A stretch of 64,000 nucleotides of DNA. Origin: Ranitomeya imitator (lineage: Eukaryota). The stretch lies in the NCBI RefSeq assembly GCF_032444005.1, contig NC_091282.1, positions 174,282,001 through 174,346,000 on the forward strand, written 5' to 3'. The position numbers were made by a program, and so were the translations under genes. The notes under the pieces were generated by a model, which was not told the DNA's origin, made no database searches, and saw only the letters and a list, made by a program, of their open reading frames with translations. Positions 1-64,000 of the stretch are shown piece by piece (the stretch's first letter is position 1; every line of letters starts with the position of its first letter).

Positions 1-848
1 ACATGGGTTAACTTCACCCTGTGTGAAGGAAGCGACCCTGTTGCGTCACAGGACCGCGGTACCGCACATAGAGCGCAAGCAAGGAGTCACTAATCTCAAA
101 CCCGAGACTGAGGATTTGAGTTCAGAAGACCCCATGCGCTCGACACCGCAACTAGGGTGTCAGAGGAACATAAATGATAATATAAAGGCACAGGAGTGCG
201 TGCGGTGCCGCACTGACGGATGCCACTAACCACCCAGGCTTGGGTCAGGAAAGCGCAGAGCAAGCGCACGGCGCCGTACTGGCGGACACAGCAACTGGTA
301 GCTGTAATGTGTGTTACGTGCTGTTGGATAAGTCGGGCGCTAGATAGCAAACATACACCTTCCGCGAACAGTCATCCAATAGGGAGGGTTATTTAAAGAG
401 CGACTTTCACTCACAACACACACACATATTTACAAGACAATACTAGCGCATGGCCGTGCGGTCATGCGCAGTTTATATAGTTGCAGCACAGGAAGCTGCT
501 ACCGAAGTTTTGCCCTTTCAGGACCTTCCTGGAGGACCAATGGAATGTGCTGCAGTACCTGAGCATGTGACCCTCGATCTCCAACGGGAGATCTTGCCCT
601 GGGCATGCTCAGTGTGTGAAAATAAGGACTTAGTCCCAGAGAAGCCTGCTCGCCGCAGATCAGTGCAGGGTACAACAGGAGAGCCAGAAAAGGCAGTAGT
701 AACCCTCTGCACAGAATCAGTCCCAGCAAGACGCTGGGAGCGACGCCTCCGCTGAGCAGACCCCACTGCGGCCGATACAGAATGGGAGACCGCAGCAGAC
801 ACGGATCGAGATTCCTCCTGTGCAGCAGAGGAAACTCGACTCCTAACA
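1..848 (-). mobile_element. Gypsy-type LTR (other end at or just before the window start)
   Basis: The minus strand starts TGTTAGGAGTCGAGTTTCCTCTGCTGCACAGG at 848. Clear similarity to 20320-21110 (e.g. cttcaccc..gaaggaagcga.ccctgtt.cgtcacagg and ctgtgcagc..ggaactcga..ct.aca) and to the right half of 28199-28975. No PPT next to 848. Confidence 0.8.
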
Positions 849-1662
849 TAAACTAGTCTATAATCCAGTAGTTTGGCTTTCACCAATCCTGTGACTATGC
901 TCAGACTTGGACTGGTGAATTCTTCGTTTGGTCCATTTATAGGTTATAGCACTGTACATTTTGAAGGGGGTGCATTACTGTTGTATTTGAGCATAAAGTT
1001 GGACATTATTACTGTTTGGGAGCACCACGAAGAATTATACTAATTTACTGGGCCCACAATAAGGACATAGGCTATCCATTAGTACTGTATGGGAGTATGG
1101 GAGTTGTACGCGGGGACATTTCTACTATGAGAGGATCACAAAGGATAACAACGCTACTGTAAAATACTTAAAATTTGAGGATGTTGTTACTTTGCCGGGC
1201 ACTGTGCTACTTTTCTTCTTTATATCTCATCTGAATTGTAAGGTGCAGTGGAATTTGTTGGTGCTATAGAAATACAACTATAAGAATTATTATCTGGAAC
1301 AGTGAAGAAGTGGGGAAAAAGTGAGGAGTGTGCTGTAGAAGTGGTCAGTCAGTCAGATATATCTGTGTGTTTTATTCTGCATAGACAAATCATGGCTATA
1401 AAAATAATAGTGTTTTGCATCAGATGAAGAAATGGAGGGAAAAACTACTTCAATTGGAGATGAGAGAGGAGAGGCACTGGATTTATGTGTACAATTTCAC
1501 TATATACTATCCGTACTGTAGAGCTCCTGTGTGTAGTATCACTGGTGATAATATTAATGTTCATAGTGTGGCTTTTGTTAATGAGCAGTATGGTAGTATT
1601 ACACAGTTATCAAGTGGTGGTAAAATGTGGAATTATTCAGTCACTATCTGGTGGTAATTAGG

Positions 1663-2139
1663 TATATACTCACCCTCGGACGCGCCCTGCTTCTTTCCGG
1701 CAGCCTTCCTTCCTAAGAATCAGCCCTTCCAGGACCTTCGGTGATGTCGCGGTGACGTCGCGGCTTGTGATTGGCCGCGCGAGCGGTCACATGGGCGGCC
1801 GCGCGGCCAATCACAAGCCGCGACGTCACCGAGAACGTCACCGCAAGGTCCTGGAAGGCTGTTTCTAAGGAAGGAAGGTTCCCGGTTGGTACCAGGGCGC
1901 GTCAGAGGGTAAGTATTGCGATATTTTTTATTTTAATTCTTTATTTTACACTTAAATCTGAATTCCGATACCAATTCCCGATATAAACATATCGGGAATC
2001 GGTATCGGAATTCCGATTCTAGATTCAAAAGATCGCCGACTTCATGGCCGACCCCACACAGGGGTCGGGTTTCATGAAACCCGACTTTGTCAAAAGTCGG
2101 CGACTTTTGAATATTTTTGACCCGTTTCGCTCAACCCTA
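1663..2139. mobile_element. hAT-type MITE, one-sided fragment
   Basis: Ends in the TIR ...tttcgctcaacccta (2139). Same family as the complete, 8-bp-TSD copy at 43781-44500, in the opposite orientation. Left boundary approximate. Confidence 0.8.
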
Positions 2140-2683
2140 CTGGAGACTCTAGGGTCTTCAATTCGTCCATAATGGGTCGGCGGCTACATGACAACCAGTT
2201 GAACCTCCCACCACCACAACAACTCCCAGGCTCCAATGCGGAAGCAGTGCCTTTTTTTTGGTTGGAGATGAGGCCTTCCAACTGACAAGGCACGTCATGA
2301 GGCCTTACCCCAGGCGCAACCTTGACCACTGGCGGAGGGTGTTTAATTTGAGACTTGCCAGGGCACGGAGACTGATTGAGTGCACCTTTGGGATTCTTGT
2401 TGCCAAATGGCGGGTTCTTCAGTCTGCCATCCAGCTGAGTGAGGCTACAATCAATGAAGTGATCAAAGCCTGTGTAATTCTACATAATTTCACCAGAATA
2501 CATGATTGTTCATCTCCTAATTTAGAAGATCACCTCATGAGCAATGTTAGTAGGCCTACCCCATATGTCCCTCCTCCGCGTCGTCCACTTTCTGGTCTCA
2601 AAGTTCGTGATGTCTTGACAAATTATTTTTTGACACCTCAAGGTGCTTCTCCCTGGCAAGACTATGCAATTTTGCATGTGTAA
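2140..2683 (+). pseudogene. Harbinger/HARBI1-like DDE transposase, C-terminal part only
   Basis: Reads TGDSRVFNSS..LNLPPP, then a frameshift in the T-run near 2245, then VGDEAFQLTRHVMRPYP...FNLRLARARRLIECTFGILVAKWRVL...KACVILHNF. These are canonical Harbinger nuclease motifs. The N-terminus is absent. Confidence 0.9.
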
Positions 2684-3043
2684 TTATTTATATATATAAA
2701 GTTTGTGTTTACCAATTTTGAAACTAGGTCTGTTGTATTTAATTATTTCACATATGGTTATCAGCATATCATGTGTGTGTGATGTAAGAATGAATAGAGC
2801 GCATCCAGAGTTTGATTGTTATTACCACAAAATGTACTTATGTAATTTTTGGTGTGCTTGGCTATTGTTTTGGCATAACCATTTTTGAAAATCTAAATTC
2901 CACATTTTTTTGTGGCCAAACAAATTCTGCACAACATCCACATTCCAGATTGCAATGTAACAAGCTAAAACAATCTACTATATAAAGCTGAATGTGTGTG
3001 TGTGTGTGTGTATGTGTGTATGTCCGGGATTGGCATCTGCATC

Positions 3044-3710
3044 GTCGCAGCTACAGCCACAAAATTTTGCACAGTCACACGTCTGGACCCCGAGAGCGTC
3101 ATAGGCTACGTTGTGAGGTGAAATTTTAACCCCGCGCGTTCCAATTCACCAAACAATTTTGCCCCTATCTACATAATGGGGAAAAAAGTGAAAGGAAAAG
3201 TGTTGGAAGCGTCGCAGCTACAGCAACAAAATTTTGCACAGTCACACATCTGGACCCTGAGAGCGTCATAGGCTACGTTGTGAGGTGAAATTTTAACCCC
3301 GCATTTTCCAATTCACCAAACAATTTTGCCCCTATCTACATAATGGGGAAAAAAGTGAAAGGAAAAGTGTTGCAGGCGTCGCAGCTACGGAAACAAAATT
3401 TTGCACAGCCACACGTCTGGACCCTGAGAGCGTCATAGGCTACGTTGTGAGGTGAAATTTTAACCCCGCGCTTTCCAATTCAACAAACAATTTTGCCCCT
3501 ATCTACATAATGGGGAAAAAAGTGAAAGGAAAAGTGTTGGAGGCGTCACAGCTACAGAAACAAAATTTTGCACAGTCACACGTCTGGATCCTGAGAGCGT
3601 CATAGGCTATGATGTGAGGTGAAATTTTAACCCCGCGCTTTCCAATTCAACAACCTATTTTTCCCCTATCTACATAATGGGGAAAAGTGAAAGGAAAAGT
3701 GTTGGAGGCA
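3044..3710 (+). repeat. 167-bp tandem repeat x4 inside the Helitron
   Basis: The gtc(g/a)cagctac unit starts at 3044, 3211, 3378 and 3545. Confidence 0.9.
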
Positions 3711-4616
3711 AATTAACAGCTGCCAGATGTGAACAAGGGGGCCTTAAAGAGTGAGAGCGATGGCGCCAAAGAGTATATACCGTACAGTTGCTAAGGTAGG
3801 ACCCCGACATGGGATACTCACCACACGGGGATATGAACACACACACAAAATGTGCCACACACTACTACGTGCTTGAACACATATACCACCCTCAGCACAC
3901 ATTTCACCACACATACGCCAACCTCGCCACATAAAAGTCGAAACACAAAAGTCGCCGCTCAAAACTCACCATGCGCAAAACTCGCCACATGCAAAAAATA
4001 GGCTCACGCAAAACTCGCCACAAGTGCAAAACTCACCTCATGGAAAACTCGCCACACGCAAAACTTGCACATGCGGAAAAATTGCCATATGCACAAAATT
4101 TGCAACACATGCAAAAGTTGCCTCACACAAAACTTGCACATACTCAAAAGGCACCAGACATAATACTCACCACGCGCAAAACTCGCCATGCGCAAAACTT
4201 GCTGCACACAACTTGCTACACTAACCTGTCACATGCAACTCGACACACAAAAAGTTGCTACACGCATGTTGCCACACAAAACTCATCTCACAAAAGTCGC
4301 TACATGCATGTCGCCACACACAACTCAACACACACAACTTGACAAACGAAACTCGCCCAAAAACACACACAAGTCTGGTATTAGCCTTCAAAAATAAAAT
4401 TCTGATTAATAAGCAGACAAACTACAAGAGCAACAAATGTACCATATAGGAAATACGGCAGCTGTCAGTCACATGACCTGTCTATTATGTGTATGTGTGA
4501 GCTAATATATACTGCCAGGGGGAGGGCTTCCTGTTGGCTAGGGATTTGTCAGGCTGCCAATTTATCTTACAAATACTGAGGTAAAAATACTGAGCAAATA
4601 ACGTGTTAACGAGGTC

Positions 4617-5280
4617 TAATACAGGAGATCACACAGGTATATACTATATACAGGGGAGATGACACACAGATATATACACTATATACAGGAGAGATGACAC
4701 ACAGATATATACTATATAAAGGAGGAGATGACATACAGGTACATACTATATACAGGAGGAGATGACATACAGGTATATACAGGAGGAGATGACACACAGG
4801 TATATACTATATACAGGAGCAGATTACCTACAGGTATATACTATATACAGGAGGAGATGACATACAGGTATATGCTATATATAGAAGATGACATACAGGT
4901 ATATACTATATACAGGAGGAGATGACACACAGATATATACTATATACAGGGGAGATGACACACAGGTATATACTATATACAGGAGGAGATGACATACAGG
5001 TATATACTATATATAGAAGGAGATTACATACAGGTATATACTATATATAGGAGGAGATGACATACAGGTATATACTATATATAGAAGGAGAAGACATACA
5101 GGTATATACTATATATAGGAGGAGATGACATACAGGTATATACTATATACAGGGGAGATGACACACAGCAGGTATATACTATATACAGGGGAGATGACAA
5201 ACAGGTATATACTATATACAGGAGATGACATACAGGTGTATACTATATATAAGGGAGATGACAAACATGTATATACTGAG
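4617..5280 (+). repeat. ~35-bp minisatellite inside the Helitron
   Basis: Repeated gacatacaggtatatactatatacaggaggagat with small indels. Confidence 0.9.
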
Positions 5281-5729
5281 GTGAAAATGAGAGGTGTGAG
5301 GTGAAAATGAAAAGGTGTGATTGCAAAATGAGAGGAGTGAGGGAAAATAGTGGAGTGATCGGAAAATGACAGATGTGAGGTCGAAATGACAAGTGTTAGG
5401 GGGGAATGAGAGGAGTGAGGGAGAAAATGAGAGGTGTGAGGGAGAAAATGAGAGATGTGAGGGGGAAAATGAAAGATGTGATTGGGAAAATGAGAGGCAT
5501 GATGGGAAAATAAGAGAAGTGAGGTGCTATAACTAACCACAGATATTTACTATGCCCAGGCAACGCCGGGCTCTTCAGCTAGTATTTTCTATAAAAAACA
5601 AAGATAAAAACAAAACAAAATGGTAAAATTAAAAATAAACAACCAAACAAAAAGAAAAAAAAAATTACAAGTCCTGGTAGGTAGGAGCGGGAGATGTAGA
5701 TTGCTCAGGGTCAGCATCAGGTGGCCTTT

Positions 5730-7489
5730 TTAGGCCCAATTGTCCAGCACTCTGTGTGGATGTAGTAGTGGCCTGAGGGACATTAGGCCTGTTATGATGC
5801 TGGGCACTTTAAAGAGTGGGGAGAGGATTTTGGAGAAACCCCTGATGTTGCTGACCATATGGGCGGGAATCATACCCCAACCCAAAATGACCATATTGTC
5901 CAAACCCAGGTTGGGACCAGCCTCCAGCACTGGGTGTGGACAAATGGCCATATTGGGATGGTTGCTGATATCCCACCATATGGTGCTGAGGTGGCCATTG
6001 TGGGTTCGTTGTGGGTTGATGTTGAGGTGTTGGCTGACGTGGAGGGGGTGCTTCAGCCAACGTGGAGGGGGAGCATGCAGGCCTTGTAATCTCTGAGGCC
6101 GCAGAATATTTTCGGGTGACATCTGCCACTGTTCAATCATCTGCAAGAGATTGTATGGGTTATTTAGGGGGGTGCATGCATCAATAAGGATCTGAAAACA
6201 CCCTCTCACACGAAGCCTCAACTCCCGCTCTATGGACCGTAAGTACTGGGCAAGGCTACGTGTAAATCCCTCCTCCCCATCATCCTCTCGAACCCGTGCG
6301 AAATAGTTCATGACCCCAGCATCCACATTTCTCCTGCTTTGGAGAAACTCTCTCCTGCGGCGTGAACGCTGTGGTCTGACTGCAGCCTGTGGGGATCGCT
6401 CCAGGGCAACAGTTGGGCTGCTGCTATTTCCAGGGTCATCCTGGCTAGGTGGTGGTACTGCTGCTGATGATGATGCTGCAGATGCGAACTGTGGGGCCTC
6501 TTGGTGTTGTTCTGCTGCAGCTGGAGCTGGATGGCCAGATGAGGAGGATCCTGGAGGGATGGAGCCTGAAGGAGCAGCAGATGGACCAGCCACCTCTTCA
6601 CTTTCACCAACTGGGTCAATGACCAGTTCAGAGTCAGACCCTGTCTCCCTGTCAGTGAGTTCTGAAAAGGAAAAATTTTTTTAGTTTCAATTTTATTTGG
6701 AATCATTTCTCCAAATTAAAAAATTACAAAAGTTTGTGATGTTTTTACTTACGGCCTGAGGTCCATGGTGGGGTTCAGAAAGGTTAGGCGGTCGAAATAG
6801 TCATATTTCCTTTTTTTAGGAGGTGCCCCGGCTCCACTTCTCTCCCGCTGCTGCCTCTCCCTCCTATACTGGTCACGGATACTCCGCCACCTTGTTGTAA
6901 CATCACCCACTGAAACAACAAAAATTAAACACATTGATTAGCCCATTATGCAGAGTGCTCACACAAGGTGTAATTGACTACACAGATTTAAGTGTAGCAT
7001 AGAAATAGGCATTTGTGGAGCACATTTAGTCTTAAATTTGAAAAACTCACACAATTATGAAGCAAGGCCACAAGGACAGAGTCCGCTACCCTCTATCCCA
7101 GAAAGCACAATTACTGGGAAACACTGTTAGTAAGGGACATCTGTTAAAAACATTCCTGAAATCCGTTTATCATGTACAACATCATGTATCTACTGGTGTG
7201 CTTTCTATTTCTTTCATTAATAATTTTAAAATTCTTGTTTAGAAATTCAAAGTAGTAAGGGCCTGCTGTTTAACAAGAACATTACATTTCAAACATGGGT
7301 GTACTTACTTATTTGTCGCTGTGCCTCACGTGGCTGCTGGTCATAATGTGGGAAGAGGGACCCACACACGCTCCTCCATGCTGCCTCTTTTTGTGCCCTG
7401 TTAGCATAGTTGGGGTCTCTTTGGTCCCAGATCACAGGCCTCTCTTGCACCAAAATTATGAGCATGTCCACGTTGATGATGTTAGCCAC
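5730..7489 (-). pseudogene. Harbinger Myb/SANT-like (MADF) DNA-binding protein gene, 3 exons, decayed
   Basis: Exon 1 (7489-7309) reads MANIINVDMLIILVQERPVIWDQRDPNY..AWRSV, with a GTAAGT donor. Exon 2 (6909-6753) joins in frame as GDVTTRWRSIRDQYRRE..YDYFDRLTFL, with a GTAAGT donor. Exon 3 from acceptor 6662-6663 is out of frame. A further apparent frameshift near 6070 precedes the P/Q/G/Y-rich tail. Confidence 0.85.
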
Positions 7490-8529
7490 GTGGAGGCGTG
7501 CAGCAGACTTCCGGGTTCACTGTCTGGCTTTTTCAGCTAATTAGCATGTCTCACCTGCCTGATTGAGGCCTTTGGACATTTCAGGACATCTGCCAGTGAG
7601 TCGCGTATTTCTCGCAAGTCACACGCATGGTTCGTATGCATTCCGTATTATACGCTCTCCCATAGACTTGCATTGGCAAATTTTTTGCGCAATACGCTGA
7701 CAAACGCAGCATGCTGCGATTTTGTGCGGCTGTAGAACGCCGTATATTACGGATCCGTAATATACGGCTGATAGGACTAGACCCATTGAGAATCATTGTG
7801 CCGTATGTTATGCGAGTTGTACGCACGTAGTTTCTGCGCTCTTACGTACGTAAAACTCGCAAGTGTGACGCCGGCCTTAGACATACCTAAAACAATTGCC
7901 AATTTCTGTGGTGTTTGTAGAGGAAATGGTGGGCAGTCTCTGAAAAATGCTGAGAGGTGGATTTAAAACTAAATGGATAAGACCATTCTTATATATATAT
8001 ATATATATATATTGCTTACCAAGAGAAAGAACTGTTTTGGTAATCATTTGTGCTGGAAATAGGCTGTTGTTTCATTTCATTTGAGCATTGTGGAAGTTTA
8101 TAAAGTATAATAATTCTTACACTGTCTGACACACAAACCCAGCATCTGTGTGTACCCTGACAGCTGCCAGAGAGCTTGATATATATACAATCATGGCCGA
8201 AATGTTAGCAGCCTTGAAATTGCTCCAGAAAATTAAGTATTTCTCCCAGAAAAGTAATACAATTTCACATGTTTTGCTATACACATGTTTATTTCCTTTG
8301 TGTGTAATGGAAGAGCACAAAAAAAGCTGAGAACAAAAAGGAAAATTGGAGATAATTTCACAAAAAAAAGCCCCAAAAAATAGGCAGGACAAAATTTTTG
8401 GCACCTACAAAATTGTGGGTAAACAACTTTGTACCTGAAACCAGATAAAATGGGGTGAAGTTAACTCAATCTTTGCTTTGTATGTCTGTGTTTGGTACAC
8501 TAAGCATGGCGAACAGATAGAGGAGAAAA

Positions 8530-9189
8530 TTGAGGCTTGGGAAATTATTTTTTTTTAAATATCAAAAATCTCAAGGTTGCAAGTTGATCATCAGAAATTT
8601 TGATGTTCCTTTGTCCATGGTGCGTAACATAATCAAGAAATTTACAACCCGTGGCATTTTAGCCAATCTCATTGGATGTGATCAGCAGAGAAAAATTGAT
8701 GAAAGGTTGCAACACAGGATTGACCAGATGATGAACATAAAGCCCCAATCAAGTTCCAAAGAAATTCAAACTGTCCTGCATGCTCAGGGTGCATCAGTGT
8801 CAATGCGAACTATCAGTTGACATTTGAATGAAATTAAACGCTAAGGCAGGAAACCCAGAGAGACCCCACTGCTGACACAGAGAAATAAAAAAGCTAGATG
8901 GCAGTTTGCCAAAATATACGTGAGTAGGCCGAAATCCTTCTGGGAATGTGCCTTCTGGACAGATGAGACTAAGATATACCTTTATGATAAAGCACATCAT
9001 TCTACTGTTTATCAAAAATGGAATTATGCCTACAAAGAAAAGAACACACTACCTACAGTCAAATATGGTGAAGTTCAAAGATGTTTTGGGGTTCTTTTGC
9101 TGCATCTGGCTCTGAGTGCCTTGATTGGAAACAAAGCACTGGAGAGGTCTGAAGTTACCAGCAATGAGTCTGGATCTAAATATTATTGA
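8530..9189 (+). pseudogene. Tc1 DDE transposase fragments
   Basis: HTH part (VPLSMVRNIIKKF..RKIDERLQHRI..KPQSSSKEIQ) and catalytic part (FWTDETKIYL..NTLPTVKYG), with stops and frameshifts. The C-terminus resumes after 9975. Confidence 0.85.
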
Positions 9190-9235
9190 AGATCTGAGAA
9201 GAGATCTTAAAATTGCTGTTAGCAGAAAGGAAAGC

Positions 9236-9969
9236 TGTCATGATTCCAATGGCAGGGAATCACAAAAGGACAAGCACCAACGAGCTCTAGGGTGATGGAA
9301 CCTGAGCTGACCGCGACCCTAAACCTGAACACACAAATAACAATAGCCGGGGAACGTGCCTACGTTGATCCTAGACGTCTCGCACCAGCCGAAGATCTAA
9401 CTTCCCCTATAAGAAGAAACACAGACCTCTCTTGCCTCCAGAGAAATACCCCACAGAAATAGCAGCCCCCCACATATAATGACGGTGAAATGAGAGGAAG
9501 GCACATACACAGTATGAAAACAGATTTAGCAAAATGAGGCCCGCTAAAACTAGATAGCAGAGGATACAAAAGTAAACTGCGCGGTCAGCAAAAAACCCTT
9601 CAAAAAACCATCCTGTAATTACTTGAACTCATGTTCCAACTCATGGAACATGAGGAGCAATTACAGCCCACTAGAGCAACCAGCAGCAATGAAACAATTA
9701 CATGCAAGCTGGACAAGACAAAAATAAAGCAAAACGTGAAACAAGAAAATCAAAAACTTAGCTTGTCCTGAAGATTACTGAAGCCAGAAGCTGAGGTAAC
9801 AAAACACTCTGATAACCTTGATAGCCGGCAGGGAAATTACAAGAAAGCCCGGTTAAATAGGAAACTCCCAAATCCTAATAGAACAGGTGGACACCAGAGA
9901 CAGCAGAACACAAATCACCCAGTACCATCAGTAACCACCAGAGGGAGCCCAAAAACAGAACTCACAACA
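9236..9969 (-). mobile_element. Solo LTR (Gypsy-type) inside the Tc1 transposase
   Basis: TGTCA...CAACA termini, 734 bp, flanked by gaaagc on both sides (9230-9235 and 9970-9975). Tc1 coding sequence continues on either side. Confidence 0.85.
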
Positions 9970-10052
9970 GAAAGCACCGTTTAAATATGAGAGACCTGAA
10001 TCAGTTTGCGGAAGAAGAGTGTTCCAAAACTCCAGTTGAGAGGTATAAGAAG

Positions 10053-10334
10053 TAGTGATGAGCGAGTATACTCGTTGCTCGGGTTTTCCCGAGTACGCTC
10101 GGGCGGTCTCAAATAATTTTTTTAACTGCTCGGAGATTTAGTTTTTGTTGCCTCAGCTGCATGATTTAGCAATCTAGCAACCAGGAAACCCCCACATGTA
10201 CTCAGGCTGGCTAGCAGCTGCAAATCATGCAGCTGCGTCAACAAAAACTAAATCTCCAAGCAGTTACAAATACTTCGAGACCAACCGATCGTGCTCAGGA
10301 AAACCCGAGCAACATGTATACTTGCTCATCACTA
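10053..10334. mobile_element. hAT-type MITE
   Basis: TIRs tagtgatgagc / gctcatcacta with a perfect 8-bp TSD ataagaag (10045-10052, 10335-10342). Confidence 0.92.
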
Positions 10335-10751
10335 ATAAGAAGCTTTATGGTGGTATTAAAAAGTGTTTAATTGCAGTTATTTACTTCAAAGGATGTGCAA
10401 CCAAATATTATGTTGAGGGTGCCAACAATTTTGTTAGGCCCATTTTTGGGGTTTTGTATAAAATAATGTCTAATTTGTATTTGTTTCACAGTTTTTTTTC
10501 CAATACACAAAACGTACATAAACATGTGCATAACAAATCTTGTGTAATTGCTTTATTTTCTGGGAGAAATATTTCAGTTTCTGGAACCATTTTGAAGCAC
10601 CAAACCAGCAATTTTTTAATTGCACCACTGGAGTGGTGCCATAAATGTTGACTGGGAGTGTCATTGTGTCATCTTAAAAATGGTAAATGCCACACAATGC
10701 TGCAGCATGTGCTGCACTTCCTGAGCGTTCATTTCTGCCTATAACCCCGTG

Positions 10752-11063
10752 TAATATGCAAATTGCCTCTTCTGATAAAAAAGAGGACTTAAACTCTATA
10801 GCGCCACCTGTTGGAAGTAGCGATCCTACAAGTCACAATCAACTCTTTAACGAGTCGTGCAATATGACTTAGGATAAAAGCCAAATCAGTATCTCAATTC
10901 GCAGACACGGTGTTTCGGGCTGTTCAATCGTCAATGCGAAGCATGAGAACCAATTTGGCTAGGTGAGAGGCTCTGGACTGGGGTCTAAAGGGTATCATTT
11001 CTTGTTATGGAGAGTGACATACCATCTCTGGCTTGTCAAGGTAAGGAGGCTTATTCGCCGTGC
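10752..11063 (-). mobile_element. 312-bp retrozyme-like non-coding insertion carrying a hammerhead
   Basis: Flanked by aaccccgtg (10743-10751) and aaccctgtg (11064-11072), an 8/9 direct repeat. Contains the HHR motif at 10898-10940. Confidence 0.65.
10898..10940 (-). ncRNA. Type I hammerhead ribozyme, degenerate
   Basis: Minus strand: TTCGCA-TTGACGA-TTGAACA-GCCC-GAAAC-ACCGT-GTC-TGCGAA. Perfect 6-bp stem I, GAAAC, near-palindromic stem III and a GUC site. C3 is changed to U and the 5' arm of stem II is lost. Confidence 0.75.
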
Positions 11064-11091
11064 AACCCTGTGCACACTGCAATCTATCTGA

Positions 11092-11124
11092 CTGATGAAG
11101 GTCATTGTAGGACCAAAATGTTTC
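11092..11124 (+). ncRNA. Hammerhead-like remnant
   Basis: CTGATGA-A-GGTC-attgtag-GACC-AAAATG. AAAATG equals GAAACG after two CpG transitions. Stem I is not recoverable beyond 2 bp. Confidence 0.45.
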
Positions 11125-11172
11125 TTTATTTTTGGATTGCCTGCACAAAATAAAATTATCTGCTTACATCAT

Positions 11173-11491
11173 GGCTACGTTCACACTAGCGTTATGCTAG
11201 TTTGCGTCGGGTTTGCGTCGGGTGACGCAGCGGCGATGCATGCGTCATGCGCCCCTATATTTAACATGGGTGACGCATGCGTTTTTGTTTGTTGCGTTGT
11301 GCGATGCATGCGTCTTTTTTGCCGCGAGCGTCGGACCAAGAAAACGCAACAAGTTGCATTTTTCTTGCGTCCAAATTTCGGCAAAAAACGACGCATGCGT
11401 CGCAAAATGCAGCGTTTTTGCGTGCGTTTTGGTGCGTTTTTGCGTGCGTTGTGCGTCGCGTCGCCGACGCAACGCTAATGTGAACGTAGCT
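11173..11491. mobile_element. PIF/Harbinger-type MITE
   Basis: TIRs ggctacgttcaca / tgtgaacgtagc(t) and a palindromic interior. Related to 30757-31040. Confidence 0.8.
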
Positions 11492-11944
11492 AGCTGAGTG
11501 CCAAGTTTGCTACAAGATTGTTTTATCTTAGGGTGCCAGCTTCCACAGGAAGGCAGGGACAGACCAGGGTCAGAAAAGGCCTTTTCCTAGTCTAAACAAG
11601 GACCACTCAGATTCAGGTATTTGTCTCCCTGGTTTCTACGTTACCATGTGAATGTGCCTTGGCAGTCATAACACATTGTTTTCCAGCATCGCTCCCTTTG
11701 GTCTCCTGAGAAAAGTGACCTGTCGTCAGCTCCAGTGTTTCATGGGTAAAAGTCTATGAAAGCTTTGTTCTGGCTTTCATAGACTTGTATTGAGAGCTGC
11801 TGACATAGCTTCTGACTTCTGACCAGTCAGAAAAAGCACTTACAAGATGAGACCGGGGATTAACATTTAAAGCGCCAGCCCAGCACTGAAGAAACAAAAC
11901 GCTGGAGTCTTGCTTTAAGGGTGCCAACAATTTCAGCAATGAAT

Positions 11945-11950
11945 ATAGAT

Positions 11951-12030
<80 letters not shown>
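11945..12030 (+). repeat. (GATA)n microsatellite
   Basis: About 20 tandem tagatagata-type units. Confidence 0.97.
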
Positions 12031-12031
<1 letters not shown>

Positions 12032-12949
12032 AGATATAGGCTATGTCAAAATTACAAATAAATACCACCTATAAACACTGGTAAAAAAAATCGGAAAATC
12101 ATGGCATTTTTAAAAAAGCTCCCATAAAAAGTTTTAAAATACTGTGTGAGGAACCCCGAGGGTGAAAACCAATAACCTTTAGCACTACTGTTGGGGTATA
12201 ACTCAAGCCCCCAGCATTTCACAACTGAAAAAGTACTTTAGATTGTTGAAACCTCATATAGAGCATTGTAAGCAATAGGATATACTTTATTTAACTTTGC
12301 TCTCTTTCTTTCATTCTTTCTCTCTCTTGTTCTCACTCTCATTCTCTCTGCATATTTGCTCTACTCAGCACATGACTGAACTAGCAAAACACTGGATGTG
12401 TAATGAATATTGCTCATATCTGCTTTTCTGTACTCTACAGCTATTCATGTCTGATAAAAGTCCATGTTTTGGAACAGAAATATTGCTGTTGTTCATTTTG
12501 AACTCAATCTTAGATATAAACAAAATGACAAAATTCCTGCAGTGAATAAATAAATAGCAACAGTGCATGAAAATATCTTTGGGTACTTAGTTAACATAAT
12601 TTTGATTAAAAAGAAAAATAAAAGCCATCCTACTGCATCAAGGTGACCCTAATTGGGACAGTCCTAACCTCTAGTATTAAAACCTTGCCAAATGTAAAAT
12701 CACTTAAATGTGAATAATGCCAATCAGGACTGAGGCCCCACCTAAAGGACACCCATCCATGGGGAGCTATATAAACGTAATATCCAGCTCAAAGAAAAGA
12801 GAGGCCCTAATTCACATATACTTCATTTGACATATAGTAGGGTTTTAATACTACAGTTATTTTCATGCACTATTTCTATTTTTTTATTCACTGCAGTGAG
12901 TATTTGCTAATTTTGTTTTTAATCTTAGGTTTTGTTTGTTTAGTAGCAA

Positions 12950-13678
12950 GTCTTTGCCCCTCCTTTCGCCTCATTCAAAATAAAACAATAAAAAAAATCA
13001 AACCTACACATATTTCGTATCGCCGCATTCATAATCGCCTGATCTATCAATAAAAAAGGATTAACCTGATTGCTAAACAGCGTAGCGAGAAAAAAAATTG
13101 AAACGCCAGAATTACGTTTTTTTGGTCGCCGCTACATTGCATTAAAATTCAATAGAGGGCGATTAAAAGAACGTATCTGCACCAAAATAGTATCATTAAA
13201 AACGTCAGTTCGGCACACAAAAAATAAGCCCTCATGTGACCCCAGATCACGAAAAATAGAGACGGGTATGGGAAAATTGCGCAATTTATTTATTTTATTT
13301 TTTTTAGCAAAGTTTGGAATTTTTTTTTACCACTTAGATAAAAGGTAACCTAGACATGTTTGGTGTCTATGAACTCATAATAAACTGGAGAATCATAAAG
13401 GCAGTTTTAGCATTTATTGAACTTAGCAAAAAAGCCAAGCAAAAAACAAGTGTGGGATTGCACTTTTTTTGCAATTTCACCACACTTGGAATTTTTTTCC
13501 CATTTTCTAGTACACGATATGCTAAAACCAATGATGTCGTTCAAAAGTGTAACTTGTCCCGCAAAAACAAGCCCTCACATGGCCATATTGATGGAAAAAT
13601 AAAAAAGTTATGGCTCTGGGAAGGAGGGGAGTGAAAAATGAGAACGCAAAAATGGAAAAGGGCAAGGTCGTGAAGGGT
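12950..13678 (+). mobile_element. piggyBac-like non-autonomous element, right half
   Basis: Matches 36550-37271 and ends ggtcgtgaagggt|TTAA. Left boundary approximate. Confidence 0.75.
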
Positions 13679-13749
13679 TTAAATGGGGAGAGTGATGCTA
13701 AATTATTTCTGTTTTCAGGAGATAAAGAAAAATGCATAATATTGGACTT

Positions 13750-15436
13750 AGAACATCCCACAAAAAGATGATTACAAGGCAGTATTTGTTAATCAAAAGT
13801 GAATATTTATTAAAGTAATACAAAGTTTAAAACCATATTGACAGATTTAGGGGAATAGGACAATATCCCTCTCCAATATCCAATGTTGACGCGCAGCACC
13901 AAGTAACAAACAAGTACATCCCATATCAGATGTTATGGTGGGGAATACAAATGCCACTAATAATTCAATCCATGTATCGTATTAACGTGTAGTATAACTA
14001 CGGCAGATAACAATAGTACGCACTATATGATTGCACACTATGTGGAAACTACCAATCACACCCCACCAATATACAGCCTACACCACTGCCAAATATTACC
14101 AATACAGCTATACCAGATATTACTTGTGAAGCAACAAGTGGTCAGTGGACCGGTATAATTACCTATTTAGAGGCCGAGATATGGACTCCACGTTGTCACC
14201 TGGGCCCGCACGTCCGCCCCGACGCGCGTTTCGGACTCCTTTTTCAAGGGGCCTGTGATATGCCAGTGTCCCAGACCGTTTATAGTTCCGGTGAGCGGCA
14301 AGTACGCCGCAAACCCGGAAGTGACGCGCGCTGTTGCCCGGTCAACGGGCACGCCAGCCGGCGTCGGCGTCATAGCATGGGTGGAGCCGGGGTGGGCCCC
14401 AACCACACCAAGAGACGCCGAGAGCCGGCGGGCGCGACCGCAAGCAGGCAGCACGCGCGTGCAGGGACAGGATAGCAGGGACACCTGCATAAGACTAATA
14501 TGTTCTCCAAAATGGAGCTCCGTGGCCGCAGAGATGATCATTGCTTAACATGTCAATATGTTTACATATCAAAAAACAGCAGAAATATACATAACATATA
14601 CAGAATATAAATACATCAAAACACAAAACAAAATAACGCCAGGACATCCTTATATATACTATTAAACGCATATATATTTTATGGACATATAGGTGACCAA
14701 TATAATTATATTCCAGTACATCTTGCATTGCTTCACCATCCCATGCCATATATATGTATTCTTGTCCTGCCGTAGCTGTTTATCCCTGGACTCACAAAAA
14801 CATAAGGAACCAATCAACGATATATGATAATTCACTGAAAGAAAAGACATAACACATAAATTAATAAATAAATTAAAAAACACGGAAAAAGGAGAGAATA
14901 CCTTAGATATGCCACGATTTGTCCATAATTTTCCTCATACGAGTAAACTGCTTCACCAGTAATATCTGGTATAGCTGTATTGGTAATATTTGGCAGTGGT
15001 GTAGGCTGTATATTGGTGGGGTGTGATTGGTAGTTTCCACATAGTGTGCAATCATATAGTGCGTACTATTGTTATCTGCCGTAGTTACACTACACTTTAA
15101 TACTATACATGGATTGAATTATTAGTGGCATTTGTATTCCCCACCATAACATCTGATATGGGATGTACTTGTTTGTTACTTGGTGCTGCGCGTCAACATT
15201 GGATATTGGAGAGTGATATTGTCCTATTCCCCTAAATCTGTCAATATGGTTTTAAACTTTGTAGTACTTTAATAAATATTCACTTTTGATTAACAAATAC
15301 TGCCTTGCAATCATCTTTTTGTGGGGTGTTCTATGTAGTAGTTGATGATGGGCTAGCAGAGTCCTGTCGTTTGCATGGTTACTAATGTTAGAATTATTTG
15401 TATTTTACCATGCTTCGCTGTCATTTGTGTATATGG
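13750..15436 (-). mobile_element. Non-coding Penelope-type insertion with long inverted repeat and hammerhead
   Basis: 14-bp direct repeat ataatattggactt at 13736-13749 and 15437-15450. Inverted arms of ~385 bp at 13749-14133 and 14949-15333. HHR at 14216-14252. Confidence 0.75.
14216..14252 (-). ncRNA. Minimal type I hammerhead ribozyme, U3-A8 core variant
   Basis: Minus strand: GCCCC-TTGAAAA-A-GG-AGT-CC-GAAAC-GCGC-GTC-GGGGC. 5-bp stem I, intact GAAAC, self-complementary stem III (ACGCGCGT) and a GUC site. Confidence 0.7.
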
Positions 15437-15469
15437 ATAATATTGGACTTGAAGTTTATTTCGAAGCTG

Positions 15470-16380
15470 GAAATTGAGTTAAAGAAGTGCAATTCAGTGA
15501 ATAAAATCTGAATAGAGTTGTCAGGATCTACCAAAAAGAAAAATATGTCATCTGCGTATGCTGCACATTTGTGTTCAACTGTGCTGATTTTCAATCCTTT
15601 GATCTTAGGAGATTGTCATATTTTCTGCAAGAATGTCTCTAATGAGAGAATTAACAAAAGGAGCGATAGGGGGCAACCTTGCCTTGTGCCATTTTTTATG
15701 TCAAAGCTGGCTGATAGTGTGTTATTAATTTTAATTTTCGCAGAGGGTGCTGTGTATAGGGCAGATATTTTATGTATAAAATTTAGAGGGAAACCAAATT
15801 TTGCAAGCGCTTGTTCCATGAAATACCAATCAACGCGATCGAAAGCTTTCTCTGCGTCTGTGGAGAGAATTGACATTTGTATATTGTGTGGTTTTGCTAG
15901 ATGAATTACATTGATTGCCCTCATGACGTTATCCTTGGCTTCTCTTCCTTCGACAAAGCCAACTTGTTCTGGGTTTATCAGATCTGGAAGAAGTTTTTGT
16001 ATTCTGTTTGCTAATATTTTTGGCGTATAATTTCACATCGTTATTGATGAGCGAAATTGGCTTGTAACTGCCGCAAGAGGTGGGGTCTTTTCCTTCTTTT
16101 GGAATGAGGCTAATGTAGGCTACTAGAGACTCTTTTTGGAAATTGCTGGATTTACTAATATGAATAAAATAATCTGTCAAATGTTGGGATAATTCAGGTT
16201 TAAAATATTTGTAATATTCAATCGAAAAACCGTCTGGACCTGGATTTTATCCGCTTGGAGATCGGTTTTTCGCGTCTTCCACTTCTTCTTTAGTTATGGG
16301 ATTATCTAAAAAGAATTCTATTGAAGGTCCGTGATTTGGGGAAGGGAAACGTCTTTTAAGAAATTTTGCGTTTTAACAAT
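15470..16380 (-). pseudogene. L1-clade LINE ORF2 (reverse transcriptase) fragment
   Basis: PGPDGF, AYISLIPKEGKD..SYKPISLINNDVK, STDAEKAFDRVDW and GTRQGCPLS motifs, broken by stops and frameshifts. Boundaries approximate. Confidence 0.88.
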
Positions 16381-16979
16381 CCTATCGAATATTTAGTTTT
16401 CTACTAAAAACATTGAGCTCTTTACAATAGATTAAAATGTTGAAATAGTCTTTGTTGCCCTTGGTAGCTTCATTTTTGTAGCTGTTGTGTAGCTTGCCCC
16501 ATTTCTTTGTGAGGGTCACCACGTTATTCTGCTTTGTGAAGACTGAGCCTTTATTCAGATAAAACTTTATGTGAGAAATTTTTAGTTCTATCTTATTTGG
16601 GAGGACCATTTTATAGAGAATAAATTTCAACGTGTGCGTGTGAGATTTACGCAAAGATGTTTCTTTGCAGTTTAGACAGTTCTAGCTAGAGTTTTGACAA
16701 TTGGCACTACTACTTTTCGACTGAATCTCATAATGATCAATAATAATCTGATTTTTTTTATGTGTACTTGTAAATGTTGCTTGGAGCTCATTATGTTATG
16801 CAACTTTTGGCTTAGACGGAACTAAACATTTTAGACAAAAACTAAGCAACTAGAAAGTGAGTATTTATAAATCTTTCATTCTCAATCACAGAACTATTTT
16901 CCATTATGTGATGATGAAAATATTTTATTTGTAACATTCAGACTAGGAGAAAAGATGAGATATTTTATAGAGTCATATA

Positions 16980-18410
16980 CCGTATATACTCGAGTATAAG
17001 CCGACCCGAGTATAAGCCGACCCCCCTAATTTTGCCACAAAAAACTGGGAAAACTTATTGACTCGAGTATAAGCCTAGGGTGGAAATGCAGCATTTACCG
17101 GTGAATTTCAAAAATAAAAATAGATCATTATTTCCCCATAGCTGTGCCATATAGTGCTCTGCACCGTTCATATTTCCCCATAGGTGTGAACCATATAGTG
17201 CTCTGCACCGTTCATTGTGCCCCCTAGCTGTGCCATATACGGTGCTCTGCACCGTTCACTGTGCCCCATAGCTGTGCCATATACGGTGCTCTGCACCGTT
17301 CACTGTGCCCCATAGCTGTGCTGTGCCATATACGGTGCTCTGCACCGTTCACTGTGCCCCATAGCTGTGCCATATACGGTGCTCTGCACCGTTCACTGTG
17401 CCCCATAGCTGTGCTGTGCCATATACGGTGCTCTGCACCGTTCACTGTGCCCCATAGCTGTGCTGTGCCATATACGGTGCTCTGCACTGTTCACTGTGCC
17501 CCATAGCTGTGCTGTGCCATATACGGTGCTCTGCACCGTTCACTGTGCCCCATAGCTGTGCTGTGTCATATACGGTGCTCTGCACCGTTCACTGTGCCCC
17601 ATAGCTGTGCTGTGCCATATACGGTGCTCTGCACCGTTCACTGTGCCCCATAGCTGTGCTGTGCCATATACGGTGCTCTGCACCGTTCACTGTGCCCCAT
17701 AGCTGTGCTGTGCCATATACGGTGCTCTGCACCGTTCACTGTGCCCCATAGATGTTCCACATAAATTTGTGCCGCCGCTGCCGCAATAAAGAAAAAAAAA
17801 CACATACTCACCTCCCTTGATTGCAGCTCCCGGCGTCTCGTTCCGGCGCCTCCATCTTCCCGGCGTCTCTGCTCTGACTGATCAGGCAGAGGGCGCCGCG
17901 CACACTATATGCGTCATCGCGCCCTCTGCCTGAACAGTCAGAGAGCAGAGACGCCGGGAAGATGGAGGCGCCGGCCGGGAAGATGGATCGGCGCCCGGCG
18001 GCTGGAACGAGGACAGGTGAATATGCTATACTCACCTAGTCCTGGCGATCCTCGCGCTGTCCCCTCCTGTCTTCGGTGCCGCAGCTTCTTTCTCTATCAG
18101 CGGTCACCGGCACCGCTGATTAGAGAAATGAATAAGCGGCTCCGCCCCTATGGGAGGTGGAGCCGCTTATTCATTTCTGTAATGAGCGGTCCCACGTGAC
18201 CGCTGAAGAGAGGAAGAAACTGCAGCGCCGAAGCCCGTGGGACGGCAGGGACAGCGCGAGGATCGCTGGGACTAGGTAAGTATACCCTAGCGCCCTCAGC
18301 TCCTCACCTGCCGACCCCACCGCTACCGTGACTCGAGTATAAGCCGAGGGGGGCACTTTCAGCCCAAAAATTTGGGCTGAAAATCTCGGCTTATACTCGA
18401 GTATATACGG
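16980..18410. mobile_element. pogo/Tigger-like (Tc1/mariner superfamily) non-autonomous element
   Basis: TA|CCGTATATACTCGAGTATAAGCCGA ... TCGGCTTATACTCGAGTATATACGG|TA: perfect 25-bp TIR with a TA TSD. Confidence 0.88.
17140..17750 (+). repeat. 44/49-bp minisatellite inside the pogo-like element
   Basis: Unit gctgtgccatatacggtgctctgcaccgttcactgtgccccata (17227, 17271...). Later units gain an extra gctgt. Confidence 0.92.
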
Positions 18411-18914
18411 TAAATTTGAATCAGCATTATTCTACAACACAATAAACTGAATTTCCCCATACAGCTTGCTTTAATTGCAGTATATTGGGTTCTATAGCTT
18501 CAACATAATGTGCAAATATTACTGAAAAATAAAAAAGGAAACTGTGCTGATTTTCAGTTATTGGTACATTATTCAATTTCCCACTAGATTGTTTTCTAAG
18601 CGTCATTCATTTTTTAATCAGTTTACATTTTCATATTTATTTTTTAAACATGATGAAATTTACAATGTTAAAATTATTATATAATATTAGTCATATAGTT
18701 ATATAGTGTAAATAATAATGATGAATGTCCAGATTAACATAGATAAGTAAGTTCCCTGTCCTGCTCTGCACCCATGTACACTGAGGTTGTGGTCTTAAAA
18801 CTAGAGTACAGTTACATTCCAATTGGGGTACACCTTGTCATGGTGGGATGGATTTTATACTTTTTTGATCAAAAACAATGTTTACTAAGTACCCTATGTT
18901 ATTTATATGTACTA

Positions 18915-19442
18915 CTAGATTGTGGCCCGATTCTAACGCATCGGGTATTCTAGAATATGCATGTCCCCGTAGTATATGGACAATGATGATTCCAGAATTC
19001 GCGGCAGACTGTGCCCGTCGCTGATTGGTCGAGGCAACCTTTATGACATCATCGTCGCAATGGCAACCATTATGACATCATCGTCGCTGTGCCCGTTGCT
19101 GATTGGTCGAGGCAACCTTTATGACATCATTGTCGCCATGGCAACCATTATGACATCATCGTCGCTGTGCCCGTTGCTGATTGGTCGAGGCCGCCCGGCC
19201 TCGACCAATCAGAGACGCAGGAAGTCTACGTCCTTTATGACATCATCGTCGCTGTGCTCGTCGCTGATTGGTCGAGGCCTGGCGGCCTCGACCAATCAGA
19301 GACGCGGGATTTCTACGTCGATGCTGTGCCGGTCTCTGATTGGTCGAGGCCTGGCGGCCTCGACCAATCAGAGGGCCGGGATTTCCAGGACAGACAGACA
19401 GACAGACAGACAGACGGAAAAACCCTTAGACAATTATATATA
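18915..19442 (-). mobile_element. Short non-autonomous Helitron
   Basis: The minus-strand 3' end has the hairpin cccgatgcgttagaatcggg followed by CTAG|T (18918-18914). The other end has a (GACA)n tract and tatataattgtctaaggg, and the terminal TC is degenerate. Internal ~60-bp repeats. Confidence 0.7.
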
Positions 19443-20319
19443 CTATTACTATTTACTTACATACAGTACTTACAGCAGAGTATATGCTCATTTTATTTAT
19501 TCCCAAGGTTTTGTCTGTTAAATAGCCACAGTATGAACATGCTCATTTCTTTGATGATAAGAGTGTAGATGATGCATATATGATATTATATAACTTGACT
19601 GGAGCTACTCTGGAGTAAAATGTTGCTAGATGTGCTCAATTCACCAAATACAGTTGTTAAACTTAAAACTGGATTGAAGTACCAATTATTTTACAAATTG
19701 CATTTTGGTTCTCATAGTTTGCAAAAAATATCGACTTTATCCCTGAAACACAAATTCTAAGTGTAAGCCATGAGGAATAGATAGCATTGTCAATTCCATC
19801 TGAGTTAGTTCGCAATGTTTAAAGGCTCTATATTGGGTACTATGTCGGCTCTTGAGAAATTCTATAGCCCTACTTTATTAGCTAATTTCCAAGAAGGTAA
19901 TAACCACTAGATTGTTTAAGAAAATATATAAAGCTTTATAAAACGTACAAAACCTTACAAAATGTACAATGGGTGCATACAGGCGTGACACAGAACAACA
20001 AGAGGAGAGGGAATGTGTATACTAACAGTCATTTGATATAAACAAATTTAGGGTGAGATTCATTGCCATTTAAGTGACCATAATTGATTAACACTAAATA
20101 TATGTACTTTATACAAAATATCTACAATTTATCTTTATACTTTACATAGCCTATTTACGACTTATCATATATATCTCGCATGAATCCTCTGTGGCAAATT
20201 TTTTGCTCTAACCTACTTTGTTAGGTGCAATCTATGCGGTATCATTTCCTGTGGGCATTTTGTAACATTATGGCAAATGGGCAGTAAAATTCCTTTTGGT
20301 GGTATGTGCCACTTGTTTT

Positions 20320-21109
20320 TCTTACACACACAGATTAGCTTCACCCGGTAAGAAGGAAGCGAACCCTGTTACGTCACAGGGACACGATACTGCACAGAGA
20401 GCGCAAGCAAGGCGACACAGAACTCTGCCCCAAGACTCAGGGTGACTCAGGGTGAGCAAAACATTTAGCGCACCGGAGTGCATGCAGCGCCGCTCTGGCG
20501 GACGCCACTAACCTCTCTAACTAGGGCTAGAAAAGCGCACTATCTGCGCGCGACACCGCTCTGGTGGTCACTGCTAACTAGATTCTGTATCTTGTGCTAA
20601 TGTGCAGGATAGCACTGTCGGGCACTTGGTAGCTCTACCATTCGCGAGCAGGCAACAACACTAGGGATGGCAATGATTCGGAGCTTTCATTCATCAACAG
20701 GCATTCATCCACACATATTAACAAGTTTAAACTAGCCCATGGCTGAGCAGCTATGCAAACCTTTTATAGTAGTAGTGCTCCGGGACCTTCCTGGTGGTCC
20801 AATAGGAGCTGCAACAGGACCTGAGCAAGTGACCCCCGACCTCCAATGGGAGGTCGTCCCATGGTCATGCACAGTGTGGGAAAAGCAGGACTTGGTCCCT
20901 GAAATGCCTGATCACTGCTGATCAGTGCTGGCTACAAAGGCAGAGCTTGGAAAGGCAGCAGTACCTAAGCACACAGTATCAGCTTGAGTCAGACGCTGGG
21001 ATCAACGTCTCTGCTGAGCAGGTTCCACTGCGGCTGGAGGAGAATGAGAGATCGCAGTGGACATGGTTCGAGATTCCCCCTGTGCAGCGGCGGGAACTCG
21101 ACACCTGAC

Positions 21110-21110
<1 letters not shown>
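20320..21110 (-). mobile_element. Solo Gypsy-type LTR
   Basis: Similar along its length to 1-848 and ends ...acacctgaca (21110). The left TG is mutated and there is no clean TSD. Followed by (TA)n. Confidence 0.75.
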
Positions 21111-21151
<41 letters not shown>

Positions 21152-21429
21152 CAGCTGTGTTATGACCCAATAATAGTTTTACCATAAAACTCGCATAATT
21201 GCACTTTATCAAGGCATAAAAATGGATTTATGTATTCAATTTTTAGGTTAATCTGGGATTTTTTTTCATTTTGCTCTACTAATGTTTATTTAGCCAATTG
21301 TCATTTTGCAACATCTAGGGAAACAAAGGTTGGAGAACAATGATTTGTGGCATAATAAAGGACATTTTGCTGAAATATTCCTCTCTGCCATGTGACTTGG
21401 GACTTAATTCCCAGGGAGGGAATAGGGGG

Positions 21430-22380
21430 AGCGCAGCTGATCACGGCCGGGTGTCAGTTGATTCTCACAGCTGACACCCGGCTTCTGGTACTAAGTGCCA
21501 GGAGCGGTCCTTGACCGCTCTTGGCACTTTAACCCCTGGAACACTGCGATCAAACATGATTATAATGTTCTGGAGCCAGTGTTAGCCGCGGCGGGGTCCC
21601 GATCGCTCCCATGGTAACCCGATCATCATGATGACATATTGGTTACAAGAGCTTAGAGACTTCCTGTCATGAGCAGTGCATGTCAGGAAGTGTTTGAGGT
21701 CAGAGTGCAGCACAGACAGCTTATATGGCATGCAGATGTGTGTCCCATATAAGGGATCAGCCTGCACAAAATGAGTGTCCCATAGTGGGACAAAGTGTAA
21801 AAATTAGAATGAATTAAAAAAAAATTAATAATTGTAAAAATAATTGAAAAAAAGATAATAAAAAATCATAAAACATCAATACTTATTCCATCAATAAATA
21901 AATATTTGAATAAAAAAAATCTAAACAATAAAAGTACACATATTTAGTATCATCGTGTCCATAATGACTCGACCTATAAAACTGTCCCTCTAGTTAACCA
22001 CAAAAGTGAACACCATTAAAAAAAGGCAAAAAAAAATGCTTTATGATCATACCGCTGAACAAAAAGTGGAACAACATGCAATCAAAAAGACATATAAATA
22101 AATAAACATGGTACCGCTTAAAACGTCATCTTGTACTGCAAAAAACAAGCTGCCATATATCGCCATCACCAGAAAATTAAAAAAGTTATAGCTCTCAGAA
22201 TAAAGCAATGCAAAAATAATTATTGTTTAAAAATTATTGTATAAAAGCGTTGAAACATAAAAAAATATAAATGGGGTATCGCTGTCATCGTACTGACCTG
22301 AAGAATAAAACTGTTTTATCAATTTTACAACACTCAGAGTGGTAAAAAAAGAAATTCATGAATTGCTGGTTTTTGTTCAT
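21430..22380 (+). mobile_element. piggyBac-like non-autonomous element, internal fragment
   Basis: Shares the tgtcag...cagctgac motif and the A-rich blocks with the 36054-37271 type. A matching right end (aagggg|TTAA) at 24434 may belong to the same interrupted copy. Confidence 0.5.
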
Positions 22381-23043
22381 TCTTTCAAATAATTTTTTAT
22401 TAACTTTTGGTATGAGATTTAGGAATCAGGGAGGAAAGGCGTGTGTGGGAGGAATAGAGGTGAAGGGGAAAGGGTAAGGGAAAACGGTAACAAAAGGAAA
22501 AGCCCCTATGGGAATAGGGGAGACAAGCAATCATAGATATCTGTAGGTATATACATAGTTAGCCGTTGCTTAAATACAACACCTGAAAAAAAGTATTAAA
22601 TCATACAAACAGTTTGAGTAGTATATGGAACAAATAGGGATAAATCTGTAAAGTAACAAAGTCAAGTGTCACTTAAAGAGTACATCACCCAAAAAAAATT
22701 GTTTAAATCAGCATCTGAAAGTAAGAATACACATTAGCATAGATTATGCGAAACGTATAAACTGTATGGAACAATAAAAAAAATGTTGCTTGAGAGAAAA
22801 AAAATTTCACTTGAGTATATAAGTCAGTTAAACTTAGCGTATGAAGTATATAATGGCCTGTCGTGTCCGGATCACCCCAGATGACTCTAATACCCTGCTG
22901 GGAGGAAAGTTCAGCTCATTCACATGCTGCAATATGGAATATATGAGAAACAGTTTTACAGGGCTTTTTAAGTCATACTTTTCATTTAGCATGAGGATTT
23001 GATTTGAGACTGTGCAAGACCTTGTTTCAGAAAGTCTGCTGAC

Positions 23044-24047
23044 TAGTGTTGAGCGATACCTTCCGATATCAAGAAGTATCGGTATCGGATTGGATCGGCC
23101 GATATCCAAAAAATATACCAATACCCGATACCAATGCAAGTCAATGGGATACAAATATCGGAATGTAAATAAGCCCTTTCTGTCCTTCTACATCCTGTTA
23201 AGGAGGGGGGAAGAGTGTGGGCGGTGCGTGGGCGGACACTGTGCATGTCTGTGTGTGTGGGCGGGGTCTGTATGGGCCTGCCAGGGATCTGAATGGGAGT
23301 CTCGGGGCTCTGTGCAGGCTGCCGGGGCTCTGTGTGTGCCTGCCGGGGCTCTGTGCGGCCTGCCGGGGCTCTGTGTGGGCGTCTCAGGGGTCTGTGTGGG
23401 CCTGCCCCGGCAAGCCCGCACAGAGCCCCGGCAGCCCCACAGAGCCCCGGCAAGCCTGCACAGAGCCCCGGCAGCCTGCACAGAGCCCCGGCAGCCCGCA
23501 CAGACCCCCGGCAGCCCGCACAGAGCCCTGGCAGCCTGCATAGAGCCCCAGCAGGTCGCACAGAGCCCCGTCAGGCCGCATAGAGCCCCTGCAGGTTCGC
23601 ACAGAGCCCCGGCAGGCACACACAGAGCCCTGGCAGGCCGCACAGAGCACCGGCAGGCACGCACAGAGCCCTGGCAGGCCGCACAGTGCCCCGGCAGGCC
23701 GCACAGAGCCCCGACAGGCACACACAGAGCCCCAGCAGGCACGCACAGAGCCCCAGTAGGCACGCACAGAGCTCCAGCAGGCATGCACAGAGCCCCGGCA
23801 GGCCTCACAGAGCCTGGGCAGGCACACACAGTGCCCCCACGGTCATGCACAGACCCCGCCCGCACACACACACATGCAGTCTCCGCCCATGCACCGCCCA
23901 CACTCCATTATAGTGCATCATTGCACTATGGAAACTTCCGATTCCGGTATCAGATATCGCAAAAATATCGGAACTCAGTATCGGAGTTCCGATATAGCGA
24001 ATATCGGCCGATACCCGATATTTACAGTATCGGAATGCTCAACACTA
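23044..24047. mobile_element. hAT-type MITE with internal 20-bp minisatellite
   Basis: TIRs tagtgttgagc / gctcaacacta, with TSD ctgctgac / ctgctgcc (7/8). The interior is cagagccccggcag-type 20-mers. Confidence 0.88.
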
Positions 24048-25576
24048 CTGCTGCCTCTACTGGAGAAGAAAAGATGATGAAAAATATTGGTTCCAAAATT
24101 GTGCTGATGTGAAGTAGACATGTGGGAAATGTTACCTATTAAGTATTTTGTGTGACATATCTCTGTGATTTAAGGGCATGAAAATTTAAAATTGGAAAAT
24201 TGTGAAATTTTTAAAATTTTTGCCAAATTTCCTTTTTTTTCACAAATAAACACAAGTCATATCAAAGAAATTTTACCACTATCATGAAGTACAATATGTC
24301 ATGAGAAATCAATGTCAGAATCACCAGGATCCGTTGAAGTGTTCCGAAGTTATAACCTCACAAAGGGACAGTGGTCAGAATTGTAAAAATTGACCCGGTC
24401 ATTTATGTGCAAACCACCCTTGGAAGTAAAGGGGTTAACGGCTTTGGAAAGTCCACTGTAAGTACCACTAATGTGATACTGTGACCTGAAGACACGTAAA
24501 TTAATGGACTATAATTTTGTAAATCTGGAGGGAGCTATTTTACCTGCTTATGATTTTATACAAAAAGGCTTCCTTTTAATGAATCTGTTTTTTTAACAAA
24601 ATTAAAAGATAGATCTCTTCAGATCAACGTAAATGTTTTAGATAGTAACTAATGCATCTCTTATTGTCAAACATTATTTTAAATAATGAAATACTATATC
24701 CACTTATTATTAATAATATGGTCACTTCACTTTAGTTAGCTTTGGGAAGCATTCTTTTACCTTTCAGAAGCAGCTCACACTTTTGTGGTACTGAACGGAT
24801 GCTAATCTACTGAAATGCGTCCTTGAATGGCCCTTTATGACTTTAATGAAGGGTTTGACATGATTTAGTGATTAAGTCTTTTGTACAATTGCATCTTAAA
24901 GAAATGTCAACTTTACCTAAGTTTTGTGTTATGAACACTCATAAAAGTTTATCCTGATCAGTTATAATTAATGGAAACTATTTCAATAATAAATGATTGT
25001 GCAGTATTTCTTTATTTTAAAGGGCCATTCTAGTGTTTTTTCTCATTTCACCCCCAGAGTGGTGTCACTAGTGTGTGTTCCCTATATGTTGCTGTCATCT
25101 ACCATTCTCGATACCATTCTGGTCCTCTTCTGTTAGTTAGTTACAACTAGCTGGATTGCTCTAGTGTTTGCTTGACGAGCCAGAAGTAACTTTTTAACCC
25201 ATTACTTGCCAAATTAGAAATTTTCATTTTACGGATTTTTCAGAAAAGGGCGTCCCAATATTCTATTAAAAATGACAACGACATGATTTCCTATTTTGAA
25301 AACATACATTTTACAAACACAACACAAAAAATTGGACCCAATTATAAAAATTATAAAATCTTAGTTGCTAGAAGCAAAAGATTAAGCGTCCCAAAAAAAG
25401 GACATTGGTAGATAATGGGTTAAAGTAAGTCCATGAGAGACAGAGCGAGGCTTTCATACAATTACATTGAGAGCTAATGACCATTAGCTCTGACTTACAG
25501 TCAATCACGATCTGCATTCACAAAATTGCCGACTAGGACCGTAGCAGTTGTGTGAACTGAAGATGGAGGCTGTTAA

Positions 25577-26103
25577 AGGGAAACTGTCACCCCCAAAATT
25601 GAAGATGAGCTAAGCCCATTGGCATCAGGGGCTTATCTACAGCATTCTGTAATGCTGTAGATAAGCCCCCGATGTTACCTGAAAGATGAGAAAAAGACGT
25701 TAGATTATACTCACCCAGGGGCGGTCCCGCTGCGGTCCAGTCCGATGGGCATCACGGTCCAGTCTGGGGCCTCCCATCTTCATAGGACGATGTCCTCTTC
25801 TTGTCTTCACGCTGTAGCTCCAGCGCAGGGGTACTTTGTCTGCCCTTTTGAGGGCAGAGCAAAGTACTGCAGTGCGCAGGCGCTGGGAAAGGTCAGAGAG
25901 GACGTCATCCTATGAAGATGGGAGGCCCCGGACCGCGATGCCCATCGGATCGGACTGCCCTCCCAGGTGAGTATAATCTAACCTCTTTTTCTCATCTTTC
26001 AGGATATATCGGGGCATATGTACAGCATTACAGAATGCTGTAGATAAGCCCCTTATGCCGGTGGCCTTAGCTCACCTTCGATTTTGGGGCTGACAGGTTC
26101 CCT
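25577..26103. mobile_element. Kolobok/T2-type MITE
   Basis: TTAA|AGGGAAACTGTCA ... TGACAGGTTCCCT|TTAA with a palindromic interior. Confidence 0.88.
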
Positions 26104-28198
26104 TTAAGTATCTTACTACAGGTAGAGAACAGAAATTAGTGATGCTATTCCTGGGATGAAATAAAAAAAGGGGTGATTAAAAATGTTTATCTTTAGAAAA
26201 TGGACAATTCTGAGCAATGGACACTTTACTTGACTTCTTTTAAAACATGATTAAGAGTTAGGACAATTCTGCTTCTACTGTGTTCTCTAAAGTTAAATAT
26301 AAAAATTGGGGCCTAGCGGGCAATAGAGTTAATTTCCATATAAAGAAAGAAAATACAGTTTTATGTATTAGTCAGTAGGATAACATTAATAGTTGTTATA
26401 AGGCATTAGAGTTCGTGAAGGAAACAAGGCAATTTGATAGCTTCAAATTGCTGTAAGAAAGTGGGAATAGTTGTTTTTACAACTATTCCCACTTTCTCGC
26501 AATATTTGTATATTCGTATTCCCAAATTTTACTGTACATATAAAAAACATCTTCTATTAATAGGTATCTAGAACGTAATTTACATTGACTCTGAAAAGTA
26601 AAAGTGACAGCTACCATAGGAGCCATAGGAGTACCTTTTAGTCCCTTCCACTCTCACTGTACAGAGACTTTTTTATGTCACCACACAAGTAATTTATCAC
26701 ACATCTTTACATTCCGAAACTCTTATGGCTCACTAGATTAGGTGGATCCCTCAAAGTGTTGGTCAGTTTGGGCAGATGACATTGTTATATTGAGAAGCAA
26801 CAATAAAAGTTGAACAGCAGGAAAAAATGAAAATGAGAAATGAAGTGGTGTTAACTGATAGTAGAGTATGTTTGCGTCAGATTGACAAATCTACTAATAT
26901 TTTCCCTCAAAATTGGACCACCGTAGTGCAAATTTATGCCTGCTCAAAACCTATTTAGATATCAGTTTCTGATGTAAGGACAGCCACAAATGCACCGCAT
27001 TCATTAGGAGAATTAATTGTTAAAATTAGCGTATTTTACTCCAGTGAAAAATACTGTAGTTTAAGACTGATATATATGAAATACTTATCTTAGTAGATCT
27101 TTCTCAATCTCACAAATTGGCACAGGATCATGGAGTAAGACATTAAGCGAAATCTGTCATTAGACTATTGCCATCTAGTCTGAGAGTAGCATGATATAGA
27201 AGCAGAGGCCTCGATGTAGCACTAATTCGGTGGCTTATTGTAGTTTTCATAAATTGATAGTTTTATCAGCAGGAGATTATCACTGGAGGTCTAGTAAACC
27301 TGATGCCATATAGTCCTCATCATTGATCATCATTATATGCTCTTTTTTAGGTTTACATGTGACATTTTTTATCCTTTCCATGGCTGTGTTTGCAGTCCTA
27401 ACTTAGAAATATTTTCATACTTTTTGTGACTAGAAGTGTTGTCTATATCTAATCTCCTCCATATTTTACAGCATTTTGCTTTTGATCCCTTTATAATACT
27501 ATATTTGCATTTATTTTTTTCTGAAATCTACTTAAATTTATTCAATATATAAAATTGAGTACCGAAATGTTGCTTTGACCTACAGTGTTAATGTAATTTT
27601 TCCAAACAGCCGCACTGAGCAGAAATCAAAGTTGTTTCATTTGTAGCTATAGATAATGTTAACAGCACTTAGAGTAGTAGCAAATGGAGTTTCATAATCA
27701 TATGTGTTGTTTTTTCATGACATTAATTCATGATTTGTAAGGCCTGATGGAAAAAATAAGGTGACTGTCAGCAAACACATAAAATATATTGTTTAAGATG
27801 ACAGTGACAGACCTAGTGTTGTCCATTACCAAAATTTAATAGAAAATTAAAAAGTAAAGAGCACAATTCCAATCTTTTTTCTAATAAAAATAGGAGTAAG
27901 GAAATGAAAGTGAAAAGTTAGCTATGTTGTTAGACATGATATTTTAAGCATCTTTCAAAAGGTATTAGGTGTTCAGATTGAATATACGAAAGATGACCGC
28001 AACTCAGGGCTCGTTTACACGACTACTTTTGGTCCTATCCATTATGATATCTGTTAAAATAGATGGATCACACTCAGACCAATGTTATTCACTGGGGCAA
28101 TGCGGATGACTGATTTTTTTCACTGACTGAATCTGTATGTGAAAAAAAAATCACAGCATTCATGATTTTCCTCTAGAAATTGGATGAGACTCACCAAT

Positions 28199-28975
28199 TT
28201 TTAGGGCTAGCGGAACGCACAGAGTATAGGAAGGAAACAACAAGGTGCGTTCGCAGCTCAGGGTCCACTGTGCAGAGATATCTGCTGCAAAGTAATTGGC
28301 GGCACTATATGGCGGTATATGCAAACTCTGTTAACTTCACAGAATCGCAACGATATGAAAATGCTGTGCCCTGTTAACCTCACAGAGGATCACAGCAACC
28401 TAACTAAGCAAAGCAAAGAGTGTATGCAGACAGCATAGCACACAAACAACTCCTCACCGGAGGTGTCGATATTCTAGGGGCTTATTTCAGCCGGGCCCTG
28501 AATCCAAGCATACAAAACTCCTCACCAGAGGTGCAGGTATTCTTATTTCAGCCAACCCTGACCACATGCAGACATGACCACCAAGTAGCAAAGCTCATAA
28601 CATAGGTTGATACTAGCACATGGCCGTGGGCCATACGAACTTTATATAGCTGCAGCAGACAAGGACCTTCCTAGTGGTCCAATTGGAGCTGCTACAAGAC
28701 CTGAGCATGTGACCCCCATCCTCCCGTGGGCATGCTTAGTGTGTACAAAGCAGGACTTAGTCCCAGAAAAGCCTGCTCGCCGCTGACCAGTGCAGGCTAC
28801 AAAAGAAGAACCTGGAATGGTAACAGTAACCCTTTGCACAGAATCAGGCTGAGCAAGACGCTTGGACCAACATCTCCGCTGAGCAGGCTCCACTGCGGCT
28901 GATGCAGAATGGGAGACCGCAGCGGAGATGGCTCAAGATTCCCCCTGTGCAGAGGTGGGAACTCGACCCCTAACC
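28199..28975 (-). mobile_element. Solo Gypsy-type LTR inserted in a PIF MITE fragment
   Basis: The right ~370 bp are similar to 480-848. Both termini are mutated. Flanks are ccaat / cccat (4/5). Confidence 0.7.
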
Positions 28976-30756
28976 CCCATTGAAGACTATTTGGGTGAAA
29001 AAAAATTGGATGCCACTGTATAACATCCAATTTAACATATACATTTCAATTGTGTAACATAGGAAACTGGAAATGATCTTGTAAATGATAAACAGCAGAT
29101 TGTATACAGATGGCTCACGGAGAACAAGTGAGAAATAATTGGCCCACTTTTCTGGATGAAACTCTGACAATTTTTTTTACATGGCTGTGTCAACCTACTC
29201 TTACTCAAAGTTATCAGAGACTATTTTCTCCAAAAAATTAGTGAGAGATGAATTAAAATGACCTTTATAGTATAAATATGGAACATACCGTAAGAAACTA
29301 ATTACATGCAGAAGGAAAGAAAAGGGATCAAAAAATAGAAGGTTAAAGAATCAGATGCTTCTTCCAGAGTAGAGATTATCTTGACCATTGTTTCCCAACT
29401 AAGGCATTGTGGAACCCTACAGTTCCTTGGAACCTGAGCAGGAGTAATCAAAAACATAGCAGCTCCAGGATCAGTTATTTTTGCAGCATACATGATGTAC
29501 TAATCTTGCTTGATTTTTTTTTTAGATATTTTAGTAAAATGCTTACATGGTTACTATAGCATAATTATAAGCTTTTTTAAAAGTATTTAAATATTTATTG
29601 ACAAACACATCAAGTACATGCAAAGATTCAATGTTTACAGTGTTTAGCCTTAATTTTCAAGACTTCTGCCCCTCGCCATGGCAGCTGGATATCAGCTTCT
29701 ACTCCAAATCCTAGTACTAGGGAAGGAGAAAAAAGTAAATGCATGTAAATAGTGCACTCCAGAGAGAAAATTAGGCAAAAAAGTATACATTTATTAGCTC
29801 ATTGACAATCAAAAACACCAAGGATAGATTAAAAGCATTTAAGAACAGGTACAGAATAACACAACCACATCCCTGGTAGAAAGCTATAAGGAAGTCAAAG
29901 ACTTTTTTCTCCTTCCCTAGTACTATGCTTTCTCTTATGCATGATGCGGCACCCATTTATAGTTTATTCACGCCTATTAATGTAGTGCACCCTCTACCCT
30001 TTGCAGTTCCTCTACTCCAAATCCTGACTGATGGAAACCCAATCTCATGTAATTGACCACAGGATCTCAATTAGATAGAAAAGAGGAGAGTTACCTGACA
30101 ATAGACACAAAATTTCAATGTTTGTCTACCCAGCCACTTAGTTCGAAATGTTGTCCTGTGACATGTTCTCTATCAGCCTGGAAAAGCATTGTTTGCCACA
30201 AAATTGTTTCCAGATTGTTGGGGCAAGTTGCCCTTGGAGGATGTTTTGATTCCATTCTTTACTCATGGCAGTGTTCTTGGGCAAAATTGTGAGGGAGCCC
30301 CCTCCCTTGGCTGAAAAATAACATGAATGAACATATGAATGGTCTCAGGATGCTTTACTGATTGCACTACACAGGACTGGTAGCGCTCATCTTGTCTTCT
30401 CTATGCAATTATTCATCTAGATGTCAAAAACAATCTGAAGGAGGCTTCATATGAGACAACAGATATTACTAAACTGGATTCTCATCTACATCTGCACTAC
30501 TCAGTATGGCTACATACTTTCCTCAATTCTTCTGTTGCTTCTGTCTGTGTGCTAGCTAAGAGATGACATGGAGGATTACATTTGTGTGCTGGGTATGAAA
30601 GACGACAAAGCTGCTAAACTCTTCTCAACAGCTCAGAGTAAATTTCAAATTAAGAAATAGAGGCTGCAGAGAGGAAAATTAATGAACATGTAGGATACTA
30701 ATAATATAATGACCAAAAATGTTATTATTTATCACGATCATAGACATGACAGCTTA

Positions 30757-31040
30757 GGCTGCGTTCACATTTGCGTTGTGCGATGTTGTGTTGGAGACGC
30801 AACGCACAACGCAAACAAAAATGCAACAAAACGCACGCTAAAACGCAGCGTTTTGCGGCGTATGCGTCCTTTTTTGCCGAAATTTGGACGGAAAAAAAAA
30901 AAGCAACTTGCTGCGTTTCTGCGCCCCACGCTTGCGGCAAAAAAACCGCATGCATCGCAAAACGCAGCACAACGCATGGCGCATGCGTCGCCGCGGCTGC
31001 GCCCGACGCAGCCTGGCAGAACGCAAATGTGAACGTAGCC
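30757..31040. mobile_element. PIF/Harbinger-type MITE
   Basis: TTA|GGCTGCGTTCACATTTGCG ... CGCAAATGTGAACGTAGCC|TTA. Confidence 0.9.
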
Positions 31041-31353
31041 TTATTATGAACACCTACTTGAAATACAGTACAGTTACCATTTCATTATTACAGTACATAA
31101 AGGTGCTTCAAGTTTCTTAAAATTACTGAATGCCATATGAGCTCCACACAATCTATTTCCTTCAAGTATCAGAATAGCTCAATTGGAAGTCTTCATGTTC
31201 CATGTATTTTCTATAAGTGCAATTCTTGAACATTTTTTTTTACTCTTGTTGGCTGCTTTTCAGATACACATTGATTTTTTTTTTATTTTCTAAAGAAATC
31301 AAGCTTTAGATATAACCTTAAATTGATAGAGTGCATGAAATATATTCTATAGT

Positions 31354-31516
31354 CCTGTAGAATGTAAGCCAGGGTCCTCGCCCCTCTGTATCAGTCCGTC
31401 ACTGTTAGTTTGTTTACTGTATGTGATATTTGTAACTTGTATGTAACCCCTTCTCATGTACAGCACCATGGAATCAATGGTGCTATATAAATAAATAATA
31501 ATAATAATAATAATAA
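31354..31516 (+). mobile_element. L2-type LINE/SINE 3' tail
   Basis: ...gtacagcaccatggaatcaatggtgctatataaataaat(aat)n. The same family occurs in reverse at 49118-49325. Confidence 0.65.
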
Positions 31517-34101
31517 CTTAGCCCTTGGCAACTGAATTTAATGGTTATATAAGTATTGACTGTTGAAGTTAATATCACTGGTTAGAAAGGGGAAGTATAG
31601 TTTTCTCTAATGGTATGAAACATAATGTTATATCAATAAGCGCGTGTCATATGCTAAAAAATAGAACTCTATTTATGAAAAAATATACATGCCTGTAGTT
31701 ATCAATGCCTCAGCAGGACTGAAATAACACAATTCTAATAAAGAGATCGACAGCATTTTTAGCTAACACATTTGAGAGCAACTTATCTTATAGCAAGTAG
31801 AATAAAAGACTTTTTTAAAATGTATTTTAGAGACAGAGGTTTAATTTACAAAACCTGCAAGAAACAAAATGAGCAAAACCCCTGCTGTAACTAAATAAGA
31901 GAAAAGCAAAAGTGCATTTAAATAACACAGGGTTCTTAGTAATACTGTTTTTGATAAAAAATAGCATAAAAGCTGTACGACCATCGACAAGTTGACCCTG
32001 ATCGGGGGACAGCCCTACGCTGTCTAATATTAAAAATCTTACCATGTGTCAGAGTTGACCTCAGTGTGTGAATAAGGGCAGTCAAAAAGGATCTGGTCCC
32101 AACCTGTGGACAACAGTCTGGGGAAGCATTTAAATGTAATTTCTGGCTCAGGAGAGGGAGGCCACACCCCAGCTTCCACAGAATGCAAAAACACAAAGAA
32201 AAAACACAAAAAATGAGCTTGGTTTACGTTGGTATACATGCAGCACATAAACTCTTGTTCACATTGGCCATAAAGCATACAAAACCTGCAAGAAACAAAA
32301 TGAACAGATGTATAATTTGTATGGTTTGCAAGAATTTTAATTTAGAAATATTTACTGTTCTAATATTTGTTTTAGTATTATTTTTGCCATTCTCTATATC
32401 TCTTTTATTTAGATATTCCCTCTTTATCTAGAGTTACAAGTGGTTTTTAAGAGTTGTAGAGATACTTCAGATAAAGGGTCATGTGTTAAATTTACATTGA
32501 AAAAAATGATATAGCCATGCATTTCGCCTAGTAACACATAATAAAAGGCATTAAATGGGAAGAGTTGGAGGCACAAAAATGAGAATTCCAAACTGACTAG
32601 TACCTAGGCAGATTAGTAATGGATTGTACCGCAAAAATTTAATTTTCTATTTCTGAAGAGCAAGTTTTCCAGGATTTTTTTATTTGGCCCAAATTTAATA
32701 AATTATAAATTCTATGAAGGGGTAGAAGGGGAGAAGAGCATGAGGTACACAAAAGCAGAAACAGTTGGGTTCATTTACTCACTTTGTCACTATAAGTAAA
32801 ATGAAAATAACCATGTTGGAAATTTGACAGGTACGTTGTGGCATAGAGCTGTAATGCTTGACCACTTTTTGAGAGTGCACATGTGACAGGAAACAGTTAG
32901 CGGGGAATGGCATGCAGCCTGATGAGAAAGAAAAGGATGGAGATCTGAATATACAAGTTCTAATAAAATAAGTTGCTGTTGATTTAATCTCTAAGTGCCT
33001 AAATTTCATGAAGTTACAAGTGGTGACGAAAAGAACTAGGTTAAGGTAACGAGAATAACGTATATTCTCTCATCCAAGTGAATTGGGTTGATTATTTAAA
33101 TCACACTCTGATCAGTTTCAGTTCAGATTGCCAGCATAGTGTGATCTGATTCTCTTGGATGAAGAGATGATGGAGAAAAAAAAATCTCCATCTTCTCCAT
33201 TGCAAAAGTCCATGAAAATCGAATGTCATCAGAGTGCAGCCCAAGGTTTTCAACAGACTCATTGACTTGCATGTCCGAGTGTAAGGAAAAGAATCCTGTC
33301 CCATAGAATAACATTGGTCTGAGTGCGATACGATGTTTTGTTTGGCCCACCTTAGGACCGATAATATGGTCATCTCCACGAGCCCTAAGAGTCCTACTGA
33401 GGTAAAAGTTGACTATCATTCAGCATGAATCAAATGTAAAGGTGGGTGCTACAGACATCCATATAGCATGACATAACCTGCATTTTTTTGCAGAAACTCC
33501 AAAACATTTAACAGTTACAGCAAAGTGAAAGTGAGTTCATTAAAACCGATGCCCACAGTATGCTTAAAGAGGCTAAACAGAGCATTTTCTAGTATTTTTT
33601 CTCCGTGCAGGCTTCTAAGAGGAGCCTGAAAAAATGTATGTAAAAACGCAGCTACGTTTTGAAGTACCGTAACTTCAGCATTTCTGCACATAAAAAAGAA
33701 AAATTAAATACTTTAAAAAATGCAATTTAAACTTATCAACAAATGAAAACCAGTAGCAAAAATGCAGCAGAAAAATATTCAGAGCAGATTGCTATTGCGT
33801 ATTTTGGTGTGAATAGCTCTAGAAAAAACAGAGCGTATAAAAGCCAAATTTTTGTATGTGGGAACATAGCCTGAAACTACAGTACAATTATTTCTTAAGA
33901 TGGCAGACTGCATATGCTCCCCAAATTTTTTTTACAACTGATAACACTGACTTGGGTCACAAGTAGAAAAAGTGGATAAGTAGATTTGAAAATTTTCTAA
34001 AAGCAATGAACTAAAATATGATTTAAAAAAAGCTTTTTTTTGGATTATGCTGGCGGACAGTTGTGTGACAAACATGGCACACTCTCTGCTGCAGACACTA
34101 A

Positions 34102-34570
34102 GGCTGCTTTCACACGTCAGTGTTTTTGCCAACAGTCGCAATCAGTCAAATTTTGAAAAAAACGGATCCATCGCAGATTGTGAAAAACTGATGCAGCGGA
34201 TCTGTTTTTTCACCGGATCCGACTAGCTGATCTGGCTAATTGGATCATAAAAAAAGGAGCATGTTCATTTGACGGATTCGGCACCATAGGCTTCCATTCT
34301 AGCAAACAACAGACAGCGATGGATACGTCGCTGTCTGTTTTTTCGACGGACACAAAAGACGTTTCAGTGTCCATTGTCTCCAGCTGCCAGACAAACAATT
34401 TTTTACGGATCCGGCAAACGACAGATGAAACGTGAAGCCATCTATCGCAATCCATCGCTAATACAAGCCTATGAGAAAAAAACAGATCCGGCTGCATCAG
34501 TCGCTAGAACCATTTTTTCAAAATTCAACGGAATGCAACTGATGGCAAAATCTGATGTGTGAAAGGGGCC
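34102..34570. mobile_element. PIF/Harbinger-type MITE
   Basis: TAA|GGCTGCTTTCACAC ... GTGTGAAAGGGGCC|TAA. Confidence 0.85.
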
Positions 34571-34968
34571 TAACATCAGATAAAAGAGATAAAAGTACAG
34601 TATATGAGAGATGCAAAGACTCCTTCAAATCCAGCACAGCAGGCTTCAGAGGAAACATCCACCACATGCAATGACTATGGCACTGGTTCATCAAGCAGTT
34701 TTCACCAGTATTATGTCATAAACATGTTGAAATGTTTTTTAAAAATAAGTGAAGCTCAGGTAGAACTGGACATGTAACAAGTGTACCCAACAAATTCATC
34801 ATAATATACCTGAAAAGTGACATCAATTATGATAGAAAAGTGTGCCATCCCATGATTGATATACATTTCTGACAGTGCCACGTGGCAGTTCATAGATACG
34901 CACAATGTATTGAAAAGCAGATACCTCTTAATGAAATTGGTACAACTTACAGCAAGCACCAGTCTTAA

Positions 34969-35420
34969 AGGGAACCTGTCACCTATAAGATGCGGCCACT
35001 GCCTTTCAGGGCTTATCTACAGCATTCTATAATGCTCCTGCGCAGGTGTACTTCTCTGCTTGCAGAGTAAAGTACTGCAGTGCGCAGACGCTGGGCCTCT
35101 CTGACCTTTCCTAGCACCTGCGCACTGCAGTACTTTACTCTGTCCTTAAAAGGGCAGAGAAGTACGCTTGCACTGGAGCGCCAATGCTGGGGAGCAATGA
35201 AGAAGCAGGAGGGCATCATCTCTAGAAGATGGGAGGCGCCAGACTCGGACCTGCGACACCCATCGGACTGGACCGCCCCCCTGGTGAGTGTAATGTAACT
35301 TATTTTTCTTCACTTGCAGGTCAGACCTGGGGCTTATCTACTGCATTATAGCATGCTGTAGATAAGCCCTGAAAGGCAGTGGCCACATACCATAGCGGCA
35401 AAATCTGCTGAAGGTTCCCT
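34969..35420. mobile_element. Kolobok/T2-type MITE
   Basis: TTAA|AGGGAACC ... GGTTCCCT|TTAA. Shares internal motifs (gggcttatctacagcatt) with 25577-26103. Confidence 0.85.
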
Positions 35421-36053
35421 TTAAGGATTCACGGCCTATGTTTTTGATACCTCTGCAACCAAATCAGTACAAGCTCCAAGTGGTACAATCCCTTTATTCA
35501 GTGCTGACATTTCTTTTACTATTGATGTTGGAGAATTAGTAATTAATTATCATGGACACTAATACATATGAGAAATTATAGATGCAGCCTGTCCTTAAAT
35601 CTCTTCACACTAAAATTTTTCCATATGGATCTCAGGTCCCACTACCTACTATGGGAAAATGTGTTGGTAAAATCAGCGATATGGGCCAAAGAAACACATA
35701 TTTTGCCAAAGGAACATACATTTTTACATATTTACATCTTAAGTTCTGGAAGCTGTCTTCTGTGCTACCATACTGGGCCGCATTTGGAACTCATGCCCCC
35801 TTTAAGTGGCCATGCCCCCTACTGATAAGTCAAACTATGAGTATGTGCACATGACATCTAATAAAGGCAAATCTGCTATGCAACCTGCTAATAAAGTGCT
35901 AATAAAAGAACATCTGCACTTGCTGCCCTTATATTCAGTTTTGAGCGTCTTTTAACAGCTTCAGGTTTTTAAAGATGCAAAGAGGTTAAAATAGGTAGCC
36001 TAACCATTACCGCTAGGAAGCCCCTCACTAGATCTTAAAAGAATTCCAATTAA

Positions 36054-37271
36054 CCTCTTTCTGACCTTGGATGGGATAGTACGTCTGAGGTCAGATACCG
36101 CGCTTTGATGCAGGGCTCCGGTGGTGAGCCCGCATCAAAGCCGGCACATGTCAGTTGTTTTCAACAGCTGACATGTGCCCGCAATAGCGGCGGGCGAAAT
36201 CATGATTCACCCGCCGCTATTAACTAGTTAAATGCTGCTGTCAAATGCTGACAGCAGCATTTAACCGGTGCTTCCGGCCGGGCGGCCGGAAATGAGCGCA
36301 TCGCCGACCCCCGTCACATGATCGGGGGTCAGCGATGCTTCTGCATTGTAACAATAGAGGTCCTTGAGACCTCTATGGTTACTGATGCCGGCCTGCTGTG
36401 AGAGCCACCCTGTGGTCGGCGCTCATAGCACACTTGCATTTCTGCTGCATAGCAGCGATCTAATGATTGCTGCTATGTAGCAGAGCCAAGCATGGCAAAA
36501 GTTAAAAAAAAGTTAAAAAATGTGAAAAAAAAATATAAAAGTTTAAATCACCCCCCTTTCGCCCCATTCAAAATAAATCAATGAAAAAAATCAAACCTAC
36601 ACATATTTGGTATTGCCGCATTCAGAATCGCCCGATCTGTCAATAAAAAAAAGGATTAACCTGATCGCTAAACGGGTTAGCGAGAAAAAAATTTGAACCG
36701 CCAAAATTACATTTTTTTAGTCGCCGCGACATTCTATTAAAATGCAATAATGGGTGATTAAAAGAACATATCTGCACCAAAATGCTATCATTAAAAAAAG
36801 CCATCTTAGCACACAATAAATAAGCCATAACCCGACCCCAGATCATGAAAAATGGAGCTGCTACGGGTATCGGAAAATGGCGCTTTTTTTTTCAGCAAAG
36901 TTTGGAATTTTTTTTCACCACTTAGATAAAGGAGAACCTAGCCATGTTTGGTGTCTATGAACTCGTAATGACCTGTGGAATCATAATGGTAGGTCAGATT
37001 TAGTATTTAGTTAACCTAGTAAAAAAGCCAATCAAAAAACAAGTGTTGGATTGCAATTTTTTTGCAATTTCACCGCACTTGGAATTTTTTCCCCATTTTC
37101 TAGTACACGACATGCTAAAACAAATGATATTGTTCAAAAGTAAAACTTGTTTTGAAAAAATAAGCCCTCACATGGCCATATTGATGGAAAAATAAAAAAG
37201 TTATGGCTCTGGGAAGGAGGGGAGCGAAAAATGAACACGGAAAAATGGAAAATTCCAAGGTCATGAAGGGG
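36054..37271 (+). mobile_element. piggyBac-like non-autonomous element, complete
   Basis: TTAA|CCTCTTTCTGACC ... GGTCATGAAGGGG|TTAA. Confidence 0.85.
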
Positions 37272-38344
37272 TTAAATAAAGGATGGCCAAAAGATGTTGG
37301 AAAGCAATCAGAAAAACTGTTGTCTTAGGACAAAAAAAGGATGTCAGTGTGTCTTAATGTGTCTTCAACAAATAAAGTAGCACTCTCTAGCGCTATAGCA
37401 TGCAAACATGAAATATATGAAATTTGAAATGCATTACTGCGCTAGAAAATATGAAAAATAGAGAAAACATAGGGCATAAATTGGCCAGTTCATGTATACC
37501 CAGCAGCCACGATAAGGCAATTCTCATTGCTGGGAACCTATCTAGTGTGAATCCTCTCTTAGACTGAAGTCTACATTTATATAGGAAGGTAGAACCCCGC
37601 TGTAAATAAAAACCCCTTGAGGCAGAAGGGTTGAGTGCTCAGTCAGAAAGCACATGTATACAAATATACCACCAGTACATCACTAATTTTAGTACAGCGA
37701 ACAATTGCAATGTCAGGTCTGCCCAATATATAATTGTATCACATGACATTTCAGCTCCCAGTATGTCTTTAAATAACAAATACCGTTTTTTCCTTTCTGA
37801 GCGCTATTATGTGCCAAAACAACAGTTTTTGAACACGTATGGGATATTGCAACATTTAGGAGGAGCTGCATAATACATTTTGAGGTTAATTTTCTCCTAT
37901 TATCTCTCTTGAAATTGAAAACTTTGCAGCTAAGCAATATTTCAATTTCTAATTTTCATTTCTTAATTGTTCTGTAGCATCTGAAATGTTAACATATTAC
38001 CTGCCAGCAGTTTAGAATAGTTTGACTGTGCAGCGTGTAAGTTTTTTTCAGTATATAGGTGCCGCAAAGTAATTTAAAAACTGAATAGGTCAGAAATAAA
38101 AAGGATTTGCAAATTTTATTGAAAAAAAATCATGCTATTTTTTAACCTTTCTAATATCCTAATAAAATAAGTTAAGAAATGATTGTGACATAAAGTAGAC
38201 ATATGGGAAATTTTTAAATATGGTTGAAGAGTATAAGCATTCAGTTTAATAATTTTTAAGATTTTCAATAAGTTTAAAATATTTGAAGAAAATAGCTAAA
38301 TATATTGACCAAAATATGACTCTAGTTAAAAATACACTGTGTCA

Positions 38345-41267
38345 TGAAAAACACGGGTATTACTTACCTGGTAATGTGTTTTTTCAGGAGACATGACAGC
38401 AGCACGAGAGAGGGGATCTGCCCTTCAAAGACAGGAAACCTTCAAGATAAAAGGGGCGGCTCCTCTCTCCACATCAGTTGTTTTACAAAGTACGAGAGGA
38501 ACTCCACCGGTTAGTGTACACATAAATAATACATCCTATACAGTTCTAATCACCGACACCCAAAGGAGTGTATAATACAAATAATGCACCCAACTAATGA
38601 CATGATCAAAAGGGTGGGAATATAAGGGTGCCGTCATGTCTCATAAAAAAACACATTACCAGGTATGCAATACCAGTGTTTTTCCATCATACATGACGGC
38701 ACCATGAGAGAGTTACAGAGATTTGTATTCTCTTTAGGGAGGGATCACTGCTTGTAACACTCTTTTCCCAAATGTGAGATCAGAGGTAGCCGATATGTCT
38801 AACCTATAATGTTTAAAAAGTGTAGACGGAGAGGACCAAGTGGCCGCCTTACAGATTTGGTCAATGGTAGCATCTGCTCTCTCCGCCCACGACGTCACCA
38901 TGGCCCTCGTGGTGTGGTCTTTTAGACCCTGTGGAACAGCCCTGCCTGCACTACTATATGCTAGAATAATGGCCTTTCTCACCCATCTAGCCATAGTTAG
39001 TTTTGAGGCTTTAAGGCCCTTTCTCGACCCCTGGAGTGAAACAAATAAAGCCCTCTGTCTCCTCCAAGATTTTGTTGTCTCTAAATACTGCAAGATACAT
39101 CTCCTGACATCTAGGCAATGGAGTCTCTCCTCTTTCTTGCTGCTAGGACTAGGACAGAAAGAGGGTAGGGTTATATCCTGAGCCCTATGAAATCTCGATA
39201 CCACTTTGGGGAGATATGCCGGATCTAACTTTAATACAACTCTATCATCCATAATTTGGGTGTAGGGAGGATCTGCCGATAACGCGTGTAAATCCCCAAC
39301 CCTATGGGTTCATGTAAGTGCCACTAATAAAGCTGTTTTTTATGTTAGTACTTTATCTGATGTTGCATTTAAGGGCTCAAAGGGGCTTTCTGTCAAAGCT
39401 GTCAACACTAGATTAAGATCTCATGGTGGAGGAGTAGGGGATGGAACAGAGTCAGCTCTACTACAGGCTCGGATAAACCTCATCTCCCACATATTGTTTG
39501 CCAAGTCACAGTTGAATAAGGCTCCTAAAGCTGAAATGTGCAATTTGAGGGTACTAACAGCCAATCCCAGATCTAAGCCCTTTTGCAGGAACTCCAGTAA
39601 TGCCACTATCGGGACCTCCCCTTCCCGTATTGGCCCTGAGCTGGACAAGAATTTTTTCAATATTCTCTCTTAAATCTTGGTCGTTGCTGGTTTTCTGCTA
39701 CTAAGTAAGGTGGAAATTAAACCAGCTGAGAACCCTTTTTTCTCTAACAACAACCTCTCAAATGCCAGGCTGTCAAATGTAGCATGGAATTCTGTGGGTG
39801 GCTGAAGGGACCCTGTGTTAGAAGTTCCTGGTCTTCCAGGAGTACCCATGGGTCCATCACTGACATCACTCTCAGCCAGTAAAACCATGGTCTTTTAGGT
39901 CAAAAGGGAGCTATTACAATTACCCTGGCCTTGTCCTCCCTGATCTTCTTCATAACTGCTGGGATTAGACATATCGGTGGGAAGGCATTCAAGAGTCCTG
40001 TTGTCCATGCTATGCTGAAGGCGTCTACTGCCAATGGCCTGTCTGCTGGATTTAGGGAGCAGAACTTCTGAACTTTTTTGTTGGCTTTTGAGGCAAAGAG
40101 GTCTACACTGGGTCTTCCCTACATGTTCTGTTGAAAAATTGACCTTTTTAGGGACCATTACCCTTACCTTAAGTGGTTCCTGCTTAGAAAGTCTGCCTTT
40201 ATATTGTCCACACCTTGAATATGCAGGGCCAATAAAGAGAGGAAATGTCTTTCGGCTAGAGTCATGAGTCTTTTGGTTATGTGCATCAATGATCGAGAAT
40301 GGGTGCCCCCTTGGTGGTTTACATATGCGACCGCTGTTTGGTTGTCCGATAGGACTCTCACATGATGCCCTGTTAAGTGTGGAAGTAACCTCCTTAGCGC
40401 TTTTTCAATTGTTAGGAGTTCCCACTCATTTGAGGATAGATTATTTTCCTCCTGAGCCCAGGGGTCTAGGACCCATAATGTGTCTGAGTGAGCTCCCCAC
40501 CTCCAAGGACTGGGGACTCCTCTCAGAGATGACTCAATCTGTAACCACCATCTAAGTGATTGGAGTACAGAGACTGGGAGAATGAGCTTCTGCTCTAGCT
40601 GCCCCTGAAGTTCCTGGTCGTTGTGCAGCACACGCTATTGCAGTTCTCTTGTATGGAACTGGGCCCATTTTACTGCCGTTATGCAGGAGGTTAGGGACCC
40701 TAACACCAACATGGCTCTTCTTAAATTCATCTCTGTTTTTTTTTTTATTGTTGTTACAATCATTTGTTTGATTTTCTCCTCTTTTTCCTTTCGGAGGCCA
40801 CACTCTTGCACCACTGAGTCTATTGTTATCCCCAGGAGATTCTGGACCCTTGCTGGCTCCAGTTTGGATTTTTTGAGGTTCAGTTACCATCCTAGTGTCC
40901 GTAGAGTCTCCATCATTATTCTGACCTGCTCCTGACAGTGAGAAAAATGTTTCCCCACTATCAGGAAGTCATCTAGATAAGGTATTATCAGAATATCTTT
41001 CTCTCTGTGGTGTGCTGTGATCTCTGCAATCAGTTTTCTAAATACTTGTGGGGCTATTGCTATCCCAAAGGGCAGAGCTCTGTACTGAAAGAGGCGTAGC
41101 TGGGACACCATCTGAACTGCCACCCTGAGAAACTTGCGATCTTTCTGTCTGATTGGGATGTGGTAATAAGCGTACTTTAGGTCTAGGACTGACATGTAAC
41201 ATTGAGGATATAGAAGTTTCACTGCTGATTTTATTGTTTCCATTTTGAACATTTCATTCCATTCCAT
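38345..41267 (-). mobile_element. DIRS1-like tyrosine-recombinase retrotransposon, 5'-truncated
   Basis: RT, RNase H, methyltransferase-like and YR segments lie in DIRS order. At the 3' end, 38347-38405 is inverted at about 38628-38686 (terminal repeat / ICR arrangement). Confidence 0.9.
38734..39660 (-). pseudogene. DIRS tyrosine recombinase (fragmented)
   Basis: LLEFLQKGLDLGLAVSTLKLHISAL (N-terminal), and LDVRRCI..LFVS..ASKLTMARWVR..HTTRAM..ICKAATWSSPSTLFKHYRLD (catalytic region). Confidence 0.9.
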
Positions 41268-41273
41268 TTTCAA
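39900..41273 (-). pseudogene. DIRS RT-RNase H-methyltransferase-like ORF (fragmented)
   Basis: LDLKYAYYHIPI..FQYRALPFG..IPYLDDFLI (RT), SDNQTAVAYVNHQGGT..NIKADFLSR (RNase H), and VDLFAS..DAF..NAFPP..IAPF*PKRPW (MT-like, translated by hand). Confidence 0.88.
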
Positions 41274-42332
41274 CAGCTGACATGTGCCTGCAATAGCGGC
41301 GGGTGAAATCGCGATTCTCCCGCCACTATTAACTAGTTAAATGCTGCTATCAAACGCTGACAGCGGCATTTAGCCGGGTGGCCGGAAATGAGTGCATCGC
41401 TGACCCCGTCACATGATCGGGGGTCAGCGACGCTTCTGTATAGTAATCATAGAGGTCATTGAGACCTCTATGGTTACTGATCCCCGGTAGCTGTGAAAGC
41501 CACCCTGTGGTCAGCGCTCATAGCACACCTGCATTTCTGCTATCTGATATTGCTGCTATGTAGTAGAGGTGATCGAGTTGTGCCAGCTTCTAGCCTCCTA
41601 TGGAGGCTATTGAAGCATAGCAAAAGTAAAAAAAAAGTAAAAAAAAGTAAAAAAATAAAAAAAATATAAAAGTTTAAATCACCCCTCTTTCGCCCCATTC
41701 AAAATAAATCAATAAAAAAAATCAAACCTACACATATTTGGTATTGCCCCGTTCAGAATCGCCCGATCAATCAATAGAAAAAAGCATTAACCTGATCGCT
41801 AAACAGCGTAGCGAGAAAAAAATTTGAAATGCCAGAATTACGTTTTTTTGGTCGCCGCGACATTGCATTAAAATATAATAACGGGCGATCAAAAGAACAT
41901 ATCTGCACCAAAATTGTATCATTAAAAACGCCAGCTCGGCATGCAAAAAATAAGCCCTAAACCGACCCCAGATCATGAAAAATGGAGACGCTACGGGTAT
42001 CGGAAAATGGCGCAATTTTTTTTTAAGCAAAGTTTGGAATTTTTTTTCACCACTTTGATAAAAAGTAACCTAGTCATGTTAAGTGCCTATGAACTCGTAA
42101 TGACCTGGAGAATCATACTAGCAGGCCAGTTTTAGCATTTAGTGAACGTATCAAAAAAGCCAAACAAAAAACAAGTGTGGGACTGCACTTTTTTTGCAAT
42201 TTCACCGCACTTGGAAATTTTTTCCCGTTTTCTAGTACATGACATGCTAAAACCAATGATGTCGTTCAAAAGTACAACTAGTTTTGCAAAATATAAGCCC
42301 TCACATGGCCATATTAACAGAAAAATAAAAAA

Positions 42333-42740
42333 TGCATGTAGAGAGCTGCGGAGACACCATCACGTGTTTCTCAACACAGGCAGTGAATAGCCAGGCCTTT
42401 CCCCGCGAAGGAACAACCAAGGTAAGGACAGCATGTAATAAAGGAAAACATCCAATAAAGGAAAACCACCTATGCCAAGCATGGTATCCATCCACAGACA
42501 GCTGTTTTGGGGTTTTTGCCCCTCATCAGTGTGGAGTAGGAAACTGGCTATCAGGAGCAGTGCCTAGTAGAAAGTCTATAAAGGCACGGATGATTGACCT
42601 CGTGGAGACCAAAACATCCAACACCGCGGAGACACGATCACGTGTTTCTCAACGCAGTGATCTTGAGAAACACGTGATGGTGTCTCCGCAGTGTTGGATG
42701 TTTTGGTCTCCACGAAGTCAATCATCCGTGCCTTTATAGA
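42333..42740 (-). mobile_element. 408-bp retrozyme/mini-PLE-like insertion with hammerhead and terminal hairpin
   Basis: 12-bp TSD aaaaataaaaaa (42321-42332, 42741-42752), present once in the uninterrupted paralogues. Partial direct repeat at a 278-bp period, 77-bp inverted arms, and an HHR at 42491-42535. Confidence 0.8.
42491..42535 (-). ncRNA. Type I hammerhead ribozyme with G12A substitution
   Basis: Minus strand: TCCACA-CTGATGA-GGGG-CAAAAA-CCCC-AAAAC-AGCT-GTC-TGTGGA. All stems pair and stem III (ACAGCTGT) is palindromic. The only core deviation is G12 to A at 42508. Confidence 0.85.
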
Positions 42741-43780
42741 AAAAATAAAAAAGTTATGGCTCTGGGAAGGAGGGGAGCGAAAAACGAACACGGAAAAATG
42801 GAAAATCCCAAGGTCATGAAGGGGTTAAATGACAAGGTTTGTTCAAACTTTTGGTCTGTACTGTATGTTAAAGCATTCCAGAGTTATTACCTTACCACAT
42901 GATGTAACACGTCAGATTTGAAAATTGGGGCTCTGTCATTAAGCTCAAAATTTTCTCCATCACTAATTGGTTAATTTGAAGTTTGTGTGTAGCTTACATT
43001 GCAAGTGCAGCATCCACATTTATTCATACAAGAACAGCAAATGAGGGTTTGTCAGCAATCACAAACGAAATAGCAAAATGACATTCATCGGGTAATTGGA
43101 TCTTTTTTACTTGAACAAAAATCATTTTTCTCGGCAGCACATCACTCGATGTTAACAGAAGATATGCTGCTGATAACATGATGTGTATCTTGACAGAATG
43201 ATTTAATAGTGATCATTTTTACCCCATCATTCTTCGTCAGCCTCGGTAAAAAGACTGCTAAATAAGCATTGAACAACTTAAATATAGTTAATTGGTGCTT
43301 GCTTAACCAGCTGAGATTAGCTTGTGTAATTGCATCATATGTTTATCCGTGATGATGCAGTATGTTAGCATTTGGTGCCCCACTTTTAATTTTGGCCCAA
43401 GGCCACATTTTGCCTAAAATCAGCTCTCTACCAACATAAAAATTCTTACAGACAAAAGAAACCTCTTCATGATGTCATTCTGCAAACATTTTTGTATGAT
43501 GTCAGTCATGAGCGCACAGCACCACCCAGCTGCACATCTACTATGTATGAATCTAAACGTCAGTCGCCATCCTCATAAATGTTTAGCAGATGTCTTTAAA
43601 GGATCTAATGCTGTTTTCAAACTGTATTGGGTATGTGTGTTGTGTATGTGCTTGTTGTGTGTGTCCTTTATATGAAAAGATATCCACTGTACTTAATTGA
43701 TTAGTGGTTTGTCGACTTCCTGGGAAAGCAGTGTGGATGTTAAGTGGTCATAATCACATTTCATTGTTAATATTTATTAA

Positions 43781-44500
43781 TAGGGTTGAGCGAAATGGGT
43801 CGGCCATTTTCAGAAGTCACCGACCTTTGGCAAAGTCGGGTTTCATGAAACCCGACCCGATCCCTGTGTGGGGTCGACCATGAGGTCGGCGATCTTCGCG
43901 CAAAAGTCGCGTTTCATTCCGATACCGCAAGTATCGGATATCGGCCGATATTTGCGGTATCGGAATCCATATTTATGTGTAAAATAAAGAATAAAAATAA
44001 AAAATAGGGATATACTCACCCTCGGATGCACCCTCGTACTAACCGCTGTAACCGGCAGCTTCCATTCCTAAGAATGAGCGCGTGAAGGACCTTCGATGAT
44101 GTCGCGGCTTGTGATTGGTCGCGTGAGCGGTCACATGAGCGGTCACGCGACCAATCACAAGCCGTGACGTCATCGAAGGTCCTTCACGCGCTCAGTCTTA
44201 GGAAGGAAGGCTGCCGGTTAGTACCAGAGCGCGGACGAGGGTGAGTATATCCCTATTTTTTATTTTTATTCTTTATTTTACACATAAATATGGATCCCAG
44301 GGCCTGAAGGAGAGTTTCCTCTCCTTCTGACCCTGGGAACCATTAGTATCCCATTGCATTGCATTGGGTTTCGTGTTTCGGCCGACCCCGACCCCGACTT
44401 TTTAATAGGATCGGCCGATTTCACTCGACCCGACTTTTGAGAAAGTCGGGTTTCGTGAAACCCGACTCGACCCTAAAAAAACAAAAGTCGCTCAACCCTA
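43781..44500. mobile_element. hAT-type MITE, complete
   Basis: TIRs tagggttgagcga / tcgctcaacccta, with TSD tttattaa / tttattac (7/8) and a palindromic core. Confidence 0.9.
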
Positions 44501-45994
44501 TTTATTACTTTTAAAATGAGATATTGCTATGTCCATTTGCAGACTAAATATACAGTGTAAAGAGTGTACTTAAGTAAGCGAAATCTAAGCCACAGGCCAC
44601 GGCACCACAGATGAGAAGCAGATGCATCTAACAGAACTTTGCCTTGAGATCTCTATGCAGAGGCTTTGATGGATTAGCACTTAAATTTAGAAGCACCAAA
44701 ATAATATCTTCCTGGCTTCTGAAAGGTTTAGATTGAACTGATTACAAGAATGTGGATTCAAGACACAAGCAGCACTCAGAAGCCCCTAAAGGATCAAAAG
44801 GCCATAATTTATCATCAGTGCTCACTGTAAAGCAAGCACCAGGTACATGCCACATCCCAGTCATCTAGTGTTAAGGATGAAGCCTGATTATTTATACATA
44901 AGTCAAGAATCTTGTCAAAATATTGCTCTTGCAGTTCGGCTTCTATGATAACATTCACAGGGAGATTTCTTCCATGTGTAAATAGGCTGCAATGTTTAAG
45001 TTAATATAAAGTGTGTTCTTGTCAACGTTATAATTGAATCCTTAGGTATGCCACAAGAAATGAAGGCTTGGAAGATGACTTGAGTAAGTTTGTGCTTGTC
45101 ATCATTCTCATGACTGCAAATATTTAAATTTGTAGCACGTGATCAGATTCTTAAAATGGACATAAGCCATGAAATGGGGGGGCACTAAAAGGCTGAGATA
45201 AATTCGCCTTGAAAAGTTAATTACACATCTGCTTTGTTTTACTGTGGAAATATGATGTGACAGATTATTCTTGTTGAGCCAAGAAGAGGGAACAGTTTGA
45301 AAGTGCAAGGAGCAAAGCACAAAGGGAAATGCCACATATGCATTTTCCCCCTGTTAAGGAATACATTTATCTGCTCTTTAATTAATAATGCTCTGAATGA
45401 AACCGGGACAGTGATTAATAGCATGCTCTTATGCATCATAAGCCCTGTAAGAGTAATGTTTTCTGATATATTACATGGCATTACTTTAAACTATAAAGCT
45501 CTTTCTCTAATTCACTGACCATCACTTTGGCCATTAATACAAAATGATAACAATTTCCACTTATTTCCAATGAATGGATGCCTGTGAAAAGAGAGACATA
45601 TTTTGTTCTGAGGGGAATGTCATGCCTCTCAGACATCCAATGCTTTAGTGTACATTCATTCATATATTTTCATAGGTCTGAGTATAGATTAGGTTCTCAG
45701 TAAGTAGTGCCTGGGGTTCATCAATGCATACATACTTTAGATCTGCAGTATCTTGTTACAATGGTATATTGAGGACCTTAAATTGGGAGACATATCTGAA
45801 AGTGTTATAAAAACAAATCAAATCAAGCAAATAATGTCTGTATTAGAAATCTGTTATAATTCAATTAAAGAGCAGTGCAGTATAACATGTTGTTAATGTG
45901 AATGTACTAATGAAAAAAACAGCATTGCAGCAAGGCTGGAAAGTCAACAAATAAAAACTGATTGTTTGCAAACTGGGGTAAAGCTTTCCTTTAA

Positions 45995-46337
45995 AGGGAA
46001 TCTGTTATCAGGTTTTGATAAAGTGGGGGAAGAGACCCTGAGTCCAGCGATGTATCACTTACTGGGCTGCTTGCTATGGTTTTCATAAAATCCCTGTTTT
46101 ATCTGCAGATTTACCATTTCGCTGAGCTCTGCATAACCCTGGCCACACCACTGATTGACAGCTTTCTATGTACACGGTGCATAGGCAGAAAGTTGCCAAT
46201 CAGTGGTGGGGGTGGGGTTATACATAGTTCATGAATATGAAGGACTACAGGGCAGCAGGCCAACTAGTCCTCTAAAAATAAGCGCATGCTGACAAACAGT
46301 GATTATATGCAAGTAGCAAGTAGCCCAGTAAATGATA
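45995..46337. mobile_element. Kolobok-type MITE fragment, cut by a Tc1 insertion
   Basis: TTAA|AGGGAATCTGT left end. No right end is seen after the Tc1. Confidence 0.55.
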
Positions 46338-47608
46338 CAGTGGGTACGGAAAGTATTCAGACCCCTTTAAATTTTTCACTTTTTGTTTCATTGCAGCCAT
46401 TTGGTAAAATCAAAAAAGTTCATTTTTTCTCATTAATGTGCACTCTGCACCCCATCTTGACTGAAAAAACAGAAATGTAGACATTTTTGCATATTTATTA
46501 AAAAGTAAAATTGAAATATCACATAGTCATAAGTATTCAGACCCTTTGCTCAGACACTCATATTTAAGTCACATGCTGTCCGTTTCCTTTTGATCTTCCC
46601 TGAGATGGTTCTACTCCATCATTGGAGTCCATCTGTGTTTAATTAAACTGATAGGACTTGATTTGGAAAGACACACACTTGTCTATATAAGACCTCACAG
46701 CTCACAGTGCATGTCAGACCAAATGAGAATCATGAGGTCAAAGGAACTGGCCAATAGCTCTGAATTGTGGCAAGGCACAGATCTGGCCAAGGTTACAAAA
46801 GAATTTCTGCAATACTCATGCTTGCTAAGAGCACAGTGACCTCCATAATAATTAAATGGAAGATGTTTGGGACCACCAGAAGTCTTCCTAGACCTGGCTG
46901 TCCAGCCAAACTGAGCAATCACAGGAGAAGAGCCGTAGTGAGAGAGGTAAAGAAAAAACCCAAAATCACTGTAGCTGAGCTCAAGAGATGCAGTAGGGAG
47001 ATGGTAGAAAGTTCCACAAAGTCAACTATCACTGCAACCCTCCATTAATTAGGCCTTTATGGCAGAGTGGCCCAACGGAAGCCTCTCCTCAGTACAAGAT
47101 ATATGAAAGACCACATAGAATTTGCTAAAAAACACATTAAGGATTTCCAGACTATGAGAAATAAGATTCTCTGGTCTGATGAGATGAAGATAGACCTTTT
47201 TGGTGATAATTCTAAGCAGTATGTGTGGAGAAAACCAGGCACTGCTCACTACCTGCCCAATACAATCCCAATAGTGAAACATGGTGGTGGCAGTATCATG
47301 CTATGGGGGTGTTTTTCAGCTGCATGGACAGGACGCCTGGCTGCCATTGAAGGAAACATGAATGCGGCCAAGTACAGAGATATCCTGGATGAAAACCTCT
47401 TCCAGAGTGCTCGGGACCTCAGACATGGCTGAAGGTTCACCTTCCAACAAGACAATGACCCTAAGCACACAGCTAAAATAACAAAGGAGTGGCTTCAGAA
47501 CAACTCTGTGACCATTCTTGACTGGCCCAGCCAGAGCCCTGACCTAAACTCAAATAAGCATCTCTGGAGATACCTGAAAATGGCTGTCCACCAATGTTCA
47601 CCATCCAA
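46338..47608 (+). mobile_element. Tc1 element with decayed transposase, 3'-truncated
   Basis: TA|CAGTGGGTACGGAAAGTATTCAGACCC TIR. Translates as RHRSGQGYKRIS..KSTV..LPRPGCPAKL; [27 protein letters not shown]; FQQDNDPKH; WPSQSPDLN. Contains stops. Confidence 0.9.
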
Positions 47609-47859
47609 TGCAAAAAAACAGACTCATTTTGTTCAGTATGCCAAGCAATTAATGCCTAGCTACTTACATAACACTCCATGATAATTATATTCAAAAAGGA
47701 GAAACACTGGAGTTTTGGGCAAAATTACTATAACAACCTTTATTGAAACAGACCATCAAACATATATTAACAAACAAGATTTAAAAGATGTGATTAAAAA
47801 GGACACCAACACTGGCCGCACTCAGTACTAAATGTAATACTAAAGGCCTTCAATCAACA

Positions 47860-48690
47860 TGATATTTTAAGGACCTCATCACCTACAATGTCCATCCACC
47901 TGCTCCCAAAATTTAATGGAGGGAGGACATTAATCAATATAGCCAAATGGCTGTTGTAGAATCTTCTCTGCGGATACCTCTCCCATACTGCCCCCTTAAC
48001 ACATATGGTCACAAAAATCAACCTATGTTAAGTTGAATAAAAGGGCCATCTCACCCAGACTGAGGCACACAGATGGACGCACCCGGTTATGTTGTCACCG
48101 GAGAGCTGGCACCTTCCAATCAATGTCGCCATTCTTTAAGTGCCATTGTAATGGCCATTTGTTCATGATTTCCGATGGTTTTGCTGAGTCGATGAGTACC
48201 GCTTAGAAAAAAAACACAAGAGACAGGCTTTCCTTAAGAAGTCCATTGTGGAAAGACTGCTTTAGCACCTGTAGAGGAGACATCCACTTCCAGGAAAAAC
48301 TGCTTGTTATGATCGAGGTGGAGTTCTCACAAAGGCCTATTTGATATGTTGGAAGACTCATACGGCTTAGTCAGACCAAAACTTGGCATTTTTGGTTAAG
48401 GCAGAAATGAGGGCTATAAGGAACTAGTGTGGAATAAATTGTCTGTAGAAGGTTGCAAAACTCATGAAGCACAGGGTGGCATGCAAATTATGAGGACAAG
48501 GCCAGGAGATAATGGCGTAAACCTTCTCTGGATCTATCTTGAGACCCTGGTTGGAAATAATGTAAACGAGGAAGGGCAAGGAGGTTTTTCAAAGACACAT
48601 TTTGACAACTTGGTAAAGAGATTGTTCTCACAAAGACACTGCCAAATATACAACCATGGAAACAGAGGAGATCCTGGAAGATGTCATTAA
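47860..48690 (-). pseudogene. Gypsy pol (RT/RNase H) fragment
   Basis: Hand translation gives NDIF.DLL, NLFTKLS.CVFEK..PFLVYIISNQGLKIDPEKV, FFLEVDVSSTGA and MALKEWRH*LEGA. Heavily decayed. Confidence 0.75.
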
Positions 48691-48930
48691 TAGAGATGAG
48701 CGAGCACAAAAATGTTTGGATACTCATTGAATGGATCAATTCCTAATGCTCGGGTGCTCGTTTCGAGTAACAAGTATAATAGGAGTCAATAGGAAATCAG
48801 AGCATTTTTCCAGCAGACCCTACAAGAAGGTCTGGGGGGCAGTGAAAATTTTCAAATAGATGAGAAAAGTGCTGAATGGAATGAGAACAGGATTGAGAAG
48901 ACCCTTGGAACGATCTCTGACTCCCAGATC
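48691..48930. mobile_element. hAT-type MITE fragment
   Basis: Starts with the tagagatgagcgag TIR type. No right TIR found. Confidence 0.55.
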
Positions 48931-49117
48931 GCTGATGAGAATACTAGTATGACACTGTTAGTCCACTTCAACGACTGACAATAAGGCATTCAAAATCAAC
49001 AAGAAATTTAATTTTACAGGTAAAAAAGTTAAGAAACATTTTTTACTGTATAATGACTTGTATATAAAGTAAAATGTAAAAAGGATTTTAAAAAATTCTA
49101 ATATAGGTAAACTAAAA

Positions 49118-49325
49118 TTATTATTATTATTTATTTATATAGCACCATTAATTCCATGGTGCTGTACATGAGACGGGGTTACATCAAAATACAAATACCA
49201 CTTATAGTAAGCAAACTAAGAGTGGCGAGGACCCTGCCCTTGCGGACTTACATTCTACAGGATTATGAGGAAGGAGACAGTAGGTCGGGGGTTGCAGTAG
49301 CTCCGATGGTGTTGAGGTGGCCGTG
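49118..49325 (-). mobile_element. L2-type LINE/SINE 3' tail
   Basis: (tta)n tttatttatatagcaccattaattccatggtgctgtac is the reverse of the 31354-31516 tail. Confidence 0.65.
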
Positions 49326-50608
49326 TGATTTTTTTATTAAAAAATGCAACACTTCTGTGTAATTTATGAAGGAAGCAAGAACTGCTCAAAATTAGGGACT
49401 CAGCGGGACTCAGATACATTCTATATTAAACATAAAGGAGGGAATCATACACATTCTGTTCAAATTCTCAAGTGTTATTACTCCTAGAATCATAAAGGCT
49501 ATGTATTAAGTGTGAATTTTGCCAAAAAATACAAGCAGGGTCATCCATACACCCTTGAAGACACCAGCTGTTTTGCCTTATTTAAATATTATGAACAAAG
49601 TGTGGCTGTGGCGCTCCTACACTCATTAATGCTTTACATGAAGTGTAAAGCCAGGAAACAAATTATAAGTAGGGTCATCCATAGACCCTAGAAGGAAATA
49701 ACTAGCGGGTTTCATTCAACTATAGAACACTAAAAACACTTTATGTACTGCTATATTCTGGTGGTGTGTAAAAGTCGAGTCTAAGCCAGGCTTTGCTCAT
49801 TATTATCAGAGTGAGCCTATCAGCAGTTTCTGTTGACAGGCAAAAGCGTCTGTTATGAGTCCCATGTGGCACAAAAATTCCGCTCAGACAAAATGCTGCA
49901 GCAGCACAATACCTCCAAGGCATAGAGGACATCTCATGCCAAGTGTCCAGCTTTGAGACTCAATAGCTGAAAGGTCCAGAGGAATTAGGGAGTAAGCTTG
50001 CTTGGTCAGTCAGGTATTGCTTGACCATCTTTTAAAACTTTTCCATCCTTGTCAAAAATATCTGGTCATTAGGGCATGAACTCTGGGAGGGTGTCATAAA
50101 ATTTACCTTTGACAGTGTACCCCTGCCTCTGCTACCAGATGTGTGTCTCCCTCACCTCTTCTCATTGGTTGGGCAAGGAAGCTTGCCTCCTGCCACTAGC
50201 ATTATCTGATGGGAATTTTTCAACATACTTTCACAATAACCTTTTGGTATAGTACCATTTTAGAATACCTCTCCGCCTCAGGAAGAAGAGATGCAAAGTT
50301 CTCCCATTATCATGGGTCGGGCAGAGTGAACAGCCAGTTCTCTTTTTTGTCCACAATGAATGTAATGAGAGGGTCATGGAAAGAGGCTGTGGTAAATAAA
50401 GTCAGCCATATGTGCCTAGCTCCCTACAGCCAACAGTTCCCTGTCTCCACCATGATGGCGACTCTCTACCTGCTCCTCCTCATTCCCGCACTCACCCCAT
50501 CCACGTAACAGAGACAGGACAAAGGTTGTGTGTCTATGTTAAATATGCTCATTTTGCACATTTATTTAATCAGGACTATTCACCAGGTGCGTTATTCTTA
50601 AAGAAAAA

Positions 50609-51052
50609 TGTCATGATATTTTCATAAAAAATATAGTGGTTTATTGAATTGTTCACAGAAAAAACACATTGCAACAAAACATAAAAATAGATGAAATAGT
50701 TACGAACAGATTGTCCATTTGTTCCTTTCAGCGCTTGTTCCTCTTCGTTTCTGAGATGAAGTAGAAGTCATTTCTTTCATGGAGTAGAATCATGGCTACC
50801 AGCTGTTCATTGCTTGTGTGACTTGTCTGGCATCCATGGAGAATAATGGTGAAGGCAGGAGGTGACCCCCACATGACCAACCTCCTCCCTCCTAAGAGAC
50901 GTTATTTATATGTCCCACAGACCACATGTTCTTTCTATAAGGTGTTAACTTATACTCTGAACTATATATACATGAACAGCTTTTGTAATGTCAGCGAGAG
51001 GCAATCTGTTCAGTACAGAATTGAGAATATGAATAATAATAAATATTTAACA
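50609..51052 (-). mobile_element. 3' LTR of an ERV-like element (444 bp)
   Basis: Minus strand TGTTAAAT...CATGACA, immediately preceded by the purine tract CTCAAAGGGGAAT (51053-51065). TATAAATAA at 50910-50902 and AATAAA at 50645-50640. Confidence 0.75.
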
Positions 51053-54000
51053 ATTCCCCTTTTGAGGGTGACAGACATTGATTGGAACCCTCAAAGTAAA
51101 CATATTAATACGATCTTCTTTCTTCTTTTCTTCTTCTTTGGCAAAATAATTTAATGTTCATAATAATAATAATAATAATAATAATAATATTGCTATACGT
51201 ACTCAATACCATAATGATATGTAAATTCATGTTATGGTAAGCCCTGACTAATATTCATATAAAATATATAATTATTTATACTTCCCTATACATAATTGAA
51301 GCATCTCAGGTCCGATCATCATCTGATGTCATCTGGTCTTCATCTTGCTGTCTTCTTCTTGGTTCTTTTGAAACAATCTTTGTTATAATTCTTTTGAAAT
51401 AGATGATAGCATGTAGATATTGTAGAGACTGTGTGTCATGTGTCAATCAAAGTCCATAAATTCAAATGTTGATAAGAAAACAAAGTTCATAGATGAAATG
51501 TAGCTTTAATATCTGTGCAGTGTCACCTGGACACACCTGGACTTACATTGGCTCGCCTTGGAAATCATCTGGAATCCTTCCATATCATTCGCACCGGTCT
51601 TGGAACTGGTGTGACGTCTTTTGTCAGCACAGCAAGGGTTAAATTGACTCTTCCCTGCTAATCATAGCACCATAACCAGTCTTTAGTGCACAGGACACAT
51701 GTCAGGGTTGTAGCATCCTGACAATTACCTGATTGTTCACCAGCTTTCATGGAAGTCTTGTAGGTGATAGGAAACCACTGGAACATGATAAAACGTAATA
51801 ACACAATTCATCTTAGCATTATAGGATCATCGTACTTTCTAATTGTGGTTGTCAGTTTAGATACTGTACTCATAGTTGCCAGTGATGGATGCTGCAGTCG
51901 TGATTGTTAGTGATGACATGAATTGTATTTGACACAGTCTATTATTATTCAGAAATCATATAATGTTGTTACCTTGTGGAACTTCTGGATAGCGGATTTT
52001 TCTTCTTGCAACTTTTAAGAATCAATTGAATTTAGAAATATGAAAAGTCTTTATTAACGTAACTTCAGTATCTTGACTGAAGTCTTTGTTCCCTATCCTA
52101 TACCAAATCTGGTAATTTTCCTAACTTGTAATATCACAGCATACCATAGCAATCAATAATATCCATATAATTATTATCAGAATATTAATATTGAATTCAT
52201 ATTTGGAAAAATAAAATAATAATAATAAATGATAATACATTATTAATCATATTCTTCATGTGATAGGACATTTTTATGTCGTAGGTGTCATTTCTTTTTG
52301 AACCCATAGATGTCAGTGTGTCTTTTTATGTAACAAGTATTTCCATTTTTATTACTAAAACTTTATTAATAAATTATATTTATTACACCAATAATTTGTA
52401 AGAATGTATAGCCATAAACCAAAATAAGAATATATATGAATAAATGAATGAATGAGTGAAAGAATTGTTGTATTTAACTCAGAATTGAAACATTTTTCTT
52501 ATAATGAAACCATATGATCACTATATTTAATGAAGCGATATTCTTGTACTAGACATTACTTTATTAAATATTCATGTTTTCTTCTTGAGATAAAAAATAA
52601 AAATTAAGAAGAATGAAATAAGAATAAAAGTGAAAAATGAAAAATAAAAATTAGAATAAAAAAAAAAATAAGGCCTTTATATGTTGATGATAAATGCAGA
52701 GGTTATGTCTCAGTAACACATTCCCTTTAATATTTTCATTGTCATAACCTTGTATTACCAAAATATTGAAATTATGCAACTTTGCATATAATACCCTTCA
52801 TTAGAGTAAAAAACATGACTTTTATAATACTTAATGTTATTATACCCAATAACACCTTATTAATATTATTTTCTTTATCAAAATGTGTGAAAAAGTGGTA
52901 TTGATGAAATGTGATGAGTAATCAAGATCAAAAACACATTTCTAATATTATTTTAGGAAAAAAATAATTTGTGAAAACCAAAATTAAAAATAATTAATTT
53001 TATAACTGTCATTTCAGCCTTATGCTATATATATTTTTTTTGAAGATGTGTACCCATCTATGTAACCATTAAAAAAAAAACACAGAATACCATAAAATTA
53101 TCACTTGGAAAAATTATTCTAAATGTAGATTTTCTTGATAAACCATATTGATGTGTGATTGCACTTATTCACTATTAACTAAATCAAGAAATAATAATTA
53201 CTAAAGAAACATAGAAATATATGTTGAATAAATAATATTTCATAGAATACCATGAGGCCTCTCTCATACTGTACATACACATTCCACATTATTCACTTTT
53301 ACGTTAACTTCACTCTTAGCAGCTGCCCAAATACTCATCTATCATCTGTCACTCAGACTGTGACATACACATAAGTTGAAACTACATATTTCACTTACAA
53401 AGAATAAGAATACATGTATATTAACCCAAAATATTGTATCCTAGTTGTCAGTGCACATTGTAAACTATTACATTTAATATTTTAATATTTCTTTGAATAT
53501 TCCCCAAATACACATAACCTAACACTTTGTAAAACATCTATAGATAGGAAAGCTTATAAGAACTTGACCTTTGACTTGTAAAGGCTGAGGAGCTTCAAAA
53601 GTTTCTTCTTTCTAAGGTTACAAGTTTAAACTGAAACACCTGTTGTGACATGCCATGCAGTAAATATATTATTACCATGCAAAGAAAAAAAAACAAGTTT
53701 TAGATTGTTACAGGAAAAAATTACAGTACACAAATTTTAAATTGTTAGTTATGTATTATTTCTGTGTTAAATATATAAAATCATGCAGTTATTATAACTT
53801 CCTGTGTAAATAAAGACATCAATCCATGTAAGAGGTTTTTTTTTTTTAATTCCTGCTTTGAAATGAAAACTCTAAGGAAAAATAAAAGATAAAGGTTAAC
53901 GTCATATTTATTTAAAAACAAAATAATTTAAATATCTTACACATATGTATATATTTAATAAATGTATTTAATGTGATTCTAAGTATTATTACTGGAGTAA

Positions 54001-54325
54001 ATTTTAATTATTTCATTATACATATAAAAATCCAGTTATACAATCTCTACCTATACAAATATACTTACTTAGTATTTACTGTATACTATATGAATATATA
54101 ACTGCGCAATTATACTGTTTAAAATAATTACATATCAATAAATAATACATTGTATAACTCATTTACACATCATATAATATAATTACATTTTTAGCCAATT
54201 TCTAAACCAAATCTCAACTCTCTGTCGATAATTTGTTGAAAAGCTCTATTTAAAATTGTCATTTTTAGACCTATGGATTCTTTGAAGAGCTGTCTTTACA
54301 GACAGATCTGACCCGTCAGCTTTTA

Positions 54326-55265
54326 GGCCATGTTCACACCATCCTTTTTTTCATGCGGAATCGCCGCGATTTTCCCGCTGCGGGTCCGCAGCTGTTTTCC
54401 ATGCAGGGTACATTACAATGTACCCTATGGAAAACAGGAACTGCTGTGCCCACATTGCGGAAAATCGCGAAAAAAGCCGCGCTGAATAGCCGCGGTAAAA
54501 AAGAAGTACCATGTCACTTCTTTTTGCGGAACTGCAGCGGTTCTGCACCCATTGACCTCCATTGTGAGGTCAAACCCGCAGTAAAACCCGCAGATGAAAA
54601 AAATATCTGTGGGTTTTCTGCGGTTTGTGGTGCAGAACCGCTGCAGTGTGGCTGCCCCCCCGTGCCCCAATCCCACCCCCCATGCTCCGATGCCACCCCC
54701 GTGCTCCGACGCCCCCCCATGCCCTCATCTCCCCCCCTTATACTTACCCGGCCTCCCGGTGTCCGTCCGGCCGCCTTCTCCCTGGGCGCCGCCATCTTGC
54801 AAAATGGCGGGCGCATGCGCAGTGCGCCCGCCGAATCTGCCGGCCGGCAGATTCGTTCCAAAGTGCATTTTGATCACTGAGATATAACCTATCTCAGTGA
54901 TCAAAATAAAAAAAATAGTAAATGACCCCCCCCCTTTGTCACCCCCATAGGTAGGGACAATAAAAAAATTAAGAATTTTTTTTTTTTCCACTAAGGTTAG
55001 AATAGGGTTAGGGTTAGGGGTAGGGTTAGGGGTAGGGTTAGGGGTAGGGTTAGGGTTAGGGGTAGGGTTAGGGTATTTTCAGCCATTTTAACCCTAAAAA
55101 ACTTCCTAGAAAACACACAGACTCTGCATAGAAAACTGCATCAAAAAACGCATCAAAAAACGCACCAAAAAAGCACCAAAAAAAAGGACCTGCGTTTTCT
55201 GCCAAGAGCTGCGGTTTTTAGTCCTGAAAAAAAAGGAGGGAAATCAGGAACGTGTTAACATAGCC
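54326..55265. mobile_element. PIF/Harbinger-type MITE carrying telomere-like repeats
   Basis: TTA|GGCCATGTTCACAC ... GTGTTAACATAGCC|TTA. Confidence 0.85.
55003..55074 (+). repeat. Interstitial (TTAGGG/GTAGGG)n array
   Basis: About 12 hexamers mixing TTAGGG and GTAGGG. Confidence 0.92.
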
Positions 55266-55304
55266 TTAACCCTTTCAGAGCAGCTTCAGTGGAGAACTCC
55301 TGAA

Positions 55305-56285
55305 TCATTTGATAGGGCTTATAACAAATATGTAATTTTCTTCGTACTTCATACAGTAGATCTGATTTTGGAAATAACGCAGATTTGGAAATTTTGATTT
55401 TGGCTTCTGATAAGATTTAATTATGTCTGTGTTCAAAAACTTAGTATAATTTGTTTTGCTTTCAAGATTCTCATGTTTTCCAGAAAAATCATGGGATTGC
55501 GCACATACAGATAAAGAATCTTTTTGTGATGCAATAACACGAGATGCAGAATTTAGGAATCCGAATTTGTTTACAAAACAATTTATTATTGATTGTTTAG
55601 TGAAATTTGTAATGACAGTTTTGTACAACCTTTCAAATATGGACATGAATGTAAAAGTACATTCTTTTTGGACAATCCTTAATTTTAGAAGAATATCAAT
55701 ATCTGGATAATTTTCTTTTAAACCACAGAATATCAAAATTTTTAATCTTTCTATATCGGTTATTTCTTCATGGAACTCATCATTCTGCATTTTTAATGAG
55801 AACCTTCTGGAAACAGTTACTGGAAGCCACATTTTAAGCAACTGATTTTTCTCCTCATTAGTCAAATCAAACTTATCGGCAAAACGCTCAAATATCTTTG
55901 AATTTCTGCACACATGGATTTTGTGACCATATGCAGGAATGATTTTGCATAATTTTAACAAGATTTTCCTAGATTTCGTTTGAAGGAGTTGGGCTTCTGA
56001 GTCCTCTTCTATTTTTAGTGGTCTTTGTACATCTGTCTCTTGTACATCATCTTTGTCAGTTGTCATGTCTCCTACGTTTACTCCATCTTGTTTTTCATCA
56101 TGAGACACCAGGTCACCTTGAGTGGCCATTACAGACACGTGTCTCACATCTTGTTCACTCTCCACATTACAGTTAATCTTGGGAGCATCAATAATATCAT
56201 CTGATATTATTTTTACACGGTCATTTTTGCATTTCTCTGAAACGAACTTATGAAATACGTCAACCATTTGTAAAACATTTTTCAA
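55305..56285 (-). CDS. 326-aa ORF, putative Gag-like protein of the LTR element
   Basis: Longest non-repetitive ORF in the window, in the same orientation as the LTR and in a gag-like position. No CCHC knuckle or other motif recognised, so the assignment is positional only. Confidence 0.45.
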   Translation of the reverse strand: MKNVLQMVDVFHKFVSEKCKNDRVKIISDDIIDAPKINCNVESEQDVRHVSVMATQGDLVSHDEKQDGVNVGDMTTDKDDVQETDVQRPLKIEEDSEAQLLQTKSRKILLKLCKIIPAYGHKIHVCRNSKIFERFADKFDLTNEEKNQLLKMWLPVTVSRRFSLKMQNDEFHEEITDIERLKILIFCGLKENYPDIDILLKLRIVQKECTFTFMSIFERLYKTVITNFTKQSIINCFVNKFGFLNSASRVIASQKDSLSVCAQSHDFSGKHENLESKTNYTKFLNTDIIKSYQKPKSKFPNLRYFQNQIYCMKYEENYIFVISPIK

Positions 56286-58787
56286 TTGCTCTTTTTGTTT
56301 TTTTAAATTAGCTTAGAATCTATCTTTAGATTTGCTATCTTACATTCTGCAAATAAAGAAAGCCAAAATATTTCTACATTTTTAGACTTTTCACCTAGAC
56401 TTAAAAATTCCAGCTGACTTGACTTAACATATGAATTAATTAAATCTATTTTTCTTACCTTGAAATATCTCAGCTTGTAGTTCCTTTGTTGGACAATGCT
56501 GGGCTCTGGTCATCAGCACATCTGTCTTCAGCACGTCTGTCTTCAGCACGTCTGGCACTTGTAGTACTCCTGCTAATTGTCAATCCATCTGGCACCTGTT
56601 AAGTCTCCTTACTCATAGGTTCTGTGAGAGCATGGGGCACAGTATCCCTAAATTATTAGCTTACAAATTTCACACACATAGCATGCTGTTGACACATTTC
56701 TCCTACAGAAGCAGATAATACATTTCAATCATACAGCATGTTTTCAAATTTTCCAGAGAAAGCTGATTCAAAATTTCACACTCAGTCAAAAAGGCACAGT
56801 ACCCCCACAGCTCAAAAATGTCTGCTACAGTAGCATATGTTAAAAATGGCACCGATGAAAAGCTGGCTGTATGATCTTGAATTGAGGTGGCGGTCCACAG
56901 TAAGGCTTGCTATCAACAGTGAAGTTAAACATTTCACATAGCAAGTTTTAGACACATTTCACCCCACAGCTAAAAAAGTACCTCCTGTAGCCACAAGACA
57001 TACAACTGCCAGCCCCAGCCCCTTTGCCTTGGAATGTCTCCCAATGCTCTTGCCTTAGGATTTTGGGGGCATGAAGTGTTTCCCTTGAAAACATTAGTGT
57101 TCAAAGCAGTCAACCAAATCTTAATGCTTCAGTTAGGGATAATGTAATTGTACTCTGTTTCTATTTTCTTTTCTGTTCCAACTGGGGCCATGATTATGAG
57201 GGGACCCAGTGGAACACAAAGTGAAGGTACTGGATACACTCTCAGCCATTCAATCTCAAACCATCTAAAGGCAAGGTTGCAGAGTACACACATGCAATGG
57301 AGAATCATGTTTCCATTCTAAAGACGCAATCTGATAAATGTATAACACATCCAAGACAGGCAGCAGTCAAGCAAATTAACCACTTTTTCAACTGTCAGCA
57401 GCTGATATTGAAGTATATGTTAGCCATCCGTGACAATTTAGAGGGTCTGCAATTGGAATGATTAGTTAAATAATTTAATGGGCGTTAAGCAATTATTTTT
57501 TAGGCACAGTACTTATACACACATGGCTGCAGAGTACATAGAGGTTTTTGGTCACAATTAGTGTTGAGCGATACCTTCCAATATTCAGAAATATTGGTAT
57601 CGGATTGGTGGAACTCGGATACCCAAAAGGAGGCACCTAAGCCAAAGGCTCTGCCTGGAACCAGCTGACGGTACTGGAATCAGGATGTGGAGCAAAAGGT
57701 ACAAGAGCAAAAGACACTGCTGAGAACCAGCTGACAGTACTGGAACCCGGATGGGTAGCAGATGGTACAAGAGCCAATGGAACTACAGAGGACCAGCTAA
57801 CGGTACTGGAACCCGATTACTAAGCAGGAGGTACCCGTGCCAGAAAGCACTACCAAGGACCACCGGACGTTGGTGGAACTCGGATACCCAGAAGGCGGCA
57901 CCTAAGCCAAAGACTCTTCCTGGAACCAGCTGACGATACTGGAACCAGGAGGACCTATTCAAGATTGTCTTCCAAAGAACCAGATAATGGTGCTGGAACT
58001 CAGATAGGCAGCAGAAAGTCCACAGGAAAAAAATAATTGCTAGGCCGTGAGCCGGTCGTAGTTACCGAAAACCCACAGTCCTTCAAGGGGAGCTTGTCCT
58101 ATTGGCACTACGGAACCAGCCTTGATTGCCAGTTCTTAAAACCCACATAGGAAGCACCTAAACTGCAGGTACCATAGATTTGGCTAACCCGACCGCAACC
58201 CGACAGGACAATGTATTGTAGGCAAAGTGACCTTGACACTACCCGAAACAGCTGGTGTGCTTGAACCAGGCTGGGCAGGAGGGAGTACCCATGAAAAAGA
58301 CACTTCTGAACAGCAACTGGCGGTGTTGGAGCCCAGGGATTACATGAGAAACAGAGTGTAGGCCGAGGCCTAATTGGAGCAAGTTTCAAATCTGTATTAG
58401 TGTGAGTGTGGAGTTAGCAGGACAAATTGCCGGATACACAGCTGGGGATCAGCTGATGTTACTGAACCCCAATAACACGCCAGCAAGTGTTGACTGTTCA
58501 GACAGCACTTCCGAGCAGCAACTGGCAGTGTTGGAGCCCAGGGTCAATCAGGGTGTAGGCCGAGGCCTAAATGGAGCAAGTTTAATATCTGATGTAATGT
58601 GAATGTGGAGGGAGCAGGAGACATTGCCGGACACACAGCAGGGGAGCAGCTGGCACTACTGAACCCCACTAACACAGGAGCTAGTGTTTTTCTCTGTGCA
58701 GACGGCACTTCTGAGCAGCAACTGGTGGTGTTGGAGCCCAGGGAATCCAGGAGAAACAGAGTGTAGGCTGAGGCCTACACTTGAGAC

Positions 58788-59220
58788 TAGGGTTGAGTGA
58801 CTTTTCTTTTTATAGGATCGGGTCGGGTTTCACGAAACCCGACTTTTTCAAAAGTCAGGTCGAGTGAAATCGTCCGATCCTATAGAAAAGTCGGGGTCGG
58901 GGTCGGCCGAAACACGAAACCCAATGCGGTGCATTGGGTTTCTAATGGTTCCCAGGGTCTGAAGGAGAGGAAACTCTCCTTCAGGCCCTGGGATCCATAT
59001 TTAAGTGTAAAATAAAGAATCAAAATAAAAAATATAGATACACTTACCCTCGGACGCGCCCTGGTTCTCGCCGGCAGCCTTCCTTCCTAAGAATCAGCGC
59101 CTGAAGGACCTTCGATGACGTCGCGGCTTGTGATTGGTCGTGTGAGAGGTCACATGGCCGTCACACGACCAATCACAAGCCGCGACGTCATCTAAGGTCC
59201 TTCAGGCGCTGATTCTTAGG
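58788..59220. mobile_element. hAT-type MITE fragment (43781-44500 family)
   Basis: Begins tagggttgagtgac and is the reverse complement of about 44060-44500. Confidence 0.8.
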
Positions 59221-59239
59221 GTTACTAGGGATCCTAACA

Positions 59240-59527
59240 CTAACCCTAGGGATCCTAACCCTAACCCTAGCTATTTCTGTTTATAGTGGGTTTTCTAGTT
59301 GATTTTGATGATTGGCATCTGTCACACACTTCTCATCATGCATTTCAAAAACACAAACGCGGTAAAAAATGCTTGTAAACGCGTCAAAACGCCGCGTTTT
59401 TTTTACCACATGCAAAAACGCATGCGTCTAAAAAACGCAGCATTTGCACGCATTTACATGCGTTTTTTGCACCACATGCGTTTGCGTTAAAAACGCTGCA
59501 TTTTTTAATGCAAATGTGAAACTAGCC
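59240..59527. mobile_element. PIF-type MITE right part with CCCTAA repeats
   Basis: Contains cctaaccctaaccctag and ends tgtgaaactagcc|TAA. Confidence 0.6.
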
Positions 59528-59692
59528 TAACACAGGAGCTAGTGTTTTTCTCTGTGCAAACGGCACTTCCGAGCACCAACTGGTGGTGTTGGAGCCCAGG
59601 GTCAATCAGGGTGTAGGCCGAGGCCAAATTTGAGCTAGTTTAATATCAGTTGTAGTGTGAGCGTGGAGGTAGCAGGACAAATTGACGGATAC

Positions 59693-60365
59693 GATACGAT
59701 ACGATACAATACACTTATGGTATCACAGCAGCACAACCTAAATCATAAAAATCATAAAGGAATTACATAGTTGACATGACAGTGGAGTTGACAGAAGAAC
59801 ATTATACATTATACATTAGAATAGGACATACACAACAAGTGAACTGAAATGTAGAGAAATAAGTAGACATTCACCTTGGTGGTTTAACCCTAATGTTATT
59901 GTTGTACATTCCGATGGCAGTTGGCACAAACGATTTCCTATATTTTTCCTTCTTACACCTCAGAAGTATAAGCCGGTTACTGAAGGTGCTCTTCTGTCTC
60001 ATGAATAGCTCATATAATAGATGTGCATTATTGTTCATAATTGCCATACACTTTTTCAGAGTTCTTTTCTCCACTACCTCCCCAAAAGAGTCCAGATTGC
60101 AGCCCACAGCAGAACTTGCCTTCATAATAATCTTATTCAGCTTATTAGCATAAGAGGCCAGCACACTACTACCCCAGCACGTGATTGCAAAAAAGATGGC
60201 ACTTGCCACTACAGATTGGTAGAACATTTCTAACATTTTGCTACACACATTAAAAGACCTCAGTTTCCTTAGGAAATACAATCTGCTCATCCCCTTCTTG
60301 TAGACAAACTCTGAGTGGCATCTCCAGTCCAGTTTGCTATCCAAATGGACCCCAGCTATCCAAAT
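59693..60365 (-). mobile_element. Rex1/Babar-type LINE 3' end (5'-truncated)
   Basis: ORF 59871-60344 reads GVHLDSKLDW..SRLYFLRKLRSFNV..FYQSVVASAIFFAITCWG..RKSFVPTAI. (GTATC)n tail near 59693, with ggatac on both flanks. Confidence 0.85.
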
Positions 60366-60865
60366 GGATACACAGCAGAGGACCAGCTGACGTTACTGAA
60401 CCCAACTAACACAGGAGCTAGTGTTTTTCTCTGTGCAGACGGCACTTCCGAGCACCAACTGGCGCTGTTGGAGCCCAGGTATTACAGGAGAATCAGAGTG
60501 TAGGCTGAGGCCTACACTCGAGGCAGTTTAATATCTAAAATACAAATGAACAAAGGGGGCTGCCGCGCTAATACACATGTGCCGGTGCACAACCTTATGT
60601 GCCTGTAGTCACTGCATGTTCTGGAAATGTTAGGGCGGCATTTACTTGTGTGCCCGAAATCTCTGGTGATGCAGCTAGGTAAGCTGAGTCCACGGTTGAG
60701 GAGAGTCCTCCCTTTGCACCGTATATGGCTCCTGAAACCCCCTCTGCAAGAACCGGCAGTCTGCCTCGGCCGAAGGCACCACCGTATAGTAGCGTGGTGT
60801 GCGGGGGGCATGGTTAGTGGTGGCGTCACCTACCCGTGTAAGACGGACATGTACAAGTGCCAATT

Positions 60866-60898
60866 ACCGACGCATTTTGAGGGAACCTTTCTCAAGGT
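60866..60898 (-). ncRNA. Hammerhead remnant in the PLE 3' region
   Basis: Minus strand: ACC-TTGAGAA-A-GGTTCCCTC-AAAAT-GC-GTC-GGT. U3-A8 core; AAAATG equals GAAACG after CpG transitions; GUC site; 3-bp stem I. Confidence 0.55.
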
Positions 60899-61518
60899 TG
60901 TTGTACCTGTACTATCGCTAACCATTTATACCCCCATGTTATTCCCTGCTGATGTGCCAATCTGCCTGATTGGCTTACGAATGGCATTATCTTTGACACT
61001 CTGCTAACCAAGCTTGCACGTGATGGATTCTGCATTACCACTAACTTACATATGTAAACTTCACAAATGTTACCCTATAGGAAAAGAAGGATAACTTCCC
61101 TTTGCATTAGATACTTGTTATCTAAGGGGCTATTTGTTTCTCCAGTCTCTAAAAACCCTATTAAATACCCATTTTGATGTACGTGCAATAGAGAGATCCC
61201 ATGTCCTAGCTCAAACATACAGTGCAAATATAAAAACAGTGCAAATATAACCCCCTGTGACAGTATAAAAATTGTATTTTATTCATCACAAAAAATAAAA
61301 ATATATAAAAATATATACATGTATGTGTATAAACATTTAAATATGAATAAAAACTACAATATTAACCCCAAAAACACATACAAACATTTTTTTAAATTGT
61401 AATTTATATATAAAAAACCTTTATAATTTCATTGTTTCTATATATACTTACATTTAAATTTATTACCACTCAGAAATCCTTTACAATCATTAAAATAATG
61501 GTACCAAATATTGCTCAA

Positions 61519-63221
61519 CTACAGGGCATACAATTCTATTTCGTAAATGAGTCCCTTTGGGGCCAAACTGTCAAATGTAAAAATCCACTTAGACTCAACT
61601 CTTGACATGCTCCTCAAAAAGTCCCCGCCTCGAGGATTTTTTTGCACAATCTGGATGCCGCAGAATGACATTCCATTACACGCCCGGCCGTGTTTCTCTG
61701 CATAATGGCGTGACAGAGGATGTCCCCCAAATCCCTTGGCAATATTATCCAAATGTTCCTTTATCCTATCTCGCAATCTTCTCTTAGTGCGGCCCATATA
61801 GAGTTTGTCACAGGGGCACCTGATTGTGTAAATGACCTCTGTCAAATAACAGGATATGTTGTCTTTAATAATAAATGCTTCGGTCCTCTCTGTGTTCCAA
61901 AACAATGTTTGAACCGACTTTTTACATTTTGTCCGTACGCAACAGGGGCAAGTCCCACAAGTAGTGAACCCCCTACTATTTGGTCCTGAGTTACTTATTG
62001 GTTTTATATGTCCACCATTCATTCCCATTCTAATAGTTGGGGCTATGATATACCCAATATTCTTAGCCTTTCTGAAAACAAATCTCGGTTTATCAGATAT
62101 TAGTTCTCCCACAATTCTATCCTTTTGAATTATGTTAGTGAATCTTTTTCAGTTCGCATGATATTGAGTGATAAATGGTATTTTCCCAATTTCTTGCGCT
62201 ATACTCAAGGGTTCCGGTATTGTTTTTGTTCCATAGATCAAATTCCCTCTGGGAACGGCCTTAACCTCTTGCCTAACTTTCTTCAGAGATGTCTCACAGT
62301 ACCCTCTTTCTGCAAATTGGTTCTTTAAATAATTAGATTCCTCATTATAATCATCTTCTTTTGTGCAATTCTGTCTTATGCGTGTAAATTAGCTTTTAGG
62401 AATATTTGAAAGCCATGACGGGAGGTGACAACTGTCTGTATGGGTGTAACTATTACAATCCACTTCCTTATGGTAGCATTTGGTGAATATGATATGTAGA
62501 TGTTCAAATCCAAAAAATTAACATTAGATGTAGTCATGGTAGGTGTAAATTCCAAACCATATGAGTTATTATTCAATCCCCTTAAGAAAGATATTAAGAT
62601 CCGACTGTGTCCCTTCCCATATAAATAACACATCAATGAAGCATTGCCACATAATTAGGTAATTAGGCCTTTTCTTAGTTGGCCATTCTGATAAATATGT
62701 GGCTTCTCCCATTTTCCCACATACAAATTAGCATAACTTGGGGCAAACTTTGTACCCATAGCCGTGCCCCAAGTTTGCAAATAAAACTTTTTACAGTAAA
62801 TAAAATAATTGTGTTGGAGAATAAATTCCATACTCTCCACAATATATGCCATTTGGGTAGGATTATAGGAGTGTAGCTGTTCTAAAAAATATTCAGCTGA
62901 TGAGCAACCCTTCTCTTGGTTGATGACCGTGTATAAAGACTTGATGTCTAGCATGCCAAGTATATAATTACTGGCCCAGCTGGTAGTTTCTAAAATCCGT
63001 ATCGCATCCCCTGTATCTTTTAGATAGGCTGGGAGTAGTGTAACGCATTTCTGCAAGTGTACATCTACATACTCTGATAAATTAGCCGTCAGGCAATTTA
63101 TGCCTGATACGATGGGTCTACCTGATGGGCATGTGGAATTCTTATGCAGTTTCAGGATGTGATAGAAGACTGCCACACTTGGTGTTTTAGTATTAATATA
63201 TTGGAACTCCTTCTTATTCAA
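61519..63221 (-). pseudogene. Penelope RT and GIY-YIG endonuclease (fragmented)
   Basis: RT: FYHILKLHK..SGRPIVSG..LDIKSLYT..QTWGTAMGTKFAPSYANLYV. Endonuclease: CGTCPCC..VIYTIRCPCDKLYMGRTKRRLRDRIKEH..ESKWIFTFDSLAPKGL. Confidence 0.92.
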
Positions 63222-64000
63222 AATGCCTAAAGATTTACCCCTTCAGGGCTAGAAAGTTCAATTTTTTTACATACTGGGCAGTGGGATCACCTAATAACTT
63301 CTTATATGTAACAACATCGTCTAAGAGCCTCGATGCTTCCATATGGTACATACTGCGATCCATGATCACTATGCTTCCCCCTTTATCAGCACCCCGAGAT
63401 TACTTGGGGCATATCTGGGATTCCCACCTTTCATTTTCCTAATGTCAGAAGTGACTAATGTTTGAAAACCATTAGAATATTCACTAATAGGTTTGAATGC
63501 GGAGGGTTTAGCTAATGTAAATATTCCCTAGAACTCTGATTTTGTGTACTTGCACCTGTCTGTTCTTTTATCAAAAAATATTTTTTAATAGCTAAGTTTC
63601 GGAGGAACTTTTTCATAAATACGTATAACATAAAGGGACTTGATTTCGATGTAGGGGCAAACTTTAAACCTTTTTGTAAGAGGGATTCCTCTTCCTTCGT
63701 TAATGTATGAGAACTGACATTAAAAATTTTTTGCCTAGATATTTCCTTATTTATTTTCGTTTTGGTGAGTTTCCTCCCTCCTCTCTTCCCACGTTTGGTT
63801 TTGCGCCTCGTACCTGAAAAAATTTTTGATACGTTTTAGAGGTACTTCTCTTCTTGGGGCCTAGCGTTCCTTTGTTGGAGAATCTATGGGGCTGGTTTTT
63901 TTTAGGGTTCCTATTTATGATACTATTTGTACCAAAACTTTCCTACTGTCCATTTACCTGTTGTACTCCGTGTACTAGGTCTAGTAATGCCCACTTCCTG

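What the first reader, a model, noticed from the sequence alone, without database searches (positions are those of the whole stretch)
10752..64000. A Penelope helper plus several unrelated hammerhead-bearing, TSD-flanked non-coding retroelements in one window
Seen: five type I hammerhead motifs (10898-10940 -, 11092-11124 +, 14216-14252 -, 42491-42535 -, 60866-60898 -). Three lie in short insertions that share no other sequence, each with its own 9-14 bp direct flanking repeat and no ORF. One lies about 620 bp 3' of a PLE GIY-YIG ORF on the same strand. In three motifs the damage to GAAAC(G) is exactly what CpG deamination gives. Established: PLEs carry minimal type I HHRs with palindromic stem III in their terminal repeats, and metazoan non-LTR retrozymes (e.g. 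newt satellite 2) are short HHR repeats thought to be PLE-mobilised. Inference: this genome hosts several distinct retrozyme/mini-PLE families moved in trans by PLE RT and endonuclease. They are invisible to ORF-based annotation and may be uncatalogued.
Basis: partly seen in the sequence, partly recalled or inferred. Interest (0 to 1): 0.8.

Follow-up and report, generated by a model that had tools for sequence, protein, structure and literature searches.

The report
Frog hammerhead retrozyme insertions, dead Penelope
This poison-frog window holds three separate non-coding retro-insertions (two carry real but broken self-cutting hammerhead RNA motifs, the third only a candidate) plus a frameshifted Penelope retrotransposon, a kind of element already described in amphibians, so it is a clean example rather than a discovery.

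Summary
Partly confirmed. Two of the five claimed hammerheads are real.

- **42491-42535 (-):** the only one Rfam sees (HH9, 23 bits, below the gathering score). Its one core defect is A for G12.
- **10898-10940 (-):** broken in this copy, but contigs of other copies give a canonical type I hammerhead.
- **14216-14252 (-):** a plausible, unproven U3-A8 minimal variant.
- **60866-60898 (-):** unsupported.
- **11092-11124 (+):** chance; it lies outside the repeat.

All three insertions are real, non-coding and unrelated to each other, and each has its own target-site duplication:

- 312 nt with a 9-bp duplication.
- About 405 nt with a 13-14-bp duplication, proven by two empty paralogous sites.
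- 1.69 kb with a 14-bp duplication and 388-nt inverted arms.

The first family is very high-copy and tandem elsewhere (unit about 331 nt). The second shares words with many runs of at least four organism labels.

The Penelope ORF (reverse transcriptase plus GIY-YIG) is real but spread over three reading frames, so this copy is not a working helper.

Amphibian non-LTR retrozymes and their Penelope origin are published. This scan had already followed up the same kind on other pieces of this genome. Verdict: new members of a known kind, low to moderate interest.

The parts
10752..11063 (-). 312-nt monomer of a very high-copy hammerhead retrozyme family (family unit about 331 nt)
   Evidence: Summed contig depth is about 6e5 in two organisms. 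Back-joints 11065>10752/3 with 17-18 nt between show tandem units elsewhere.
10898..10940 (-). Decayed type I hammerhead of that family. This copy lacks 2-3 nt of helix II and has C3>U.
   Evidence: The loose-end consensus behind 10924 and the 'put in' rows at 10924 and 10927 give the family form CUGACGA-GGGC-CAACA-GCCC-GAAAC-ACCGUGUC. No Rfam hit for this copy. Helix I is 6 bp.
10743..10751 (.). Left target-site duplication AACCCCGTG (right copy AACCCTGTG at 11064-11072, 8 of 9)
   Evidence: It sits exactly at the limits of family homology given by the joints.
13750..15436 (-). 1.69-kb non-coding composite insertion: an inverted 5'-truncated copy followed by a longer copy (Penelope-style head-to-head)
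   Evidence: Arms 13746-14133 and 14949-15336, 388 nt, 97.7% identical. 14-bp exact flanking repeat at 13736-13749 and 15437-15450. Arms are low-copy, at depth 100-340.
14216..14252 (-). Candidate minimal hammerhead with a U3-A8 core: GCCCC UUGAAAA A-GGAGUCC GAAAC GCGC GUC GGGGC
   Evidence: Passes the descriptor (0.027 expected with strict GAAA). Local contig depth is about 9,900 against about 200 in the arms. No Rfam hit. Fold z-score 0.0, with a competing CCUU/AAGG hairpin.
42333..42737 (-). About 405-nt retrozyme insertion: 78-nt inverted 5' fold-back, 10-nt spacer, one 278-nt unit, about 30 nt of the next unit, then 13 nt
   Evidence: Two paralogous empty sites at 13593 and 37186. 278-nt period and inverted arms. 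Its words are held in runs of at least four organism labels.
42491..42535 (-). Type I hammerhead with A in place of G12. Helix I 6 bp, helix II GGGG/CCCC, palindromic ACAGCUGU, predicted cut after 42497.
   Evidence: Rfam Hammerhead_HH9 23.2 bits, E 9e-4. Descriptor hit. Fold z-score -2.34.
42319..42332 (.). Left target-site duplication AGAAAAATAAAAAA (right copy at 42738-42752 with one extra A)
   Evidence: Both empty sites read GGAAAAATAAAAAAG once.
61522..63814 (-). Penelope-like element ORF remnant (reverse transcriptase plus C-terminal GIY-YIG), split over frames -1, -2, -3, -2
   Evidence: tblastn against the 898-aa protein P0008, aa 115-891. RT piece 41% identical. GIY-YIG by Pfam at 21.1 bits. 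2018 homologues, matching the C-termini of 700-900-aa proteins.
60866..60898 (-). Hammerhead-like string 3' of the PLE ORF; not supported as a ribozyme
   Evidence: No Rfam hit. Helix I only 3 bp, 0.41 expected by chance. Folds as a plain AACCUU/AAGGUU hairpin, z-score -0.08.
11092..11124 (+). Chance CUGAUGA...AAAA string; not part of any element
   Evidence: No helix I. No Rfam hit. Lies beyond the end of family homology at 11065.

Best explanation
The window carries three independent, old-to-young insertions of non-coding elements of the amphibian non-LTR retrozyme / Penelope-derived class, plus one dead Penelope-like element.

**Family A (10752-11063).** A unit of about 331 nt that is tandem elsewhere in the genome. 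Its consensus encodes a canonical type I hammerhead. This copy is a single 0.94-unit monomer whose ribozyme is broken.

**Family B (42333-42737).** A 278-nt unit carrying an HH9-like type I hammerhead with a short palindromic helix III (the dimer-dependent amphibian type). It was laid down as 1.1 tandem units with a 78-nt inverted 5' fold-back.

**Third insertion (13750-15436).** A young head-to-head composite with a possible U3-A8 minimal hammerhead about 30 nt downstream of a TATA box.

**Likely mechanism (inferred from the literature, not shown here).** Multimeric transcripts self-cleave through dimeric hammerheads. Monomers are ligated into circles by a tRNA ligase. A PLE reverse transcriptase and GIY-YIG nuclease supplied in trans by intact copies elsewhere then copy them into nicked DNA. 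That would give the 9-14-bp duplications and the tandem and inverted junctions.

**Shown here.** Insertion boundaries, duplications, an empty site, motif anatomy, copy abundance and tandem joints.
For: **Empty sites and TSD for family B:**

**Hammerhead in family B:** Rfam HH9 hit and fold z-score -2.34.

**Family A** (except where noted):
- Depth is about 6e5 in organisms A and B.
- Back-joints 11065>10752 have 17-18 nt between.
- The loose-end consensus gives CUGACGA/GGGC-CAACA-GCCC/GAAAC.
- The same core and helix II in a metagenome contig score 23.7 bits on HH9.

**Chance expectation:** three descriptor hits against 0.073 expected.

**Independence and abundance:** the insertions share no sequence. 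Family B words are held at a share of 0.13 or more in runs of at least four organism labels, including 4-7-Mb data sets of organisms F and B (share 0.37-0.40).

**PLE identity:**

**Literature:**
- Amphibian type I HHRs with a weak palindromic helix III act as dimers, in units of about 300 nt with TSDs longer than 4 bp (PMC7229834).
- Retrozymes are PLE derivatives, all 7 sampled Amphibia have them, and the mean unit is 316 bp (bioRxiv 10.64898/2026.07.22.740005).
- The U3-A8 covariation occurs in PLE min-HHRs (PMC4209133).
Against: - No hammerhead reaches Rfam's gathering score.
- Both verified ribozymes are inactive in these copies.
- Neither inserted copy is bounded by the predicted cleavage site.
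- The 14216-14252 motif has a helix II of only 2-3 bp, against 6-8 bp in published min-HHRs. It has no Rfam hit and no fold signal.
- No RNA evidence: the one putative RNA run tracks DNA copy number.
- No sequence link was found between any insertion and the PLE in the window.
- Family B's consensus at position 12 was not obtained.
Confidence: 0.8

Rival explanations
1. The 13750-15436 element is not hammerhead-related. It is a low-copy fold-back or TIR-type element, or a chimeric retrocopy, and the 14216-14252 string is a chance match (or a GNRA-loop hairpin) inside a CpG-rich promoter-like segment.
For: No Rfam hit at E<=10. Fold z-score 0.0, with a competing CCUU-GAAA-AAGG hairpin. Helix II is 2-3 bp only. 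The arms are low-copy and the interior 14516-14833 is essentially single-copy. No homologous ORFs. The descriptor was tuned post hoc.
Against: Expected count is 0.027 per window for strict GAAA, helix I of at least 5 bp and a palindrome of at least 6 nt. Local depth of about 9,900 is confined to roughly the motif, against about 200 in its flanks, in two organisms. The 14-bp exact TSD is not adjacent to the right arm, so a TIR-transposon model has no TSD. U3-A8, an unpaired base 5' of stem II and a palindromic helix III are published PLE min-HHR traits.
Confidence: 0.35
2. The 60866-60898 string is a genuine, CpG-decayed minimal hammerhead of the 3' pseudo-LTR of the PLE at 61522-63814.
For: Same strand, about 620 nt 3' of the ORF stop. 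A TATAAA about 28 nt upstream, as at 14216-14252. PLEs carry HHRs in both flanking repeats. The two assumed changes are CpG transitions.
Against: No Rfam hit. Helix I is 3 bp, with 0.41 such hits expected by chance. It needs a variant core plus two assumed mutations. It folds as a simple 6-bp hairpin. No significant similarity to the 14216 region (score 19 against 16.7 +/- 2.2). The PLE's 3' boundary could not be defined, and no close relative was found.
Confidence: 0.3
3. All the motifs are chance, and the insertions are ordinary SINE- or MITE-type repeats unrelated to ribozymes.
For: Rfam whole-window searches are empty. The loosest descriptor gives only 17 hits against 8.8.
Against: HH9 hit. 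Canonical consensus and tandem joints. Three hits against 0.073 expected. No poly-A or TIR ends on the insertions.
Confidence: 0.03

Closest known systems
Amphibian non-LTR retrozymes (newt satellite 2, axolotl HHR_Amex1/2 repeats; Cervera and de la Pena 2020, PMC7229834)
   Same: Non-coding units of about 280-330 nt. Type I hammerhead with a 4-bp helix II and a 2-3-bp helix III over a palindromic loop, which implies dimer-dependent cleavage. Tandem arrays elsewhere. TSDs longer than 4 bp.
   Different: The copies here are single monomers or 1.1-mers with dead ribozymes. The unit sequences are specific to this frog lineage. No circRNA evidence was obtained.
Penelope-like elements and their pLTR minimal hammerheads (Cervera and de la Pena 2014, PMC4209133; Li, Clavereau and Pollet 2026 preprint)
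   Same: RT plus GIY-YIG ORF. Insertions with partial tandem and upstream inverted copies. Variable 9-14-bp TSDs. A U3-A8 core variant, an unpaired base before stem II and a palindromic helix III at 14216-14252.
   Different: The local PLE is frameshifted and its pLTRs could not be defined. The candidate min-HHR has a far shorter helix II than published ones. No sequence homology was shown between the insertions and a PLE pLTR.
Rfam Hammerhead_HH9 (RF02275), conserved amniote type I hammerhead
   Same: The best-scoring model for 42475-42547(-): same core, a 4-bp helix II with a CAAAAA-type loop, and a short helix III.
   Different: Score is 23 bits against a gathering score of 52. It sits in a repeat, not in a conserved intronic locus, and has A12 instead of G12.

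Membership tests
Type I hammerhead ribozyme (Rfam clan CL00010) | Conserved core CUGANGA ... GAAA ... UH | tested here: inconclusive
   - 42491-42535: all core positions present except A12.
- Family A consensus: complete; this copy is not.
- 14216-14252: U3-A8 variant.
- 60866-60898 and 11092-11124: multiple deviations.
Type I hammerhead ribozyme (Rfam clan CL00010) | Score at or above a family gathering threshold | tested here: not met
   No hit at gathering scores. The best is HH9 at 23.2 bits against 52.
Type I hammerhead ribozyme (Rfam clan CL00010) | Self-cleavage at the H17 site | not testable with these tools
   Needs in vitro transcription of consensus monomers and dimers.
Non-LTR retrozyme | Tandem-capable short unit (about 150-450 nt), each unit with a type I HHR | tested here: met
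   Family A: back-joints give a unit of about 331 nt. Family B: 278-nt period over 1.1 units.
Non-LTR retrozyme | No protein-coding capacity | tested here: met
   Only spurious ORFs, with no exact or homologous proteins on record for 14167-14541; 42332-42739 had only the exact-match look-up.
Non-LTR retrozyme | Insertions flanked by TSDs longer than 4 bp | tested here: met
   TSDs of 9, 14 and 13-14 bp. One is verified against two empty sites.
Non-LTR retrozyme | Expressed as linear and circular RNA | tested here: inconclusive
   Contigs of a run only guessed to be RNA hold the families in proportion to DNA copy number. No raw reads were available.
Penelope-like element | Single ORF with a PLE-type RT followed by a GIY-YIG endonuclease | tested here: met
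   Collinear match to aa 115-891 of an 898-aa protein with RVT_1 and GIY-YIG domains.
Penelope-like element | Intact ORF (needed to act as a helper) | tested here: not met
   The match switches frame -1 > -2 > -3 > -2. The 5' end runs off the window.
Penelope-like element | Flanking pLTRs carrying hammerheads | tested here: inconclusive
   Only the weak 60866-60898 string is present. The 5' side lies outside the window. Fetched relatives lack flanks.
PLE minimal hammerhead (min-HHR) | Long helix II (6-8 bp) with an unpaired 5' base, helix I of 4-5 bp, palindromic helix III | tested here: not met
   14216-14252 has the unpaired A, a 5-bp helix I and the palindrome ACGCGCGU. Its helix II is only 2-3 bp.

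The most novel reading that the evidence does not exclude
The young 13750-15436 element (arms 97.7% identical, CpG observed/expected 1.05 in its core) may be a still-active, low-copy PLE-derived non-autonomous element. A Pol II-type promoter (ETS-like sites and a TATA box) would start transcription about 30 nt upstream of an intact U3-A8 hammerhead with an unusually short helix II, and the ribozyme would trim the 5' end of the transcript. The roughly 37-nt motif alone is shared with about a thousand other genomic sites in two frog species. That would make it a conserved, uncatalogued ultra-minimal hammerhead variant.
Probability: 0.2. Interest if true: 0.5.

Novelty: new member of a known kind. 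Interest (0 to 1): 0.27.

Why it matters
It shows that ORF-blind, motif-plus-TSD reading can recover real retrozyme insertions in a large frog genome. It also shows that about two in five such motif calls are noise once the core is allowed to "decay".

The families themselves add lineage-specific members to a class already described in amphibians and already tied to Penelope-like elements, so no open question is moved. The one item worth a specialist's look is the U3-A8 motif with a 2-3-bp helix II. It appears conserved at many sites and sits just downstream of a promoter-like segment.

Tried and rejected
- **Rfam, whole window:** no hammerhead, either at gathering scores or at E<=10. The miRNA hits (mir-9, MIR5048) are fold-back repeats, and MIR5048 is the 78-nt hairpin of family B.
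- **Exact-protein look-ups:** spurious ORFs across two insertions, nothing on record.
- **Word-indexed homology searches:** the GIY-YIG piece and the 124-aa ORF gave no hits.
- **DNA of PLE relatives:** fetched for P0008 and P0001. The contigs are too short and have no hammerhead in their flanks.
- **Homology between the 14216 and 60866 regions:** not significant.
- **Metagenome scans:** the 14216 motif gave none. The family A core gave one unrelated contig with a hammerhead of identical core and helix II. It is useful only as a control for what Rfam scores such a motif.
- **Expression:** no run is on record as RNA, and only contigs were available.
Full report
**Setting.** Earlier notes of this scan place the window in a poison-frog genome. 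It is repeat-rich, 40% G+C, with CpG observed/expected 0.55.

**Check of the five motifs**

Rfam finds no hammerhead in the whole window, either at gathering scores or at E<=10. When the candidates are searched in 221-321-nt pieces, which loosens the filters, only 42475-42547(-) matches. It hits Hammerhead_HH9 at 23.2 bits, E 9e-4, well under the gathering score of 52. The alignment shows helix I, CUGAUGA, helix II GGGG/CCCC with a CAAAAA loop, and a short helix III. The only core defect is A in place of G12. The other four give no hammerhead hit at E<=10.

I wrote a descriptor and compared it with dinucleotide shuffles. It was chosen after seeing the candidates.

| Descriptor version | Sites found | Expected from shuffles |
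|---|---|---|
| Loose enough to admit all five | 17 | 8.8 +/- 2.3 |
| Helix I of at least 5 bp and a palindromic helix III of at least 6 nt | 3 (10934-, 14247-, 42529-) | 0.073 in 300 shuffles |
| Same, but helix I of at least 3 bp (needed for 60895-) | 4 | 0.41 |

At the loosest level most hits are noise. The site at 11092(+) has no helix I at all.

**Family A (10752-11063, sense on the minus strand)**

I laid contigs of two DNA runs of the same organism, one DNA run of a second organism and one possible RNA run on 10700-15450.

- 10752-11065 belongs to a very abundant repeat. Summed depth is about 6e5, against about 8-12 for single-copy pieces.
- Contigs in all three DNA runs join 11065 back to 10752/10753 with 17-18 nt between. 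Elsewhere the family is therefore tandem, with a unit of about 331 nt.
- Most contigs stop matching at 10924 and continue with a consensus that, read on the minus strand, gives CUUUGCA CUGACGA GGGC-CAACA-GCCC GAAAC ACCGUGUC UGCGAA. That is a canonical type I hammerhead.
- The window's copy has lost GG and C from the 5' strand of helix II and has C3>U. Its damage is an indel plus a transition, not CpG decay of GAAAC.
- A metagenome contig with the identical core and helix II scores 23.7 bits on HH9. That is about what Rfam gives this architecture.
- The insertion is flanked by AACCCCGTG and AACCCTGTG, exactly at the homology limits.
- The predicted cleavage site (10903/10904) lies mid-insert, so the template was not a simple self-cleaved linear monomer.
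- The motif at 11092-11124(+) lies beyond the homology end at 11065. It is chance.

**Family B (42333-42737, sense on the minus strand)**

- The window holds three copies of a very high-copy repeat of about 1 kb: 12931-13684, 36526-37277 and 41657-42830.
- The third copy is interrupted. Aligning it with the other two gives two empty sites and a 13-14-bp duplication, AGAAAAATAAAAAA.
- Read on the minus strand, the insert is a 78-nt inverted arm (75 of 78 complementary), a 10-nt spacer, one 278-nt unit holding the hammerhead, about 30 nt of a second unit, and 13 further nt.
- Its 31-mers are held at a share of 0.13 or more in 20 listed runs from 10 studies and at least four organism labels, including data sets of only 4-7 million letters (share 0.37-0.40, organisms F and B). 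The family is therefore abundant and shared between species.

**Third insertion (13750-15436)**

- A 14-bp exact repeat, ATAATATTGGACTT (17 of 18 if extended), flanks a 1.69-kb non-coding stretch. It has 388-nt inverted arms at 97.7% identity.
- The left arm abuts the duplication. The right arm is separated from it by 97 nt. A TIR-transposon reading therefore has no TSD, while an upstream inverted, 5'-truncated copy followed by a longer copy (the Penelope pattern) fits.
- The arms are low-copy and the AT-rich interior is essentially single-copy.
- Local depth at 14233-14235 is about 9,900 in organism A and about 7,400 in organism B, while the 159-nt bin mean is about 2,300. From that I infer that only about 40 nt, roughly the motif itself, is shared with many other sites.
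- The motif reads GCCCC UUGAAAA A-GGAGUCC GAAAC GCGC GUC GGGGC.
- U3-A8 covariation, an unpaired base before stem II and a palindromic helix III are all described for PLE minimal hammerheads (PMC4209133). Those have helix II of 6-8 bp; here it is 2-3 bp.
- Rfam sees nothing. The fold has no signal and prefers a CCUU-GAAA-AAGG hairpin.
- A TATAAA lies about 30 nt upstream, within a CpG-rich segment (observed/expected 1.05).
- I rate it about 60-65% likely to be hammerhead-derived.

**The PLE**

- The piece 61519-62112(-) matches aa 701-891 and has 2018 homologues, mostly C-termini of 700-900-aa proteins. Pfam GIY-YIG scores 21.1 bits.
- tblastn maps aa 115-891 collinearly over 63814-61531 in frames -1, -2, -3, -2. 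This is a near-full-length but frameshifted copy, not a working helper.
- The nearest relatives are only about 40% identical.
- The string at 60866-60898(-) lies about 620 nt 3' of the stop. It has no Rfam hit, a 3-bp helix I, and needs a variant core plus two assumed CpG changes. It folds as a plain hairpin.
- It shows no significant similarity to the 14216 region.

**Comparison with what is known**

- A 2026 preprint finds them in all seven amphibians sampled (mean unit 316 bp, 57 families in Xenopus). It derives them from PLE pLTRs. No dendrobatid is named there.
- This scan had already followed up the same kind on other pieces of this genome.

**Verdict.** These are new members of a known kind.

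Noticed in passing
window 11173-11493 (and 30785-30899, inverted): MITE-like element of about 321 bp with 20-nt terminal inverted repeats (GCTACGTTCACACTAGCGTT). Contigs in three DNA runs join 11172 directly to 11494, which is an empty site or a polymorphism.
   Followed up: partly
window 12931-13684, 36526-37277, 41657-42830: Three copies of a repeat of about 1 kb with summed contig depth over 1e6 and A-rich loose ends. Probably a SINE/LINE-tail family.
   Followed up: partly
window 9950-10660, with 10053-10334 nested: Tc1/mariner-like transposon remnant carrying a nested palindromic MITE. The palindrome is what Rfam weakly reports as mir-9 and mir-1781 on both strands.
   Followed up: no
window 59871-60344 (-): 157-aa ORF with a Pfam ALKBH8_N match (E 9e-9), of the kind seen at the C-terminus of non-LTR retrotransposon RTs. 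It bounds the region 3' of the PLE. Nearby repeats at 58297-59692 and 60366-60536.
   Followed up: no
window 40164-40631 (-): ORF with a weak RT_RNaseH match (E 6e-5), probably an LTR-retrotransposon fragment.
   Followed up: no
window 17147-17853; 4624-5280; 23414-23823; 3043-3676: Tandem arrays with periods of 44-49, 31-34, 20 and 167 nt. The 20-nt array is G+C-rich and underlies long spurious ORFs on both strands.
   Followed up: no
window 13701-13715 and 15392-15406: A second 13-of-15 match (AATTATTTCTGTTTT / AATTATTTGTATTTT) lies 20-30 nt upstream of both copies of the 14-bp TSD of the 1.69-kb insertion. The duplicated flank may be longer and rearranged, or this is an AT-rich coincidence.
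   Followed up: no
L003 783-850 (-), metagenome contig Ga0307474_10214395: A hammerhead (HH9 model, 23.7 bits) with core and helix II identical to the frog family A consensus but unrelated flanks, just downstream of a tRNA-like GCTCAGTTGGTAGAG box. The source organism is unknown.
   Followed up: partly
window 14255-14313: Contigs in both organisms skip these 59 nt, which hold the TATA box, and join 14254 to 14314, right at the 5' edge of the candidate hammerhead's helix I. This is an indel variant among related copies.
   Followed up: no
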